A DNA stretch of 64,000 nucleotides, from assembly GCA_951406725.2 (NCBI GenBank), contig OX597814.1, forward strand, positions 183,644,001 through 183,708,000, given 5' to 3'. The number at the start of each line of letters is the position of its first letter. Position 1 is the stretch's first letter. Positions 1 to 64,000 of this stretch are shown here, one piece after another. The notes beneath the pieces are model-generated. The model was not told the origin of the DNA. It saw nothing but the letters and a program-made list of their open reading frames with translations, and made no database searches. The DNA comes from Octopus vulgaris. Lineage: Eukaryota. Made by a program: the position numbers and the translations under genes.

Positions 1-600
1 AGTGCAGTTAAACGCACCAAAAGTACCAAGAGGTGTGGAGTGACGGGTGGGTCGGAGCTGGTTAAATAGTGGAGGTACGAAACCAGTTACCTTCGAGGAG
101 CTCATTTGTTGCTCATTATGAGTTCACACCGCCTCGGATCGGGTGAATAAAGGAGTTAACCCCTTGAATCTTATTGATCAAAGCAATTGCAATAAGTAGC
201 CGTTTAGAGTCATTCAGGATGGTTGAATATTTTGTAAAATTAATTTCTTTTCCAAGTATATTAATAGCCTTAAGCGGCTCTAAGTACCTATCCTGGGAAT
301 CGAACGGAAATAACAGGCTTGATAAGCTCTAAGCATCTTCTCCCCCGCGTCCTCTGAGTATTAGGTAAGAGTTTATCGTTTCATGCCACACTATTTTTAG
401 TGATGCGTATAGTTACCGTTGCCGACGTTAGACAAGGTAAAATATTTCCTGCGTGTTTCGGATGAAATTGTGTAGATAAATGAATGCCAAGCGCAATAGC
501 AATGCATAATAATTTACTTGTAGAAGCTAGAACTAAGGGAGCGGAACAGACAAAGCAAATATGAAAAGATGTTCTGCTTAGGATAAGATTCACGCGTGTC

Positions 601-1284
601 TATATGCACGCACCCGCGCACACATATACATACATATGTATGTGTTAATGTTTATCCATAAATATGTGTGTGTGCGTGTCTTTGTATCTGTGGATGCTTT
701 ATGTGTTTTTGCGAATGTATGTGTGTGTCTTCGTGTATCTGTAACTGCGTTTGCGCCTAGGTGTATGCGTATGTGTATGTATGTGTGTGTGTGTGTGTGT
801 TTTTATTTAAGATGACATTAAGAAATTAGGGTGGCAAGGTCATCGGTGTAACACTAAAAGGTTAAATGCGGTATAAATTCCTAAATAATTGTTGATGTAC
901 AGAGATAAATATATTTAGACGCACATACATATATGTAACCATGTATGTACGTCTGTTTCAACTTACATATATCTATATGTGTGTGTGTGTTTCTCTCTGT
1001 GTCTCTGTGTACGTGTGTTTTTGCATAAATTTATATATATATATACACATATATACACATATATACACATATATATACACATATATACACACACATATAT
1101 ATATAGGTGTGTGTGTCTGTATGTTAGTGTTTGTGTTTACGTGTGGGTGTACGTGTGCGTGTGTACATGTATCTACCACCACATTCATGAATATAACTAA
1201 TGCACACACACACACACACAAACACACTCATATATATGCATTTGTTATATTCGTGTATGTAGTGGTGGGTATATGTACACACAT

Positions 1285-1331
<47 letters not shown>

Positions 1332-1615
1332 AATACACTCATGCACATATACAGACACAACACACACAAACACACATACATATATGTATATATATATAGG
1401 CATTTATGCATACACTCATGAGCACATACAGACACAACATACACACGCACACACTAACTCACGCATATGTATGTATGTATGAGCACACACACACACATAT
1501 ATATATATATATACATATACATACATATATATAGACATATACATATATACATACGTACATAACCTTATATATAGTTATTTATACACACATATACGTATGT
1601 ATATGTGTATGTATC

Positions 1616-1652
<37 letters not shown>

Positions 1653-1690
1653 GCATATACGTATGCACGTACACACACACATGTACACAG
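601..1690. repeat. Compound (TA)n/(CA)n/(TACA)n microsatellite field
   Basis: Dinucleotide and tetranucleotide runs are directly visible and explain the YI/HT/CV-rich ORFs in the track. Confidence 0.95.
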
Positions 1691-2399
1691 TCCCTTATTT
1701 CCTGTGCCTTTTAATCCACCGATCTCCACTTCCCATGCCACCGACGACTACAAGCACTCATGGCTATTTTCACAAGCATACAACAATGTTCAGAAAAATG
1801 TAGCTCGACACTCGACAGATATGAAGAATTCTTCTGAAGTGATTTAGCAGTTTCATAATACATTCAGATCTTTATCTTTGTATCCGGATATTTCGAAGAG
1901 TGGGAGAAAATGCTTCATACAAAAATCTTTTACGCGATCAACCTTTCTGGGAAAGAAACTAAAGAAATAGAATTCGAAAATTATGTAGGAGGCGGAAACA
2001 GTAGATTTCAAGACAAAAGGACGTTCAATATTTTGTCTCTACTCATTCTCTATTGTCTCAACTCTCAACAGGAAAAAAAGTCATGAAATGGAGTCGGTCT
2101 CACCGATATTTTCTTGGTTAATGAGGGAGAAGTGAAAATACGTGACTTGTGGCGATTTTATGACCTCTCAAATGGATGAGATCAATACAGTTGTTGTTTA
2201 GCTCAACCGTCTGCAGCTTTATGACTATAGAAAAACGAAAGTGTCAAAGCAATTCCAGCTAACTAATAAAGAATGATTCAGAAAAATGGTTAATGCGGAA
2301 TTTGGTCCTGTATGTGAAGAAGAGAAGCACGTGTGTTAAGTGGGCCTAAATGAATAAAGAATATAGCTCTCCGAAGTTGAATTTCAACATATATTGTAC

Positions 2400-2790
2400 T
2401 GTTTATAAAAAATACAAAATGGGACAAGAACGCAAAGCATCTAAACAGACGATACAAAAAACACGGACAGGTCATTCGAAGCCTTTAATCTTCAGTCAAG
2501 AACCGGATCATCCTCGCAATTTCGGCTGATTAATCTTGAGATTGCTCCAGCCTGGCCAGCCCCAAGGAGAAACTAAGCTAACAGCATTAGCTTCCTCGGA
2601 AAAAGGATCGAATGTGTACGAAACAAGGACAGAAAAACGGACGATGTTACACGAATATAAATGCAAAAAAAACACAAAAAATAATACGAATATAAATGCA
2701 AAAAAACAATAATAATAATAATAGCAGGACACAACAATAGGCGTCTTTCGACTGTTTAATCAGTGCTCTTGTTACAATATAAACCTCTTA
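2400..2790 (-). mobile_element. Probable PLE pseudo-LTR-like non-coding fragment
   Basis: The minus strand has a decayed hammerhead-like segment near 2735-2775 (stem ACTG/CAGT followed by GAAA, core lost) and a T-rich 3' end like the other inserts. The family call is inference. Confidence 0.35.
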
Positions 2791-5449
2791 GTGGAAACCG
2801 ATTGCTTCAGTGCCTGAGATGTGTGAAAACATGACTCTGATGTTATCCACGTATACAGATCCCATTATTCTGTGTTTTAGTGTCAGAAGAATGCATTTTA
2901 GTTTCGAACTGTTTCTGTACTAAGTGCTGACGGCATAAAATGCTTAGAAGAAAGGTCATCGTCATCAGACCAGACGTGAGTTGTTAGACGTCTCCATAGG
3001 TAGCAATTTACCCTGGCCACCATATAAACAATACGGGAAAATGAGAAGACTTAACCTTTAACAATATGACCGTAATCAGCGGTGCATAGAACAACTATCG
3101 GGAACTGATGTATAGCCCTGTCACACGTTACAGTCTGATCTAAACTGATCAACATTCTACGGCACTAAAGCCCGATCTAGTGCCATAATGCATGAAATAT
3201 ATCTCACCCTGCACATATATTCCTGGAATCGCACACGTTTGCGCGGATCTGCACGTAGAATTTAGAGTAAAAACCAGCCTCTCTGTTAACATCTTGGTCA
3301 TATGATTTACTCTGCATTGAAAATTGTAATGGAATTAAAACCATCAGAGTACACACGGCGGCTAAACTAATAGAACTATCCTTACTACTCCTGTCCTAGA
3401 ATACCAAACTAGTGTTTACGTCCAGAAATATGAGACCTGGTCTCTGGGTCGATGAATTTCAGGAGCAACATCGTTAATCTATACTATCCGTATAATCAGA
3501 TGTAATACGACGAAACGTCCATAAAGTGTGTGAATTCACCGTGAACGACTCTTTTAATAACAAGAGTCACTGATAACTAAAAAAAGTCTATCTTTAGTGA
3601 ATTAATGTTATTCAACAAGGAATCTTGCTTCCAGACACTCCCAAATACACTCAGTATTTTGAGAGAACTACCTTTCCATGTTTGATATATGTTTAAGACA
3701 TCCATGATCAAGCAAAGTGAGTAAAACGTAACTGGAAATTGGATTTTAATTTTTAAGAGGTCGGTGTGTTGCTCCAGCATGGAACTGTCAAATATCAGCG
3801 ACAAGAAATTCTTTTATGATCGCTTTATCCAGTTTATCTAATTTCGTTTTTTGTTTTATGACAGAGATTTACATTTGCCTTCTCTATCAGCATAATGTTT
3901 CTTTCCAATATTTTGAATGATAATTGGGCCAACTGGGGAACCTCTTTACGGTCACTGGAATTGCTAGAAACAGCAGGGTAAATTCTCAACTTATATTTTA
4001 CTGCTTTGAAAACTTTGAGAACATATTGGAAATTATCGTTATTGGTTTACTTTGATGTAGACGGGAAGGTGTTTCACGTGACCGTTTCATAACTTCGAGA
4101 TTGGTGAGATGGTTACTATCAATGTTTAGTATGCACATCCAAAATGGTAGAGAGGGAATTCCAGCGGATTAAAATTCTGCAAAAAAAAAAAAAAAAAGGA
4201 TTGACAATGAGTGACCAGAAGGTAAAAGACGGGTTGTGTCGAATTACTGTTTCTTCGATCAGTCTCAGGATGTGAGTAAGTGCATAAGTGTTACCCTCCC
4301 AGATATCGGTTAACTACTCCTTTATAGAAAGCCTGCAACTGATCAAAGATGTCATATGTTATAGTTCTGATGAAGAAGGCTATTATTTATCAATGACAAT
4401 GCAACATCCTGTAGAGAGTATTATCTCTGTGTTTTTACTTGTATACAGCTGCACTGTTAAACTTTAGGAATCATGAATGTTGAGTTCTGTTTCAAACGTT
4501 CATGCACGGATTTAACAAACCTTTATTTTGTTTTCTCAATATTCTCTACATTAATACTATCATGTTGTCTTACAGGGCATTTCCTTTTTGTTTTCTCTGT
4601 TATTTATACGATGTCTACATTCGTATTGGTGATTAATTCCTGATCAGCTTTAGTTGAACATACTTAGGATAAAATGTAATCCAGCCGTTACAACTCCATC
4701 TTTTCTCACACACTTTGCCTGTGGTTACAGCATCCAATATTTTCTTTCTCTTTATGTAATTATTAAGTTCTTTGAGTGAGGATAGAGGACTTAGCTGTAA
4801 TTTCTAACAGTCTGAGCAACCGTTGGCCCGAAAAGATTACAGTTTCTCTGGGATTTGATGCGAGAATCTCTTGCATCCAAAGACAATCACATATCCGGAT
4901 CAACAAATCACACTCTAGTAATACGATTTCATTATTTTCTTATCTAAAACAATATTTTTTACATTTAAATTTTCAATTTCGCACGTATTATAATCTAAAG
5001 AATGAATGGTACTAAGATCCCCCATGGGAATCAACTTCCTCTATTCACACAATAACAACATTCTGAAGACAAAATATATGAAAATAAACAGCAATATTTA
5101 ACTCCCTGATGGAGTTTAGATTATGTTAGTAAACCTCAACTACTATACGGTCCAAATGGGAGGAATTTGAAAACAAGTTTTGCTCGATAAAATGCAAATA
5201 ACTATAATAATGCGCCATGTAATAATTTAAAGCAACTTACTCAGCAGATACTATTCACCATTAAACACAAAACAGAAGTCACGCAACTGATTTGAAATAT
5301 AATCACTACGCAAAGAAATTATGTAACGCTTATAATCACATTTTCTACATGATAAACTGTTGGGGCATTATAGTAATGTTAGAATTACATAAGCCCCACA
5401 ACAATGAAAACATATGTCATATTTGAAGATAATCCTAAATTATCATAGT

Positions 5450-5830
5450 TACCAGGGGAAAAAACTGCCGACTCTGCTTGATGAAAGGAGAGTGAAAGGG
5501 CGGACTGTCTCCTAGACGGACACCGCCGAATGCCAGGTTCGTTCCACACCTACTGTTGTTGCTGCTTAACTTAGATTCTCTGGTCAGTAATACTCCGGTA
5601 CTAGCGAGTGCATGAAAGAATGCTTCCATCGCTCTAGCACATCGCTGAGAGACCCGCCTCACAATATTTTTGTAAATGAAGAGTTTCTTGAGAACCAGAT
5701 CATATGCTTCTGGAAATTTTCTATAGTAGTGTCCGTTCCAAAGTCCTTCGGAATTGACCAGTCAGTTCGTACTCATCGACACATAGAGTTTCTCCGGGGA
5801 CCTCGTCGCTTTTCCGTCCACTAATCGCAC
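5450..5830 (-). pseudogene. Decayed Tx1/L1-clade ORF2 C-terminal remnant
   Basis: The minus strand reads ...NFQKH..W...VSQRCARAMEAFFHAL across frameshifts, resembling the C-x2-C...E...HAL..C zinc motif at the end of Tx1 ORF2. Confidence 0.45.
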
Positions 5831-5889
5831 TATAGATTGGTAACTCGGAACCCCAGTACACAACTAGTAAAAAGCGATGAAGGGTTGAC

Positions 5890-6095
5890 AATATACGAAA
5901 TTTCAGGCGCTCAATTGTACCAAATAACGAAAATGAAAAGAAGTTTATATCGGACTATTTGAAAGTGGCTTCAAACAAAGATATGCCAAACACCACTCTA
6001 CTTTCTGACATGAAGACAAGAAGAAAACCCACCAAGCCTGCTAACTACATCTAGGACCGAAAGGACAAAAATACCTAACCCATTATCTAAGAACT
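5890..6095 (+). pseudogene. PLE GIY-YIG endonuclease remnant (Naiad-like)
   Basis: The frame from 5943 reads VYIGLFESGFKQRYAKHHSTF*HEDKKK, then after a shift TKPANYI*DRKDKN. This matches the YIG...FK.RY..H..SF...T.L..YIW.LK pattern of PLE endonucleases. Confidence 0.7.
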
Positions 6096-6436
6096 CTACA
6101 GATATACTATCGAACTGGAGAACGCTACCCTCTCAGATTAGGCATCCAGCCTCATTAACGCTATCCTTTCCCCGTCAGATTAAACCCTGCTAACAATTTT
6201 TAATTCACGTATGTATATATATTCTTTTATCCTTTTATTCGCTTCAGTCATTTTGAATGCGGCCATGATGTAGTACCGCCTATAGTCGAGCAAATCGACC
6301 CTGGACTTATTCTTTGTCAGCCTAGTACTTATTCTATCGTTTTCTTATGCCGAACGGCTAAGTTACGGGGACGTAAACACACCAGTATCGATGTCAAGCG
6401 ATGTTGGGGGACACACACACAGAAACATATACACAC

Positions 6437-6500
<64 letters not shown>

Positions 6501-6628
6501 GACGGGCTTCTTTCAGTTTCCGTCTACCAAAACCTTGATCGGCCCGACGCTATAGTAGAAGACACTTGCACAAGGTGCCACGTAGTGGGACTGAACCTGG
6601 AACCATGTTGTTGGTTAGCAAGCTACTT

Positions 6629-8607
6629 TTATTCATTAAATTTGCCATGAAGGCAGTACATAGATGTAGCTTCGCAGGCTGGACGTAGACAATGATGGTA
6701 TGAATGATGGTGATGGGAGAGGACGAAAGCGCCCGCCGACTTCCGCTTCCCTAAGACAATGTTCTTTTTTCAAAAAGTCAAAAAGTCACAAAATTTCACA
6801 AAAGTCACAATGAGGCAATGAACCTCTTTCTCAATATGATACAATTTTTTCTTTTTAAAACATTCAAAAATTCAAGTCACCCGGCCGACCAGCGCTCTTG
6901 CTTTATCGAGGCAATCATCCTTTGTCGGGACGCGCCATGCAGGTATATATTGAAAGGAGTCCTCCGGGAAGGAATCCACGATCCTGCACAGATCGCTATC
7001 CCATAGGACCTCCACAGCCACCTGCGAAGGCCACTCAGAGTCCTCCGTGCAGGACCGAAGTCCCTCCCATTGGCCTCTCCCTTCCATTTTACCTATCTCG
7101 TTTTCAAGCGTTCCTTGAAGACCACATATTGATCCTCCGGCAGCACATCCGCCTGAGGAGGCTTGGGAGACGCCGTCTGCGTGTTACAATCCGCCGGCGG
7201 CGTCCCGTTTCTCTTTCTTCTTTTTTCCCCTTTTTTTCCCTGGGCCGCGGGAGGGTGAGGTTCCTGTGTTGCACACAACGGGTCCTCTTTTCTCCCGCAG
7301 CTCCCGGGTCTTTCGGTGGGTCACCATTGTTGCCCATCTTTCTTTTCTTTTTTGAGGATGTAGCAATTTCCTCGTTCTGTTTCTCTCCCTCCATTGGGGG
7401 AGCAGGGAGAGACTCCAACACTAACCGCTCCAGGATCCTACTTTGGTCCCTGGGGCAGTTCTTCTTAATGTGGCCGGTCTCCAGGCACAGGTGACACTTG
7501 GGGGGGGGGGGGCGTCCCTCAAGCATCACCGGATACTTGGACCCGCCCATCCTCAAGAAATCTGTAAAAAACCAGACTTTTGGCTGATTGGGTCCATAGG
7601 GTCAAAACAACTTTCGACCCCACTCCCACCCCAATCAGCCGCAGGAAACATTTTTACATTTAGCAGCTTGGCACTGCTACCACCCAGACCCCGGCGGATA
7701 GAGTCCTTTATCCACTCGGGCTCAACTCCGGGTGGTAGGCCGCAGATCCAAGCCCTCAATAGTTTTTCTCCCATATAGTTTGGGAGAAACAATATTTCTT
7801 TGCCCTCAAGGGGCTGGCTTGCAAAGTCGCAAGCTTCCTTTGGGGAGTCAAATAGCAACCAGATCGTTGCGTATTTCACTCCCCGCAAGATAAATTTAAC
7901 GGCTGGCATGTAGTCCGCCAGCTCGTTTAAAATTGTGGCCTTCGGGAAGACAGCTATGGTGTCGAGCGACTTCGAATAAGTCCTCAACACTACGGTCTTC
8001 CTTTCCAGCTCTTTTAAATATTTTTTGGAGGTGTTAGGTCCCACACAATAAATTCCTTTGCCATTTCGAAACGGAATCCAATTAAAGTTCAAAAGTGTAA
8101 GAAAATAAATAAGATACAAAGAGGGAGAGGGGAAAACACAACAGAAGAGAAGAATTACAATAAAAATAACAGTTCAAAAGAGTTCTTTTTAAAATAAACG
8201 ATAGCTGGAAGAAGAGAGTTCAAATTCAGCAAAGGAATTAATTTTTTTTGGGGGGCCGAAAAGGTACTCCTGGCCAAACGTCCAAAAGAGTCCTTGGTTA
8301 TCCTTGGAACTTCTTGGTAAATCCAACACAAAGGCAATTAATTTTTGAGGAGGGGCTACGCCTCCTCAAAAACACAATTCTCACTGCAAAGTGAGTCTTT
8401 ACGCTCGACCACAGGCAGGAAAAATGTCCGGAGCAGAGTGGAGTCTATTACTCTCCAAAAAATAATAAATACAGAGCAATAAACTTCACTAAGCCCCTAA
8501 AAAAATTCAACAAACGCCTACCTGTAGTCGAGTCTCAAAATTCAATAATTCATGCCGAAAGACATGACATCCTGCAGCAGCCAAAAAACACGTCCGAACA
8601 CGTCGAA
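6629..8607 (-). mobile_element. ORF1-only Tx1/L1-like non-LTR retroelement
   Basis: Perfect 16-bp TSD GGTTAGCAAGCTACTT (6613-6628 and 8608-8623). The 3' end is TGCCTTCATGGCA hairpin + AATGAATAAAA, and the 5' end is TTCGACGTGTTCGGACGTG. It holds a single gag-like ORF with no room for RT or EN. Confidence 0.85.
6872..8064 (-). pseudogene. Frameshifted LINE ORF1 (RRM-like segments + CCHC zinc knuckle + basic low-complexity tail)
   Basis: Track ORFs 7553-8119, 7104-7556, 7093-7278 and 6872-7087 tile one reading. Motifs are IWLLFDSPKEA, WICGLPPGV and CHLCLETGHIKKNC (C-x2-C-x4-H-x4-C). The likely start is ATG at 8064 (MAKEFIVWDL), followed by a shift in an A-run. Confidence 0.75.
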
Positions 8608-9119
8608 GGTTAGCAAGCTACTTACCACACAGCCACTCCTGCGCCTATGTATACAAAGTTAACACTACTCCCATTTAACGGATCGAATGAGTACTTCACT
8701 TTTCCTTCCAAGCTCCTATTCTCTCGATTTTATCTTGTTTTCGATTCTGTTGTTTCTGTTTGCTTCTTGGTTTTTTCTCAATGAACAGCCATAGTTATTT
8801 TTTGTCTGAACGAACGCAGGATGGTATAAGGCACGATATACAAGCATGTCCGATAGTTCTACTAACTGAGCATGAAACTTAGATTAGTTCACTGTTAAAA
8901 ACTGAGTTTATCAAAGGATGCTTATCTTTTCTCTGGATGCAGCAAATTTTCACTGATCCTAGCAATAATGGAGCAAGAATACTCGCACACACAGACACAC
9001 ACAGACACAGACAGACACACACACACACACACACATGAACGCGCATAAACAAACCCGCACTCCCACCCACGCACGCCCACTCCCCCGCAAGGCCCCACGC
9101 ACACATATGTACACATATA

Positions 9120-9189
<70 letters not shown>

Positions 9190-9893
9190 GAGGATAATAT
9201 CGATATTTAAGTATCCATATTATCTAGTGGCCAGCATGGGAAAAATACCGTACAAAGGTAATAATTTTTAACAATTAAAAATGAGGGTGTCTAAGAGACA
9301 CCAACATGCCGAAATAGCAGTCGAAACTCTGACTATAAAAACCACGTTAAGGGTTCGTGTCGCACCATGAGATAAGACAGATAGACAAAATATACAAGCA
9401 AAAATTATTGAATAATTCAAGATCCAGAATTTATGGTTTTGCTTTAAATAAGCTTTACCGTCATCGGTTGAATATATCAAGAGTACATAAATACAGATAT
9501 ATACATGCAGAACAAACGATATACTTACATATACGAACGTCCATACATAAATACATATGCACGTATGCACGCGGCCAGTTAAATTACCCGCCGAATCATC
9601 CCAAAGTACGACACGGTTAAAATAAACACCGCAGTGAAAATAATAACGAATTATATATATTTATATATGAGGATAATATCGATATTTAAGTATCCATATT
9701 ATCTAGTGGCCAGCATGGGAAAAATACCGTACAAAGGTAATATTTTTTAACAATTAAAAATGAGGGTGTCTAAGAGGCACCAACATGCCGAAATAGCAGT
9801 CGAAACTCTGACTATAAAAACCACGTTAAGGGTTCGTGTCGCACCATGAGATAAGACAGATAGACAAAATATACAAGCAAAAATTATTGAATA

Positions 9894-9952
9894 ATTCAAG
9901 ATCCAGGATTTCTGGTTTTGCTTTAAATAAGCTTTACCGTCATCGGTTGAAT
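9894..9952 (-). ncRNA. Type I hammerhead ribozyme motif (copy B)
   Basis: Reverse complement of the 10175-10233 motif. Confidence 0.65.
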
Positions 9953-10174
9953 ATATCAAGAGTACATAAATACAGATATATACGTGCAGAACATACATTC
10001 GTTATTATTTTCACTGCGGTGTTTATTTTAACCGTGTCGTACTTTGGGATGATTCGGCGGGTAATTTAACTGGCCGCGTGCATACGTGCATATGTATTTA
10101 TGTATGGACGTTCGTATATGTAGGTATATCGTTTGTTCTGCATGTATATATCTGTATTTATGTACTCTTGATAT

Positions 10175-10233
10175 ATTCAACCGATGACGGTAAAGCTTAT
10201 TTAAAGCAAAACCAGAAATCCTGGATCTTGAAT
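10175..10233 (+). ncRNA. Type I hammerhead ribozyme motif (copy C), CCGAUGA core
   Basis: Stem I ATTCAA/TTGAAT; core CCGATGA (10181-10187); stem II GGT/ACC plus GCTT/AAGC; GAAA (10215-10218); stem III TCC-T-GGA; cleavage triplet AUC ending at 10227. Confidence 0.7.
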
Positions 10234-10367
10234 TATTCAATAATTTTTGCTTGTATATTTTGTCTATCTGTCTTATCTCATGGTGCGACACGAACCCTTA
10301 ACGTGGTTTTTATAGTCAGAGTTTCGACTGCTATTTCGGCATGTTGGTGTCTCTTAGACACCCTCAT

Positions 10368-10443
<76 letters not shown>

Positions 10444-10569
10444 GTTTATATACGTACACACACACACATACACACAAATATATATCTGAAATTTACAGAA
10501 AAACAAAAGAGAAAGACAGGTATATAAAGACATAATGAGAATCAAAACGCCACAAAGTTCGATGAAATA

Positions 10570-11060
10570 TATGGAATGATGGGACTTGATTATTGGACTC
10601 CACTTAAATAGCTGAAGCTCCATTCTCTGCAACGCAACCGTAAGCGATACATTATTTGCACCATGTGGAAAATATTCAACCAATATTATCCAAATGATAC
10701 TGGCATTATGTTTATAATTCACCCAAGACTATGCCTCCATGCAATGCGTCCCCTACAAAGATCGAGATCACATCCCATAAGAATATTGCGACACAATTTC
10801 TTCACTGCAATGGTCCTGCTCTGTTCAATGTTATCCCAAAAGAAATTAGAGTAGAAAAATACCCCAAAACTTTCAAACGGTACCTGGACAAATTCCTCCA
10901 GAAAATACCGGATACACTACCTACATCTGGATACGTCTCAACCAACAACAACTCTCTGCTCAAGTGGTCCATTGTGTCCCGAAATAATTAACTAAAGGAC
11001 TTTTCCAGGTGGGGCTATTGAGTTATTCATGGCCTGGGCCGATAATGGCTGAAACCATTC
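10570..11060 (+). mobile_element. CR1-group LINE 3' fragment (ORF2 C-terminus + 3' UTR)
   Basis: Reads GLDYWTPLK*LKLHSLQRNRKRYIICTMWKIF and GPALFNVIPKEIR...FKRYLDKFLQKIPD...NNSL, typical of CR1/L2/Crack-type ORF2 ends. Confidence 0.8.
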
Positions 11061-11563
11061 TACGCTATCTAGGTTACAGACATGCATAATTTCCTCATCT
11101 CTTCAGATGATAGCCGCCTAACATTAAATCTGATGATTTTGATTTGCTATGGCGATGGATATCCATCGCCATGATACTTCATATAATACAAAACGGATCA
11201 ACAAATGAAACGATAGGGAGACATTTGTACATCAGTGGATTTAAGAGAGAAAAGATTTTCAGCAGTTTTGGCACTCACTACGCCGACATACTAGATTCCA
11301 CTGACAAGTACTGGAAGATAACTGGTACTATTTTGTGTGGAAGTTTTATGTCAGAAGATCTTTCTCCTGGGCATAACGGCGTCTCCTCTACCCCTGGCAA
11401 ATCTGTTTAATCCAAAGGTTCAGGAATAATGTAATTAGAGGGCTACTACATGCTTCCCACCCCTCTCTGATCCCCAAATTGCAGCCGCATCACCGAGTGC
11501 AATTCAGTGTCACATATGCATGTATGCATACTGATATGCATACTGGTATGTGTACATACATAC

Positions 11564-11875
11564 AGACCGTTCTTATGATACAAGGATGTTGGCAAAAGGG
11601 ACATGAAGGCCTGCGACATCGATATTAGCAACTGGGAAGCAGTTGCCAGCAATCGTGGAGATTGGTGACGTACCGTAAAAGTGGGAACACAAAGGAGTGA
11701 CAGAGGGAGAGAGGGGAAATGGAAAGACAAGAAAAGACGTCAAGAAGAAACTATGACGTTACAACCAGCCAGGCAAAGTCTTCGCTACATTTGTATTATG
11801 ACATGAAATGTAAAAGCCGGACTAGATTATTTTATGCGCAACTCCATTGTCTCCCGAGACAAACAGGATGCCAAC
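11564..11875 (+). mobile_element. RTE-clade LINE 3' fragment
   Basis: Reads RPFL*YKDVGKRDMKACDIDISNWEAVASNRGDW*RTVKVG, matching the RTE C-terminal R.KD..K..MK...WE..A..R..WR pattern. Confidence 0.8.
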
Positions 11876-11889
11876 AATATATATATATA

Positions 11890-12178
11890 TCACGTGATCA
11901 CGTGACCGACCAGTCCATCAGATGTAGTTACACATCGCTGGTCACAATGCGTTCGCATTGTTTTAGCCTTCGAATGACGCCATCCCACTGGCTAAGCGAG
12001 CAGGCCAACAGAAGAAAGAGTGGTGAAAGAGTACAGCAGGGATCACCACTCCCTGCCGGAGCCTCGTGGAGGTTTTAGGTGTTTTCGCTCAATAAACACT
12101 CACAACGCCTGGTCTGGGAATCGAACCGCGATCCTACGACTGCGAGTCCGCTGCCCTAACCACTAGGCCATTGCGCCT

Positions 12179-12182
<4 letters not shown>
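11890..12182 (-). mobile_element. tRNA-derived SINE (family 3), full length
   Basis: The head GGCGCAATGGCCTAGTGGTTAGGGCAGCGGACTCG...GGTTCGATTCCC has A and B boxes and is homologous to the head at 55401. Confidence 0.85.
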
Positions 12183-12238
<56 letters not shown>

Positions 12239-12424
12239 CAACAATAATTATAATGATAGAAAATTATTCGGTTTTTTTTTCCATTTCATACAGCAAGTTT
12301 TTATGGTTACGACGACCTACCCGTGTTTCCAAGGCATGGAATATGGGCAGTTGCATGTGCAGCCATGCATAATTTTTTCTGGGTTATTTAACGAGCTTAT
12401 ATTAACATATATATTTTTATTTTC

Positions 12425-12520
12425 TATGTTTTACTTGTTTCAGCCATTCTGACTGCGGTCATGCTGGGGCACTACCTTGGAGGATTATTTTAAACTTTGT
12501 ACTTACTCTACCGGCCTCTT
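12425..12520 (-). mobile_element. SINE family 1 tail remnant
   Basis: TTACTTGTTTCAGCCATT...GCGGTCATGCTGGGGCAC matches the family 1 3' tail. Confidence 0.65.
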
Positions 12521-12699
12521 CCACACGCTTCTCACCACACAGATGCGCGTGCGCCTATATATATATTTTTGTGAGTGCGTGTGTGTGTGTATACTTACTT
12601 TCATGCATACATGACTCTACCGTAGACGCTATCTAAATTTCTCAGAAAGATCCTTACTTCTGGACTGCATTGTTGAATAATTCGCAAAGTAAATAGTAT

Positions 12700-12748
12700 A
12701 AATGCATGTCTATATATAAATGCATAAATGCTTGCATACATACATACA

Positions 12749-12782
<34 letters not shown>

Positions 12783-12823
12783 CTTACATACATACGTTCA
12801 TACACACATACATGTATACATAC

Positions 12824-12875
<52 letters not shown>

Positions 12876-13114
12876 ATGTATATATAGACATGTTTATAAA
12901 CTTGTATGTGTGTAATACATGTATGCTTGTGTATATATATATATATTCACATATATATATATATATTCCATTCAGAAATCATATACCAACGTTGCGTGTT
13001 TATATATATATATGTGTGTTTATATATATATATATATGTGTTTATATATATATATATGTGTGTTTATATATATATATATATAAACATAGATACATACATA
13101 CATACATATGTACA

Positions 13115-13147
<33 letters not shown>

Positions 13148-13215
13148 GCATATATATGTGTGCACATGTACATGTATATATATATACATACACATATATG
13201 TATGTACGTATATCA
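12700..13215. repeat. Compound (TA)n/(TACA)n microsatellite
   Basis: Directly visible. Confidence 0.95.
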
Positions 13216-13938
13216 TTAGAGACATGTCCGTTCGCCTGCGTGAATATACGCGTATAGCTAAGCGTCACGTCTTTTTGTCAGTTGAAATGAGGTAAGATAG
13301 GGAAAAAGACAAAAGAAAAAAAGTTGAAAGCGAGAAACAAAAAACAAAAAACAAAAAAATAGAAAGAGAAGTTTAATCTTCCTTCACACCTGGGTAGATC
13401 TGAATATACCCTGCTGTGATGTTTAGTAAGGCGTTAGGGCATTAATGAAAAGTTAGCACCTCTTAAGATAACTTCTCACCAGATAATAGGTTTTCTTCTT
13501 GTATGCATGAAGTTTCACAGCAACTTGCCGAAAAAACAGTCGTAGTTATTATATGCAATAAATATATTGCTTTTAGTTCTATACTTTGTTCCTTTATTCT
13601 TGTGAGTTTGTTGGTTCTACTTTTATCTTATTCTTGTATTGATCATTGGAAATTCCCACCCCCTATTTTATGGGCGCCTTTTAACGGTGCTGACACACAC
13701 AGATACGCATACAAACACACGGAAACACACACATAGACATATACTTGTGCGTATTTGTATGTCAGTGTATGACTGATTCTGAACACATATAGATATGTTT
13801 CACGCATATATTCACATATATATGTATATATATATGTGTGTGTATATATGTATGTGTGTATGTGTGTATGTGTGTTTGCGCGCTCGTGCGCGTATATATA
13901 TATTGGTACACATATAGATCTATACATTTATATGTGTT

Positions 13939-13983
<45 letters not shown>

Positions 13984-15339
13984 ATATACATACATAAATA
14001 TATATGCGAGCTAAGTGTGTCGCTATATTATTTTTTCGAGTGAATGCACATCTTTTATCGGAGATTAAGAAATAAAATATTTATGCTTATCCCATTCATA
14101 AAGCATAGAGCTTGGTGTTGTATGATTATACGTATGTGTGTATGCCTGTTTTGTTTTTGGGTATGAGTGTGTGTTTGTGCTAGTAGGTATGGCTATATAT
14201 ATTTATCCATATCTACTAGCATCTATACACGTGCTTCAGCATATATACATATTCTTATACGTATATATATATATTTGTCTGCAATCACCCGTAAGACATT
14301 ACTCAAACGTTCACATAACTACAACTATAGCGACACTTGTATTAGAATATCATACATACGTATATGGAAATACATGTGTGCGCATGTCTTCTTTTCTACA
14401 TACGCTTGTGCATTCTTATTGGAAAAGAACCCACCATCCTCGCTGCAACTATCAATCTATTTTTAATTAAAGCAATGAAAAAGGAAAAAAACTTTTGTAA
14501 GGTATTGTGAAATTTGTTTTCGGCTTGTGTCATGAAAACACATTTTAGTCGGCATGTGTAAACGCCACTGGAAGTATGTGTTTTTTACTTTCGTGTCGCC
14601 ATTGTGAACAGGATCTAATATTATTTGCTAGCTACTTATCTACTGGGTTCTGTACTTCAACAAAATTGTTCTACTGGATAGTGAAAAACAATAAACGCGC
14701 ATTTGTGTTATTGACTGTAATGAAAATATAACGCAACACTTGGTATTATGTGACTTTAACTGGAAGAAAATATCTGGATTAAAACTAAAGATGTAATAAC
14801 CAGACAAGTTGGTATTAAAGGCTGAATCAATAAATTATTAGCCTTCACTGAGAATGTGGCAAATATATATTGGCTTAGATAGGCCTGTAAAACGAATTGA
14901 AAATTTTTGAGCACTGGAGTGGATTCTTACGGTGACTCGTTTAGTAGGAAAAAAAATGTCATACAGATGTAGTCTCACCGGCATTACAATCACTCTCTTC
15001 AGCTCATTCTATCCCTCTTTCTCTTTGATTTTTTTTCTCTTTCAGTATATCAGCTTCTGCATTTTTTATTCCCTCGTTGGCTGTTTCTTGCATTTTTCAT
15101 GTGAGATACTCCATCTTTCTATTTTTCATAATATGGTTAAATTCGTTAACACTTTCATATTTTTCAGCTTCTTGCGTTCTCCTAATACCTTTTCTGCTAT
15201 GAGAACCGAATTTGGAAACAGCGTCGAAAATTTGTCAGTTCGTATAATCTTCCTTGCACAACTGCCTTATTTTTAGTACCTAATTCCAAGAAAGAGCAGC
15301 CCATGACAGAAGTATGGCAGACTAAATGACTTGTGATAT

Positions 15340-15553
15340 TGATTTCAAATTTTGGCACAAGGCCAGCAATATCGAGATAGGACGTAAATCGATTACATCG
15401 ATCCCAATGTTCAACTGGCGCTTATTTTATTGACTCCGAAAGGATAAAAGGCAAAGTCGACCTCGGCGGAATTTGAACTCAGAACGTGAAGACGGACGAA
15501 ATGCCGCTAAGTATTTTCCCCGGCGTGCTCACAATTCTGCCTGCCCGCTGCTT
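15340..15553 (-). mobile_element. tRNA-derived Nin/Deu-domain SINE (family 2)
   Basis: Contains GAAAGGATAAAAGGCAAAGTCGACCTCGGCGGAATTTGAACTC, the reverse complement of B-box plus Nin-like domain. Flanked by AAATGAC(T/C)TGT direct repeats. Confidence 0.85.
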
Positions 15554-16184
15554 TAAAATGACCTGTATCATTAATTATATTTCTTTCGATTTGGACTTGA
15601 AATACCATCGAAATCTCTATGCTTTTCATTGATGTGGAGGCAAATATATAGGTACCTGTAAAATAATATGGTAGATAAACCGACTTACCCCAACAAATTG
15701 CTTCTATATTAGAAAACCTTATGATGCGATTCTGTCAATGATGACCCCGTTATTAGAGGTTATGGCGGTCATTGATCCTTGAGTTTCTTGGTGAGTTTTG
15801 TTCAAAATATGAAATTTAACTTCTTCCTTGAGTTCATCAAATGGAGATGCTAAAAGAAGTCATCCTTAAAAATTTCCCCATTTCAAAACGTATAATTAAT
15901 TTCAGTGTCCTTCAAACGTGCTATGTTTACTCAATATGCGACTTCTTTGAGTCGTGTGTTTCCTTGGTGGACAGGTAGGGGTATTTTCGCAGTTTAAACA
16001 TAGTTGGTAGTGGTAGGGACTATGTGTATTTGTAGCGTTTGCGGTTGTTGTATTTGACGTGAAAAGCAGGGATTCTGTGCGTGTTTGGGAAATTATATTT
16101 TATAGTTAACATATTTTCTGTACACGTGGTGACTTCTATGATTCCTCGCTGATTAAACCACATTACTTTCCCTCTTGTAGTACT

Positions 16185-16835
16185 ACTGAACTCAAAGAAC
16201 TCTACACAGCCCAAATGTGACGGTCTGGTGTGCTGTTTGAAAAGCTGCCGTCATTGGTCCTTACTTTTTTAAAGACAATAATGGAAATGCTGGTAGTGTG
16301 AACTCCGAGCGTTGCGTCAAGATGATAAACAACTTCTTTATGCCTGGATTACGACGAAAACGTATGTCTATTCGACGTGTATGGTTTCAGCAGGATGGGG
16401 CGACGGCCTACACAGCCAGGGCATCAGTGGACGCCCTCTCTTCGGTGACCACCCCATTTCCAGGTTTACTGATATTCGTTGGCTTCCTCAGTCCCCTGAT
16501 TTGTCCATGTGTGATTATTGCTTGTGGGGAAACCTCAGGGTTCGTTTGTATGCGCTTAAGCCCCGTACATTGAACGATTTAAAGGAAGCTATTCGCGTGA
16601 AAGTCGAGGAAATCGACAGAGCGATGCCGGAGAGAGTGGAGACCAACTTCCAACAACGCCTTCAGAAATGCATCAATGAAAACGGACACCAGATGATGGA
16701 TGTTGTTCTCCACACTTAACTTTGACAAATGCTAATTCAATACAAACACATTGATGTCAATAAAATTTTGTTTGCAGCTAAAATTAATGATTTTGTGAAA
16801 TTTTCAACAACATCCGTCCTCTCTGCCCCACCCTG
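16185..16835 (+). mobile_element. Tc1/mariner-superfamily transposon 3' half, rosa/DD41D-like
   Basis: Reads HSPNVTVWCAV..VIGPYFF, WFQQDGATAYT, WLPQSPDLSMCDYCLWGNL...RLQKCINENGH, frameshifted. Ends CACCCTG followed by TA at 16836-16837. Confidence 0.85.
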
Positions 16836-16881
16836 TAAGTATGTATATAAATTTATATATGTGTGTGAGTATTTTTGTGTG

Positions 16882-16885
<4 letters not shown>

Positions 16886-16970
<85 letters not shown>
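16886..16970. repeat. (TG)n microsatellite
   Basis: Pure run. Confidence 0.98.
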
Positions 16971-16971
<1 letters not shown>

Positions 16972-18516
16972 TGCATTCATACTCACACAGTCAAACATAC
17001 CTACTTACACAGAAACATCACAAGTCTATGTTTAGTTCGACTTCCGCCGATTATTCAGTTTCAAATCTCTTTTAAAGGCCTTTTCTTCACCTCATATCAC
17101 TACTAAAATAGAATACATGAATATTCATACCTACATACAGACAGGCATCATACGTGCATGACTACATACCTAAACATGTTTGCGTGTCTATTTGCCACAG
17201 TGTTAGCATGTGCTGTTAATATGCGTCTGTAAAGAATACATACGTTGCTCTATGTACGCAAACACCCGTTGTCAGCTTGTCAAATATCAAAACGTTTAAG
17301 GTTACTATATTGAAGTCAAAGAATGGTAAATATACAGACATGAAAGCCTCGCTTCTCCATAACATGCTAAACCATCGTAGCGAGCTGGTATGGTTGGATG
17401 AAATTAGTGTGGTTGATATTTCGCCCGAATTGTTGGAAGTTAATAATACAGACAACTTTGTGAACAGGATAGGCGTTCCCGAGAGACAAAATTTGGGAGG
17501 CGGAATAATTTTGCAAACATTTTAGAGAGAATTTGCGTGTTAAAAAATATAAAAATAAGCGTTGGCAGGATATGAGACAGCAGGTGACTGGCAATGAGGC
17601 CTGCATGAACTTAAAGCGTATGAATTGCAAGGGATGTTTTAATTTGGTTGTTAGCATTTTGAGAAAAACCAATGCCTAGAGACAATTCAGTTCATCCTCG
17701 TTTGAGATATCCGTTAAAACTGGGCGAAGTTAGTGTATTTATTAAAATTATTGCAGGTTAATGTATGGAAAAAACATATTTGTTAGAGAATCTTTCCGGA
17801 GGCGTTACAGAACTAAAAAAAAACAAGAGAAGGGATGGGTGAAAATTATTTACTTAAGTTACTTGAGAGAACGATAGGAAAAGATCGGAAGATCTTTTAG
17901 TGTGTAATTCGGCATAATAAACGATTTCCTCCTATCAAAGCTATGAGGCTGCTATATATAGGGAGCCTCTGTAGAACCAGCAACCAAAAATACTTTTGTG
18001 GAAAAAAAACACATTGACCACATAATAATAGATAAACTATTGCTAAAATATAGCCGGGCGTTTATAACTGAAATGCTACAAATGAAAGATTTGCTGATGG
18101 ATGAGGATAACCTACGCCAAATAACAAGAAAACCACTAGCAACAAATGTACACAGCCTTATCCAGGTTCCTCATAAAAATTAAATGGCATAATATTTTAA
18201 TAATAAACTAAGTTTATTTTTTTCCCTAGTCATGGCTGTTAGGGGTTGGAAATCTAAAAGTGATTAAGTAAACGATTACTTTCCCAAGTGTGCTGCATAT
18301 ATTTAGACAATTTAGAATAAATAAAATGAATATATATATATATATATATATACTGTCAACCCTTAGGGCTGGCAGAATATATCAAACAGGATACATAAAA
18401 CGAACGCAGAAACAATTTTATTTGCAGTAATTTATGAACGTGAAGTAATAATGTACAGTTTACAAATTAGCACAGACTTAGTGTGCTTAAATCAGCTGTA
18501 CCAAGAGGGAATATAC

Positions 18517-18599
<83 letters not shown>

Positions 18600-18619
18600 C
18601 ATATATGTATACACTCACG

Positions 18620-18658
<39 letters not shown>

Positions 18659-20089
18659 GTATGTATGTATGTATTATTTGCGTTTTATTCCATTAGCAAT
18701 TAGGTTTACTATTAATGTTATTGGTTACTATGATAGACATAAAACTATACTTTTGACTCATTTAATTCGTTTTACCCCTTGAGAACAAAAGCCAAAATTC
18801 ACATTTGTGAACTCATAAAATAAATGACGTTACTAGATTATGCAAATGTTTCATCTGACGATTCTGAAGATCAACCACCATAATACATTTATAGCTAGCT
18901 ATGATTAACACGAATACACTCACATACACAGATACATACACAGAAGCAAACACGCAACACACTTCCTTCGGCAGCGCTGCTACTGAAGTATCCTCATAAA
19001 GTCTAAAGGTAACCAATTGTGGCATACCAAATATGAAACTCATAATAATGCTGAAGCCAGTAAAATTTATGGTTGACTTATGCACACAAAGGGATAAAAA
19101 GTCATGGCCATGTAGCCTAATTTTGAAACATTGAGATAGTGATATACGAGTTCAAAGTTTATTCCACAACCCAAGCGAAAAAGACTTCAGCTAGATACAC
19201 AAACATACTACTTTCTTCGGAAATACTGTGAAGAGTACAGCAACATGACTGAATACATAGTGCAAAATTATCCGTTCACGATCATGAGCAAGCTACATCC
19301 TAGTTTCACGTGAAAAACCTAAATATCGACCACTCAGCTTGAAGCCATACCGTGAACATAATCTCGAATGCTCTTGAGATTCGTGCACTTTCCTCGTGAG
19401 ATAAGCAGTGTCCGTGAATTGCTAAGAGCAGCGGTTCAAGACTGCCACAGAGAACACACATCTCACTTCACACCATAAACCTATTAGGAAATGTTTCTGG
19501 TGGCATTTTAAGCAGGACATATGTTGACTCCAACCAAGCAAATCAAAGAAAAATCTTCCAGAATTTCGGCATTCTCTCATCTTTCGAATGGCCGAGTAAA
19601 TACACTTAAGTCGCTCTCTAAAATATTACCTATTGAGGATTTGAGAATTTAGCTTTCCCTTAATAAAATATGTTTTTAAATGTTCGCAACTTTGCTTTGT
19701 TAATACTATAGGCAGCCAACCTGATCTCACACCACATTTAATACTGCAGCGACATCAATTCCGACGATGATACAAAACACACTCTACAGAGAAGAGGAAA
19801 AACATTAAACTGAATCAAAGACACAATAAGTACTTAAATTACGCTCGTAATATTTTAGCAAAACATCCCTGTTTCACAAGTAGAAACAAAAATTCTACCT
19901 ACCTACGTTATCACTTGACTTAATTATATGAAGGAGATTGAATTAGATCTATCTGGATGGCTTACGCTATTTGCTGTCGGGTGGATCAAGCAAACTTTAC
20001 GGAAACAGTTCAAATTGTACATCCATCTCAAACACTCTATACACAAGCATATGCGCACACACATACATATATATATATACATATATATA

Positions 20090-20237
20090 CGACGGGCTTC
20101 TTTCAGTTTCCGTCTACCAAATCCGGTCGGCCTGAGGCTATAGTAGAAGACACTTGTCCAAGGGGCCACGCATGGGACTGAACTTGGGACCATGTGGTCG
20201 GTAAGCAAGCTACCTACCACACAACCACTCCTACGCC
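20090..20237 (-). mobile_element. SINE family 1, 5' half
   Basis: Matches the head/CORE half of the intact copies, with a small internal deletion. Confidence 0.85.
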
Positions 20238-22147
20238 TATATATTTAAGTTTATTTTTATGTATCAATGCAATTGAAGACAGAGAAAAAGCAGATGGTGA
20301 TATAAAGACATTTCAAGAGTTATTACTTTTCCATCAGCACGATATCCAATCCCTCAACTTTCACTGAACACATTGTTTCAATACTGGCTTTTTCAATGGT
20401 GTAACACTATGTAACACTATAGGATAGACTAATTTACATATTAAGTACATTCCTGGAAGCTGATTTCTGTCTGAGTCTACACACACACACACACACACAC
20501 ACACTCACGCATACATGTCTGCTTATGCAAATTAAAATTATAAGTACATAACCAAATTTCCCGCCAAGATGCTATCTTTAAAATAGCATGTTAGCGCCAG
20601 CACATACATTCATACATATATACAAAAGCACACACGTGTGCATACATGTGTGCACATATGCATATGTACGTATATGTGCGTGCGTATGTGTGTGTGTGTT
20701 TGTATGTATATAAGTGTTTGTAAGTATGCATAAACAAAAGTTTGGGGGCAAAACATATAAATGAAGTGAGGGAGAGGAAGAGAAAGTGAGAAATTTGCTA
20801 CAAATACATATGTATATGGACTGTAAAGATGTAACTATATTCACCTCCCACTCTTCTAAAAGCAAATTGCTTCCACGAACCCAAGCGCATCTTCAGCAAT
20901 TTTATGTTCAATCAAAATGTGGCCCCAGTTCAAATACATAATATTTGTCTTGACAAAATAGTGGTTTGATTTTTACAAACATCATCAACGCACCGGATGA
21001 CTTACGCAGACCGTACTATAAGTGTTCGACTACACCTGTTTGCCTGGATTTTCCTTTTTTTTAAGCAATGAATACGGCTAGAAAAATATTGCAATGAAAA
21101 CAACACTAAATAATAATGGTGAACTCTGTGAGCTTGCTACAATCTTAAGTCAACATATGTTATTTTCCTCTCAACTGATTACAAGAGAAAAATGTCCCCC
21201 GCTGTATCGAGTGAATTATAGAAATTTTTTTCGATGTGATGTTATAACCATAAATTTGATGTGAATTCTATTAGGCGTAGATTTTTCCTTGCAATACTTT
21301 CAGTACAGTCTTATTGAGCACTGGTGTGTTTCGGGAAGAGAGAAAACTTGGGTTTATTATGAGAGAGATATAAATATATGGCTGACCCATTTTGTATATT
21401 TTTCTTAACCTGCAGCGCTAAAATTACAATTAAGTGGCTATACAAAAACTTAAAAGAGTTAAAAGCTAACTGTACTAACATGCAAGCTTCCAAATGAAAC
21501 AAAATTAACAGATGTTCATTAAATTTCACCGGTCTAGTGACATTTTTGAAAAGCAAAACAAACTAGCTCATAAAATGCAGATGAACCATTGTAAAATGGT
21601 TAGATATTATTTCTTTTCGCTATGAAATTGATGTGGAAATATAATTTTCCTGCAATGATTTTTATCTTAATTATGTAACACAGATTTAAAAGAGAATGAT
21701 TTTAATTAATTAAACATTTTAAAATCGTATATGATCTTTCCTGATAGCAGCTACGAACTGCTGATATTTTAAAGTAGCATTGAAAACAAAAAAAAGATAT
21801 ATAGCAACAAAGAACAACGTGGCATAATGTTAGTTTTGATCAAAAGAATTTTTGAAAATTATATTAAATCATTAATTTAAGTACTTTTGATGGGAATCTA
21901 GGGAAAATGGCATTATCATGGCTGTATGCATGTATGTAAGTCTATATCTGCGTGTGTGTGAGTGTGTATGTATACATGTATATATATATATGATTTTTGA
22001 TTTTTGATTTTTCCAGTTTCAGCTCATGAGCTGTGGCCATGCTGGGGCACCAATATATATATATATTTATATATATACATAAATATATATATATATATAC
22101 ATAAATATATATATATACACATAAATATATATATATACACATAAATA

Positions 22148-22180
<33 letters not shown>

Positions 22181-23500
22181 CAGATGAGGAGTTTGTGCAG
22201 GCCCTTGATGCCAAGCGCGTGAAACTAAACCTACCATCGGCTAATGCCAAAGATCAATGGGAGGAGCAAAACAACTTGCCGCAAAACTTGATGCCTTGAT
22301 AAGGAAAATTACTCTGGAACGCAAACTAGCCACATACGGAGACGTTGTGTATGCAACCTGCAGGGACATCCTTGGAGTAAAAAAGCCAACGGAGAAGAAG
22401 CCACCTCAGAAATCCAGGCGGCAGCGCATGATGGGGCACACTAAGATTCAGAAGAATAACCTACGGAAACAACTAAAGATTGCCTCTGATACTGAGCGGC
22501 AAGGCTTGCATGAACTCTGGCAAGACTTGGATACCAAAGATAGTGCCCATAGCAAAGCGGAAACTGAGTAAAAAAAAGAGAGTAAGCGGAAAAAAAGACG
22601 CATGACCGCTTCTTCAAAGGCCCCTTCCAATTCGTTAGGGCGCTGTTTGAGCAGCCAAAGTCTGGAACACTGACTGTTGATAAAGACGTGCTTGAACACT
22701 ACCTCGAAGAAGCATGCGCACAAACCCAGAAAGATACCCCGCTTAACATCCCTGGCCTAGTAGAACCTGGCAGACTGACAACAGCATTCAACGACAAGCC
22801 ACCCACGTTGAAGGAGATGAGGAAGGTGGTCGAGAAAGCCAGAGCCAAGTCCGCGCCGGGTTCTAACGGAATATCGTACCTTCTGTACAAGAAATGCCCC
22901 CAAAATCCTGGCATGGCTCCACAGAATGTTATGGTCAGCCTGGAAGAACAAGAAGGACAGTGCCCAATGGATGATGGCTGACGGTGTCTACATCTCCAAA
23001 GAACAGAACTTATCATACACCATCAACCAGTTCAGATCCATCTTACTCCTGAACGTCGAAGGGAAGATATTGTTCTCTGTCATGGCTGCCAGACTGACCA
23101 GCTACCTGCTGGAAAGCAGCTATCTGGATGTGTCTGTCCAGAAGGGAGGCATACCAGGAATACCCGACTACCTAGAACACGTCACGATGATTTGGGATGC
23201 AATCCAGAAGGCCAAGGCAGGAAAGAAAGACCTTCACGTCATATGGCTTGACCTTACCAACGTGTATGGATCTGTGCCACAAGAGATGAATCAGATGTCT
23301 CTCCAAGCGTACAACGTGATGCCCTACATCCCAGAAATGTTGAAAAGCTACTTTGTCGATGCGGCTCTCTAAAAAGGAGTACACAACCAGCTGGATGTGC
23401 CATCTCCCCCACCCTTTTCGTGTTGGCAATGGAAGTCCTATTGAGGGCAGCTTCTGGTGGTGCAAAACCGGCTGACCTCGGCAATGGCCACCAGACACAT
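22181..23500 (+). pseudogene. HERO-clade non-LTR retrotransposon reverse-transcriptase fragment
   Basis: Reads KSAPGSNGISYLLYKKCP, QFRSILLLNVEGKILFS, YLDVSVQKGGIPG..LEH, IWLDLTNVYGSVP and GCAISPTLFVLAMEVL, with stops, frameshifts and an internal deletion. Confidence 0.85.
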
Positions 23501-23560
23501 CGGACCGACCAAAGCCTTGTGAGCGGATTTGCTTGATGGAAATTGAAAGAAGCTGTCCAA
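23500..23560 (+). mobile_element. SINE family 1 internal fragment
   Basis: CGGACCGACCAAAGCCTTGTGAGCGGATTTG...GAAAGAAGC matches family 1. Confidence 0.75.
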
Positions 23561-23579
23561 TTAATACATACGTGTATAG

Positions 23580-23667
<88 letters not shown>

Positions 23668-23786
23668 ATTTATTTATTCGCATTTTCTTAACCAGAATGC
23701 TTCGTGCACGTGGAGGATACCAAATAGATGTAAGTAAATAAATATATATGTGTGTGTGTGTGTAGATATATATATATACATATATA

Positions 23787-23937
23787 AAATTATAATTTAG
23801 GGTATCAAAGAGATACCGCCACGCCGGAAATAGCAGCCAAATGCTGACTGTATGAACATTTAATGTGGTTTTTGAGTCAGATTTTGGCTGCTATTTCCAG
23901 CGTGGCGGTATCTCTTAGATACCCTAAATTATAATTT
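23787..23937. repeat. 63-bp inverted repeat with 25-bp spacer (two PLE-like 3' ends pointing outward)
   Basis: Arms 23787-23849 and 23875-23937 have 4 mismatches by eye. The repeat sits in (TA)n and shares a motif with the 9.3-kb insert. Confidence 0.9.
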
Positions 23938-24754
23938 ATATATATGTGTGTGTGTGTGTGTGTGTTTATGTATTTATTTATGTATGTATGCATGTATGTA
24001 TTTATGTATGTATGCATGTATGTATTTATGTATGTATGCATGTATGTATTTATGTATATAAGTATGTATGTATGTATATATATATTGACTACTCGTTACA
24101 GGTATTTTTGCTAGACATCGAGTGGAGACTTGTCTCATAATTTAGAATCAGTACAACACCGCTATTGACGGGCACGTGGTATCACTGACACTTCTTCTGT
24201 TACCTTTTAACTCTGAAAGCACAGAAAATCTGAAAGCACAGAAACAAATGCATGCGCAAACAAAACATTATAGTCCGGGGTATTAAGAAGAACCATTAAC
24301 GCTGTCACTGCGGTTGTGTTTTATATGTTATCAGCTTTTCCCATCTGACAGCTTTATTATCTCTGGTGGTGAAAAGAACTGGCCTTTGCGGTGAGCACTT
24401 TTGTGCGCGTAGGTGTTTTCCTGTGTTCAGTGTACAAAACAATCTCATAAACACTGTTACTTAGATATAAAAATGTTTTAGAATCAGGTAACCAGGACAA
24501 TACAGGAATAAAAATACAAAGCAGTATAAAGACGAAACACTAAATATATGCGTGTGTGAGTATGTAGGCGTAGGAGTGGCTGTGTGGTAAGTAGCTTGCT
24601 TACGAAACACATGGTTCCAGGTTCAGTCCCACTGCGTGGCACCTTGGGTGAGTGTCTTCTACTACAGCCTCGGGCTGACCAAAGCCTTGTGAGTGGATTT
24701 GATAGACGGAAACTGAAAGAAGCCCGTCGAGTATATGTATGTATATATATATAT

Positions 24755-24923
24755 GTAGGTCCCGGGTTGATTCGGGGTTAACCACAGTAAATAAGGTACT
24801 CAATACATAGCAGAGTAAAATTAATTTATTATATAGAAGGAGCTTCTACAGGACTAGAACTGTTTCATTCAGCTTCCTGAAGATTTCTCTTGAATGAAAC
24901 AGTTCTAGTCCTGTAGAAGCTCC

Positions 24924-24926
<3 letters not shown>
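24755..24926. mobile_element. PLE-like pseudo-LTR fragment with a perfect 36-bp inverted repeat
   Basis: Arms 24836-24871 and 24891-24926. Contains a hammerhead and is flanked by TA runs. Confidence 0.8.
24871..24921 (+). ncRNA. Minimal type I hammerhead ribozyme motif
   Basis: Stem I AGCTTC/GAAGCT; core CTGAAGA (24877-24883); stem II TTC/GAA closed by U.U; GAAA (24896-24899); stem III CAG/CTG; cleavage triplet GUA ending at 24915. Confidence 0.75.
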
Positions 24927-24988
<62 letters not shown>

Positions 24989-25231
24989 GTATGTGGGTGT
25001 GTATATGTTTGTGTCTCTGTGTTTGTCCCCCGCAACATCGCTTGACAACCGATGCTGGTATGTTTATGCCCCCGTAACTTAGCGGTTAGGCAATAGAAAC
25101 CGATAGAATAAGTACTAGGCTTACAAAGAATAAGTCCTGGGGTCGATTTTCCCGACTAAAGGCGGTGCTCCAGCATGGCCACAGTCACATGTCTGAAACA
25201 AGTAAAAGAGAGTGTATGTATGTGTGTGTGC

Positions 25232-25311
<80 letters not shown>

Positions 25312-25799
25312 CTATATATATATATTCGTCACATCTTACATATAAAGGTTTCCCCAAATTTTTACATAATTTTTACGTCACTAACCGTAGGTGTAGGCAT
25401 AAACTTAGAAGTAGTTTCAGGTGTGTGTATGTTTGCATGCACGTACATACACACACACACTCTCTCTCACACGCACGCGCGCACGCATATATATGTGTTT
25501 CGAAACGTGGAGTAGATGAAACAGGGACAACTGAAGAAGGGGAATATTCTTTATGTTGTATGTCTCGTTTCTCTGTTTGTTTGTTTTTTGTTGTTGTTCG
25601 AAAAAAGGTTCGTTTCTATGTTTTTGTTTTTGTCTTTTCTTTTCTCATTTTGTTCAATGGTTTTTTGATGTCCTGTACCCATATATGCATGTATATATAC
25701 ATATGTATGTATATATGTACATATATGTATGTAAATATTTATATATTATTTATATTATTATATGATCGAACGCCACGCATCTTTTTCCAAGTATATAAA

Positions 25800-25974
25800 T
25801 ATTTTTTTATTACCCACAAGGGGCTAAACACAGAGGGGACAAACACGGACAGACAAAGGGATTAAGTCGATTACATCGACCCCAGTGCGTAACTGGTACT
25901 TAATTTATCGACCCCGAAAGGATGAAAGGCAAAGTCGACCTCGGCGGAATTTGAACTCGGAACGTAACGACAGA
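25800..25974 (-). mobile_element. SINE family 2, 5'-truncated
   Basis: Perfect 17-bp TSD TTTTCCAAGTATATAAA (25783-25799 and 25975-25991), with the Nin-like domain. Confidence 0.92.
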
Positions 25975-26654
25975 TTTTCCAAGTATATAAAGATGCCTGC
26001 ATATGTGTGTGTGTGTGTGTGTGTGTGTAAGAGTGTGCATATGTGGGTGTGTGTAAGAGTGTGCATATGTGGGTGTGTGTGCTTGTGTGTGTTTGTGTGT
26101 GTGTGTGTGTGTGCGTGCGTGTGTGCTTATGTTCATACATATATGTACATCTTATGGAAAGTGGCCGTTAAATGTTGATGGTGATAATGATAGGTAGAAA
26201 TTTATAAGAAGTTAACTAAATAGCGGATATTATTAGTCTTTTCTGTTTTGATTGAAAGGGTGCAGCCTAAACTCTTACTCAAGCAACGTGGCTGCTAGCT
26301 TTGATGCGGTAATAAAGTCTGGATGAGCTGTAAGCAGAACCGCCAGACATTGCTAGTGTAAATGAGAAATCTCTGTATTAATGAAATTATACCAGGTAAT
26401 GCCCATTGGACGAGGCGTACCCTCATTAAACGGTTCCTGGCAGCTAGATGCTTCTCTGTAGTCTGAGCCAGCTAGAGTAGTTAATACGTTACCGAAGAGA
26501 GAAACTGAAAATACCGCAGCTTTCGTAAACATTATCACAAAGTAAGAATTAGTTAAATATCTGAAATTGAGTGTAATAGTGTCATTAACAAATGTAAGGT
26601 ACGTAATTGGACGTGTTCTGATGTTATATTTATGTGGTAAAATGTTTGTTAGTC

Positions 26655-26818
26655 GGTGCCGGTATGGTTGTGTGGTAAAGCAGCTTAATTCCAAATCACG
26701 TGGTTTTGGGTTCAGTTCCGCTGCGTAGTAACTTGGAGAGGTGCCTTCTACTATAGCCCAAAAGCTAACCAAAGTCTTGTGAGTGGATTTGTTAGATGGG
26801 AACTGAAAGAAGCCTGGT
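26655..26818 (+). mobile_element. SINE family 1, diverged 5' half
   Basis: A/B boxes and the CORE half are recognisable. Confidence 0.8.
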
Positions 26819-26858
26819 ATATATATATATACATACATGTGGATATATACACACACAT

Positions 26859-26922
<64 letters not shown>

Positions 26923-26943
26923 ATGTGTGTATATATCCACATG

Positions 26944-26979
<36 letters not shown>

Positions 26980-27037
26980 CATACACATATATGTATATCC
27001 ACATGTATGTATGTATATGCATATGTATGTATATATA

Positions 27038-27106
27038 GGCGCAAGTGTGACTGTGTGGTAAGAAGCTTGCTTCCTAACTACATGGTTCCGGTTTCAGTCC
27101 CACTGC
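27038..27106 (+). mobile_element. SINE family 1 head only, abutting the PLE remnant
   Basis: GGCGCAAGTGTGACTGTGTGGTAAGAAGCTTGC...TCAGTCCCACTGC. Confidence 0.8.
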
Positions 27107-27109
27107 ATC

Positions 27110-28235
27110 TTACCTTAATGTCTCTGCTGAGTATGTCATGTTCATGTCTTTACATGCACCTTCTATGCCTTTTATACTACAGATTACATTTCTGTAGTTA
27201 ATGCCAGGGTTAATCTTACATGTCATGCAGTTATCATTGGTGCATATGGTATTCTCAAAGGGGTATATTCTACATAGCTGTAATGTGATGGAGTTCCCTG
27301 GCTCATTCAACAATCTTAATGTTGAATTTGGTCTCCTTCAGAGCTTTCCTGAATCTACGGGCTAGTTCTCCATGGGCTGTGGTCTCCACAAACATCACTC
27401 TTTGATATTTATTGCTTTTATACCACGTGTTCACCCTGTTTGTTTTGTCACAAGCTCTTTGTATGCTATTCCAGTCTTTGCTTCTATATCTAGGGCAGGC
27501 ATTACTGGTTTCATTGCATACAATGTTATCTAACTTCTTTCTAGCACCCCTGTATACTCGAACCCTATTTTCTGATCATATCCAGAGAACTGCATGCGCT
27601 CTGCGGTATTTTTCTTCACTGCTGAGGGGATGGCGTGTGGTCTTCCCCTCTGTGACCTGGTGGGGAAGAATCTACTGAAGTCATGATCATCTAAATAGTC
27701 ACTGCCGTAGCTTAGTCTAAGTCCCTCCGTGTTGACTTCACGGTACTCTACTTCACTCTCACAGATTATCTCAATGCAATTCTCCTCAGCAAAATCTATG
27801 TCTATAGATAGGTAGAGTGAAATTACATCCACACTAGTCACTACACGACCTATGAGGTCGTTGGAGTGGTTGCAAGTACTGATTTTACTGAGGAGATCCT
27901 CCGTGCTCACACAGATATCTGGGGACATTTCTATGGGAGGTCGTAATACCCGTGAGAAGAAGTAGGACAGTCGGAGATATTTGCTCCAAAAACTGGTCGG
28001 TTTGGTGGCCCCATAACAGGGATTATGTAGGTTTTATGGTCTTTGCGTAACCCCAGTAGAGTGTAGGAACATCATTGTTGGATGCTTGAAAATTGTGTGC
28101 AGCCGGTTTCTTAGGCTGGATTTTTATGCTCCACATTCCCATGTGTGCATTGAGGAGTTTTCTTTATGCTGGAAATCTATATGTTTGGCTGCTTCAGAAG
28201 AGAGCAGTTTGTTTCATTTTGATGTAATGTTTCCA
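27110..28235 (-). pseudogene. Penelope-like element RT / linker / GIY-YIG start, internally deleted
   Basis: Reads LLGLRKDHK, SVDVISLYLSID (PLE RT motif), WYKSNKYQRVMFVETTAHGELARRFRKAL..IKIVE, CTNDNCMTC (C-x4-C-x2-C linker) and TYSAETLR (YxGET.R-like). Confidence 0.8.
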
Positions 28236-28238
28236 TTG

Positions 28239-28283
<45 letters not shown>

Positions 28284-28664
28284 AGTGCATGCATTCATAT
28301 ATGAGTGGGGTTAGTAAGAGTGTGTAGACGTGTATTTGTATTTATATACATATGTATCGTTCTTGTCACGCAAATAAAGTAACTGAAATTGTAAATCACA
28401 AGTTTGCCCAGGAATCTTGGCAGCACATAATTATATTTTCTCAAGTCAATGCCCCGTAACAAGACCTTCTGTATAGATGATCAGTATATTTTGTTGTGTT
28501 CTGTTTCTTTTATTTTTTAGTTCTTACTGTTTTGTATTGCGAGGAAAGACTCCACATAGGTACATAGTCACTGCAAGCCGATATATAGATCTGACAAAAA
28601 GTAATCGCAGTTCAGTAATCCTTCAACTATCGCCGATGTTACGTTCCAAAACCGCCTCGCAATA

Positions 28665-28838
28665 GGTGAAAATCTCTTCTGGCTTTACGTTCTGAGTTCA
28701 AATGAGGCCGAAGTCGACGTTGCCTTTCATACTTTCGGGATAGTTGAAATAAGAATCAATTGAGAACTTGGGTCGATGAAATGGATTAGCTACCTCCCCC
28801 AAACATTTCAAGCCATGTGCATGTTGTAGAAAGAATTA
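28665..28838 (+). mobile_element. SINE family 2, diverged
   Basis: GTTCTGAGTTCAAAT...GTCGACGTTGCCTTTCATACTTTCGGG matches family 2. Confidence 0.75.
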
Positions 28839-29465
28839 TTTAAAAAATATAAACGCCAAGTGTTGGCAGAAACAGTGTTTAGAGATAAAATTGATGATTT
28901 TAGCGACGATATTATAAAAGTTCTCCAGTTACTAATTTATTGGTGTCCGTTTCCCATTTTCTAAGTCATACACAGTGAAAGAAGAGTCAATAAGATAAAA
29001 CAATCTATGCTCGAAAAACCGCATTTCAAAAAGCTAAACAAGAGGGACACTCTTCACTTGTCTCTGTCTGTCTGGGTGTTTGTCTCTTTATGTGCAGACA
29101 ACACACACACACACATATATACAGAGAGGGAGAGAGAGATACAATTAGGCATATATTCATATATATATATATGCACATATGTATGTATATCCCCTCGGAA
29201 GCACTGTCCTTTGTTTCATCTCTCATATCGATCTCTCCCACATATTCACTCCCGCTTCAGTCATTTCCACCTGCTTGCAAAAAGGTCAGACGTCACTAAA
29301 AGCCCGTTTTTTTTATCTCGTTTTATTTATTTATTTTTTTTTTGTTTTTTTGGGGAATTCTCTATATGTAAAAACACAATTGGGTTCTATGAAAAATAAT
29401 CCTATCCGACTTCTAAAGCAAAGTTATCTACGTTTGTCCACCCTATTTCAGACAAATATCCACTG

Positions 29466-29539
<74 letters not shown>

Positions 29540-29749
29540 GTATAGATTCATTGCTCACACCTGCATATGTATATATACATACGAACAAACGCCCTATACA
29601 TATACCAAATACTATGTTTTTGTGTGTGTGTATATACATGCATACATACATTCGCAATAACACACAAACACTGACACCAACACGCGCGGGCTCATATAGT
29701 TATGTGTGTATATATATATTATACGTATATATACATATATATGTGTGTA

Positions 29750-29795
<46 letters not shown>

Positions 29796-30305
29796 AATAT
29801 GTACATATATATATATATGTGTGTGTGTATACATGTATGGAGATCGGTGTACGTCAATGTGCGTATGTTGTATATTCCTCTATCTTTGTTCTTATTCATG
29901 GGAGTGGTGTTAACTCCCTGGGAATCTGAATTGTCGGAGAGATGGCGGCCATAAAATAAAAACAGACGATCGACTGAAAGGACGACAGCCGACACATCAC
30001 AGTCGAACATTCGAGGCGTATGTCATTTTATACCCACTTTCCTGCTGCTAGACGCATTATATTATTTATTTATTTCTCAACACATTTGCTCTGTTCTTTT
30101 TGTTATAATCTGATAAATATTGACTGACTGCTTTAGTTTCTTTTGTGTGTGTGTGTTCCCTTTAACAGAATAATAGTTTGACACGTAGTGTTTGCTTTGT
30201 AGGAACATTCACCCACTTTTACATGGACAGACACTAACTCAAGCACATGGACATGTACACAAAAGAACCTGAACATCAGCATCAGTGTACATACATACAT
30301 ACATA

Positions 30306-30587
30306 TCTATTATATAAAATCCGTTCTGTTTGTCTGTGTGTGTGTGTCTTCTAGGATCTCGGGCATCCTTCATCCGATTGTGCTCAAATTTGATATGTAG
30401 ATACCGACGGAATCAGGGAGTATATAAGTCTTGAAAATATTACAAAAATCGACTCCAGGTGAGAATGCGATCGATAAAGCCGCGGCAATGTGCATTTGTG
30501 CGCGCAAGTACATCAGCACCGTCCATTGCACGGGGGGCGTTTTACTCGTCTATATATATATATACACACACATGCATACACACACAT

Positions 30588-30658
<71 letters not shown>

Positions 30659-31461
30659 TATGTATATATATTTCGCTCATGCGCATAGTTTGCTTTTGAT
30701 TTTGTCGACAGCAGAGTAGAGTAGGGTCAGTTGGGCTCCGTTTGACAAAAACAGCACCATGACGCAAGTCACTCTGCCAGAAATTTGGAAATGACATGCT
30801 GTACCGCTTGACATTCGCGCAGGAAGATCCAGTTCGAATATTTCTGTGTTTGAGTGTCAATCTGAGGACAGTGCAATCTGAGAACATGTACTGAGTGAAA
30901 TAAAAATCAAACATCCAGTCAGCATCATGGTGCTTGGGGTGATCACTAGTGATGGCGATGTTATGATTCCATTCATCTTCCCACACGGCCTCAGATTCAA
31001 CACGGAGGCCTACAACAAGTGTCTGGAGGAGGTTGTGCTGCCCTGGGTGAAGAGGATGGCTGCTCAAAGTCCCTATGCCTGACATGAGGAATCTGCACCA
31101 TGCCATACAAGCAGAAGCAACCAGTCATGGCTGTCAGACAATTTCTGCAGCCACATCAACCTCTAAAATCTAGCCACCTAACTCCCCAGATTGTAACACC
31201 CTTCATAATCATTTGTGGAGCACAGTTGAGCGAGAGACCAACTAAACTCCTTGCAACTCCAAAGATGAACGAAGGTAAGCATTATGGCAATATTCATCAA
31301 CTTAAAGACGAAATATCGCTAACCATAAAGACAGACCAAATATCGCTAAATTTACCATCATTTTTTTTCTCATTTTTTTGCTATTTTTTTGCTATAACTC
31401 TCTAAAAATGCTTTATGGTTATTTCCCTTACAAACCCGAGCAACGCCGGGCGATACTGCTA

Positions 31462-31462
<1 letters not shown>
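30306..31462 (+). mobile_element. Non-autonomous Helitron containing a transposase fragment
   Basis: A|TC 5' end, subterminal hairpin CCCGAGCAACGCCGGG, CTAG|T 3' end, no TSD. Confidence 0.75.
30672..31305 (+). pseudogene. maT/DD37D-type transposase remnant
   Basis: Reads KHPVSIMVLGVITSDGDVMIPFIFPHGLRFNTEAY..CLEEVVLPWV and ESAPCHTS...PPNSPDCNTL. The second and third catalytic positions are 37 residues apart after correcting one frameshift. Confidence 0.8.
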
Positions 31463-31498
<36 letters not shown>

Positions 31499-31535
31499 CT
31501 AGCAAATTTCCTGTGCATTTCCTTTCTTTTTCCCT

Positions 31536-31566
<31 letters not shown>

Positions 31567-32306
31567 CTTATATATATATATATATTTCTGGCCTTTGAAT
31601 AGTTGTTTAGTGTAGACTAGATAAATTTTGCGTGATATTAGGAATTCTGCATGAGAAAATACATTGCAGTCGAGATGTATCAAGTCACAACACAAGCTGT
31701 TTATAACTTGAAGAACACAATGAGAGGATAGCTCTTGTGTTAAACGAGTTATTTAGAGAAAAGCTGGGGCAATAGAATCTCTTTACTTTTTGTTCATTTC
31801 GTAATAATATTCTCGATCTGTAGACCCCAAACATTCGTTCTTATCAAAGCCACTCCTACTCTACTGTCACTACCACTACCCTTATAACAGTATTACTACC
31901 GTTACAGTCTCCATTTTCTAATTACCTATAGAAAATGACAACTGGATGCAGTTTCTGTCAAGATGAGAGTCTAATATTGCCATCGATTTTGAATAATTCA
32001 ATTTTTACTTGCTGCTATTTCATTCCCAGGAAGATCTTTGTTATATACAACCTTATATACGAATGAAATGTAGCAAAGCATTTTGGAAATCAGTCTATAT
32101 TTTCCCAGGATGTTTATAATTCACAGAAATAAATTGCAAAAAATACTTGCTTTAAGAAAGAAACAAAGTGAAAGTCGTGCAAGCTGAAGTCAAAAGAAGG
32201 AAAAATTATGAAATTATTTACTGTACAAAATCTATATACTTCATTTTATATTTGTACAATTATATATACACGCATACACGAAATTCAAAATATAAGTCCC
32301 CCCCCC

Positions 32307-32368
<62 letters not shown>

Positions 32369-32373
<5 letters not shown>

Positions 32374-32580
32374 TAATCCAAACATGAAAACACAAAGGGA
32401 AAACACAACAACGCGAGGACGTGGAACAAGTATAGTGTTATTGGACGCTCAGGAAAGGTAAGAAAGGAGGAGGATTTAACGTTTCGAGCGGGGCTCTTCG
32501 TCAGAAACATAGAAAAAGGAAAGGTCCAAGGAAGGGAAGGTGGAGAAAGAAATTCGCCAACTATACACACGCAGTCACAT
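32369..32580 (-). mobile_element. Penelope-type pseudo-LTR fragment
   Basis: Carries a classic PLE minimal hammerhead, and its 3' end abuts (TA)n. Confidence 0.75.
32475..32508 (-). ncRNA. Minimal type I hammerhead motif with palindromic stem III
   Basis: Minus strand GTTT-CTGACGA-A-GAGC-CCC-GCTC-GAAA-CGTT-AAAT. The AACGTT palindrome is as in dimer-acting PLE hammerheads. Confidence 0.75.
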
Positions 32581-32757
32581 ATTGAATGTATATAATTACA
32601 AATGTGTTTCCCCAGGGCCCAAAAAATAGTTAACTATTATATGCTTCTGTATGGAGCAAAAATACTAGGTTGATTATTTATGCAGGTTTAACTTTCTATA
32701 TGTCATTGGGAAGCAGGGTAGATAATGGATAAAAGATATAAATTGTGCCATTGAATA

Positions 32758-33263
32758 TCTATATATATAAAACTCTAGTTGTGTGAGTGTCTGTCCCCTT
32801 CGATTTAGATTCCTAACTCCTCCCACATTTTGCGGTGCAGTTTAACCAAATTCGGGTATCTTATAGTCGTGATTCATATCGAGCCCGTCTGACTATTAGC
32901 GCGCGTCAACTATGAGTCTACGATTTTAAAAATAATTTAACATCATTTTTTATTCCATTTTAATGCATAAAATGCATCGTATGTCGATGGCGGCGGAGTT
33001 GGCGTCCACGCTCACAGCTGCACCTGTTTGCTTCTCCCCCTTCCCTCCCTCGTGAAGCTGTGGGGAAGGGAGTGTAAAGAAATCAACGTCGTAATGCGTT
33101 GTGAAGGAAACCAGCGTTCTTTTAGAACAACGACTTCATGGTTTGAAGACACCAAAACAAAAATGGCTAAGAAAGCCCGAATTTATAAGGGAAGTAACTC
33201 TCTAAAAATGCTTATATAGTTATTTCCCTTACAAACCCGAGCAACGCCGGGCGATAGTGCTAG
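32758..33263 (+). mobile_element. Non-autonomous Helitron
   Basis: A|TC...CCCGAGCAACGCCGGG...CTAG|T. About 65 bp at the 3' end are shared with the 30306 element. Confidence 0.85.
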
Positions 33264-35803
33264 TGTTTATATAAATCAGAAATGAGTCTCGCAAACTTTT
33301 ACTAAATTTAACTTTTATCAAGTCCAATATAGCTTCGTTTAAACTTACCATTTTTTGTGGTATTTATATTACGTTTCACAAATAATAATTAAAATATCTG
33401 TTTGAAATTTTGGAAAATTTAATTTTGACATATTCAGATGGAGGAAGGGTTAAATATAATTTAGAACCTCAACTGAATATTGAAAGAATTGTTAATCTTT
33501 ATAGCTTAGCAAAGTTTTTAGAGCAGAAAACTCATAATAATTACCCTTTAGAGTGGTGATGTTATTGTCACAATTGCTGCCAAAATGGTGTCAGAGTTAA
33601 TATAATCATATGCAGCATAATCGATAGTAAAGTGAGCTGGAACAGAAAGTGATTAAACCTCATTAGACATGCCAATCTGGTATAATCAACCAGACAACAA
33701 TTTCCTGTATTCAGTTATAGAATAAAGTCTTAATTTAAAATATTGCCGATCAGTGATTTTTGTTCATATAAAAGTAAATCCAACATAATTTTAAAATCAA
33801 CATTCATGTAATAAAATATCCGATAATGAAGACATCTTAATTATTTTCAATCTTGGAATCCATAAATATTTTGATGTTAGATTTACTCTTAAGCGTCTCG
33901 CTTTCTAATATCTTACCAATTTATTTTAACGCGTATATCACGGTTTTCATGGTGCTTTACGTAGGTGCATAATCATTTCAAACTGCAACAGGCACACTGC
34001 TTTTCATGCAATGGAATGAGAAAGTTGCTTCAGAAGGCACTTAAAATTTGTCATTGTATATTAATTCAAAGTAAATGCATGTTCGATGTTTAACGATGAA
34101 AAATTTCAAATTTGTCCGATTTTCCCTATAATTTGAACGAGAATCAGAAATAAAATGGAGTAATTAATAGTAAGCACAGATTTAAAACGAAAATTATAAC
34201 CTCTCAACTTCTATTTCTCGGAATTCAACTCTCTTTCAAAGACATGTAACAATACTAAATCTATAATTATTGCTATGAAGTGATTTGTGATGGAAACCAT
34301 TATTAACAGAGCAAAATCATTATCTTCTGGTCATCGATAAAGTAATTATTCTCGTTCTCTCCACGTCCAAAGAATCGCGTTTTTAGCTTTGCATAAACTT
34401 TACTACGCTCTACCGCCTCAAGCAAGTAATGTAATAGCAATTTAAAACTTTCGGTTCTGATCTAATTTAGACGTTGAATATAAAAGTAGCAAACATGCCA
34501 ATACCCGTATTCGTATTTACATACCTTAATTACAACATTTCTACTCTTACACTTTTAACTGCACTATCAAACGTACTCTAATCCTTCGGCATGAAATTAC
34601 TTCTGCCTGATTGAGTAACTGCCGAAAAGGTGTCTCCTCACATGATTACTCTTTCCAAACTATTTAATCTGAAGTCTTTTGGGAAACCGCACGCCTCCGG
34701 GCACTTAATGACGTCATGGGATTTGATGAAAATTATTCAATTGTATTCACAACAAATATAATGAGATACAGTAGAGTCACCAAGTTATTTTTAGTTGTTG
34801 AGCTACAATAACAGAGCGTATCAAGAACAGAGAATCAATTGAGTACATTACAACAGAGGCTAATTCATGGCGTTCTTCCTTTCTTAATTAGTTTTGCTTA
34901 TACAATGATCAAACAGCATTTCCATCTTCTTTCCTTCCACACTTCTACCTAACGATTTACGCTTCTTAAAGATATTTGAATCAGCATGAATTCAATCTAA
35001 TTGAGAGAATAGAAACTTTAGTTCTCTTTGCATTAGCTGGCAACATCGAGAGTAATTGTTTAAATCTTCTCATTTGTCATTTGGTTCACATATAGGAATT
35101 CTGGCTTTTATCTGAGGAAGAAAATGCCTTAATTACTGACCCAATATAACTGACTGCGAGACTTGTCACTTTAAATTTATGACTCGTGGAGTAGAAGTCA
35201 AATCGTGAGTGGCGCATACAATATCAAATGTATTTAATTCAGCGGCGTAATTTCTTAACAATGTACGCGTATGTAAATTATATTGGATGCCAATGTCTTG
35301 ACTGAACTAGCTGCTTATAAGATGATACGCTGTCGATACATTCTGCTACATCGTAAAGAAATCGTTGACGCACGTTTTCACCATCACGATTCTTTCATGA
35401 CAAAATAGATGAATTCTCAACTATTATTCTTATCAAGAATTTGCATTCGTGCTGTATCGTTCCATAATGACGATTAACTTTCCAGAATGGAAGAAGCAAA
35501 AAGATAATTTGCCGTCAAAAAAGCTTATTTTTGTTCTTTAATTCTTTAGTTTGTCATAAAAATCACTCCAGGGCCATCTAGGCGCACTGCCTTTGTATGT
35601 TTGAGTTTTAATCATTTATTTGTTTTCTTATGCAGGCGACTATATAATTGATTCAGAACAAGAAATACTGCTAGTTTCAGTTTCACGCAAGAAGATTGAA
35701 AACCTTATAAGAAAACAACCTCATTCTGTTTCCTCATTTTGTCTCCAACATTCATGTCAGTGTATAGGGTGAGTACACAGGCCAAACAAAGAAGCATCTA
35801 CAT

Positions 35804-36150
35804 CAGTTGTTCTTAACAAGGGTCCATATCGCCCCTGAGGGCACATATAAAATTTTAGGGGGTCCACGCAATAAATTAATAAATTGGGCATCCGCAATAG
35901 TATTTTAAGGGTCCCTGAAAAATTTTTGCTTTAGATGTATGTATTGGCATGTATAGCAAGAAACAACCAGTCTTTTCCTCAAAAATTTTACATTGTTAAA
36001 CCTTCACAAATTAATGTGTGAAAAAAGAAATATAATTTTAAAAGAAGTTTTTATAAAACTAGCTTTTGACATCGAATAGCTATGAGGTCTCCCAGAATAA
36101 AAGAGTAACCAAAGGAGCCATAAAGGAAAAAAAATGGTTGAGAATCCCTG
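35804..36150. mobile_element. hAT (Charlie-like) MITE
   Basis: TIRs CAGTTGTTCTTAAC / GTTGAGAATCCCTG, with 8-bp TSD ATCTACAT / CTCGACAT (6 of 8 match). Confidence 0.75.
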
Positions 36151-37339
36151 CTCGACATAGTTGTTAGGTCTGCTAGAGATAGCAATAAAGTCTTGGATCG
36201 GGTAAGTGAGCTGAAACTAAAAAGTTAATATGAATGGTGTATGAAATAAGAATCGTTCATTAGTATCGTATTCAGATCCCATCAAAAGGACTTACAATGT
36301 TTGATCGCCATATAAACAATTACATTTCAATGTTATAGCATTGTTTTCACATGGAATGAAGGGTAGACTATTTTAAAAAAAAGATCAAGCTGTAATAAAG
36401 GATAATGAACTACATAAGCACAAAACCACAGAATTAAGCAGAATGGTGTAATGTATAAATCGATACCAGTACTCAACTTGTACTAATCTTTTTGTCTCAT
36501 GGGTGATAAAAGTCTGGTAGCGCCATTATTTTGAAATATATATTAGGGACTAGACGCAGTATTAATACAGAGAGGTATTATTTATTCTCGCTTAAACATG
36601 GATGTTCAATTAAAACAAACTTTACTGCAATATTTAACATGGCAAAAAACACGCTTGTTTGTATATTTCACCAGCGGGGAGATAACTTCCTAACAACTAG
36701 CATGCTTTCGCCACCAAAGGCCTATATAAGAGTTTCTATGGTAAATACCGCACTAAAGTTTGTTATAACAGAACATTCACGTGTAAGTGGGAATAAATAT
36801 TACCTCTCGTTATCAATTATGCCTGTGTCACTAATATATATTTTGTAACATGCTAACTGGTTAATCGCGATACCAGTGCCTATTCTGGTACTGATTCTCT
36901 ATATATCGCTAGCGGTGCCATGAGTCATTGCCATCTTTAGTGGTCGAGCATCAATCATCAATGAGATCAAAGGACGTTGAAATCACGTGAACCGGCGGTC
37001 TCGCTGCCGGAGTTGGTGGGGTGTTTTCTCCCCGTTGGCGATTTAAAAACAAGCAAGTGTGCGTTCTGCATCAAAACCCTATATGAGAGTTTCGATGATG
37101 GGAAATACTGGACTAAGATTTCTTGTAACAGAATATCCACGCTAAAGTGGGAATATCCACGTTAAAGTGGGAAGAAATATAGTTTTGAAATAGCTTCGTC
37201 TTGAATTAGAGAAAGAAATAGAGCTATGGCATAGAAATTAATATTATGCACTTTTGGTTGTAAAAAGTATTCTTACGATATTTAGTTCTTTTTGTAAAGA
37301 ATTGTTTCATAATTTAATTAATTACTTATAAAATAATAA

Positions 37340-37540
37340 TAAACTTCTCTATTATAGGAACAAGGCCTGAAAATTTGGGGAGGAGGTGGTTAATTACATC
37401 GACCCCAGTACTTATTTTATCGACCCTGAAAGGATGAAAGACAAAGTCTATTTCGGCGGAATTTGAACTAAAAAACACCAAGACGGACAATATGACGCCA
37501 AGCATTTTGTCCGGCGTGCTAACGATTCTGTCCGCTCCTC
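37340..37540 (-). mobile_element. SINE family 2
   Basis: Nin-like domain plus the CAAATTTTCAGGCCTTG tail variant. Confidence 0.85.
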
Positions 37541-39504
37541 GGTTTAGCAAGTAGACTAATAAGAAAGCATAAAATACATGATGAACTTTTTCCCTTTGTT
37601 AATATGATTATTTAATTATGTAGCTCTGTGTACTAGGTTTAAAGAGCTACTTAAAAAAAACAAACTTCAGGCATATTTATAATAGAACTAAAAACAATCT
37701 CTTCATATTAGGCGGAGTATTACCTTTTGCCCTGTCGGGTATCATTCAACATCTGTTCGTCACATGAACGGGGGATAGAATATATGTATATTCCTTAAAT
37801 CATCGCCCTGAAATATTTAGATTTAAGCCTGTCAAAACCAAACACGTGATTTCTCAGAAGCTTTGTTATGACATTACTGTAATACTCTTCATAGCCAACA
37901 ATAACCCCTAACAATACACAAAACATATAATTCTATTGTGTAAACAAAACAACCTAGAAACCAATTAGTCCTTATTATATTTTCCTTCTAATATTATCAT
38001 AAAGCAAGCAAACATACATAAAACGGTTGATGTATCTCTGTTTTGGGCCTATGGGACTATAAATAGCTTATGGTCTCCATTTCTGCGAAATATTTCGTTG
38101 ATAGCATCTGTGATGACTTGAAACATAGGATTTCAAGTTTGATAATAAGATATAACTAATCTTGTTATAGCGTTAACAGTAGTTAGAGTAATAGAGAATA
38201 ACGATGAAGTTTACCTATCTATTTAATGACGTCCACTCGGTCGATTGGAGGTTCAGCTTCTGCGAGGAGACAGTTATTTTGTTAGTTTTGTTAATTGTTG
38301 ATATATAATATAACGAAACACATGGTTGTATATTATCCAGTGAATATCAAAAGATGCTAAACATAATCAATGATGTTCACTAAATACAGCATCATGTCTA
38401 ATTTAATCTGGCGGAATATAAAAGAATATAATTAAAAGCAAGTTGCCGTAATTACGACTTAATTCAACATATTGGCTACCAGATGACCACATAATTTACT
38501 AATTATGAAAGAGATTCACTGACAATTTTGTCATCAGTTATTTTCCTTTGAATATTAATGAAAAAATTTGATAAAATGCTGTATAAGGATTATATTTACA
38601 GATAACTAAAAAAACAAACAAACAAGGAGTTTATTTGCCATCATTCTACTGTATTGGATGGCATATAATTACTGACTGGTTTGTTATGTAACTCTGAGTT
38701 GCAGCATTCAAGTAATTGGTGTCCTGCTGCACTAATTAGTAAATATACAATTTTTTTGTATTATGCGTAGCATGCATATTAGTGCAGATGTGTACAATAG
38801 TTTCTGATACTCTCAAATTACTATTACATAGTGAAGGCTTCGAGACGGCCGAAATCCTAAGGATAACAAATGGTTAAATAAATATATTCACCTCTCGAGC
38901 CTCTTCACTTTTTATGGTTTATGTACTCCACATAAAATAATTTCATCGAACGCATCTCCTGGATTTCAACTGCATAAATCTCTGTATTACTATGTGATTT
39001 ACTCAACGGGTCAGCCTTCTATGAACTTAATGTGGAACTGAACTACCGTAAATTAAAATATATTAGAAGAAATAAACTTGAAAGTAAGCTTCTAATGCAA
39101 TAAATAAAGAAGCCTTCCAAAGCAATAACATAAACTTTGATGTAATTAGATAGAATCCTGACTTCGGCCAGCAACTGATGTGAAGCCGAGGTCAAATACA
39201 TGAGTGTACAAACAGATCAGATTTCAGATTTAAAACAACCTCGCTTCCCCTTGAATCTTAACCAATACACAACTAACTGAATTCAGTTCGCTTCGAGCCT
39301 AGATGGTCGAAAGACACAGAAGAAAATATTATACTCGGTGGTATATGCTACTAACTATACTCCGTGCCGTGGAAATGCGTGTCAGTCGTCGTGATCATAA
39401 AAATGCACTGTATAATAAAAGGTAATATAAATGTACTGTAAAATTAAAGGAAATAAATTTTGAGAATGTACCAGTCTCCATATTCTCTATCGTTAGAATT
39501 ATTG

Positions 39505-39964
39505 CTAAGTCACTGGGACGTAAACAAACCTACATCGAATGACTAGCAATCGTGGTGGTGATGGTAGTGGTGGTGGTGGTGGTGGTGGGGCAAACACAGA
39601 CAAGAGTGGCTGTGTGGTAAGTAGCTTGCTTACCAACCACATGGTTCCGGGTTCATTCCCACTGCGTGGCACCTTGGGAGAGTGTCTTCTATTATAGCCT
39701 CGGGCCGACCAAAGCCTTGTGAGTGGATTTGGTAGACAGAAACTGAAAGAAACCTGTCGTATATATGTATATATGTATGTGTATGTATATGTTTGTCCCT
39801 CCCACATCACTTGACAACCGATGGCGGTGTGTTTACGTCCCCGTAACTTAGCAGTTCGGCAAATGGGACCGATAGAATAAATACTAGGCTTACAAAGATT
39901 TGCTCGACTAAAGGCGGTGCTCCAGCATGGCCGCAGTCAAATGACTGAAACAAGTAAAAGAGAG
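39505..39964. mobile_element. Old minus-strand SINE family 1 fragment (39505-39602) fused to a plus-strand near-full copy (39604-39964)
   Basis: Both parts align by eye to family 1. Confidence 0.85.
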
Positions 39965-40023
39965 TATATATATATAATATATATATATAAATACATACAT
40001 ACATACATACATACATACATACA

Positions 40024-40084
<61 letters not shown>

Positions 40085-40088
<4 letters not shown>

Positions 40089-40320
40089 AATAATGAGGGA
40101 GATAAATTAATATTAATTTTAATATCAATTTAAAACCAGTAGTCTAGCATACAAAAAATCTGAGAAATCAGAGAAAATTCTAATATATGTGTATCTTGGC
40201 AGGGCAAGACTGCTAGGTAGTCGGCCGTATGCTAGAAATAGATCATAAACGATCAAACTACAATGAAAGTTCTCTAGAGGAAAAATTCAGCGAACACCAG
40301 GTTCGAGATGTCTGTGCATA
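40085..40320 (-). mobile_element. Probable PLE-like 3' fragment
   Basis: Abuts (TA)n with an AATAATGAGGG end and carries the hairpin + TGCTAGAAATAG module (40208-40241). Confidence 0.45.
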
Positions 40321-40344
40321 TGATATATTTGTGATTGTATATAT

Positions 40345-40375
<31 letters not shown>

Positions 40376-41487
40376 AAACCGATCCTGAAGTCAACAAGTG
40401 ATATTTAATTGGTGGCTAGCGGAAGGATTGTCTTTAGTGCAGCAACAGCTGTGGAAGTAAATTATCTAGCTGTCGTGTGATCTAACTTAGCAGAAATATT
40501 TTATATTTCCTGAAAACCCAGAACTGATCAACATTTGGATACATTGTTCGGTGGCCTAAAGTTCTCCAATCGATCTCCTTGCACTGATATTTTTTTTTTT
40601 TGTTATATGCTAAACGGAAATCCAATATAATTCCCCGCCGCCCCCGAGATTTAACCTAAAGAGTAAAAAGTATCCGAACATATACCGAAAATTAATCTAT
40701 CCTGCTCGCTGTCTGTTCAATACACAGACACATCCACACATGTATTCATATACATACATGCATGCGTATGTACACATACACACACATACATACACGTACG
40801 TGTATATATTTTATGCATGTGTTTGTCTGTCCATTGATGTGTATAGTAAATTGAATGAAAGACGGACAGAAATGAATGATCTTACACCGAATAAGAAAGG
40901 TGTCACTGAAGAGTATCTTCACAACAAAAAATTTAGAGCCTATGAATAAAAAAGGAAGAAAACGTTAAAAGGAAGGAAAAGGAAAACGTCCATTGGATGA
41001 AAAAAATGAGTCAGCATAAGTGTTACAGTTTTTAACAAGAGGTACCGCATGTGTTTTTTCTCTCATGTATGGAGAATAGATGGATTTTACAGATATTTAA
41101 GAGCTGAATTGTGAGTGGAAGTTAAGTATGCTTGATTATTTCATAAAGTATTACCATTGAATATTTATTGATCACAACAGACAGCGAAGAGCTTGGACTG
41201 CTGTCATGTCTTCTGCTGTGAACTCGACTTAATAATGAAAGAAAAAAAAGTTCATATGACATGAATTATACGTAAATACATATACATATATAAATACTAT
41301 CTCTATCTCTCCCTATATATATATAACGGGTTGAGTATTTAAAAATGCACAAGCCATACCTACTCAATACTATATTAAGTAGATTAAGTATTTACATGCA
41401 TCAAATAACATTTTGTTTCTAGAGGTAAATCTGTCAAATATGGATGTATTCACATTCGAGATGTCTGTGAATATGATATATATGTAC

Positions 41488-41541
<54 letters not shown>

Positions 41542-41958
41542 ACATATATATACACACACACACATATATATATGCATGCATACACACAGACATATAAATA
41601 TATATGTACATATATACATACATATATATATATGTGTGTGTGTGTTTATATATGTGTGTGTATCTATATATACACTTATAAATATATAAAGGTTATATGC
41701 ATATATGAAGTTATTGATATGAAGTTATTGATATATAAAATATAACGACCGAAAGAGGATTCAAAAAGCGAATTACTTTTATAAATTTTCAAATTACAAA
41801 AACTGAATGTTTTAATATGCGAACATTATCGACCCTTTTACATCAGTGATATTGCTGCGCTTCGCAAGACAAACGTAGCCAGTAACAGATTTTTAGACAT
41901 GCAATCTCTGAAGAAGGCGGAATTGGTAGTTGTTTCTTTGTATAGTTTGTAACAGACA

Positions 41959-42350
41959 TCTCTCTCTATATAAAGCTGAAATTGTCTGTGTATAGCAGGT
42001 TTGTTGCCTTCAACTAACACTATCTCCTCCGAGACCCTGCAGCGCAAGTTGATCAAAATTGAGAGTATGATAGAAAAAGGCTTGCTTTTCCATCCGTAGA
42101 AGAAAAAATTCAAATCAGATCATGTTAACATCAAAAATTATTTGCATAAAAAAAGGTGCTTTTTTTCTACGAAAATCCCTATTTTGTACGATTTTTTGAC
42201 TGTTGTGTCGCCATTTTTCGGTGTATTTCAACCAGAAAAATGTCCACTTAAAGAGAATTGCAAGATACATAATGCAAAAGTTTTACTTTTCAAAAATTCC
42301 AATTCTAAAGGGTCGAAACAAACCCGAGCAACGCCGAGCGATACTGCTAG
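41959..42350 (+). mobile_element. Non-autonomous Helitron
   Basis: A|TC...AAACCCGAGCAACGCCGAGCGATACTGCTAG|T. Confidence 0.85.
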
Positions 42351-43423
42351 TTAATGATAAAGTGAAATGATAAGAAGCAGTTAGCCATACCGAAAAAGTG
42401 AACTACTTGCATGTTCAGAGAAGCATCGGCGATTATACTGAAAAGGGACAAAGAACACTACGTCTTCGAAAGAATGTTGTGAGGCATTAGCGAGTGAGTG
42501 CATTCCATTTTTATAAGCGGGAAGTTTAGTTGCAGGTCCAGATGTCTGCATGTGTACTAGACTCACCACCCTGTATCTCAAACTATCACATTTCCGAAAA
42601 ATGCTAGGCTTTATATTTTCTGTTAGAATTTTCCTCTTGATCAAACATTCCTCACATTGCAAAACTGGTTAAAAACAAACGTGTGTTAAAATTTTCAATG
42701 TCAGAAAATACGTTAATCCTAAACAGCTGCTAATCCTATATATAAAGCGTAAATGTATCCAACATTACTAAAGAACTGATCACATATCTGGGCTGAAGCA
42801 AACACACCTCTCATGCACGCATTCATGCAAATATCGTAGACTGCAACCGGAAAACAAAGAAAGCTCCCTCGCTGGTAAACAAGATATTATACAGTAACAT
42901 TCATTGATTTACCAACGAGCTGTGTGCTCTCTATGTGATTTCAGCTGCGTCTACAACTATATAGGATTGTTGACTGAAAACTGTTTCTTCTTAAACCAAC
43001 AGTTTCTTCGTTTTCTGTCCATTCTCCCGTGGTTCTATTTATCCAATCTTTGTGAGAGATGCAATTCCCTGTACGTCAAGTTTTTCCATGTTTTCCTTAA
43101 AGTTAATAATCTACAAGAGTTGGAATTGCACAGCAGGAACCATATTTAGCTCTCACAACATTCTATGCCAGAACATTTTCAACATTATTATTACTTTGGT
43201 AACTAGTACGTGTATGCAATTGTGTGTGGACATTCCGTATATATGAAAATGCGGCGTTAATTGTAGATAGACATTAAAAAATATATAGACCACACTCAAA
43301 ACAATTGTTCATCATTTAGTATACACATCATTGCATATTTGTCGCAATAGCCTTACTTGATTTGTTTCATCATATTGATAGTAGTTGGAATCTGAATTAT
43401 TTGGTTTGCTGCCATTATACAAA

Positions 43424-44562
43424 CTAGCAAATCTACCCATCTACGATGGCGGCACAAAATGAGGGAGGGAAGTCATAACAGCAGTATGTATTGAGAAATG
43501 TGTACATGGGCTTGATAGGTTACTGGGTGATGTCTTAGAGAAATCACATTATTGTTGGTGATAGAGCCTTCTATTGTAGCTATATATGACATGTTTGCGA
43601 GTAAGTGACGCGATGACTATTCAATCCCGAACTGAAATAGGCTCCCAGCCTCTGTATCATGAATGGTTATGTGGACCACTCCTATCGAAAGCCAGCGCTT
43701 CCTTCGACCATTACATAAAAAGTATTAAGAAAAAAATGTTATTTAGATGTACTTTTATTTTAGTTGTTCACACTATTTTACATTTGTTTATACTCTTATA
43801 CATTCAAAGTTCACAAATTTCCTTATTTAAATTATGAATCATATTCCTCTTAGTAATATCAATATGATTACAAAAACTTCTTTGTAGACGATATTTTCTG
43901 TTTGGTCGACACTAATTTTCAAATTACTGGAGTCCGTTGCTCTATTCATAGCGACGTATAACTGGCCGTGTGTAAACATCGGAGTGGGTAAAAATACACC
44001 TACATAATCTAAAGCCAGTCTCTGTGCCTTGTTTGCTGTGAATACACGAGCGGAATCTTTAGGGTTGCAAAAAATCAAACTAAGACTTACCTCTCACTGT
44101 TCTATACGAATAATGTCTGGATGTTCTGGCAGTCTGGTTTATCTTGATTGACAAAACTGAGATGTAAACAACAGCAGCCGCTTCGATTAGCCGTTTCGAA
44201 TCCTGCTCGAGACTGATACACTTCAATAATCACGCACACTATATACTGACACACACTTTTTTCTATTTTATTTTCGCTATTATCCGTCCTCGTATCTACA
44301 ATGGGCTCACGAACTATACGGTGAAAATCCAGAGTCACTTGTGGTCGGTAAATTTTTAATAAAAATGCGAATGTAGTTTATCATTTCAAAAATTGCTATG
44401 CATGGAATAATCATACATTATGATTTATCAATGCTAAAAACCTTCCTAACGACCATCTTTCTAATCCTGAAAAATATCGTAACCAGTGGTCCAGCTGTCT
44501 GGCCATGAAGAGGAAAAAGAGAAAGGGACGGACAGATGGATATAACGCTCATTACAGTAAGA
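43424..44562 (-). mobile_element. Deleted Helitron with Pif1-like helicase remnant
   Basis: Minus strand A|TC...CCATC-GTA-GATGG hairpin...CTAG|T. ORF 43839-44078 has TANKAQRLALDYVGVFLPTPMFTHGQLYVAMNRA (helicase motifs V-VI). Confidence 0.88.
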
Positions 44563-44842
44563 TAATATCGCCATATGTGAAATCATCTGCATGTTTTATG
44601 TAATTTTATGATATAACAAGGAATTTACTGTTAAACGATTTTTAACTCCTGATAACGTTTTATCGGTTATAACATTTTCCCTATGATGCATTACTACATA
44701 CAACACAGTACGTCAACAACATAATACTACCATATCTTCATTCAGAAAATGAGGCGAAAATGTTTTGAAATATTACGAAGCTTCATTTGAAAACTAACTA
44801 AACAGAAAACAACTTAGGAATAACAAAACATACCATATATAT

Positions 44843-45055
44843 GTAGTGAGCTGGCAGAAACGTTAGCACGCCGGGCGAAGTGTTTAACGGTATTTCGTCT
44901 GTGTTTACGCTCAGAGTTCAAATTCCGCCGAGGTCAACTTTGCCTTTCATCCTTTCTGGGTCGATAAATTAAGTACCAGTTGCTTACTGGTGTCGATCTA
45001 ATCGACCGCCCCCTCCTCAAATTTCGGGCCTTGTGCCTACAGTAGAAACGGATTA
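44843..45055 (+). mobile_element. SINE family 2, full length
   Basis: GAGCTGGCAGAAACGTTAGCACGCCGGGCG...GAGTTCAAATTCC...GCCTTTCATCCTTTCTGGGTCGATAAATTAAGTACCAG. Confidence 0.9.
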
Positions 45056-46257
45056 GTACTTAGAAATACGTATCTTGATTTAAACCTCTTACCATCGAAA
45101 TGAGACAATTGAGCGCAGCTGTTGTTGATTTGGCATGGCTGATTAGACATTCAACATGTTTGGTGATATTACGCTTTATCACTGGAAGCTAACACACTCA
45201 CGGATTTACATACATGCGCAAAGCTATATACATATATAAATAAAGAGAGCGAGACAGAAAATGGAAGAGAGATTCTACACAAACATACAAGCATAGATAG
45301 ATGCGTGGACACATAAACAGGAAGAGAGAGAGAGGGAGGGGGGAGAGAGAGACAGAGGCATAAGGGGAGACAACAAGAGAAACTATAAAACGACTGATGA
45401 CAAATATAACAGCATCGAATCAGTGAGGCCAAGTTGGCTGTGACTAATAATCTCTTACTCCTAACAATATATCAAAACTGGGGAAAAAAAATTTCTAAAA
45501 TTCTCTCTTCTTACGTTTGAACTCCTTTCAAATTAATTATAAACAACATATCAACTTCCTGTATATTGATTAATAATGGACGCTGAGGGTGGAACATTTG
45601 ACGCTGTAAATTCCCTCTCCAAATGATAGGAAAAGAAACAAAATAATGCAACAGAACAAAATGGCGAATGCAGCGTGGAAGACCAAGTTAGCGATTCAGA
45701 AACAAACAAAGACCCTTATCTTGACTTATACATTTATTTGTAATATGGCGTCAAAATTTTCGCCGTTCGAAACTACATGCGTGTCACTGATAAAAAAAAC
45801 AAGAACTTCTGCTCCATCTGCGGAACCAAATTGAAGAGAAGAAAACTGTGGAGACTATTTTAGACAGAATCAATAAGATTTCACACATTTTCAAAATTAT
45901 ACTGAAATGGTTTATTTGCGGGTCGGGGAGGTGGAGTTTGTTAATAAAGAATTTGTTTTGTTTTGAATTGATAACAAGTTCATTTAAATTTAGTGCATTC
46001 ATATTATTAAATTTTACGTCTCGGAAACTAAATGTATTTGGACAAATGAAGTGCCAAGGTTATAGCTATCGCAAAGATGTTATGAGTGCAATTTTGGTGC
46101 GATTGTTACCCAACACTTTTCAGCTTCTGTTCTGTCTTTCCTGCTCTCTTTTGTCATTCAGTGTTATTTTTGCTAGCAAAACATAAGTTAAATATCTTTC
46201 GTAATTCATTGATGGCGAAGATGTCGATGGTGCACTGTAGTTGCTGTTGCTGCTGCA

Positions 46258-46313
<56 letters not shown>

Positions 46314-46380
46314 CTCCACCACGACTAATAATAATAATGATAACAATAACAACAACAACAACAGCAACAACAGCATCATC
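46258..46380. repeat. Compound trinucleotide repeat (CTA)n/(TAA)n/(CAA)n
   Basis: Directly visible. Confidence 0.95.
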
Positions 46381-48944
46381 AATTATGACGACGACTGCGG
46401 CATAAAAGAGCCGGAAATGAGAGGATTCCAAATCTTCGGTTAAAATGTTTAGCAAGGATATAGTTACAAGTTAAAGCACCCAAACTTCGACAATATCGCA
46501 GAAAATGAATAAACATCTGCAAAAACAGAACTAATTTCCCGGAGTGCAGACGGAATGCACGAAAGACTAATATGGCTATAAAGATCAGTTACTCATTAAG
46601 AATGTCATATTCGAAGGCAGAAGGCTCTGTGCACGGAGTCGAATGACATCCAGATTGTTTTTAGCAGTGTTCCTCGTGGCGTGAACACAGGAAACAGTCA
46701 CGACGCTTGTTGCACCAATAATATGTAGATTCTTTAAACAAGACATCTATAAAAGGTTAATATTTCTAAAGAAACAGACGCATCTTTCATTGGAAGAATA
46801 ATATTCCAGAGAGACTTCCCTCTCGACTGTTTAAAAAAATTTTTTTTTCATCAGTTTTTCTTTCATGCGCGGCGCTAACACTTTTATTTGGCAAGCTAAA
46901 CAGGGCTGAATTCAGACACAATTCTGAGAGGGCAAAAAAAAAAAAGAGAATCATCTTTTTGTATATGGGTGACCTCAAATTCTTCGTCGCAGATGATAAA
47001 TTAATTAATAGATAAATATTAAACTAAAACTATTATTATAGAAACTAGAGAGATTTATTAGAGAAAATGATATGAGAATCTGATCAGAAAACTGCGCAAA
47101 GGCAACCACGAAGAGAAGAATATTAAATAAGAACGCTATTATTATACTACATAAAGAAACAGATATAAGAAAACTGCAGCTTCTTATAAATACATAGAAA
47201 TGAATGAACTAAATAGTGTGCAATACATACAAATAAAAGAAAAGTTTGGAAAGAATATTATATTTGGATTAAATTAATACTTAAAAGAAGGATAAATGCA
47301 GAATTGAAAGACAATAAACATCACTTCTTTCGCTACTTACTAATAAATTATTGTCATAATATTTTCAATTGAACGCTAAAGAAACTAGTAAGACTAGAGA
47401 GAAAAACAAGAATAATAACTGCAGTTAGAATATATCAAACAAAATAAAACAGAAGATTGCATGTACGATGAATAAAGATGGAAGACTTGCGGAATTTTGA
47501 AACTTTTATAAAATATCCACTATAGGATTACAAGAATTAAAAAAAATGCACATGTAACTCTCTGTTTCTTTTAAAATCAATTTCCATGGGTTGAGCCACA
47601 AACTAGCAATCATTTCTAATGAAAAGCATTTGGAATTATTATTTCTTAACTGACCTAGTCATTGTAGACAGTACAAAGAATTGGATGTTGAAATTGGGTG
47701 TTGAAATGAAGTAAAAATTTGAAACAGCAACAACAGATAATAAAATAACAGCAAAAACAGTTTCTGAATTGGTAGTGATATTTTTTTTGGAATAGTCAAA
47801 AACACCTATAGATACAAAATTAGCAAAGGCGAGAACCATCTGCTGATGGTCTCTGAGCCGGTATTTTGATGTAATTGGCCATCTGCTCATAGCTTCATCC
47901 TAGTTCCTATGAAACTCGTACGAACGAAAATGTAAGTATTTAAAAAGATCGTAGGTATTGTACACCTATGAAGCCAGATGGTTTAATTTGGTCCCTTCAT
48001 AAGAAGATATATTAGCCGATGGATTTCTCGAGGTTATTTAGTGCTCCTGTTAGCGCCTAATATTCATTCAGTTGTATTTGACATTGCCACAGTTACAACA
48101 CTTCACCCTGCGAAGATGGTTTGCCGTGAACAAGCTCCTCAACCGATATGCATTCTAAAACCTCTGGCTTTGCAACAATGAGCCAAGAGCGAAAGGTAGA
48201 GGATCAGTAAGAGAGAACACTCTTGAATCTAGCATTGAAATCGAATGTTAGAACCGTTCAGAAAAATACTATAGACTGAAGTAACCCAGCTTCTGAAAAC
48301 AGGACGGACGAAACTATGTTGAAGTCAGTCGCCATGCCGAAATAATAAAAACTTTTGATTCGTGTTAATTACAAACCCCAAGGAATTCAGATTTCGTACC
48401 TGCCCTCTTTACGCATGAAATGATTGTCGCATAAAGATTTGACTACGATCGCGCAGATCCGTACGGAATAAGAATTCCATCTCTGTCCCTAGAAATTTTC
48501 CTATTTCTCATATCATCCTTGTTCCACTCCCACCAACCTGCTGCCACGAGTCATTAAATATTTATTTTTGGTGACACATATATACCAATATACCACCTGC
48601 ACATTTACGTCTCATCTGCCTATAAGAAATGAAATGAGAATGAATTCCTCACTACCCCAAACCTACTTTTCAGTGTAATTTACTGAGCTTTGCAAAAACT
48701 GTGACACAATCAAAGCGACCTTTTCTCTTTCGTTCATATTAGTCCGTTAATTTTGGCAGATATATTGGCATGTCCATTAATATCTAGAATGTGTTATTAT
48801 TGTCCGTAAGGGAGGAATGACCATAACAAGAATGAATGCAATAATATCCCCGAAACAGGTTGTAGATTATAAATTAAGTGACGGAAAATTATAACGATGC
48901 TATTATAATTCAATTCAAAACTAAACATTACATTCTATTTTTCA

Positions 48945-49110
48945 TATTGGTTTCAAACTTTGGCATTAGATTAGCAATTACGGGGGAGAAGTAAGTCGAT
49001 TACATCGTTCCCATTGCTCAACCGACGCTTATTTCATTTTTTTTTTTATCATGAAAAGATGAAAGGCACATCGACTTCGGCGACATTTGAACTCATAACA
49101 TAGAGACGTT
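48945..49110 (-). mobile_element. SINE family 2, diverged and truncated
   Basis: AGTCGATTACATCG...GATGAAAGGCACATCGACTTCGGCGACATTTGAACTC. Confidence 0.75.
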
Positions 49111-49159
49111 GATAATTCACTTAATTTTCACATGTGTTTAGATTTAAATAATTAGAGAT

Positions 49160-50040
49160 AATAAAGAGAGCCAGACTAATCTTTTAACAAAGGAAATTTT
49201 AACTTAAGGTGCAACTGGAATTTTGAAAACGAAGAGGAAGTGCAAAGGCAGTTTAGGAGGGAGTTCCAAACGAAACCACCAATGCTGATTATCATCACTG
49301 AAATCAGGGATAAGTTTGACGCAGATGGAATTATGCAGAATACCCACAAGAAACCTTCCGGAAGACCTCGGACACCAATGGGTTCCTCAAAGCAAGAAAA
49401 ATTACTAGAAAATCTGTGCTGCCGGCAAATCGTGCGACAGGAACTTCAAACTCAACTGTTGTTTACATTTTGAAGCGCTATCATTAGAAAAGTTACATTC
49501 TAAAAATAACACTTACGCTCAGATAAGACAATGGTGACTGAAGAGAGATTTTACGAGTGGTGCGTGGTGAGATTCTTGAAGGTGCACAGTTTCCAGCAAA
49601 AAATATTTAGAGGGATGGGCAACGTTTTATTTACATCGTTGTATTAATCGCCATACTTACACCTACTGCGGATCTGAGAATCCGTATATTGCAGAAAGAC
49701 ATCATGTTCATTTATCAGAAGTAGTAGCATGGTGCAGTATATCACCAAAAGGATTCATTGAACCATTCTTTTATGATGGTATTGCGACCTGTCTTACTTA
49801 CTCGAACTTGCGGCGACAGTCTATCAGGAAAAAGCATTCAAGAGGACTTTAAATATGTGGTGTAGTATTTCCAAAAGGACGGGACACTCCCACACTACAT
49901 GGTAATGTAAGGGCTGACTTTGGTGAGATTTTGTCAAGCAGGTAGATTAGATTAAGAGGTTCAGTAGAGTACACTCCCTCCGTTCACGAGTAATTTTTAT
50001 GGCGATACTTAAACGATAAAGCTTAGCAGTATTTTAATGA
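49160..50040 (+). pseudogene. Highly decayed rosa/Tc3-like transposase
   Basis: N-terminal FENEEEVQRQFRREFQTKPP...IRDKFDADG...SGRPRT, followed by INRH, WCSISPKGFIEPFFYDG and YFQKDGTLPHY in shifted frames. Confidence 0.75.
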
Positions 50041-50803
50041 CGCAGACGAGAATTTTTTGTTGTGAAACAATGCAGCAGGTACTTGAAATAGGACCTTATT
50101 GGCGGTTGTAATAAACCCACAAGTGTTTGTTGTAATGACATAGATAAATTGTGGTTGCAATGAAACATTTAATATATATTGCCATATTGCTCTATCTATA
50201 ACATGCAGTACTTGTTAACGATAACAAGGAGACTATGTCTAGCACCCAGTAATTGTGATGAAACTAAGTCTAGCCTTCTAGTACTGGATTCTTTTTAATA
50301 ATAAAGTGAAGAATGCATTTGTAACAACCAACACTTGCTATCAATTAACAGAGGTCGCTCATACACTTAGTTGTGAAAATGAACATGAAGACTATATTTC
50401 GAACACCAAGGTCATAGAAATTATATTTCAACAAGCAACTCTAGTTAGCAGCTGTATAGAGAAAGCGTCTGACACCTGAAAGTTGTTAACAATAATGCAG
50501 AGACTAATTTATAACGTCCTTGACTTGTTAATAATAACAACATACAATCTTTTAGCACCCAGCTCTTATTTACGATAATCAGGAGCCTGCAATCCTGACA
50601 ATTAACTCTTGTTAACAATCCCATGAAGATTACTTCTAATAGAGAGCACGTGTTAACAATATTACAGTGAATAGATTGCTTAAGATTCAGCTCCTGTTAG
50701 TAATAGACACTGAGCATTTCTTAAGAATAACATGGCGACTATAATTTTAACACTAATATATTGTTAATGATAACGCGAGATTATGATTATACTAAACATA
50801 TTT

Positions 50804-51036
50804 AAGGCGGCGAGTCGGCAGAAACATTAGCACGCAGGGCGAAATGCTTAGCAGTATTTTGTCTGGCGCTACGTTCTGAGTTCAAATTCCGCCGAGGTCG
50901 ACTTTACCTTTCATCCTTTCGGGGTCAATAAATTAAGTACCAGTTACGCACTGGAGTCAATGTAATCGACTTAATCCCTTTGTCTGACCTTGTTTGCCCC
51001 TTCTATGTTTAGCCCCTTGTGGGCAATAAAGAAATA
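50804..51036 (+). mobile_element. SINE family 2, full length
   Basis: 16-bp TSD TATACT(A/G)AACATATTT (50788-50803 and 51037-51052). Confidence 0.93.
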
Positions 51037-51299
51037 TATACTGAACATATTTTGCAAACAATAGCATGGAAACTGCATCTGAGACCCTGTCGTTCTTAGA
51101 AATGATATAGCGTTAGTACGCTAATGTACAAATATCGAGAAATATTAAAGTCTTTATTAACGATGTGTCTGAAAGTGAATTTTTCTTTAAATAATGACTT
51201 ACAATGCATTGGGTTAAAAAATGGATGGAAACAGGGTTATGTAACCCAATGTTTATAGCTGAATTCGCTCCGAGACATCGTTAATAAGGACCTATTTAA

Positions 51300-51517
51300 A
51301 TAATCCTTTTTACTGTAAGCACAAAACCTGGAAATTGTGGGGAGGGGTATAGTCGATCACATCGACTGCAGTACTTGATTGGTACTTATTTTGTCTACCC
51401 GAAAGGATAAAAGGCAAAGTCAATCTGGACGCAATTTGAATTCAGAAAGTGAAAACGGACGAAATGTCGCTAATCATTTTGACCGCCGTGTTAATGATTC
51501 TGCCAGCTCGCTGCCTT
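51300..51517 (-). mobile_element. SINE family 2, full length
   Basis: 11-bp TSD GACCTATTTAA (51289-51299 and 51518-51528). Confidence 0.9.
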
Positions 51518-51804
51518 GACCTATTTAATTAATAACAGCATATTTCTAACACCAGGCACCTGTTAGAAATAACATGTAAACTACTTGTAACGTACAGCCC
51601 TTGCATCGAGGCTTCATGTCTAACTACGAACACATATTAAAACTAACATCAGTTTTGTATCACATACAGAATTCTTGATAACAATAACATAGGAACTAAT
51701 TCTAATATTCAGTTCTTCTTAATCATATGCAAATTGTTTATTATAATTGTGTGCTGGAGATAGCAAAGAGACTATTTAACACAAGAAATCCATTCTTTTT
51801 TTTA

Positions 51805-52205
51805 ACTCTTTTTACTTGTTTCAGTCATTTGACTGTGGCCATGCTGGAGCACCACCTTTAGTCGAGCAAATCGAGCCCAGGACTTCTTCTTTGTAAGCCT
51901 AGTACTTATTCTATCGAGTTATTTTACCGAACCGCTAAGTTATGGGGACGTAAACGCACCAACATCGGTTGTCAAGCGATGTTGTGAGGACAAACACAGA
52001 CACACAAACATATACACACACATACATACGCACATACATATATACGGCGGGCTTCCTTCAGTTTCCGTCTACCAAATCCACTCATAAAGCTTTGGTCTGC
52101 CCGAGGCTATAGTAGAAGATACTTGCCCAAGGTGCCACGCAGTGGGAATGAACCTGGAACCATGTGGTTCATCAACAAGCTACTTACCACACAGCCACTC
52201 CTGCC
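51805..52205 (-). mobile_element. SINE family 1, full length
   Basis: Head, CORE, internal microsatellite and tail are all present. Confidence 0.92.
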
Positions 52206-52833
52206 ACTTCATTGTTAACATTGACATCAATTCTATTTCTCAAATCTAACTCCTGCAAAAAAATAATTTATTTTATAATTACAGATCCCATCTTTTGCAA
52301 AAAATCATAAATAAATAAAAATAAAAATATATATATAAATACATAAAAGTATTAAGGAAAAAGAAAGAACAGAGAATATTGAGAAACAAATAATCCCTGC
52401 CACAAATAACTTGAATATGTATTCATCAAAAGAAAATATTGCGTACTTAATATGGTCGCTGTTCATAACATCTAACATAGACTTAAGATTACGTTCACAG
52501 TATCTACGAGAACTTACGTTTTATAAATCATAATTAAGTTGTAATATCGGACTCTTGCAGAAATTATAATACCAGTTATTTACAGTTATCATTTAAAAAA
52601 AGGCTGTTTATATTATAACTATTGTAGTTAGTTACTTATGTCAAGAATGAGGTAGGGTCTGTAACATTCAGCTCGCCATAATGGGAATGCTATCTACAGC
52701 TATATCATATAGTAATGCATAACATTGAAGCAAAACACTATAAAAAGATAAACAATTTATTAATTGAACCAACTGCCAAGAATGAATGAGAGCTGCAAAA
52801 GTAGGTATACAATAAGGATTGTACCAGTATTAT

Positions 52834-53148
52834 TAGAGGGGTGCTAGGATCCATTTAATACTAGAATTCATTTAATTCATTAAAACCGTTACTACTATTT
52901 TAAATATTTCTGTTTACACAATTTTTTTCTGTAATACATCTGTTATTTGCAGGTAAAGTGGAAATCCAACAACAACTAGTAATTTAACAAAGGAGGGCGC
53001 ATGGGTGTCCACACTAGACTAATGGAGTGTGTAAATGCGGGAGGCAAAAAGTTTGAACATTTGTGAGTTTATTTTTGATATATTTGTATAATCAATAAAG
53101 TACATTTTGTGTGCACGCTTTGTTTTTCATTATTTTTGCAGCCCTCTG
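52834..53148 (+). mobile_element. Internally deleted Tc1/mariner-superfamily element
   Basis: Encodes VHTRLMECVNAGGKKFEHL* (transposase C-terminus), with imperfect TIRs TAGAGGGGTGC / GCAGCCCTCTG. Confidence 0.65.
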
Positions 53149-53308
53149 AAAATGCAAATAGGCTTATCCAATTCAATTAAGCTTTTTGTTGTGATGGGTT
53201 TATAAGTAGTGTCTCAGTAGGGAATTGATGATGAAATACCTACCCAAGATTGAAATTATCACGGCTGAGTCCTCTATATCAGTCTATTGTATTTAAAAAG
53301 GAGAGAGA

Positions 53309-53358
<50 letters not shown>

Positions 53359-53704
53359 TAGATTAAATTAGAGATAAAACCACTATTAGGCAAATCAAAC
53401 AGTGAAAATCGTAAGCCAATACATAGAAAGAAAATTATCCCTAATATTATTATATATATATATATATATACACACCAATCACAATGGTGGTTTGAGTAGG
53501 TATGGTAATGCAAATAGGAAAAACTAAAACTCAAAATATGACTATATGTATATTTTTCGAAACAACACACGAAAACACTCGGACCTTGAGTTACTCTGTT
53601 GCCTCTGTTAAATGTTCATATATATATATATATATGTTTATGTACACGCACACACACATATATATTCAGCAGAATTCTGTGGAGAATATAGGGTTGAGAT
53701 TATA

Positions 53705-53938
53705 TATATTTCTTTACTACCCACAAGGGGCTAAACACAGAGAGAACAAACAAGGACAGACATGCGGATTAAGTCGATTACATCGGCCCCAGTGCGTAAC
53801 TGGTACTTAATTTATCGACCCCGAAAGGATGAAAGGCAAAGTCGACCTCGGCGGAATTTGAACTCAGAATGTAACGGCAGACGAAATACGGCTACGCATT
53901 TCGCCCGGCGTGCTAACATTTCTGCTAGCTCGCCGCCC
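53705..53938 (-). mobile_element. SINE family 2, full length
   Basis: 18-bp TSD TATA(G/A)GGTTGAGATTATA (53687-53704 and 53939-53956). Confidence 0.93.
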
Positions 53939-55282
53939 TATAAGGTTGAGATTATAATCATCAGAATGTTTGGAAATTGCAAGGGAAATGTGGCCCGTAA
54001 TCATAAGGACCGTGTAAAGTTATGTACCATTAATCGGGTGAAGAAAATAACATCGTGGAGACAATAACGCATATGATTCTAAGAACCTTATTCAGCTATT
54101 TGCTGAAGCTCTTTAGCATTTGATTCAAGTTATACTCGCAGTGTGTTTGTGAGTTCCAATGCTACAGTCGATGTTACTTGTCCAAGGTAGCTACGATGTC
54201 GGATCGAACCCAAAAGCACAACGTTTCGGAGCAAACTTTTAAACCTGGAAGCTATGTCTGAATGTTGAAGTTTGCAAAATTGAAATACATAATTAGATAA
54301 AGAATTACAGACAGCGAAGAAATAAACATAGAGACAAGTAGAACATTTTCTTTCAAATATGTACAGTTTGTTTTTATTATTACTTTTTTTTTTATAGGGT
54401 TTCTCCTTTTTTATTGTTAGTAAGATGCAAAATTTAATTAGCAGTACGTAGAGACGAACTTCTACACACGCACAAAAGAGAAAAATACTCATAAAATTTC
54501 TGATATTTAAATATACAAACATGTTCTACTGTCAAAATTCAAAAATATAAAATAACATGTGTTAACGAAACAAAATAAAAGAAATGGAGACAGCACTTTC
54601 GAAAATGTTATGTTTGAATAAAATAATAAAAAAATGTAAAAAAAACCTCTTGCTATCAACCACGAATAGATTTCTACACCACATGGCACAAATATGTTGC
54701 AGGGTGAAATACAAGCAGAGACAATTTTTGGCCTCATCGGTGAACTGTTTTAAAGATGTTGGTTTTCATAGCTTCGTTCTAGCCAATGTATTCTTCAGTT
54801 TTTAACTTTGGAATTTGTTATATGTTGATTTCTTCTTTTGCGAAATGAGATGGTTCTGCCATCCTTTTATCATGGGAGTTGCAAAGGTATTATATTTTAT
54901 TAGACAAGCTGGAGGTAAATGAATATGAAAGATAGGCATTTGTTCGTTGGTAATTGAGTGCATAGCTCTGTAGGCTTAAAGGAAAGTAAGCCTTCGTTCT
55001 CATAGCATTAAACCTATTTAATGTTTCCTTGAAATCTGCTCAGGTTTCCCAATGTAATGCACACAGCTTGAATATGTTTGTCTACATGTATGTATTTATG
55101 TATGTATGTTGATATAATTACACGCTCGCACACACACACCATATACCCACACATAGAATCCTTCTCCATATGTATATATATATATATATATACATGGGCG
55201 TACATGTGTATATATATATAAGTGTGTGCGTGTGTGCTTGTGTGTGTATGAGTCTGTATGTGTGTCTGTATGTATGCATCTG

Positions 55283-55354
<72 letters not shown>

Positions 55355-55358
55355 CATC

Positions 55359-55400
<42 letters not shown>
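55283..55400. repeat. (TATC)n followed by (TA)n microsatellite
   Basis: Directly visible. Confidence 0.95.
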
Positions 55401-55401
<1 letters not shown>

Positions 55402-55759
55402 TAGGGCAGCGGGCTCGCGGCCGTAGGATCGCGGTTTCGATTCCCAGACCGGGCGTTGTGAGTGTTTATTAAGCAAAAACATCTAAAGTTCCACGAGACT
55501 CCGTCAGGAGTAGGTGGCGAACCTTGCTGTACTATTTCACCAAAACGTTCTCTCATTCTTTCTTCCTGCTTCTGTTGTACCAGTATTTCGAAGGGCCACC
55601 CTTGTCACATTCTGTGTGACGCTGAATCTCCCCGAGAACTACGTTAGGAGTACACGTGTCTGTGGAGTGCTCAGCCACTTGCATGTTAATTTTATCAGCA
55701 GGCTGTTCCGTTGATCGGATCTACTGGAACCCTCGTTGTCGTAACCGACGGAGTACCAC

Positions 55760-55760
<1 letters not shown>
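55401..55760 (+). mobile_element. SINE family 3, slightly 5'-truncated, alternative tail
   Basis: The head and body match the 11890-12182 copy for about 150 bp, after which the tail differs. Confidence 0.85.
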
Positions 55761-55800
<40 letters not shown>

Positions 55801-56139
55801 GGAAAGGTGGGTAGAATGAGAAATATTGTATGTAGATGTATGGCGAGCTTGTTAGAGATGGGCGAACGATCTAATTGGTACTGGTTATTATTTAGTAAAT
55901 ACACGCACAATATCTCTCTCACAGACACATTCACATACCATATACCCACACACACGCATACACACACTGCCACACACACACACACACACACATATATACT
56001 TGAGCGCTCGTGTGTATTTATATATATATATATATGTGTGAATGTAATACATAGGCAAGGGATTTTGCCCTTGGTTTCAATGGTTGCTTTACGTGAGTGT
56101 TCCTTGGGACTGGTTGACCACACTCCCTATTTTTCCTGA

Positions 56140-56416
56140 TTTGATTTTCATCTATTTATCATCTGTTTTCCAACATAACACGATACATGGCTGGGAACCA
56201 GTATCGCAGCGATGATGTCGTCATATCTGTAGTTGATGACTTTGTTTGAAGAATAGGATGAAAGCTTCTTCATCGACGATATCCAATCATTGCAGTACCG
56301 ATGGAAGAAGTGTGTGAACCGCAAGGTAGGGCGGATATTTTGAAGAATTAAAACTTTTTTGGTCATATTCCATGAGAGTATGTTGGTCAGTATATGAACA
56401 TTTTTGCCGCCCCTCG
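56140..56416 (+). mobile_element. mariner transposon 3' remnant
   Basis: Reads DDVVISVVDDF...DESFFIDDIQSLQYRWKKCVNRK..YFEE and ends in a TIR-like GCCGCCCCTCG. Confidence 0.75.
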
Positions 56417-56422
56417 CGCGCG

Positions 56423-56463
<41 letters not shown>

Positions 56464-56465
<2 letters not shown>

Positions 56466-56889
56466 TCATTTACTTGTTTCAGTCATTTGACTGTGGCCAT
56501 GCTGGAGTCCCGCCTTTAGTCGAGCAAATCGCCCCCAGGACTTATTCTTTGTAAGCCTAGTACTTATTCTATCGGTTTCTTTTGCCGGACCGCTAGGTTA
56601 CAGAGACGTAAACACACCAGCATCGGTTGTCAAGCGATGTTGGGTGGGGGGCAAACACAGACACACAAACATATACACATATACATACATATATATAATA
56701 TATATACATATACATATACATATATACGACGGGCTTCTTTCAGTTTCCGTCTACCAAATCCACTCACAAGGCTTTGGTCGGCCCGAGGCTATAGTAGAAG
56801 ACACTTGCCCAAGGTACCACACAGCGGGACTGAACCCGGCACCATGTGGTTCGTTAGCAAGTTATTTACCACACGGCCACTCCTACGCC
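56464..56889 (-). mobile_element. SINE family 1, full length
   Basis: Complete head-CORE-microsatellite-tail structure. Confidence 0.92.
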
Positions 56890-59263
56890 TAACATATGCA
56901 TAAGTATATACACACGTGTATATATGTATGTATATATGTGTGTATGTATGTATGTATGTATGTATGTATGTATGTATGTATGTATGTATGTATGAATGGA
57001 TGGATGGATGGATGGATGTTCGTATGTTTGTATGTATGTATGTATGTATAGAACTCACATGTATCATATGTTGGCATGTGCGCCCAAGCGAGTGTAATGA
57101 TATCCGTGTGTACATTTGTGTAATATTGTGTATTAGTGATTAATATGACTGTTTCATTAGAAAATTTTGTGTCTATTGTTATAACGAAAGTGGCCTTATC
57201 TGGTATTTAGTCATTTAGTGGAAGATTAATCCTCAGTTAGACTTCAAAATAAAGTAGATGTCTGAAAATGTCGCCTACGTTTCAAGGATTAAATTGTGTC
57301 CACCTTCAGACAAATTAAAGCCTATTAGTTTAGGTAGAAGAGAAATATATATCATGAAGAAAATTAGTTTATCATGAATACATTGTAATAGTGTATATAG
57401 AGAAATGAGATCTTGAATAAATACTATTTGTTGCAAATTTCTATCAAAACTTAAAGAGGCAACGTTTATTGTCAGCGTAAACTTAATTGCGCATTAAATT
57501 TGAGATCGTGACATCCCCTCTTTCTGACTAGAAGTCTCTCTCTGTCAAAATATTTGATTATAAACTATCGCATCTACGTTTACTTTTGTTATGTATGAAT
57601 ACATATTAATATATTTAATGTGATTATTCAACAAAATATTCAATATTCACTTTATAGGCCGTTTTCTTTTATATATAGAAGTATTTTTTCTCATGATTAT
57701 ATCCTTCTGAACAAATTGTGTTTTATCTAGCCATTCTTTGACGACCATTTAAATAATAACTCCGCTCAAATCACCATCTTCGCATTTTAAAGAAAACAAA
57801 TGACTAAATTTTATTAGATTTCGTGAATTAATATACTTCTTATTGTATATGATAGCATCACTTACAGTAAGTCAGACACTAAGAATTTAAAAATTGTCTT
57901 AAGTCAGCCTGATGCCTTGCTATTTTGTCTTTTACTAATACGCATGTTAGATGTTTCGGTTTCCACAAATTATATGAAGTAGATGCATATACAATTTGTT
58001 GTCGGAAAATTTATATATAAATGCAAAATATTGTCTCACAGTAAAGTTCACCTTAAAAACTATTTATTCGAATTTTCTCTTATTTTAAACGTAAAAGTGG
58101 CTTATTATTTTCTTTATAGACATTATATTTATTTCTTTTAACAGAACAGGACGTCAATATTTCTGTAACATTTATATCAATTTATTAAGAATTTTCTCAA
58201 AACGAATTCCGATGTGATACAGTTTAATCGATTACTCCTCCAGAATCAGAATAAAGAACTGGTTTTAAGCTGAACATAATAAATCAATGAGATTACAATG
58301 AAGCCATTAGCAGCACGCTAAAAGTGTCATTTCTTAAATCCGCTTACTTTATATCCTTTTCTGGATTAACAATTTGTAATTAAAGTCATAATTAGTTTGA
58401 CTTGGCTCAGTGCTGTTGTTTGTAGTGTCGTGAGAGAGGCTATTTAATTAATTCTAGTATATATTTTATTTCTAATTATTATTATCGTCGTATCATTAAA
58501 GACTGTATTTAGAATTGCCTGAGCTATATTCTTGGTGATATCACGTTAAATATCGACTGACTCGAATTTATAGCAAAAGAGTGGAAATTATTATATCATA
58601 TATAACATATCAGGTATAGAATATATGATCCACTTTAACCCAAAGATGGCTTTATATATTTGCCGGTCATTTTATTGACCTTCGAAATATGAAAATTAAA
58701 AAGTATTGCTGAACCATGTAGATAATCTAATTTCATCAAATGAAGCATCTATTCCAGTTCTCTAATATATCAGCGGCTTCTACAAGTACCACTTGAATAC
58801 CATAATGGTAGGAATACTATTTTCTATGTAACATGTTGTAGATTTTATGGAATATTAAGTCTGGTCATATTTCTGATAAACGTAATTTCGGTATTTTAAG
58901 CTCAGCTTCATAATAATATGCGCGTTACGACAAAAGATAGAACTGAAGTTTTAGCTTGCACAACTTTCAACACTTTGAAAATAATCGTACAAAAGATACA
59001 CGAGATTCGTATACCATAGCAAATTATGTCTTACATAATTTGCAATCGTCAACAGCTCACATAACGGCTATTTCGGTATATATTGTGACAATGTACCATA
59101 TTTTCATTCGCAAGATTTTAAGTTGGTGATCCTCAAACTTGTCTCACCGAACGCTAAATTGTCTTAATTTTCATCCGATTCGAGTTTTCAAAAGTTCCTG
59201 TCATAAAGGAAAGCTTGGCACCAGCAGGTAGGAATTACACATACATACATACATACATACATA

Positions 59264-59321
<58 letters not shown>

Positions 59322-59396
59322 TAGAGATAGTAGTCCCTTTCATCCCACCATATAAAAATTTTTTTAATTTAATTTAATACTTACTACTCATTTCTC

Positions 59397-59490
59397 GGCT
59401 ACACGTGTTTCTCGAGGTTCTTTTACGGTTCCTTAAGCAGGCAGTGTTTTACAGGAACCTTTCTTAAGATGTAACCCCAATCATCAGGCC
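59397..59490 (-). ncRNA. Type I hammerhead motif with extended stem II (mirror copy)
   Basis: Reverse complement of 60070-60163 with core, GAAA and stem III intact. Confidence 0.7.
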
Positions 59491-60069
59491 TCTAAGTAAC
59501 TTTATCATAGTTCGATACCAAATACTATATTTGGTAGTTGTTTCGCCAAATCTTGCGACGTCAAGCCGAAATTAATACGTAGTAGGACAATGGTAGTCAA
59601 CGGTAGTTTGTTCATGTTTTGTACCCTTAAGTTATTTTTACTTTGTAAATTTTTAATTTTTTATCATTCGTATCATTTGTAAATTTTCTTGTTGCATTTT
59701 GTCATTCGTACTATAGTTTTTATTCGAAAATATTTATTTGTCATTGCTTTCATTTTTATTCGAATATATTTATTTGTCATAGCTTTCATTTTATATCATC
59801 GCAAGTATATAATTTATTTTTATCCCTATATATTATTAATTTTATATGAATGTTTACAGACATAAGTTACGCGAGAATTTAGTTTTTGTAAACTTTTACT
59901 TTTTATTCTTTATTCGTATTTTTTATTTTTTATTTTATTTGTTATTTTTATTTGAATTAAATTATGGCTTGTACAGTAATGTCCGGCGAACCTATTTACA
60001 CATACACATACTTATTTGTTAAAATTAAAATATGGTATTTGGTATCGGACTATGATAAAGTTATTTAGA

Positions 60070-60163
60070 GGCCTGATGATTGGGGTTACATTTTAAGAAA
60101 GGTTCCTGTAAAACACTGCGTGCTTAAGGAACCGTAAAAGAACCTCGAGAAACACGTGTAGCC
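60070..60163 (+). ncRNA. Type I hammerhead motif with extended stem II
   Basis: Stem I GGC/GCC; CTGATGA (60073-60079); stem II base TTGGGGTT/AACCTCGA; GAAA (60149-60152); palindromic CACGTG; cleavage triplet GUA ending at 60160. Confidence 0.72.
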
Positions 60164-60356
60164 GAGAAATGAATAGTAAGTATTAAATTAAATTAAAATT
60201 CTTTTATATGGTAGAATGAAGGGGGCTACTATCTCTAAATAATATATATATATATATGTCCTCATTGAGAATAATTTGAACCCCTGTGATGCCAGGATTT
60301 TTATTCCCTAATAAATAAAGTAAAATTAAAAAAATATATATATACACACACATTCA

Positions 60357-60398
<42 letters not shown>

Positions 60399-60442
60399 CA
60401 TATATATACATATTCATATGGATAGATATATATATATATATG

Positions 60443-60481
<39 letters not shown>

Positions 60482-60581
60482 GTACAAACACATATATGTT
60501 TGTGAGTGTGTAAATATATGAGTACGTGTGTATAGATGGCTTGATAGAAAGACTGAGAAAGAGACAGATGCTAAGTGAGAA

Positions 60582-60616
<35 letters not shown>

Positions 60617-61427
60617 AAGCAGACAGACGGATACAGAAACAGAGATAAAAAGAGAGGGAATGAAAGAAACTGATCGAAGGAGAAATGCAGGATTATGAAA
60701 ATATGAGGAATGTACGTAAGTTTACAGAACGTGAAACAACAATTTTACACTTTCAAAACCAGGCTGAAATTCTCTATAGAATGATGCAGCAGTTTTTTTT
60801 CAAAATAGACCCCCCTTCTCCGTAAGTTAAATAATGACCTCAAACATTGCTTTGAATAGAGTCTATAAAATTTAATTTCACGGTTGATCAAGGCAGAGTT
60901 TTAGATCAACTTTCAAGTGTTGGTGGTAGTTACGGGGCGCTTTATATAATCATGCTTCCAAGTACTTCATAGACGCCCTATGTCAACTGACCGAAGATAA
61001 CTTGGAAAGCACTGACTCATCTGAGCTAATGAGCCTATGCACTTTTAAAATGTAATCTGCATTTGTTTATATTCTGTTCGTATTTCTCTTGTCGATATGG
61101 CAGAGTAAATATGATAGAATGAAAGACAGCAAAATTTGGAGAGAAGGGTAAGGCGCAAAATAGCGGAAGTATACGTTGAGAGAGATAGAAAGAGGGAGCC
61201 ATAGAATACGAGTAGTGATGGAAGAAATATTTACAATGAGTAACGGAAAGAGACATGAGACTATGAAACCTATGCGGACGAGTAAAAGAAGAGTTATTAA
61301 AAGAGATAGAGAAAAAGAATGAGGTTTGAAGGAAGACAGAAGAATGCAGCAATGCAAATGTGCATACAACAATATACACGCAGAAATACGCACACATACG
61401 TGTATGCATATGATTATACATACATGC

Positions 61428-61430
<3 letters not shown>

Positions 61431-61487
<57 letters not shown>

Positions 61488-61503
61488 TAATAATAATAAT
61501 AAT
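61431..61503. repeat. (AAT)n microsatellite
   Basis: Directly visible. Further (AAT)n runs lie at 61876-61962 and 62331-62378. Confidence 0.95.
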
Positions 61504-61871
61504 GAAGGGTTCTAGAGTAGTACCAGCATGCTAAAATAGAAGTCAAAAACGACTTAAGACCAAAATCTTCACTTAAACACAAAGGCGAAATCGGGGGAAA
61601 TGGGCAAAAATTACCTTAAGATCCCATACAAATCACGAAAAAAATTGGAAATTAAAAAGCCAGAGATATCCGTAACGCAGCGTTTACGAAGTTTGGGAAA
61701 ATATCATTTAGTTATCCTCAGCGAGTCTTACTGACCTAGGGTCATGGACCTTGCCCGTCTCAACCAATGTGTGCGATGAGAGTTTTTAACGTCTCGGCAA
61801 ATTTAAAAAGGTGATCGAAGTGAATAAAAATTAAAAAAATATAAGGTTATTGCTTAGTGAAGATTTGTGGT

Positions 61872-61875
<4 letters not shown>
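61504..61875 (-). mobile_element. Probable PLE-like pseudo-LTR fragment between (AAT)n runs
   Basis: Has a decayed hammerhead at 61670-61724 and the shared 3' module at 61508-61544. Confidence 0.55.
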
Positions 61876-61962
<87 letters not shown>

Positions 61963-61966
<4 letters not shown>

Positions 61967-62330
61967 TGTGGAACCTGAAGACTAAAACAATACCTGTTGT
62001 CATAGGTGCCCTGGGAATGATAGCGAAAGGGGCTGATTGCTACCTAACTCAGATACCAGGAAACCCCAAAATGGCAGAAATTCAAAAGATAGTGCTCATG
62101 GGAACTGCTCATATCCTACGCAAAATACTCTCTATGTAATCCCAAGGTTTAAAACAAACTTTTGTTTTTTTAATTTATGTATTAGACATTCACTAATACA
62201 ACACAAAAAAAACAAATATATGGCACACTAGGCATAACAACAACGTGAACTTCCAACCTGTTGTCTCTTGAGGTCTCTGGGTGAGACATGGAGCCAACTT
62301 GTACAGACATAAAGCAAAAGTCAAACATGG
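61963..62330 (+). mobile_element. R4/Dong-clade non-LTR retrotransposon 3' end
   Basis: 61966-62139 encodes MWNLKTKTIPVVIGALGMI...IQKIVLMGTAHILRKILSM* (RLE C-terminus) and is flanked by (TAA)n, the known Dong target. Confidence 0.88.
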
Positions 62331-62339
62331 AATAATAAT

Positions 62340-62380
<41 letters not shown>

Positions 62381-62429
62381 TACTAATAGAGAATCAGTCA
62401 GAATGCATTATGGTATTTGTTTTCCTTGC

Positions 62430-62530
62430 GGGCGGTGTTCAAATACCTGCGCAGTCATGTTTTCCCCTTCATTCTTTTGGGATCGATATAAAGGTACTAA
62501 TCAAGGGTGGTAGACAGGTGCAACTAAAAG
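62430..62530 (+). mobile_element. Very diverged SINE family 2 remnant (a similar remnant lies at about 63060-63225)
   Basis: GTTCAAATACC...CCCTTCATTCTTTTGGGATCGATATAAAGGTAC resembles B-box plus Nin domain. Confidence 0.55.
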
Positions 62531-63374
62531 CGTGTGAGATGGTTGCCTAACGCTATTTCTTTCGGTGCCCTGAATTCTTTGTTGTAATTCGACAATGACT
62601 TACTTAGCTGGGAGACTTAATTTGTCACCCGGTTTAACATCATCGCCTACCAACTTGCGTACTTTCAGTTAAGTTCCCTCCTTTGGAAACATTCTGTCCA
62701 GCTCTTTTATCTGAAATTTCCTTTCGAACGTCTCCTCCATAAATCTAGGATGACTGGAAAGAATCTTGAGCAATACATCCCCTCCTTACTTAAGGATAAA
62801 AAACATACCCATAAACACATACACACACATTCAAATAATAATATGTGCCTCCACAGATATTAAACTTCTGAAGAGAATATTACATTTGTTGATTTAAAGA
62901 TTATATTTTCGTAGTTTAGAATGGAAGACCTGCTCACATTTTGCTGAAATTTAATAAATATTGGTTAAACGCTGTGCTGTTGTTATTTTCTGTCGTAATA
63001 GAAGAAATTCTTTGGCTTAAACAATAGGGGTAATTTACAAATTATCTTACTGTCAGTACTTATGCCCCTTTACATCTTGTGTTCAAATCTAACCGATGTC
63101 CGCTTTCGATTGTACTCTAACTTGAATCGGTGAAATAAAAACTGTTATGCAAATAAGTATGATAGAAGTAAGGTATAACTTTTCCCTAAAATACTCGGTA
63201 AAGATTTCGAAGTAGAAAAGAATGCCGTGTCTGTCTAACTCTTCTAAAACATCTGCCACTTATCTTTTATTACAGATGTGAATTAAAGTGTATATGCTCA
63301 TGTATATGTATACATACATATATGTATGTATGTATGTATGTATGTATATAAGTTTGTATACGTTATATGCATAC

Positions 63375-63407
<33 letters not shown>

Positions 63408-63948
63408 TGTATGTATGTATGTATGTATGCATGCATATTATATATATATATATATATGCGTGTGTGTGTTCCTGCGTGTATTACTCTGAAGATTCCTAAG
63501 TTTCAAGCATTGCACATCCCAATTTACGAATAAAATTTTATATTAGGCTCATGTATTGAGTCCTCTTTCTCTTCCTATGAATGTATGTATGCATGTATGT
63601 ACGCATGTGTGTATATGTATATATATATATATATATATAAATGTATACATACGTACATACATACATACATACATACATATACATACATATACGTGTGTAC
63701 ATGCTTATGTGTGCATGCACATAACTAGATCAAAAAGTTTGCAAAACGTGAAGAACTCTAGTAATTGCTTCGACAGAGATTCTGTTTGACAAATTAGTGC
63801 ACCAATGTCTGTTGGATTGTTCTATCGACAGATAAGACTGCTGCAATGGCATCCGAAGAACTTAAAATGCTTCTACAGAGCCAGAAGGAGAGAAATATAC
63901 TGATGAGAGAGAAAGACAGAGTGAGTTGTGCATAAGTGACAGGGAGTC

Positions 63949-63999
<51 letters not shown>

Positions 64000-64000
64000 A
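63949..64000. repeat. (GAAA)n microsatellite running off the window end
   Basis: Pure run. Confidence 0.98.

Follow-up and report, generated by a model that had tools for sequence, protein, structure and literature searches.

The window analysed here, i.e. the whole stretch of 64,000 nucleotides of Octopus vulgaris DNA, carries on its minus strand an insert of 1,979 bp (8607 to 6629), which is placed within a short interspersed repeat and in the same orientation as this repeat. The insert consists of a 543-bp leader, a 1,193-bp frame (8064-6872, ~397 codons) and a 243-bp tail (Table 1), and no second copy of it lies within the 64-kb window. A first-pass annotation had described it as a retroelement of Tx1/L1 type encoding only ORF1, the first of the two LINE open reading frames. 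Several parts of that description hold, others had to be changed, and both are treated below together with the evidence that bears on them.

Table 1. Features of the insert and of the repeat in which it lies, given in the 5' to 3' direction of the element.
Feature	Positions	Strand	Remarks
Host repeat, 5' part: tRNA-like head with A-box-like motif	8608..8647	minus	From alignment to 5 intact window copies
TSD copy at the element 5' end	8608..8623	minus	16/16 bases the same as 6613-6628
T-rich leader, 543 bp	8065..8607	minus	GACGTG at 8604 and 8594
ORF1-like N-terminal part: one predicted RRM and a possible second RRM	7556..8064	minus	Frame breaks near 8026, 7625 and 7566
Single CCHC zinc knuckle	7452..7499	minus	Pfam zf-CCHC E 0.0043, 17.5 bits, cut-off 20.8
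Basic, proline-rich linker, likely disordered	7100..7451	minus	Frame breaks near 7287 and 7110
Acidic C-terminal segment of ~75 aa, with the stop at 6872-6874	6872..7099	minus	No known family
Tail, 243 bp: two 4-bp stem-loops (not significant), AATAAA at the end	6629..6871	minus	
TSD copy at the element 3' end	6613..6628	minus	Starts with AA
Host repeat, 3' part: B-box-like motif, body, TA microsatellite	6499..6628	minus	From alignment to window copies

The insert and its target site

The perfect 16-bp target site duplication (TSD) that had been annotated was borne out. The sequences flanking the insert, 6613-6628 and 8608-8623, are equal at 16/16 bases and permit no further extension, and such a duplication would arise by chance at ~3e-6, with 30 bases of slack allowed per end. 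Since the five intact host-repeat copies aligned from other parts of the window each contain this 16-mer, or a close variant of it, a single time (5/5), the 1,979-bp stretch is a true insertion with duplication of its target. The TSD with its empty sites and a short A-rich end are the marks of target-primed copying, and the AA at the start of the 3' TSD copy could have paired with this A-rich end to prime the reaction. The earlier reading was thus right about the insertion, but it missed that the target is the head of a SINE and that other copies possibly lie at the same spot.

The host repeat is ~170 bp long, and its ~8 copies make up 2.0% of the window. The insert is located between two motifs of the repeat head that we take, from the box consensus, to be A-box-like and B-box-like. 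Because ARAGORN called no tRNA anywhere in the window, the tRNA origin of this head rests on the box motifs; Rfam named no family at its gathering score between 6400 and 8800. Octopus SINEs are mainly of the tRNA-Core and tRNA-Deu types (PMC8967140). At 570 bp from the insert, the window also contains a young duplication (9173-10371), formed by a direct repeat of ~310-330 bp with 98-99% identity and a spacing of ~480, plus 375 bp repeated in inverted orientation with 99% identity.

At the 5' end of the element, the two GACGTG motifs reported in the first place are present, and a 7-mer would occur twice in 30 bases by chance in 0.8% of simulations. Promoter elements of the RGACGTGY type are located at about 30 bases from the end of the element. 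Here, the second motif, in an exact RGACGTGY context, is found 13 bases from the end, so that this copy would be perhaps slightly short, or else the match would be a product of chance, a single GACGTG within 30 bases having a probability of 0.6%. In PMC2377424, RGACGTGY is given as the conserved promoter element of the Drosophila elements I, Jockey, F, G and Doc, and by virtue of this match the leader would hold an internal promoter. The measured length of the leader is in line with the ~540-bp 5' UTR proposed. Between 8080 and 8356, the leader also shows degenerate direct repeats (26, 19 and 16 bp; 77-88% alike) that lie ~85-108 bp apart and are possibly an old tandem unit.

The tail had been read as a 3' UTR of ~240 bp ending in a hairpin and AATAAAA. 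Its length was right, but the element stops at AATAAA and the A's that come next belong to the TSD, which it directly abuts; a long poly(A) tail is thus absent. As to the hairpin, a 4-bp stem does exist; however, it folds no better than shuffled sequences (z of +1.43, +0.38 and -1.21 for the last 152, 62 and 42 bases, respectively), and it was rejected as a signal because its stability stays within the shuffled range. Searches of metagenome, viral and prokaryote collections recovered no related locus; one match to the tail motif, on a GC-rich, bacterial-looking contig (L001), shares 23 bases only and was attributed to chance.

The frame and its predicted product

The frame runs from the ATG at 8064 to the stop at 6872-6874 with five frame switches (Table 1), as anticipated for the frameshifted ORF of ~400 codons. 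Its 170-aa N-terminal piece was searched against 1.84 billion representatives and gave 14 matches, 12 of which were kept for alignment; P0004 and P0005 were dropped as chance matches to repeat proteins. The closest relative, P0001, is an uncharacterised protein of Octopus sinensis with 70% identity over 132 aa, which keeps a single frame between the N-terminal domain and the zinc knuckle; to cover the same part, the window copy needs three. Weaker named matches of the same piece come from O. vulgaris and O. bimaculoides (two proteins).

The RRM-like domain of the first description is supported by predicted fold, namely that of the relative P0001. Residues 11-100 of this protein are modelled with a pLDDT of 79-94, and their best fold matches are the RRMs of La and nucleolin (Z 9.7-9.1, rmsd 2.4-2.7, 78-83 aligned residues). 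Foldseek gave no match to this fold at E 0.001 or better (best E 0.0013), and the Pfam profile search of the frame did not name an RRM. A possible second RRM appears at low confidence in two models and found no confirmation. The CCHC knuckle, also part of the original claim, falls below the curated Pfam cut-off in the window copy and above it in the relative P0003. Language-model look-alikes of the protein belong to zf-CCHC and ZCCHC3-like clusters (0.89-0.93 overall, 0.89-0.90 for the ZCCHC3-like ones), to be taken as a lead only. ZCCHC3 is linked to the ORF1 of Tx1, a link for which our literature search gave no confirmation. The product is, by these models, predicted to be a LINE ORF1-type protein with an RRM and a CCHC knuckle, i.e. 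a Type I ORF1. In PMC4120745, Type I ORF1s are those with an RRM followed by CCHC, and they are found in I, Jockey, R1, Tad1, plant L1, L2 and CR1; a Type I-like ORF1 is also reported for Tx1 in PMC5203782. The frame has no match to Transposase_22, the family of Type II ORF1p, and presents the CCHC knuckle instead.

The absence of an endonuclease (EN) and a reverse transcriptase (RT) was confirmed within the element: 0/48 stop-to-stop pieces (at least 30 aa, both strands) match the RT or EN families of Pfam, and 1,979 bp leaves no room for either enzyme. No ORF2 remnant was seen when the pieces of the frame were compared with Pfam, nor in the C-terminal segment, which has no match in PDB sequences or in an RT fragment of the window (22586-23369). 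Word-index searches, which are weak on fused ORF1-ORF2 proteins, gave nothing among longer proteins and only the known matches near the length of the query.

Three other stretches of the window deserve mention. The RT fragment at 22586-23369 (plus strand) is a broken non-LTR one (RVT_1, E 0.0009) and cannot be called the partner of the insert, since it bears no similarity to it. A frameshifted stretch at 16241-16716 (plus strand), to which Pfam gave no name, is presumably a Tc1/mariner transposase remnant, judging by its motifs. The third is a 167-aa open stretch at 27533-28033 (minus strand), with no Pfam match and a motif that we assume to be that of Penelope-like reverse transcriptases.

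Copies in public sequencing runs

Part of the element is contained in 20/24 listed public runs, under four organism labels. The maximum in any run is 0.46 of its words, so relatives of the element would be present in these runs and the exact copy absent. Four of them were compared, namely X1, X5 and X8 (DNA or of unidentified kind) and X13 (guessed to be RNA). The unique flank at 8679-8832 is nearly missing in all four, with bins at a depth of 0-12, which indicates that they likely come from other species or from genomes without the locus.

In X1, X5 and X8, which carry three organism labels, all 25 inner bins of the element stand at a depth of at least 1,054, 1,124 and 122, respectively, compared with 28-73, 29-60 and 6-26 for the longest listed contigs. 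Scaled to the host SINE, this corresponds to ~150-230 copies when the mean depth is used and to 650-1,240 when the peak is used, rough estimates that hold to an order of magnitude only, summed contig depth not being a copy number. The mean depth ratio of tail to ORF is 1.10, 0.73 and 0.75 in the same runs, and the leader reaches about a third. Full LINEs undergo 5' truncation, which leaves the tail in excess of the 5' parts. If the tail were shared with a more abundant full LINE subject to 5' truncation, it would thus be expected in large excess, and the depth ratio speaks against such sharing.

The end of the ORF is connected to the tail by one joint in X1 (6770 to 6879, at a depth of 244 and with a short side of 41 letters) and one in X5 (6780 to 6866, at a depth of 420 and with a short side of 25 letters), the letters between the two sides being unread in both. 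Both joints are several times deeper than the longest listed contigs, and contigs also align across 6865 in X1 and X8; the ORF-to-tail junction is therefore not private to the window copy. The contigs listed include none that spans the whole element, and these findings draw on 15 of 109 joints, 12 of 73 indels and 40 of 428 substitutions.

Repeat depth in 25/25 bins, plus the joining of ORF1 to the tail in other copies, sustains the multi-copy family that had been proposed, and the bridging joints and the tail/ORF depth ratio run counter to the case in which all other copies would carry ORF2 before the tail. Since the tail is as deep as the ORF and multi-copy contigs join the end of the ORF to it, we regard the element as a member of a family, not as a one-off deletion. 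Depth, ratio and the two joints indicate, indirectly, that amplification involved the element as a whole, its ORF1-to-tail junction being preserved. It is also conceivable that the 2-kb form was a minority deletion product of a dominant full LINE, copied a few times, with no role for ORF1 in its spread. Only two joints, among those listed, bridge the weakest stretch (6816-6865), at the depth of ~3-8 copies; the loose ends listed (24 of 1,450) all come from the host SINE, different flanks and ORF2-bearing copies being neither seen nor excluded; and the frame of the window copy is dead. Even so, this explanation is unlikely, given that the tail is not deeper than ORF1 in 3/3 DNA runs, that the element has no ORF2 remnant, and that the bridging contigs appear under two organism labels.

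The copies might also descend, as processed retrocopies, from a host gene that had arisen by domestication of a LINE ORF1, in a similar way to ZCCHC3-type genes, instead of representing a selfish element. P0001 is annotated as an O. sinensis gene with three protein accessions, ZCCHC3-like proteins are among the look-alike clusters mentioned above, and the element has a poly(A) signal at its end but lacks a long tail. On the other side, the copies with the entire leader number in the hundreds, the 5' end bears a promoter motif of LINE type, and P0001 itself, which is ~120 aa short and the sole member of its cluster, looks as expected of a diverged copy of the element, all of which makes a host-gene origin highly improbable. 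In X13, a contig of 1,839 letters (record 11) matches only the RRM-to-CCHC part (7506-7757, ~81-84%) and, from this partial match, may represent a diverged sister family or a gene with different ends.

The copy in the window is dead and decayed. Among the 12 of 73 indels listed, frame-compensating ones are found in other copies at 4/5 breaks, and they amount to 0-39% of the depth in the three DNA-type runs and to more in X13; the majority frame of the family is likely open, with the compensating indels in a minority of the DNA-run depth. The differences within the frame, among the 25 listed, are 6 silent and 19 replacement ones, a proportion that reflects neutral decay of the window copy and is not evidence on selection in the master copies. 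At the 10 replacement sites covered by the P0001 alignment, the family letter restores the P0001 residue in 8/10, moves away from it in 0 and does neither in 2, so that the family resembles the conserved protein more than the window copy does, a comparison that is not a dN/dS.

Regarding the target, two X13 contigs, of 263 and 247 letters, match 8376-8625 from end to end and thereby reach 18 bases into the host SINE. One of them has 9 substitutions in total, and the 13/18 match has a chance of 3e-5 to 3e-4. With a length difference of 16 letters and several substitutions between them, the two look more like separate loci than like alleles. In addition, a joint from 7870 to 8614, present in X1 and X5 at single-copy depth, would be explained by a copy with a truncated 5' end very close to this SINE site; its short side has 22 letters, where anything under 30 calls for caution. 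With the window copy, for which the share of the SINE in the window sets a prior of 2%, four junctions coincide at one SINE position, a count taken without a denominator; in PMC4494074, target preference is defined as more than 20% of flanks of one type.

The two X13 contigs reaching the same SINE position from the 5' end of the element would also be explained by a single insertion into the SINE, followed by copying of the SINE-plus-insert as a whole, either by the partner LINE of the SINE or by DNA duplication. We consider this very unlikely, because the joint from 7870 to 8614 is compatible with a copy that was truncated independently near the same site, and because the insert places 2 kb, with 10 runs of at least five T, between the promoter boxes, which would be expected to hinder such copying. 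Returning to independent insertions, it is a serious possibility, short of a favoured one, that the endonuclease taken from the partner has a preference for the head of the host SINE. The more specific reading, that of an octopus ORF1-only half-LINE which prefers one position of the SINE head, splits its promoter boxes and parasitises a target-specific LINE, is doubtful at present.

Relatives and proposed mode of spread

The Tx1/L1 label of the first-pass annotation is more specific than the data allow, as Type I ORF1s are also known from I, Jockey, R1, L2 and CR1, and the 5' motif matches the I/Jockey type. We lean slightly towards a parent in the Tx1/L1 clade, which fits the 16-bp TSD at a T/AA step, the ZCCHC3-like look-alikes and the L1-Tx1 expansion in coleoids (PMC8967140). 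A parent in the I/Jockey clade is less favoured, yet tenable. In the text covered from PMC9115989, the full LINEs given for these octopuses are RTE and Dong only. The HAL1 names in the RepeatMasker file of that work (15 of 38) stand for brief matches of low score to HAL1-2a_MD and HAL1-3A_ME, a number of which lie over simple repeats, and were discarded, as they do not represent an octopus family.

ORF1-only LINEs had been said to be described mainly from mammals, a statement that overlooked HeT-A (fly) and Ag-Sponge (mosquito). In PMC5786205, HeT-A is assigned to the Jockey clade, HAL1 to L1 and Ag-Sponge to CR1; all three are given as non-autonomous LINEs that encode ORF1, and their protein is proposed to multimerise with that of the partner. 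Like the HAL1 elements of mammals, as presented in PMC5753468 and PMC5786205, the octopus element is non-autonomous, LINE-derived and multi-copy, and it codes for ORF1p only. However, HAL1 derives from mammalian L1 and has a Type II ORF1p (coiled coil, RRM, CTD), whereas the octopus element belongs to a mollusc and its ORF1 is predicted to be of Type I. With this ORF1 type and no Transposase_22, it is not HAL1 proper.

HeT-A (Drosophila, Jockey) and Ag-Sponge (mosquito, CR1) share with it the condition of invertebrate ORF1-only LINE derivatives. The likeness extends to the Type I ORF1 of the Jockey lineage and to the RGACGTGY motif of the Drosophila I/Jockey/F/G/Doc promoters (PMC2377424). In contrast, Jockey-lineage ORF1s have three CCHC knuckles and the octopus element has one (PMC4120745), and the latter is interspersed with a TSD, not telomeric; the comparison with HeT-A and Ag-Sponge is one of description, not of sequence. 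Another point of reference is the crocodilian Tx1-Mar with its passenger SINEU-3, which target Mariner with a 16-bp TSD, Xenopus Tx1 being transposon-targeting too (PMC4494074). The octopus element is comparable to this pair in that it is a non-autonomous passenger which lies within a particular repeat family and is flanked by a 16-bp TSD. SINEU-3, however, is short, non-coding and directed to Mariner, whereas the octopus element codes for ORF1 and lies in a SINE head, its possible preference for this target being drawn from four junctions only. The literature covered, judged by titles, abstracts and the passages cited, held no ORF1-only family in cephalopods or molluscs and none with a SINE target; the octopus family is probably an undescribed one of a known kind (HAL1, HeT-A, Ag-Sponge).

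Taken together, it is probable that the window holds a decayed copy of a multi-copy octopus family of ORF1-only (RRM + CCHC) retroposons that likely borrow the endonuclease and RT of a full LINE. Under this model, a master copy would be transcribed from the internal promoter suggested by the RGACGTGY match in the leader. The ORF1 protein would then cover the RNA that encodes it and deliver this RNA to the proteins of the partner, in line with the proposal made for HeT-A, HAL1 and Ag-Sponge. After a nick at the T/AA step of the target, the partner would copy the RNA from its A-rich end and leave the 16-bp duplication; in this step, the duplication and the empty sites are observed, and the enzyme is deduced from them. 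In this way, the family would have spread as a ~2-kb unit to some hundreds of copies, a rough number behind which the depth itself is measured. The window copy would have decayed later without selection, in agreement with its five frame breaks and the 6 silent and 19 replacement differences listed.

An octopus family with hundreds of copies under several organism labels would extend the ORF1-only strategy to molluscs, and it supports the idea that a retained ORF1 helps the passenger RNA to capture the enzyme of its partner. Copies of such a family can be mistaken for host genes, as illustrated by P0001, catalogued as an uncharacterised gene of O. sinensis. If the preference for the SINE head is true, it would point to an undescribed target-specific LINE and to a three-level chain of parasites in these genomes.

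What the first reader, a model, noticed from the sequence alone, without database searches (positions are those of the whole stretch)
9286..61544. Conserved 3' module (GCTATTTCTAGCA-like motif + covarying hairpin) shared by four dissimilar inserts
Seen on the + strand: GGTGTC-taaga-GACACC..CATGCCGAAATAGCAGTC (9286-9322); GGTATC-aaaga-GATACC..CACGCCGGAAATAGCAGCC (23801-23838); GGTTCT-agagt-AGTACC..CATGCTAAAATAGAAGTC (61508-61544); GACTG-ctagg-TAGTC..TATGCTAGAAATAG (40208-40241). The stem sequence changes compensatorily while the 5-nt loop and the adjacent motif are kept. Where a hammerhead is present, the module lies downstream on the same strand. The motif alone also recurs near 3961, 4795 and 36171. 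Inference: a cis-acting RT-recognition or 3'-processing signal. AUUUCUAG before a terminal hairpin loosely recalls an Sm-site/U7 layout, which is speculative.
Basis: partly seen in the sequence, partly recalled or inferred. Interest (0 to 1): 0.7.

Follow-up and report, generated by a model that had tools for sequence, protein, structure and literature searches.

The report
Shared folded tail of ribozyme repeats
Several otherwise unrelated non-coding jumping repeats in this animal genome end in the same short sequence, which is predicted to fold into a three-armed RNA junction and likely serves as the handle by which a Penelope-type reverse transcriptase grips these RNAs and starts copying them; binding is untested.

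Summary
The module is real: seven copies in four inserts, all at element 3' ends on the hammerhead strand. A fifth, hammerhead-bearing insert ends inside the motif. The inserts are non-coding, microsatellite-targeted, tandem or inverted Penelope-type (retrozyme-like) elements. Corrections: 9286 and 23801 are 79% identical relatives, the 5-nt loop is not constant, and hairpin covariation alone is not significant.

A second hairpin precedes the motif in 7 of 7 copies. In both families that keep the 'tail', the motif and an upstream pentamer pair with that tail. The predicted fold is one three-way junction, with compensatory and G·U changes that favour the hammerhead strand. Copies end at two sites, each just after a hairpin.

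Best reading (0.55): an RNA element bound by a Penelope-type RT that sets internal initiation, as in anole Poseidon. Main rival: a DNA snRNA-type promoter motif. An Sm/U7 site is not supported. No autonomous partner or binding data were found. Earlier scan notes report two-start retrozymes in this genome; none of those shown described this junction.

The parts
9190..9651 (-). Copy A: near-full non-coding monomer (tandem period 479 bp) with hammerhead, module and about 95-nt tail, ending in (TA)n
9660..9996 (-). Copy B: 5'-truncated direct repeat upstream of A, with hammerhead, module (9765-9813) and tail
9997..10371 (+).
10175..10233 (+). Type I hammerhead of copy C (core reads CCGAUGA here; 4-bp stem III with 1-nt loop; predicted cut after 10227). 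A and B carry the same; A has lost GAAA
   Evidence: stem II positions 10191/10211/10213 vary in a pairing-compatible way in contigs, phase not shown
9341..9345 (-). P1 5' strand (GUGGU), predicted to pair with 9227-9231 in the tail
   Evidence: P 0.90-0.97; 18/400 tail shuffles reach it
9319..9334 (-).
   Evidence: listed family variants fall in the loop only (10320, 10322, 10325 in copy C numbering)
9305..9318 (-). Conserved motif: unpaired junction linker GCUAUUU followed by the P2 5' strand
9286..9302 (-).
9227..9238 (-). Tail strands P2' (9232-9238) and P1' (9227-9231), contiguous, closing the predicted junction
9193..9224 (-). Terminal AU-rich hairpin followed by CCUCAU and the distal end
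   Evidence: P 0.97-0.99
23787..23937 (.). Head-to-head pair of very short 3' ends in TA/TG microsatellite; modules 23801-23849(-) and 23875-23923(+), both tail-less
40088..40335 (-). Insert E40: 5'-truncated, no hammerhead, module plus tail. P1 40257-61/40139-43, P0 40241-54, P2 40227-36/40143-52, H1 40203-26, terminal hairpin 40103-32
61503..61874 (-). Insert E61 in (AAT)n: degenerate hammerhead (about 61670-61723, by eye), module 61508-61555, ends at the proximal site. Its 5' end (61856-61873) pairs with 61557-61573, the P1 position
59318..60241 (.). Insert E59: inverted arms, each with a canonical-core hammerhead (cores at 59487(-) and 60073(+)). Both arms end a few bases after the 5' half of the motif (59324-59335(-), 60224-60235(+)); no H1

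Best explanation
The module is the shared 3' end of several non-coding, hammerhead-bearing Penelope-type repeats; it is predicted to be the 5' half of a three-way RNA junction closed by the element's tail, and likely acts as the binding platform that lets a Penelope-type reverse transcriptase, supplied in trans, recognise the RNA and start copying it at two fixed internal sites. Steps: (1) Tandem units are transcribed and the hammerhead likely cuts out monomers (inferred from known retrozymes). (2) The downstream domain folds: P1, the short P0 hairpin, the unpaired CUAUUU linker, and P2 enclosing H1 (predicted in two families). (3) The RT-endonuclease binds it and nicks TA- or AAT-rich DNA (inferred; the targets are seen directly). 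(4) cDNA starts either just 3' of H1 or just 3' of the terminal AU-rich hairpin. This gives tail-less and tailed copies, often back to back (the two end classes are seen; that they are RT starts is inferred). Tail-less solo copies cannot close the junction and would be dead ends.
For: Position: 7 of 7 modules lie at 3' ends. Four end 3-15 nt after H1 and three after the tail, and both end types read hairpin, then CC(U)CAU, CCUAAAU or CCUUCAU, then an AT-rich run. Layout of partial tandem plus inverted truncated copy with optional tail in microsatellites matches PLEs (PMC8557442 passages; PMC3846280 passages, where pLTR cis sequences sufficed for mobilisation in trans). Fold: domains A and E40, each folded alone, give the same P1/P0/P2 junction in both MFE and centroid. 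Motif-to-tail pairing is 0.98 in A (5/400 tail shuffles) and 1.00 in E40 (0/400). Between A and E40, P2 has two double changes and at least one wobble-compatible change, P1 one of each, P0 two double changes, and no pair is broken. G·U pairs in A favour the hammerhead strand (P2 duplex -10.6 vs -7.2 kcal/mol). MAFFT aligns the two tails at P2'/P1' and at the final CCTCAT without structure input. Precedent: anole Poseidon RT starts at two internal sites in a stem-loop downstream of the hammerhead and needs RNA reaching 3' of the start (PMC11167929, parts 1-2 of 4). In contigs of 4 runs, none of the 40 listed variants falls in 10326-10357, while 38 positions vary in 10030-10325 (3 rows hidden).
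Against: Only two families keep the tail, so covariation rests on about 5 double changes; no R-scape-level test is possible. P1 in E40 is not distinguishable from chance (0.34; 195/400) and loses to other folds in longer contexts. A first contiguous-pairing test gave 67/500 for A. A covariance model from copies A/B finds the E40 domain end to end, but at only 9.2 bits, E=6, rank 15 of 20; E40 folding z is only -1.87. The E61 P1' strand could be an ordinary inverted duplication. No autonomous partner was found: no PLE ORF among 14 scanned, and the 3' ends of Naiad_Obim, Naiad_Ovul, Naiad_Omin and Hydra-1_Obim show no module by eye. E59 has a hammerhead but only half the motif. Much of the motif is conserved in sequence, which a DNA promoter element would also explain.
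Confidence: 0.55

Rival explanations
1. The conserved letters are a DNA promoter element (snRNA-type proximal sequence element) at the end of each unit that drives transcription into the next tandem unit; the surrounding helices are general retrozyme self-pairing.
For: The motif is shared by unrelated bodies and conserved in sequence. Motif-like 12-mers occur away from any hairpin (5 matches vs mean 0.53; pattern chosen after the fact). Earlier unchecked scan notes propose a promoter-like motif shared by hammerhead repeats and U1/U2 genes of this genome; their motif sequence was not shown.
Against: A DNA element does not predict tail strands that change together with the motif, wobble pairs favouring one strand, two flanking hairpins in 7 of 7 copies, or copy ends fixed next to H1. 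It can coexist with the best explanation.
Confidence: 0.15
2. The domain binds a host protein or guides RNA maturation or stability, for example as an Sm-like site exposed between P0 and H1 once the tail is trimmed, rather than binding the RT.
For: In tail-less RNA the motif would be about 16 unpaired nt between two hairpins, and all four sites have CCCU after the last stem, as at the U7 3' end. E40 reads AUUUCUAG.
Against: The other three sites read AUUUCGG, AUUUCC(A/G)G and AUUUUAG; none matches AAUUUGUCUAG or AAUUUUGG. P2 is predicted to hide the 3' half. No Rfam family reaches its gathering score anywhere in the window.
Confidence: 0.12
3. The module is a vestige of common descent: all inserts derive from one ancestral pLTR, the bodies were replaced or diverged, and the 3' end is simply the part always retained by 5' truncation, with no specific recognition role.
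For: Modules are homologous in sequence, 5' truncation keeps 3' ends, and inverted duplications are common in these inserts.
Against: Retention of pairing through double changes while bodies lose all similarity implies selection; listed variants avoid the stems and the motif within the family.
Confidence: 0.12
4. The ends are DNA-level termini (subterminal repeat plus hairpin) of a rolling-circle Helentron/DINE-1-type element, or 3' stem-loop tails of LINE-dependent SINEs.
For: A hairpin near the 3' end followed by T/AT-rich sequence is the layout of both (recalled).
Against: Hammerheads, head-to-head inverted arms, a 479-bp tandem and an optional tail are PLE marks. ARAGORN finds no tRNA gene in the window, and no matching 5' subterminal repeat was seen in A or E40.
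Confidence: 0.05

Closest known systems
Poseidon of Anolis carolinensis: internal RT initiation and tail (PMC11167929; parts 1-2 of 4 read; supplement 2 was images and gave no text; the GenBank supplement could not be read)
   Same: Hammerhead upstream, two internal starts that define an optional tail, AT-rich targets, and required RNA extending 3' of the start site.
   Different: There the region is ORF sequence (+111-118, minimum +172), an AC-rich stem-loop and a 30-40-nt tail. Here it is non-coding, the tail is about 95-115 nt, and one module is shared by unrelated bodies. No junction is described in the parts read.
Metazoan non-LTR retrozymes (PMC7229834, passages and discussion; bioRxiv 10.64898/2026.07.22.740005, parts 1-3 of 5)
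   Same: Non-coding low-GC tandem unit with a type I hammerhead; PLEs proposed as mobilisers.
   Different: The unit is 479 bp (150-450 bp in PMC7229834, 51-972 bp in the preprint). The hammerhead is of the PLE minimal type and is mutated in these copies. The parts read name no shared cis element for RT recognition.
Hydra-clade and other EN+ PLE pLTRs (PMC8557442; passages; supplement parts 1, 2, 24, 52, 53 of 59)
   Same: (TA)n targets; hammerhead layout with an extra nucleotide on each side of stem II and a 4-bp stem III with a 1-nt loop, as in File S2.
   Different: Hydra-1_Obim ends about 35 nt after its hammerhead and shows no module by eye; the driving clade is unidentified.
Telomerase RNA CR4/5 and yeast three-way junction (PMC2094081, passages)
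   Same: A small three-way junction with one short hairpin and conserved linker bases, proposed to bind an RT of the same superfamily.
   Different: Linkers there are 0, A and GU(CA) in 5'-to-3' order. Here they are 2-6 nt, 5-7 nt and 0, a mirror arrangement with no shared consensus. At most an analogy.
U7 snRNA / Sm site (PMC12360213, passages)
   Same: U-rich stretch before a terminal hairpin and CCCU.
   Different: The consensus is not met, the motif is predicted to be half paired, and no U7 family match was reported at gathering score.

Membership tests
PLE-mobilised insertion (pLTR-type) | Partial tandem plus inverted 5'-truncated copy | tested here: met
   9190-10371; also 23787-23937 and 59318-60241
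PLE-mobilised insertion (pLTR-type) | Optional tail at one end | tested here: met
   A and B tailed, C tail-less
PLE-mobilised insertion (pLTR-type) | Type I hammerhead in the terminal repeat | tested here: met
   A, B, C and E59 by descriptor; E61 by eye only; absent from the truncated E23 and E40
PLE-mobilised insertion (pLTR-type) | Same ends on an element encoding PLE RT and GIY-YIG | tested here: inconclusive
   No PLE ORF among 14 window ORFs; 4 published octopus consensus 3' ends lack it by eye; no genome held
Non-LTR retrozyme | Non-coding tandem unit with a hammerhead in each unit | tested here: met
   Period 479 bp, hammerhead in A and B; the tail-to-start junction recurs in 4 contigs of run X3 (table 7)
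Non-LTR retrozyme | Intact catalytic core | tested here: not met
   These copies read CCGAUGA and A has UAAA; contigs of 4 runs mostly read T at 10181 and at 10182 (about half in X3), implying UUGAUGA if in phase
Non-LTR retrozyme | Self-cleavage and circular RNA | not testable with these tools
   Needs bench assay or raw RNA reads
Sm / U7 site | AAUUUUGG or AAUUUGUCUAG consensus | tested here: not met
   0 of 4 sites match
Sm / U7 site | Single-stranded site (recalled requirement) | tested here: not met
   3' half paired at P 0.95-0.96 in tailed RNA; would be open in tail-less RNA
Telomerase CR4/5-type junction | Linkers L1=0, L2=A, L3=GU(CA) and P6.1-like stem | tested here: not met
snRNA-type promoter element | Same motif upstream of U1/U2 genes at a fixed distance from the start | not testable with these tools
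   No snRNA gene in the window; no genome held; no cephalopod consensus surfaced in one search or the passages

The most novel reading that the evidence does not exclude
Penelope-type reverse transcriptases, the closest relatives of telomerase, recognise their RNA through a conserved three-way junction that plays the part CR4/5 plays in telomerase RNA. This junction is a portable tag: unrelated ribozyme repeats acquired it to hitch a ride, and its two hairpin-CCUCAU boundaries set the two start sites that create the long-unexplained PLE tail.
Probability: 0.25. Interest if true: 0.75.

Novelty: new variant of a known kind. Interest (0 to 1): 0.5.

Why it matters
How PLE reverse transcriptases choose their RNA, and which enzyme moves animal retrozymes, are stated open questions. 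The only in vitro PLE study read here narrowed binding to a 172-nt stretch without defining a structure. A roughly 125-nt domain shared by unrelated non-coding families gives a concrete candidate. It can be tested by compensatory mutation, used as a probe to find the autonomous partner, and might serve as a tag for PLE-mediated insertion of other RNAs.

Tried and rejected
- No whole genome is held for this window, so no genome-wide count.
- Rfam: no match at gathering score; the listed E-value matches (best 150 of 279) are nearly all miRNA-model hits on microsatellites or palindromes.
- Module patterns in viral contigs: 0 hits in two scans. In metagenome contigs: 5 hits, none with the upstream hairpin on inspection, judged chance.
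- A sequence-only model from six modules finds only the 7 known copies at E<0.3. An nhmmer profile of A/B misses E40 at E<=10 and finds 61508 at E=0.015.
- The RT fragment at 22245-23500 reads as a non-LTR LINE type, not a PLE (judged from recall), so it is not the partner.
- Five motif strings were absent from the Craig 2021 supplement text (line wraps could hide hits).
- No RNA holder was listed among sequencing runs. Within-family variation of H1 and the tail in reads stayed untested.
- One search used a structure string off by one column for H1 and is superseded.
- Motif-alone sites share no significant flank similarity with the modules (only 3962 with 4794, 4/300).
- Two earlier-finding look-ups by sequence and one near this window returned nothing.
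- Not-in-print statement: searches listed no paper on a shared structured 3' element of PLE-type or retrozyme RNAs. Most hits were seen as listings only; subscription papers, Repbase and Dfam were not searched; bioRxiv supplements were closed and may bear on this.
Full report
Setting. The window is microsatellite-rich animal DNA of about 35% GC, full of SINE and LINE pieces. I take it to be octopus from recalled SINE sequences and from earlier scan notes; no call names the organism and no genome is held.

Observation. They read in the direction of the title motif on the minus strand, which I call sense. Three more copies exist (9765 -, 10314 +, 23875 +). A descriptor fitted afterwards finds 7 strict motif hits. 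The modules are homologous in sequence while the bodies of the 9.2, 40.2, 59.3 and 61.5-kb inserts are not. However, 9286 and 23801 are 79% identical over 85 nt, so there are three distinct bodies, not four. The 5-nt loop is not constant. H1 covariation is suggestive only: 4 of 6 pairs change on both sides, 5/500 shuffles reach the score, and the tool warns that related sequences do this without structure in 5-25% of trials. The motif-alone sites lack the two-hairpin context and are only mildly above chance (4 vs 1.19; 5 vs 0.53 for a pattern chosen afterwards).

The inserts. 9190-10371 consists of a near-full unit (A), a truncated direct repeat upstream of it (B; period 479 bp) and an inverted copy (C), all set in (TA)n. 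Each has a type I hammerhead about 104 nt upstream of the motif. The family is abundant: 308, 837, 567 and 84 contigs were laid from 4 of 4 runs, and four contigs of one run show the same tail-to-start junction. 23787-23937 is two head-to-head 3' ends. E40 is a truncated copy with module and tail. E61 lies in (AAT)n with a degenerate hammerhead seen by eye. E59 has inverted arms with canonical hammerhead cores, and both arms end just after GRCTRCTATYTC, the 12-mer otherwise found only in the five A-family and 23.8-kb modules (7 matches, shuffle mean 0.04; pattern chosen afterwards). Partial tandems, an inverted truncated copy, an optional tail and microsatellite targets are the marks of endonuclease-bearing Penelope-like elements (PMC8557442 passages; PMC3846280 passages). 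A non-coding hammerhead tandem is a retrozyme-type element, for which PLEs are the proposed mobiliser (PMC7229834 discussion; preprint parts 1-3). The hammerhead cores of A-C are mutated, so these copies fail the intact-core test. No PLE ORF was found among 14 window ORFs.

In the two families that keep the tail, the motif's 3' half pairs with it. P2 is 7 bp in A and 9-10 bp in E40, with pairing probability 0.98 (5 of 400 tail shuffles) and 1.00 (0 of 400). Directly 3' of the P2' strand, with no linker, lies a strand that pairs with a pentamer upstream of P0 (P1: GUGGU/GCCAC in A, GUAGU/ACUAC in E40). Folded alone, both domains give the same three-way junction, with (G)CUAUUU or UAUUU as the unpaired linker. 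Between the two families P2 shows two double changes and at least one wobble-compatible change, P1 one of each, P0 two double changes, and nothing is broken. The wobbles favour the hammerhead strand. MAFFT aligns the tails at P2'/P1' and at the last CCTCAT unaided. E61 starts with an 18-nt stretch complementary to its own P1 position (P 0.97), as expected of a permuted unit, though an inverted duplication would look similar. Both tails end in an AU-rich hairpin followed by CCUCAU; the tail-less copies end after H1 followed by CCUCAU, CCUAAAU or CCUUCAU.

Results against the junction. P1 in E40 is at chance level (195/400) and is lost in longer folds. A cruder pairing test was not significant for A (67/500). 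A covariance model from A/B recovers E40 end to end but at E=6 (E=0.038 in a 401-nt window chosen around it). Only two tailed families were available. The absence of listed variants at 10326-10357, against 38 variable positions in the 296 nt before, would be weakened if the 3 hidden rows fall there.

Mechanism. In the one PLE studied in vitro, RT starts at two internal sites in a stem-loop downstream of the hammerhead, these sites define the tail, and the RNA needed extends beyond the start (PMC11167929 parts 1-2). The anatomy here fits that scheme: a folded domain that needs the tail, enclosing the proximal end and abutting the distal one. I therefore read the module as the RT-binding and initiation domain (0.55). 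Shown: sequence, positions, end classes and layout. Predicted: the fold. Inferred: RT binding, initiation and a trans-acting partner. The main rival is a DNA promoter motif (0.15), prompted by unchecked scan notes that hammerhead repeats here share a promoter-like motif with U1/U2 genes; I could not see or test that motif. Host-protein or Sm binding (0.12) fails the consensus in 4 of 4 sites, but the layout would exist in a trimmed RNA. Passive common descent (0.12) does not explain the retained pairing.

Known versus new. The elements and the two-ended insertion pattern are known kinds, and earlier notes of this scan report two fixed starts for other retrozymes of this genome. The shared junction is the new part; seven paper searches listed no description of it, with the limits given under Tried and rejected. 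It is not a CR4/5-type junction by linker test, and the published octopus Naiad and Hydra 3' ends lack it by eye, so the driver is unknown. Verdict: a new variant of a known kind, interest 0.5.

Noticed in passing
window 6626-8607 (-): ORF1-only Tx1-like element (weak zf-CCHC; two broken frames) inserted into a SINE with an apparent 16-bp target duplication. The Tx1 label is recalled.
   Followed up: partly
window 22245-23500 (+): Broken non-LTR reverse transcriptase fragment (RVT_1 E=9e-4), truncated by a SINE piece; not PLE-like by recall.
   Followed up: partly
window 61966-62330 (+): 57-aa C-terminal fragment plus 3' region between (AAT)n runs, resembling R4/Dong-type LINE ends (recalled, not tested); it shares the (AAT)n array with E61.
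   Followed up: no
window 10181-10182 (+): Contigs mostly read T at both positions, so the dominant subfamily may have a U3·G8 hammerhead core (UUGAUGA) instead of C3-G8; phase not shown.
   Followed up: partly
window 59318-60241: Hammerheads with a very long branched stem II (68 nt) and a palindromic stem III, one per inverted arm, 93% identical arms.
   Followed up: partly
window 36534-36843: Imperfect 310-bp palindrome (68%), with an internal part repeated at 37044-37155; MITE-like, unexplained.
   Followed up: no
window 51530-51580 and 14178-14221: Short perfect or near-perfect inverted repeats; the first has arms resembling the motif.
   Followed up: no
window 3962 (-), 4794 (+), 36171 (-), 50233 (+), 51752 (-): Motif-like 12-mers without the two-hairpin context; 3962 and 4794 share weak downstream similarity (4/300). 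Possibly relics of an older repeat.
   Followed up: partly
window 9226-9256 (-): The tail of copy A around P2' resembles the E61 motif itself in direct orientation, because the P2 core is near-palindromic.
   Followed up: no

Follow-up and report, generated by a model that had tools for sequence, protein, structure and literature searches.

We find that a 931-nt insert between two TA runs of the window, the 64,000-nt stretch of Octopus vulgaris contig OX597814.1 analysed here, is best explained as the 5'-truncated, non-coding 3' end of a Penelope-like retroelement (PLE) accompanied by an inverted, shorter copy of itself within (TA)n. We hold this reading with good confidence. It includes, in each copy, a type I hammerhead motif that belongs to the family, has a 69-nt stem II and is predicted to cut at a GUA site mainly as a dimer. 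The insert ends in two inverted arms, each with a complete hammerhead core, and is part of a repeat family in which the length of the stem II arm is a family-wide trait and the inversion junction is rare. We infer the PLE origin from the shape of the insert, which is that of a retroelement end lacking its 5' part and joined to a shorter copy in inverse orientation, as described for PLEs along with (TA)n targeting (PMC8557442). The length of the stem II arm is the unusual part of the insert; the foldback structure is already known for PLEs. The foldback is likely ordinary, and its two ribozymes probably do not function as a pair.

The window DNA is of animal type and rich in microsatellites, and (TA)n runs at 59268-59317 and 60243-60257 form the left and right flanks of the likely target site. 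The left arm (59314-59532, minus strand) is an inverted, 5'-truncated copy of the element 3' end, and the right arm (60028-60245, plus strand) is the 3' end of the direct copy. Each arm is about 218 nt long, and the two are 93.6% identical when the left is read in reverse. The T-rich body between them (49% T; 59533-60027, plus strand) has no long ORF and is likely the 3' UTR of the direct copy. On either strand of the insert, reading 5' to 3' leads from TA into the reverse copy of the same RNA 3' end. Both ends of the insert stop at the same place, and the (TA)n would mask a target-site duplication or a tail of 30-40 bp. The inversion junction is spanned by a 9-bp hairpin with a 3-nt loop (59516-59536, plus strand), which may have had a role in template switching; 5 bp are native to the arm, and only 4 bp, derived from the body, go beyond what the arm supplies.

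As in the (TA)n insertions of PLEs that carry an inverted, 5'-truncated copy (Craig et al. 2021, PMC8557442), inverted repeats flank the unit, the 5' truncation is strong and the target is a microsatellite. Unlike those insertions, the present one contains no ORF, hence no clade can be assigned. The original prediction regarded the foldback as a special unit, a view that we do not retain: the structure matches the published inverted 5'-truncated copies (PMC8557442), and hammerhead pairs on opposite strands, 100-700 bp apart, have already been reported and ascribed to truncated PLEs (PMC4209133). The window also holds a second such insert, at 9173-10371, which is partial-tandem plus inverted and lies between (TA)n runs. 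Its copies are 98-99% alike, and its outer ends differ by about 100 nt. It carries a hammerhead-like motif at about 10176-10232 (plus strand), with a CCGATGA core variant, a 27-nt two-part stem II and a stem I of at least 5 bp, and more copies of the motif on the minus strand at 9951 and 9472.

Each arm of the 931-nt insert contains a hammerhead-type RNA motif that is predicted to cleave itself. The plus-strand motif (60070-60163) comprises GGC (60070-60072), CTGATGA (60073-60079), 69 nt (60080-60148), GAAA (60149-60152), the palindrome ACACGTGT (60152-60159), A17 at 60160 and GCC (60161-60163), with the predicted cut after 60160. The minus-strand motif (59397-59490) has the same order, with the core starting at 59487, stem II at 59480-59412 and the predicted cut after 59400. 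Both arms have the type I core (CUGANGA, GAAA, and A15.1-U16.1 followed by H17). In the predicted fold, three stems surround a core that is open at stem I. Stem I has 3 bp, stem II 8 bp and stem III 2 bp, the last extending to 8 bp in a dimer. A palindromic stem III with a GUA site had been proposed from the outset and is present in each arm. The three helices proposed for the 69 nt between CTGATGA and GAAA likewise all appear in the predicted right-arm fold, where the stem II domain (60080-60148, plus strand) consists of helices of 8, 5 and 7 bp with a 19-nt loop. The middle helix of the left arm has a C-A mismatch at the equivalent of 60092. Past a purine-rich internal loop, a distal stem I is predicted between 60061-60067 and 60170-60176 (60061-60176, plus strand). 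Its pair 60064/60173 differs between the arms, being U-A on the right and C-G on the left. We rejected this pair as a compensatory change: the family has G at 60173 in DNA-type runs, 60064 is absent from the variant rows listed, and the difference may reflect two single changes from U-G.

The combination of core and stems exceeds chance. A type I descriptor tolerating spacers of up to about 120 nt picked out both arms plus one further motif in the window, compared with a mean of 0.01 matches per shuffle over 100 window shuffles; 0 of the 100 contained a match with a stem II of at least 8 bp plus a palindrome of at least 8 nt. Predicted folding energy by itself is unexceptional, only mildly better than that of shuffled sequence. 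The 69-nt domain has a z-score of -2.07 (7 of 200 shuffles were equally good), and the 126-nt right and left regions have z-scores of -1.19 and -0.39. In the right arm, stems I and II have pair probabilities of 0.88-0.98; stem III of the monomer has 0.04 there and 0.31 in the left arm. The hammerhead fold costs 3.1 kcal/mol (right) and 4.1 kcal/mol (left) relative to the free ensemble, and an 8-bp intermolecular duplex of the palindrome has a computed energy of -12.3 kcal/mol. Rfam hammerhead models gave no match at the gathering threshold across the whole window, and none at E<=10 over 59200-60400. This silence bears out the expectation of an atypical motif with a large stem II that length-limited searches would miss, as would a spacer limit of 7-17 nt like that of the core search in PMC8557442.

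The motif can be compared with the minimal type I hammerheads (min-HHR) of metazoan PLEs (Cervera and de la Pena 2014, PMC4209133). Like them, it has a short helix I, an 8-bp helix II (the group norm is 7-8 bp), a palindromic stem III (region 15.2-16.2) suited to dimers, the mode proposed for PLE hammerheads, and an opposite-strand partner in the 100-700 bp range. It also lies near the element 3' end, as in PLEs, with the predicted cut site 85 nt from that end. Unlike them, it has a 69-nt spacer with two extra helices, so that a 53-nt extension takes the place of a small loop II; its stem II closes with U10.1-A11.1 rather than with the G10.1-C11.1 pair reported as highly conserved in PLE motifs; and it has no bulged base after position 9, only 3 bp of stem I before the internal loop, and a longer, 8-nt palindrome (PMC4209133). 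Because the G10.1-C11.1 and small-loop features fail, we liken the motif to the PLE min-HHR without classing it there. A textbook minimal PLE-type hammerhead does occur elsewhere in the window, at about 32470-32510 (minus strand, 32504), with a 12-nt stem II, a bulged A and a G-C closing pair; it lies about 110 nt ahead of a (TA)n run.

The premise that PLE hammerheads usually have a very short stem II proved overstated, given a helix II of 7-8 bp in PMC4209133 and spacers of 48-54 nt among the mostly short ones in the hammerhead table of the PMC8557442 supplement. The type I motifs borne by PLE-X1_sMoe and PLE-X1_sTam of spike mosses (file S2 of PMC8557442) also have a long stem II, with 54 and 48 nt between core halves by our own count, and are flagged there as deviating; stem II of PLE-X1_sMoe is likewise closed by U-A. 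Long arms therefore have precedent. Unlike the element studied here, these two are plant elements that target rDNA, lack an endonuclease and have a shorter spacer, and we saw no sequence link in the available part of that source. Non-LTR retrozymes (PMC7229834; bioRxiv 10.64898/2026.07.22.740005) are similar in being non-coding and PLE-related and in having a type I hammerhead with a weak stem III. They consist of head-to-tail tandem units giving circular RNA, whereas the insert has one direct and one inverted copy; we found no head-to-tail units each with a hammerhead at the locus, and no 'goes back' joint among the contig joints. Eight element motifs matched consensus sequences in the available PMC8557442 supplement only inside unrelated sequence, and the octopus Naiad 3' ends given there show no likeness to the element by eye. 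We found no description of the element family or of the 69-nt arm in full-text literature searches or in a motif search of two supplements.

The motif belongs to a repeat family found under three organism labels. Part of the stretch is contained in 20 of the 24 run entries listed, under four organism labels, and our statements about the family rest on the four runs from which contigs were placed on 59505-60246: 525 contigs from X1, 522 from X2, 267 from X8 and 6 from X13 (organisms A, B, D and A). The entries record no run as RNA; X13 is only guessed to be RNA, and its six contigs are no evidence of transcription. Summed contig depth, which is not a copy number and which skips the low-complexity stretch 59911-59964, is 3'-heavy. 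In X1 it is 19-31k over 60055-60154, 12k at 60005-60054, 4.6k at 59980-60004, 0.6-3k across most of the body and 87 at 59530-59554. The gradient peaks over the last 190 nt and shows no step at the inner arm end, 60028. Depth at the left-arm/body junction is 87, 152 and 19 in X1, X2 and X8 against 12k, 11k and 0.7k at 60030-60054, and we put junction coverage at under 1% of arm coverage. The depth profile thus indicates that the 'spacer' between the arms is family body and not unique DNA, and that the inversion junction is rare. One X2 contig contains an opposite-strand joint, 59634/59975, which is another inversion point, and loose contig ends behind 60240 continue into TA in X1, X2 and X8. 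Exactly at window position 60070, the first base of stem I, loose ends of contigs from X2 and X8, two organisms, join different upstream sequence, apparently marking either a subfamily or a truncated form beginning with the ribozyme.

These data bear on whether the insert could be a MITE or foldback DNA transposon that has terminal inverted repeats of 218 bp and uses a TA target, in which case its hammerhead motif would be a passenger or a product of chance. The long inverted ends, the TA flanks and the lack of an ORF would suit such an element, but we regard it as improbable: a recurrent two-ended structure is contradicted by the junction depths, homology continues past the inner arm end, a further inversion point is known, and the full hammerhead descriptor exceeds chance.

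The 69-nt length of stem II is a family-wide trait. The full spacer and both core halves are present without gaps in six pieces among the 32 listed of 1349 (X1 record 3; X2 records 16, 18 and 20; X13 records 12 and 13), which come from organisms A and B and have 10-20 other differences each. X8 record 30 (organism D) has the first half of the core together with 65 of the 69 spacer nt. No variant affects the 13 core bases among the 40 rows listed of 122, and no indel falls in 60070-60163 among the 12 indel rows listed of 33; at the observed density, the chance of a variant-free core is 0.28. Variant positions number 6 of 94 in the ribozyme and 16 of 148 in the flank among the variant rows listed (p=0.17). 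At 60147, nearly all family depth has A (a U-A pair) where both window arms have G (a U-G pair). The outer stem I base, C60163, varies: about 55% of X1 depth has T and about 31% has A, which breaks the pair; T60107 is A in about 18%, shortening the inner helix. An X8 loose end behind 60134 carries another 3' strand (AAGATGT) that is complementary by eye to 60088-60094, with 0.64 agreement among four contigs, after which the palindrome is lost. Evidence on stem covariation is limited to the per-position variant rows (40 listed of 122) and this one low-agreement loose end.

A serious possibility, falling somewhat short of an even chance, is that the insert has the same PLE-tail origin while its hammerhead is a decayed or very slow relic, with the 53-nt extension a neutral insertion or an old fold-back spread by one successful master copy. 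The U-A closing pair, the 3-bp stem I with its variable outer pair and the weak z-scores are consistent with decay, as is a family-level conservation that is not significant; the X8 loose end can be interpreted as the decayed remnant of an older near-perfect hairpin, and cleavage by PLE hammerheads is slow and not needed for insertion in vitro (PMC4209133, PMC11167929). Against decay stand the intact core in both arms and in the variant rows listed, the gap-free arm length in contigs that differ at 10-20 other positions, and the CpG within the palindrome, where 60156 is A in only about 5% of X1 depth. Signals of selection on the stem II extension are weak throughout (z-scores, arm-difference p of 0.02-0.08, family p of 0.17, U-A closing pair).

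The ribozyme region had been described as differing at only about two positions between the arms, with more differences elsewhere. The first part stands exactly, with 2 differences among 94 positions (60070-60163) against 12 among 124 elsewhere (one-sided Fisher p=0.02, with region boundaries picked after inspection of the data). Better conservation of the ribozyme is a weaker matter, with p=0.08 once a four-change cluster at an A/T run counts as one and p=0.17 across the family. The same contrast could be taken to favour the two outward-facing ribozymes as a selected unit, such as a regulated antisense switch or an RNA of retrozyme type that undergoes processing on both strands. We think this very improbable, as a single cut per strand releases neither a unit nor a circle, a tandem repeat is lacking, the family rarely has this junction, the two arms have a private base in common as if from one copying event, and the motif would be buried in an arm-arm duplex. 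A read-through transcript would contain one motif plus its own antisense, as anticipated: in the predicted fold, the opposite arm pairs with 210 of the first 218 nt on the plus strand and with 209 on the minus strand. The copy in the insert is probably catalytically silent because read-through RNA would lock the motif in this duplex. Apart from being a likely source of long double-stranded RNA, if it is transcribed, the foldback is of little further note.

The features that the insert has in common with PLEs are its 5' truncation (read from contig depth, which is not copy number), its inverted truncated copy and its microsatellite target. In Anolis, the PLE protein, a predicted dimer, cleaves and extends each of the two strands and inserts unprocessed RNA (PMC11167929). 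By a comparable route, a PLE protein would nick both strands of the TA target, reverse transcription would be primed twice at the same RNA 3' end, once per target strand, and the two cDNAs, of about 713 and 218 nt, would be joined at a short hairpin or microhomology. The source RNA would have been uncleaved, because both arms retain the 85 nt past the cut site, and a single source for both arms is suggested by the G60147 that they have in common where the family has A. Stem III, too weak in a monomer at 2 bp, could form 8 bp between two RNAs through the palindrome. The long stem II may be an ordinary 8-bp PLE helix II whose loop was replaced by a 53-nt hairpin, and this hairpin might dock on the stem I internal loop or bind the PLE protein.

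Several observations count against the PLE reading. At least 540 nt upstream of the motif are non-coding, compared with -19 to 350 nt in seven PLE-like loci, and the U-A closing pair, the 3-bp stem I with a variable outer base and the weak z-scores fit it poorly. The linked PLE ORF that the original prediction had in mind did not emerge: no RT or GIY-YIG ORF is tied to the element in this truncated copy, and tblastn of 22 proteins plus 61 locus ORFs matched the window only at 27-28 kb.

A more specific proposal, which we consider unlikely, casts the 69-nt stem II as a domain under selection within an active hammerhead of a high-copy PLE family. This domain would dock on the stem I internal loop or load the PLE protein, and the 8-bp palindromic stem III would bring two template RNAs together, allowing a dimeric PLE protein to prime both target strands. 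If the proposal were true, PLE hammerheads would gain a job in making inverted insertions, and it would point to a whole class of motifs with long arms, overlooked by length-limited searches. PLE hammerheads cleave slowly, are assisted by protein in one system and are not required for insertion in vitro (PMC11167929). The 53-nt extension, being family-wide, offers a natural handle on their role, being removable, with cleavage and protein binding as readouts. Spacer limits in published searches lose real motifs.

We also looked for relatives of the element and for PLE-related loci. DNA pattern scans returned 13 and 1 stretches in viral contigs and 7 in GTDB genomes, all of them short chance matches lacking further similarity, and 0 matches in metagenomes; we take the 16S-like context of two of the GTDB matches to be coincidence. 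The window contains a broken RT gene fragment at 27306-28241 (minus strand), and nothing ties it to the element. Its RT-like part (27533-28033) has 102 relatives by HMMER, no Pfam match and no match in a word-indexed search of longer proteins. Pfam gave no name to the relatives P0004 or P0011; the long relatives presumably resemble PLE (Neptune-type) ORFs. A seven-protein alignment of these relatives retrieved 0 loci in viral contigs and at least 66 in metagenomes. None of the 66 metagenome loci listed resembles the element, the best match having an E of 0.005 over 46 nt of T-rich sequence. The type I descriptor, with rows whose stems I plus II total under 8 bp dropped, found 11 motifs in 10 of these 66 loci, all with spacers of 12-18 nt; the matches in L080 and L083 lie far from the matched ORF. 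A looser scan behind 14 ORFs gave no long-spacer motif. In four loci (L022, L029, L030 and L033), one to four TGACGTCA sites occur in the first 150 nt behind the ORF, right after the stop, and are possibly promoter elements of a pseudo-LTR. A GACGTCA at 59557 is reminiscent of sites behind several PLE-like ORFs; the window has seven of these, and we did not use it. Other fragments in the window are an RT fragment at 22586-23369 (plus strand; RVT_1, E 0.0009), a zinc-knuckle ORF fragment at 7107-8173 (minus strand; E 0.004) and a frame at 16297-16716 (plus strand) that we take to be transposase-like and that has no informative Pfam match.

A long spacer could in principle also arise in a non-circularly permuted hammerhead (type CSG) with the cut strand inside loop II. 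Naiad 'half cores' have spacers of 35-50 nt (PMC8557442), and by eye the published nematode Naiad ends read in the order CUGAUGA, cut strand, GAAA, which is CSG-like. For the octopus insert this is hardly tenable: no UH site among the 69 nt of either arm has 2 bp or more on each side, towards stem III and towards stem I, the permuted descriptor is silent at 59.3-60.2 kb, and each motif has a normal GUA site with stem I after GAAA.

The permuted reading forms a separate lead. Naiad 3' ends are reported to lack canonical hammerheads (PMC8557442 supplement), and several of them read by eye as permuted hammerheads, with different sequences and the same pairings (places 25-46 of 62). In octopus, jellyfish and ostracod Naiads, the order by eye is the 5' strand of stem II, cut strand, GAAA and then CUGAUGA. 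Such a reading could account for the 'half cores' of PMC8557442. Non-circular hammerhead permutations are reported almost exclusively from metatranscriptomes and metagenomes (PMC10085705); Naiad is not mentioned in the available text of that paper, and a literature search for a link between Naiad and permuted hammerheads found none. A permuted descriptor run on 359.6 kb, comprising the window and 66 loci, gave three matches, each with all three stems of at least 5 bp, against a mean of 0.5 loose and 0 strict matches in 40 shuffles. The three candidates lie at about 2490-2565 of the window (minus strand), at 3905-4050 of L048 and at 5480-5605 of L051 (both plus strand), the latter two 0.7-0.9 kb behind an RT ORF. 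In all three, stem II uses the upstream strand and not the strand after CUGANGA, and in this they may differ from type SGC. These candidates are the stronger lead, maybe more novel than the long-armed motif.
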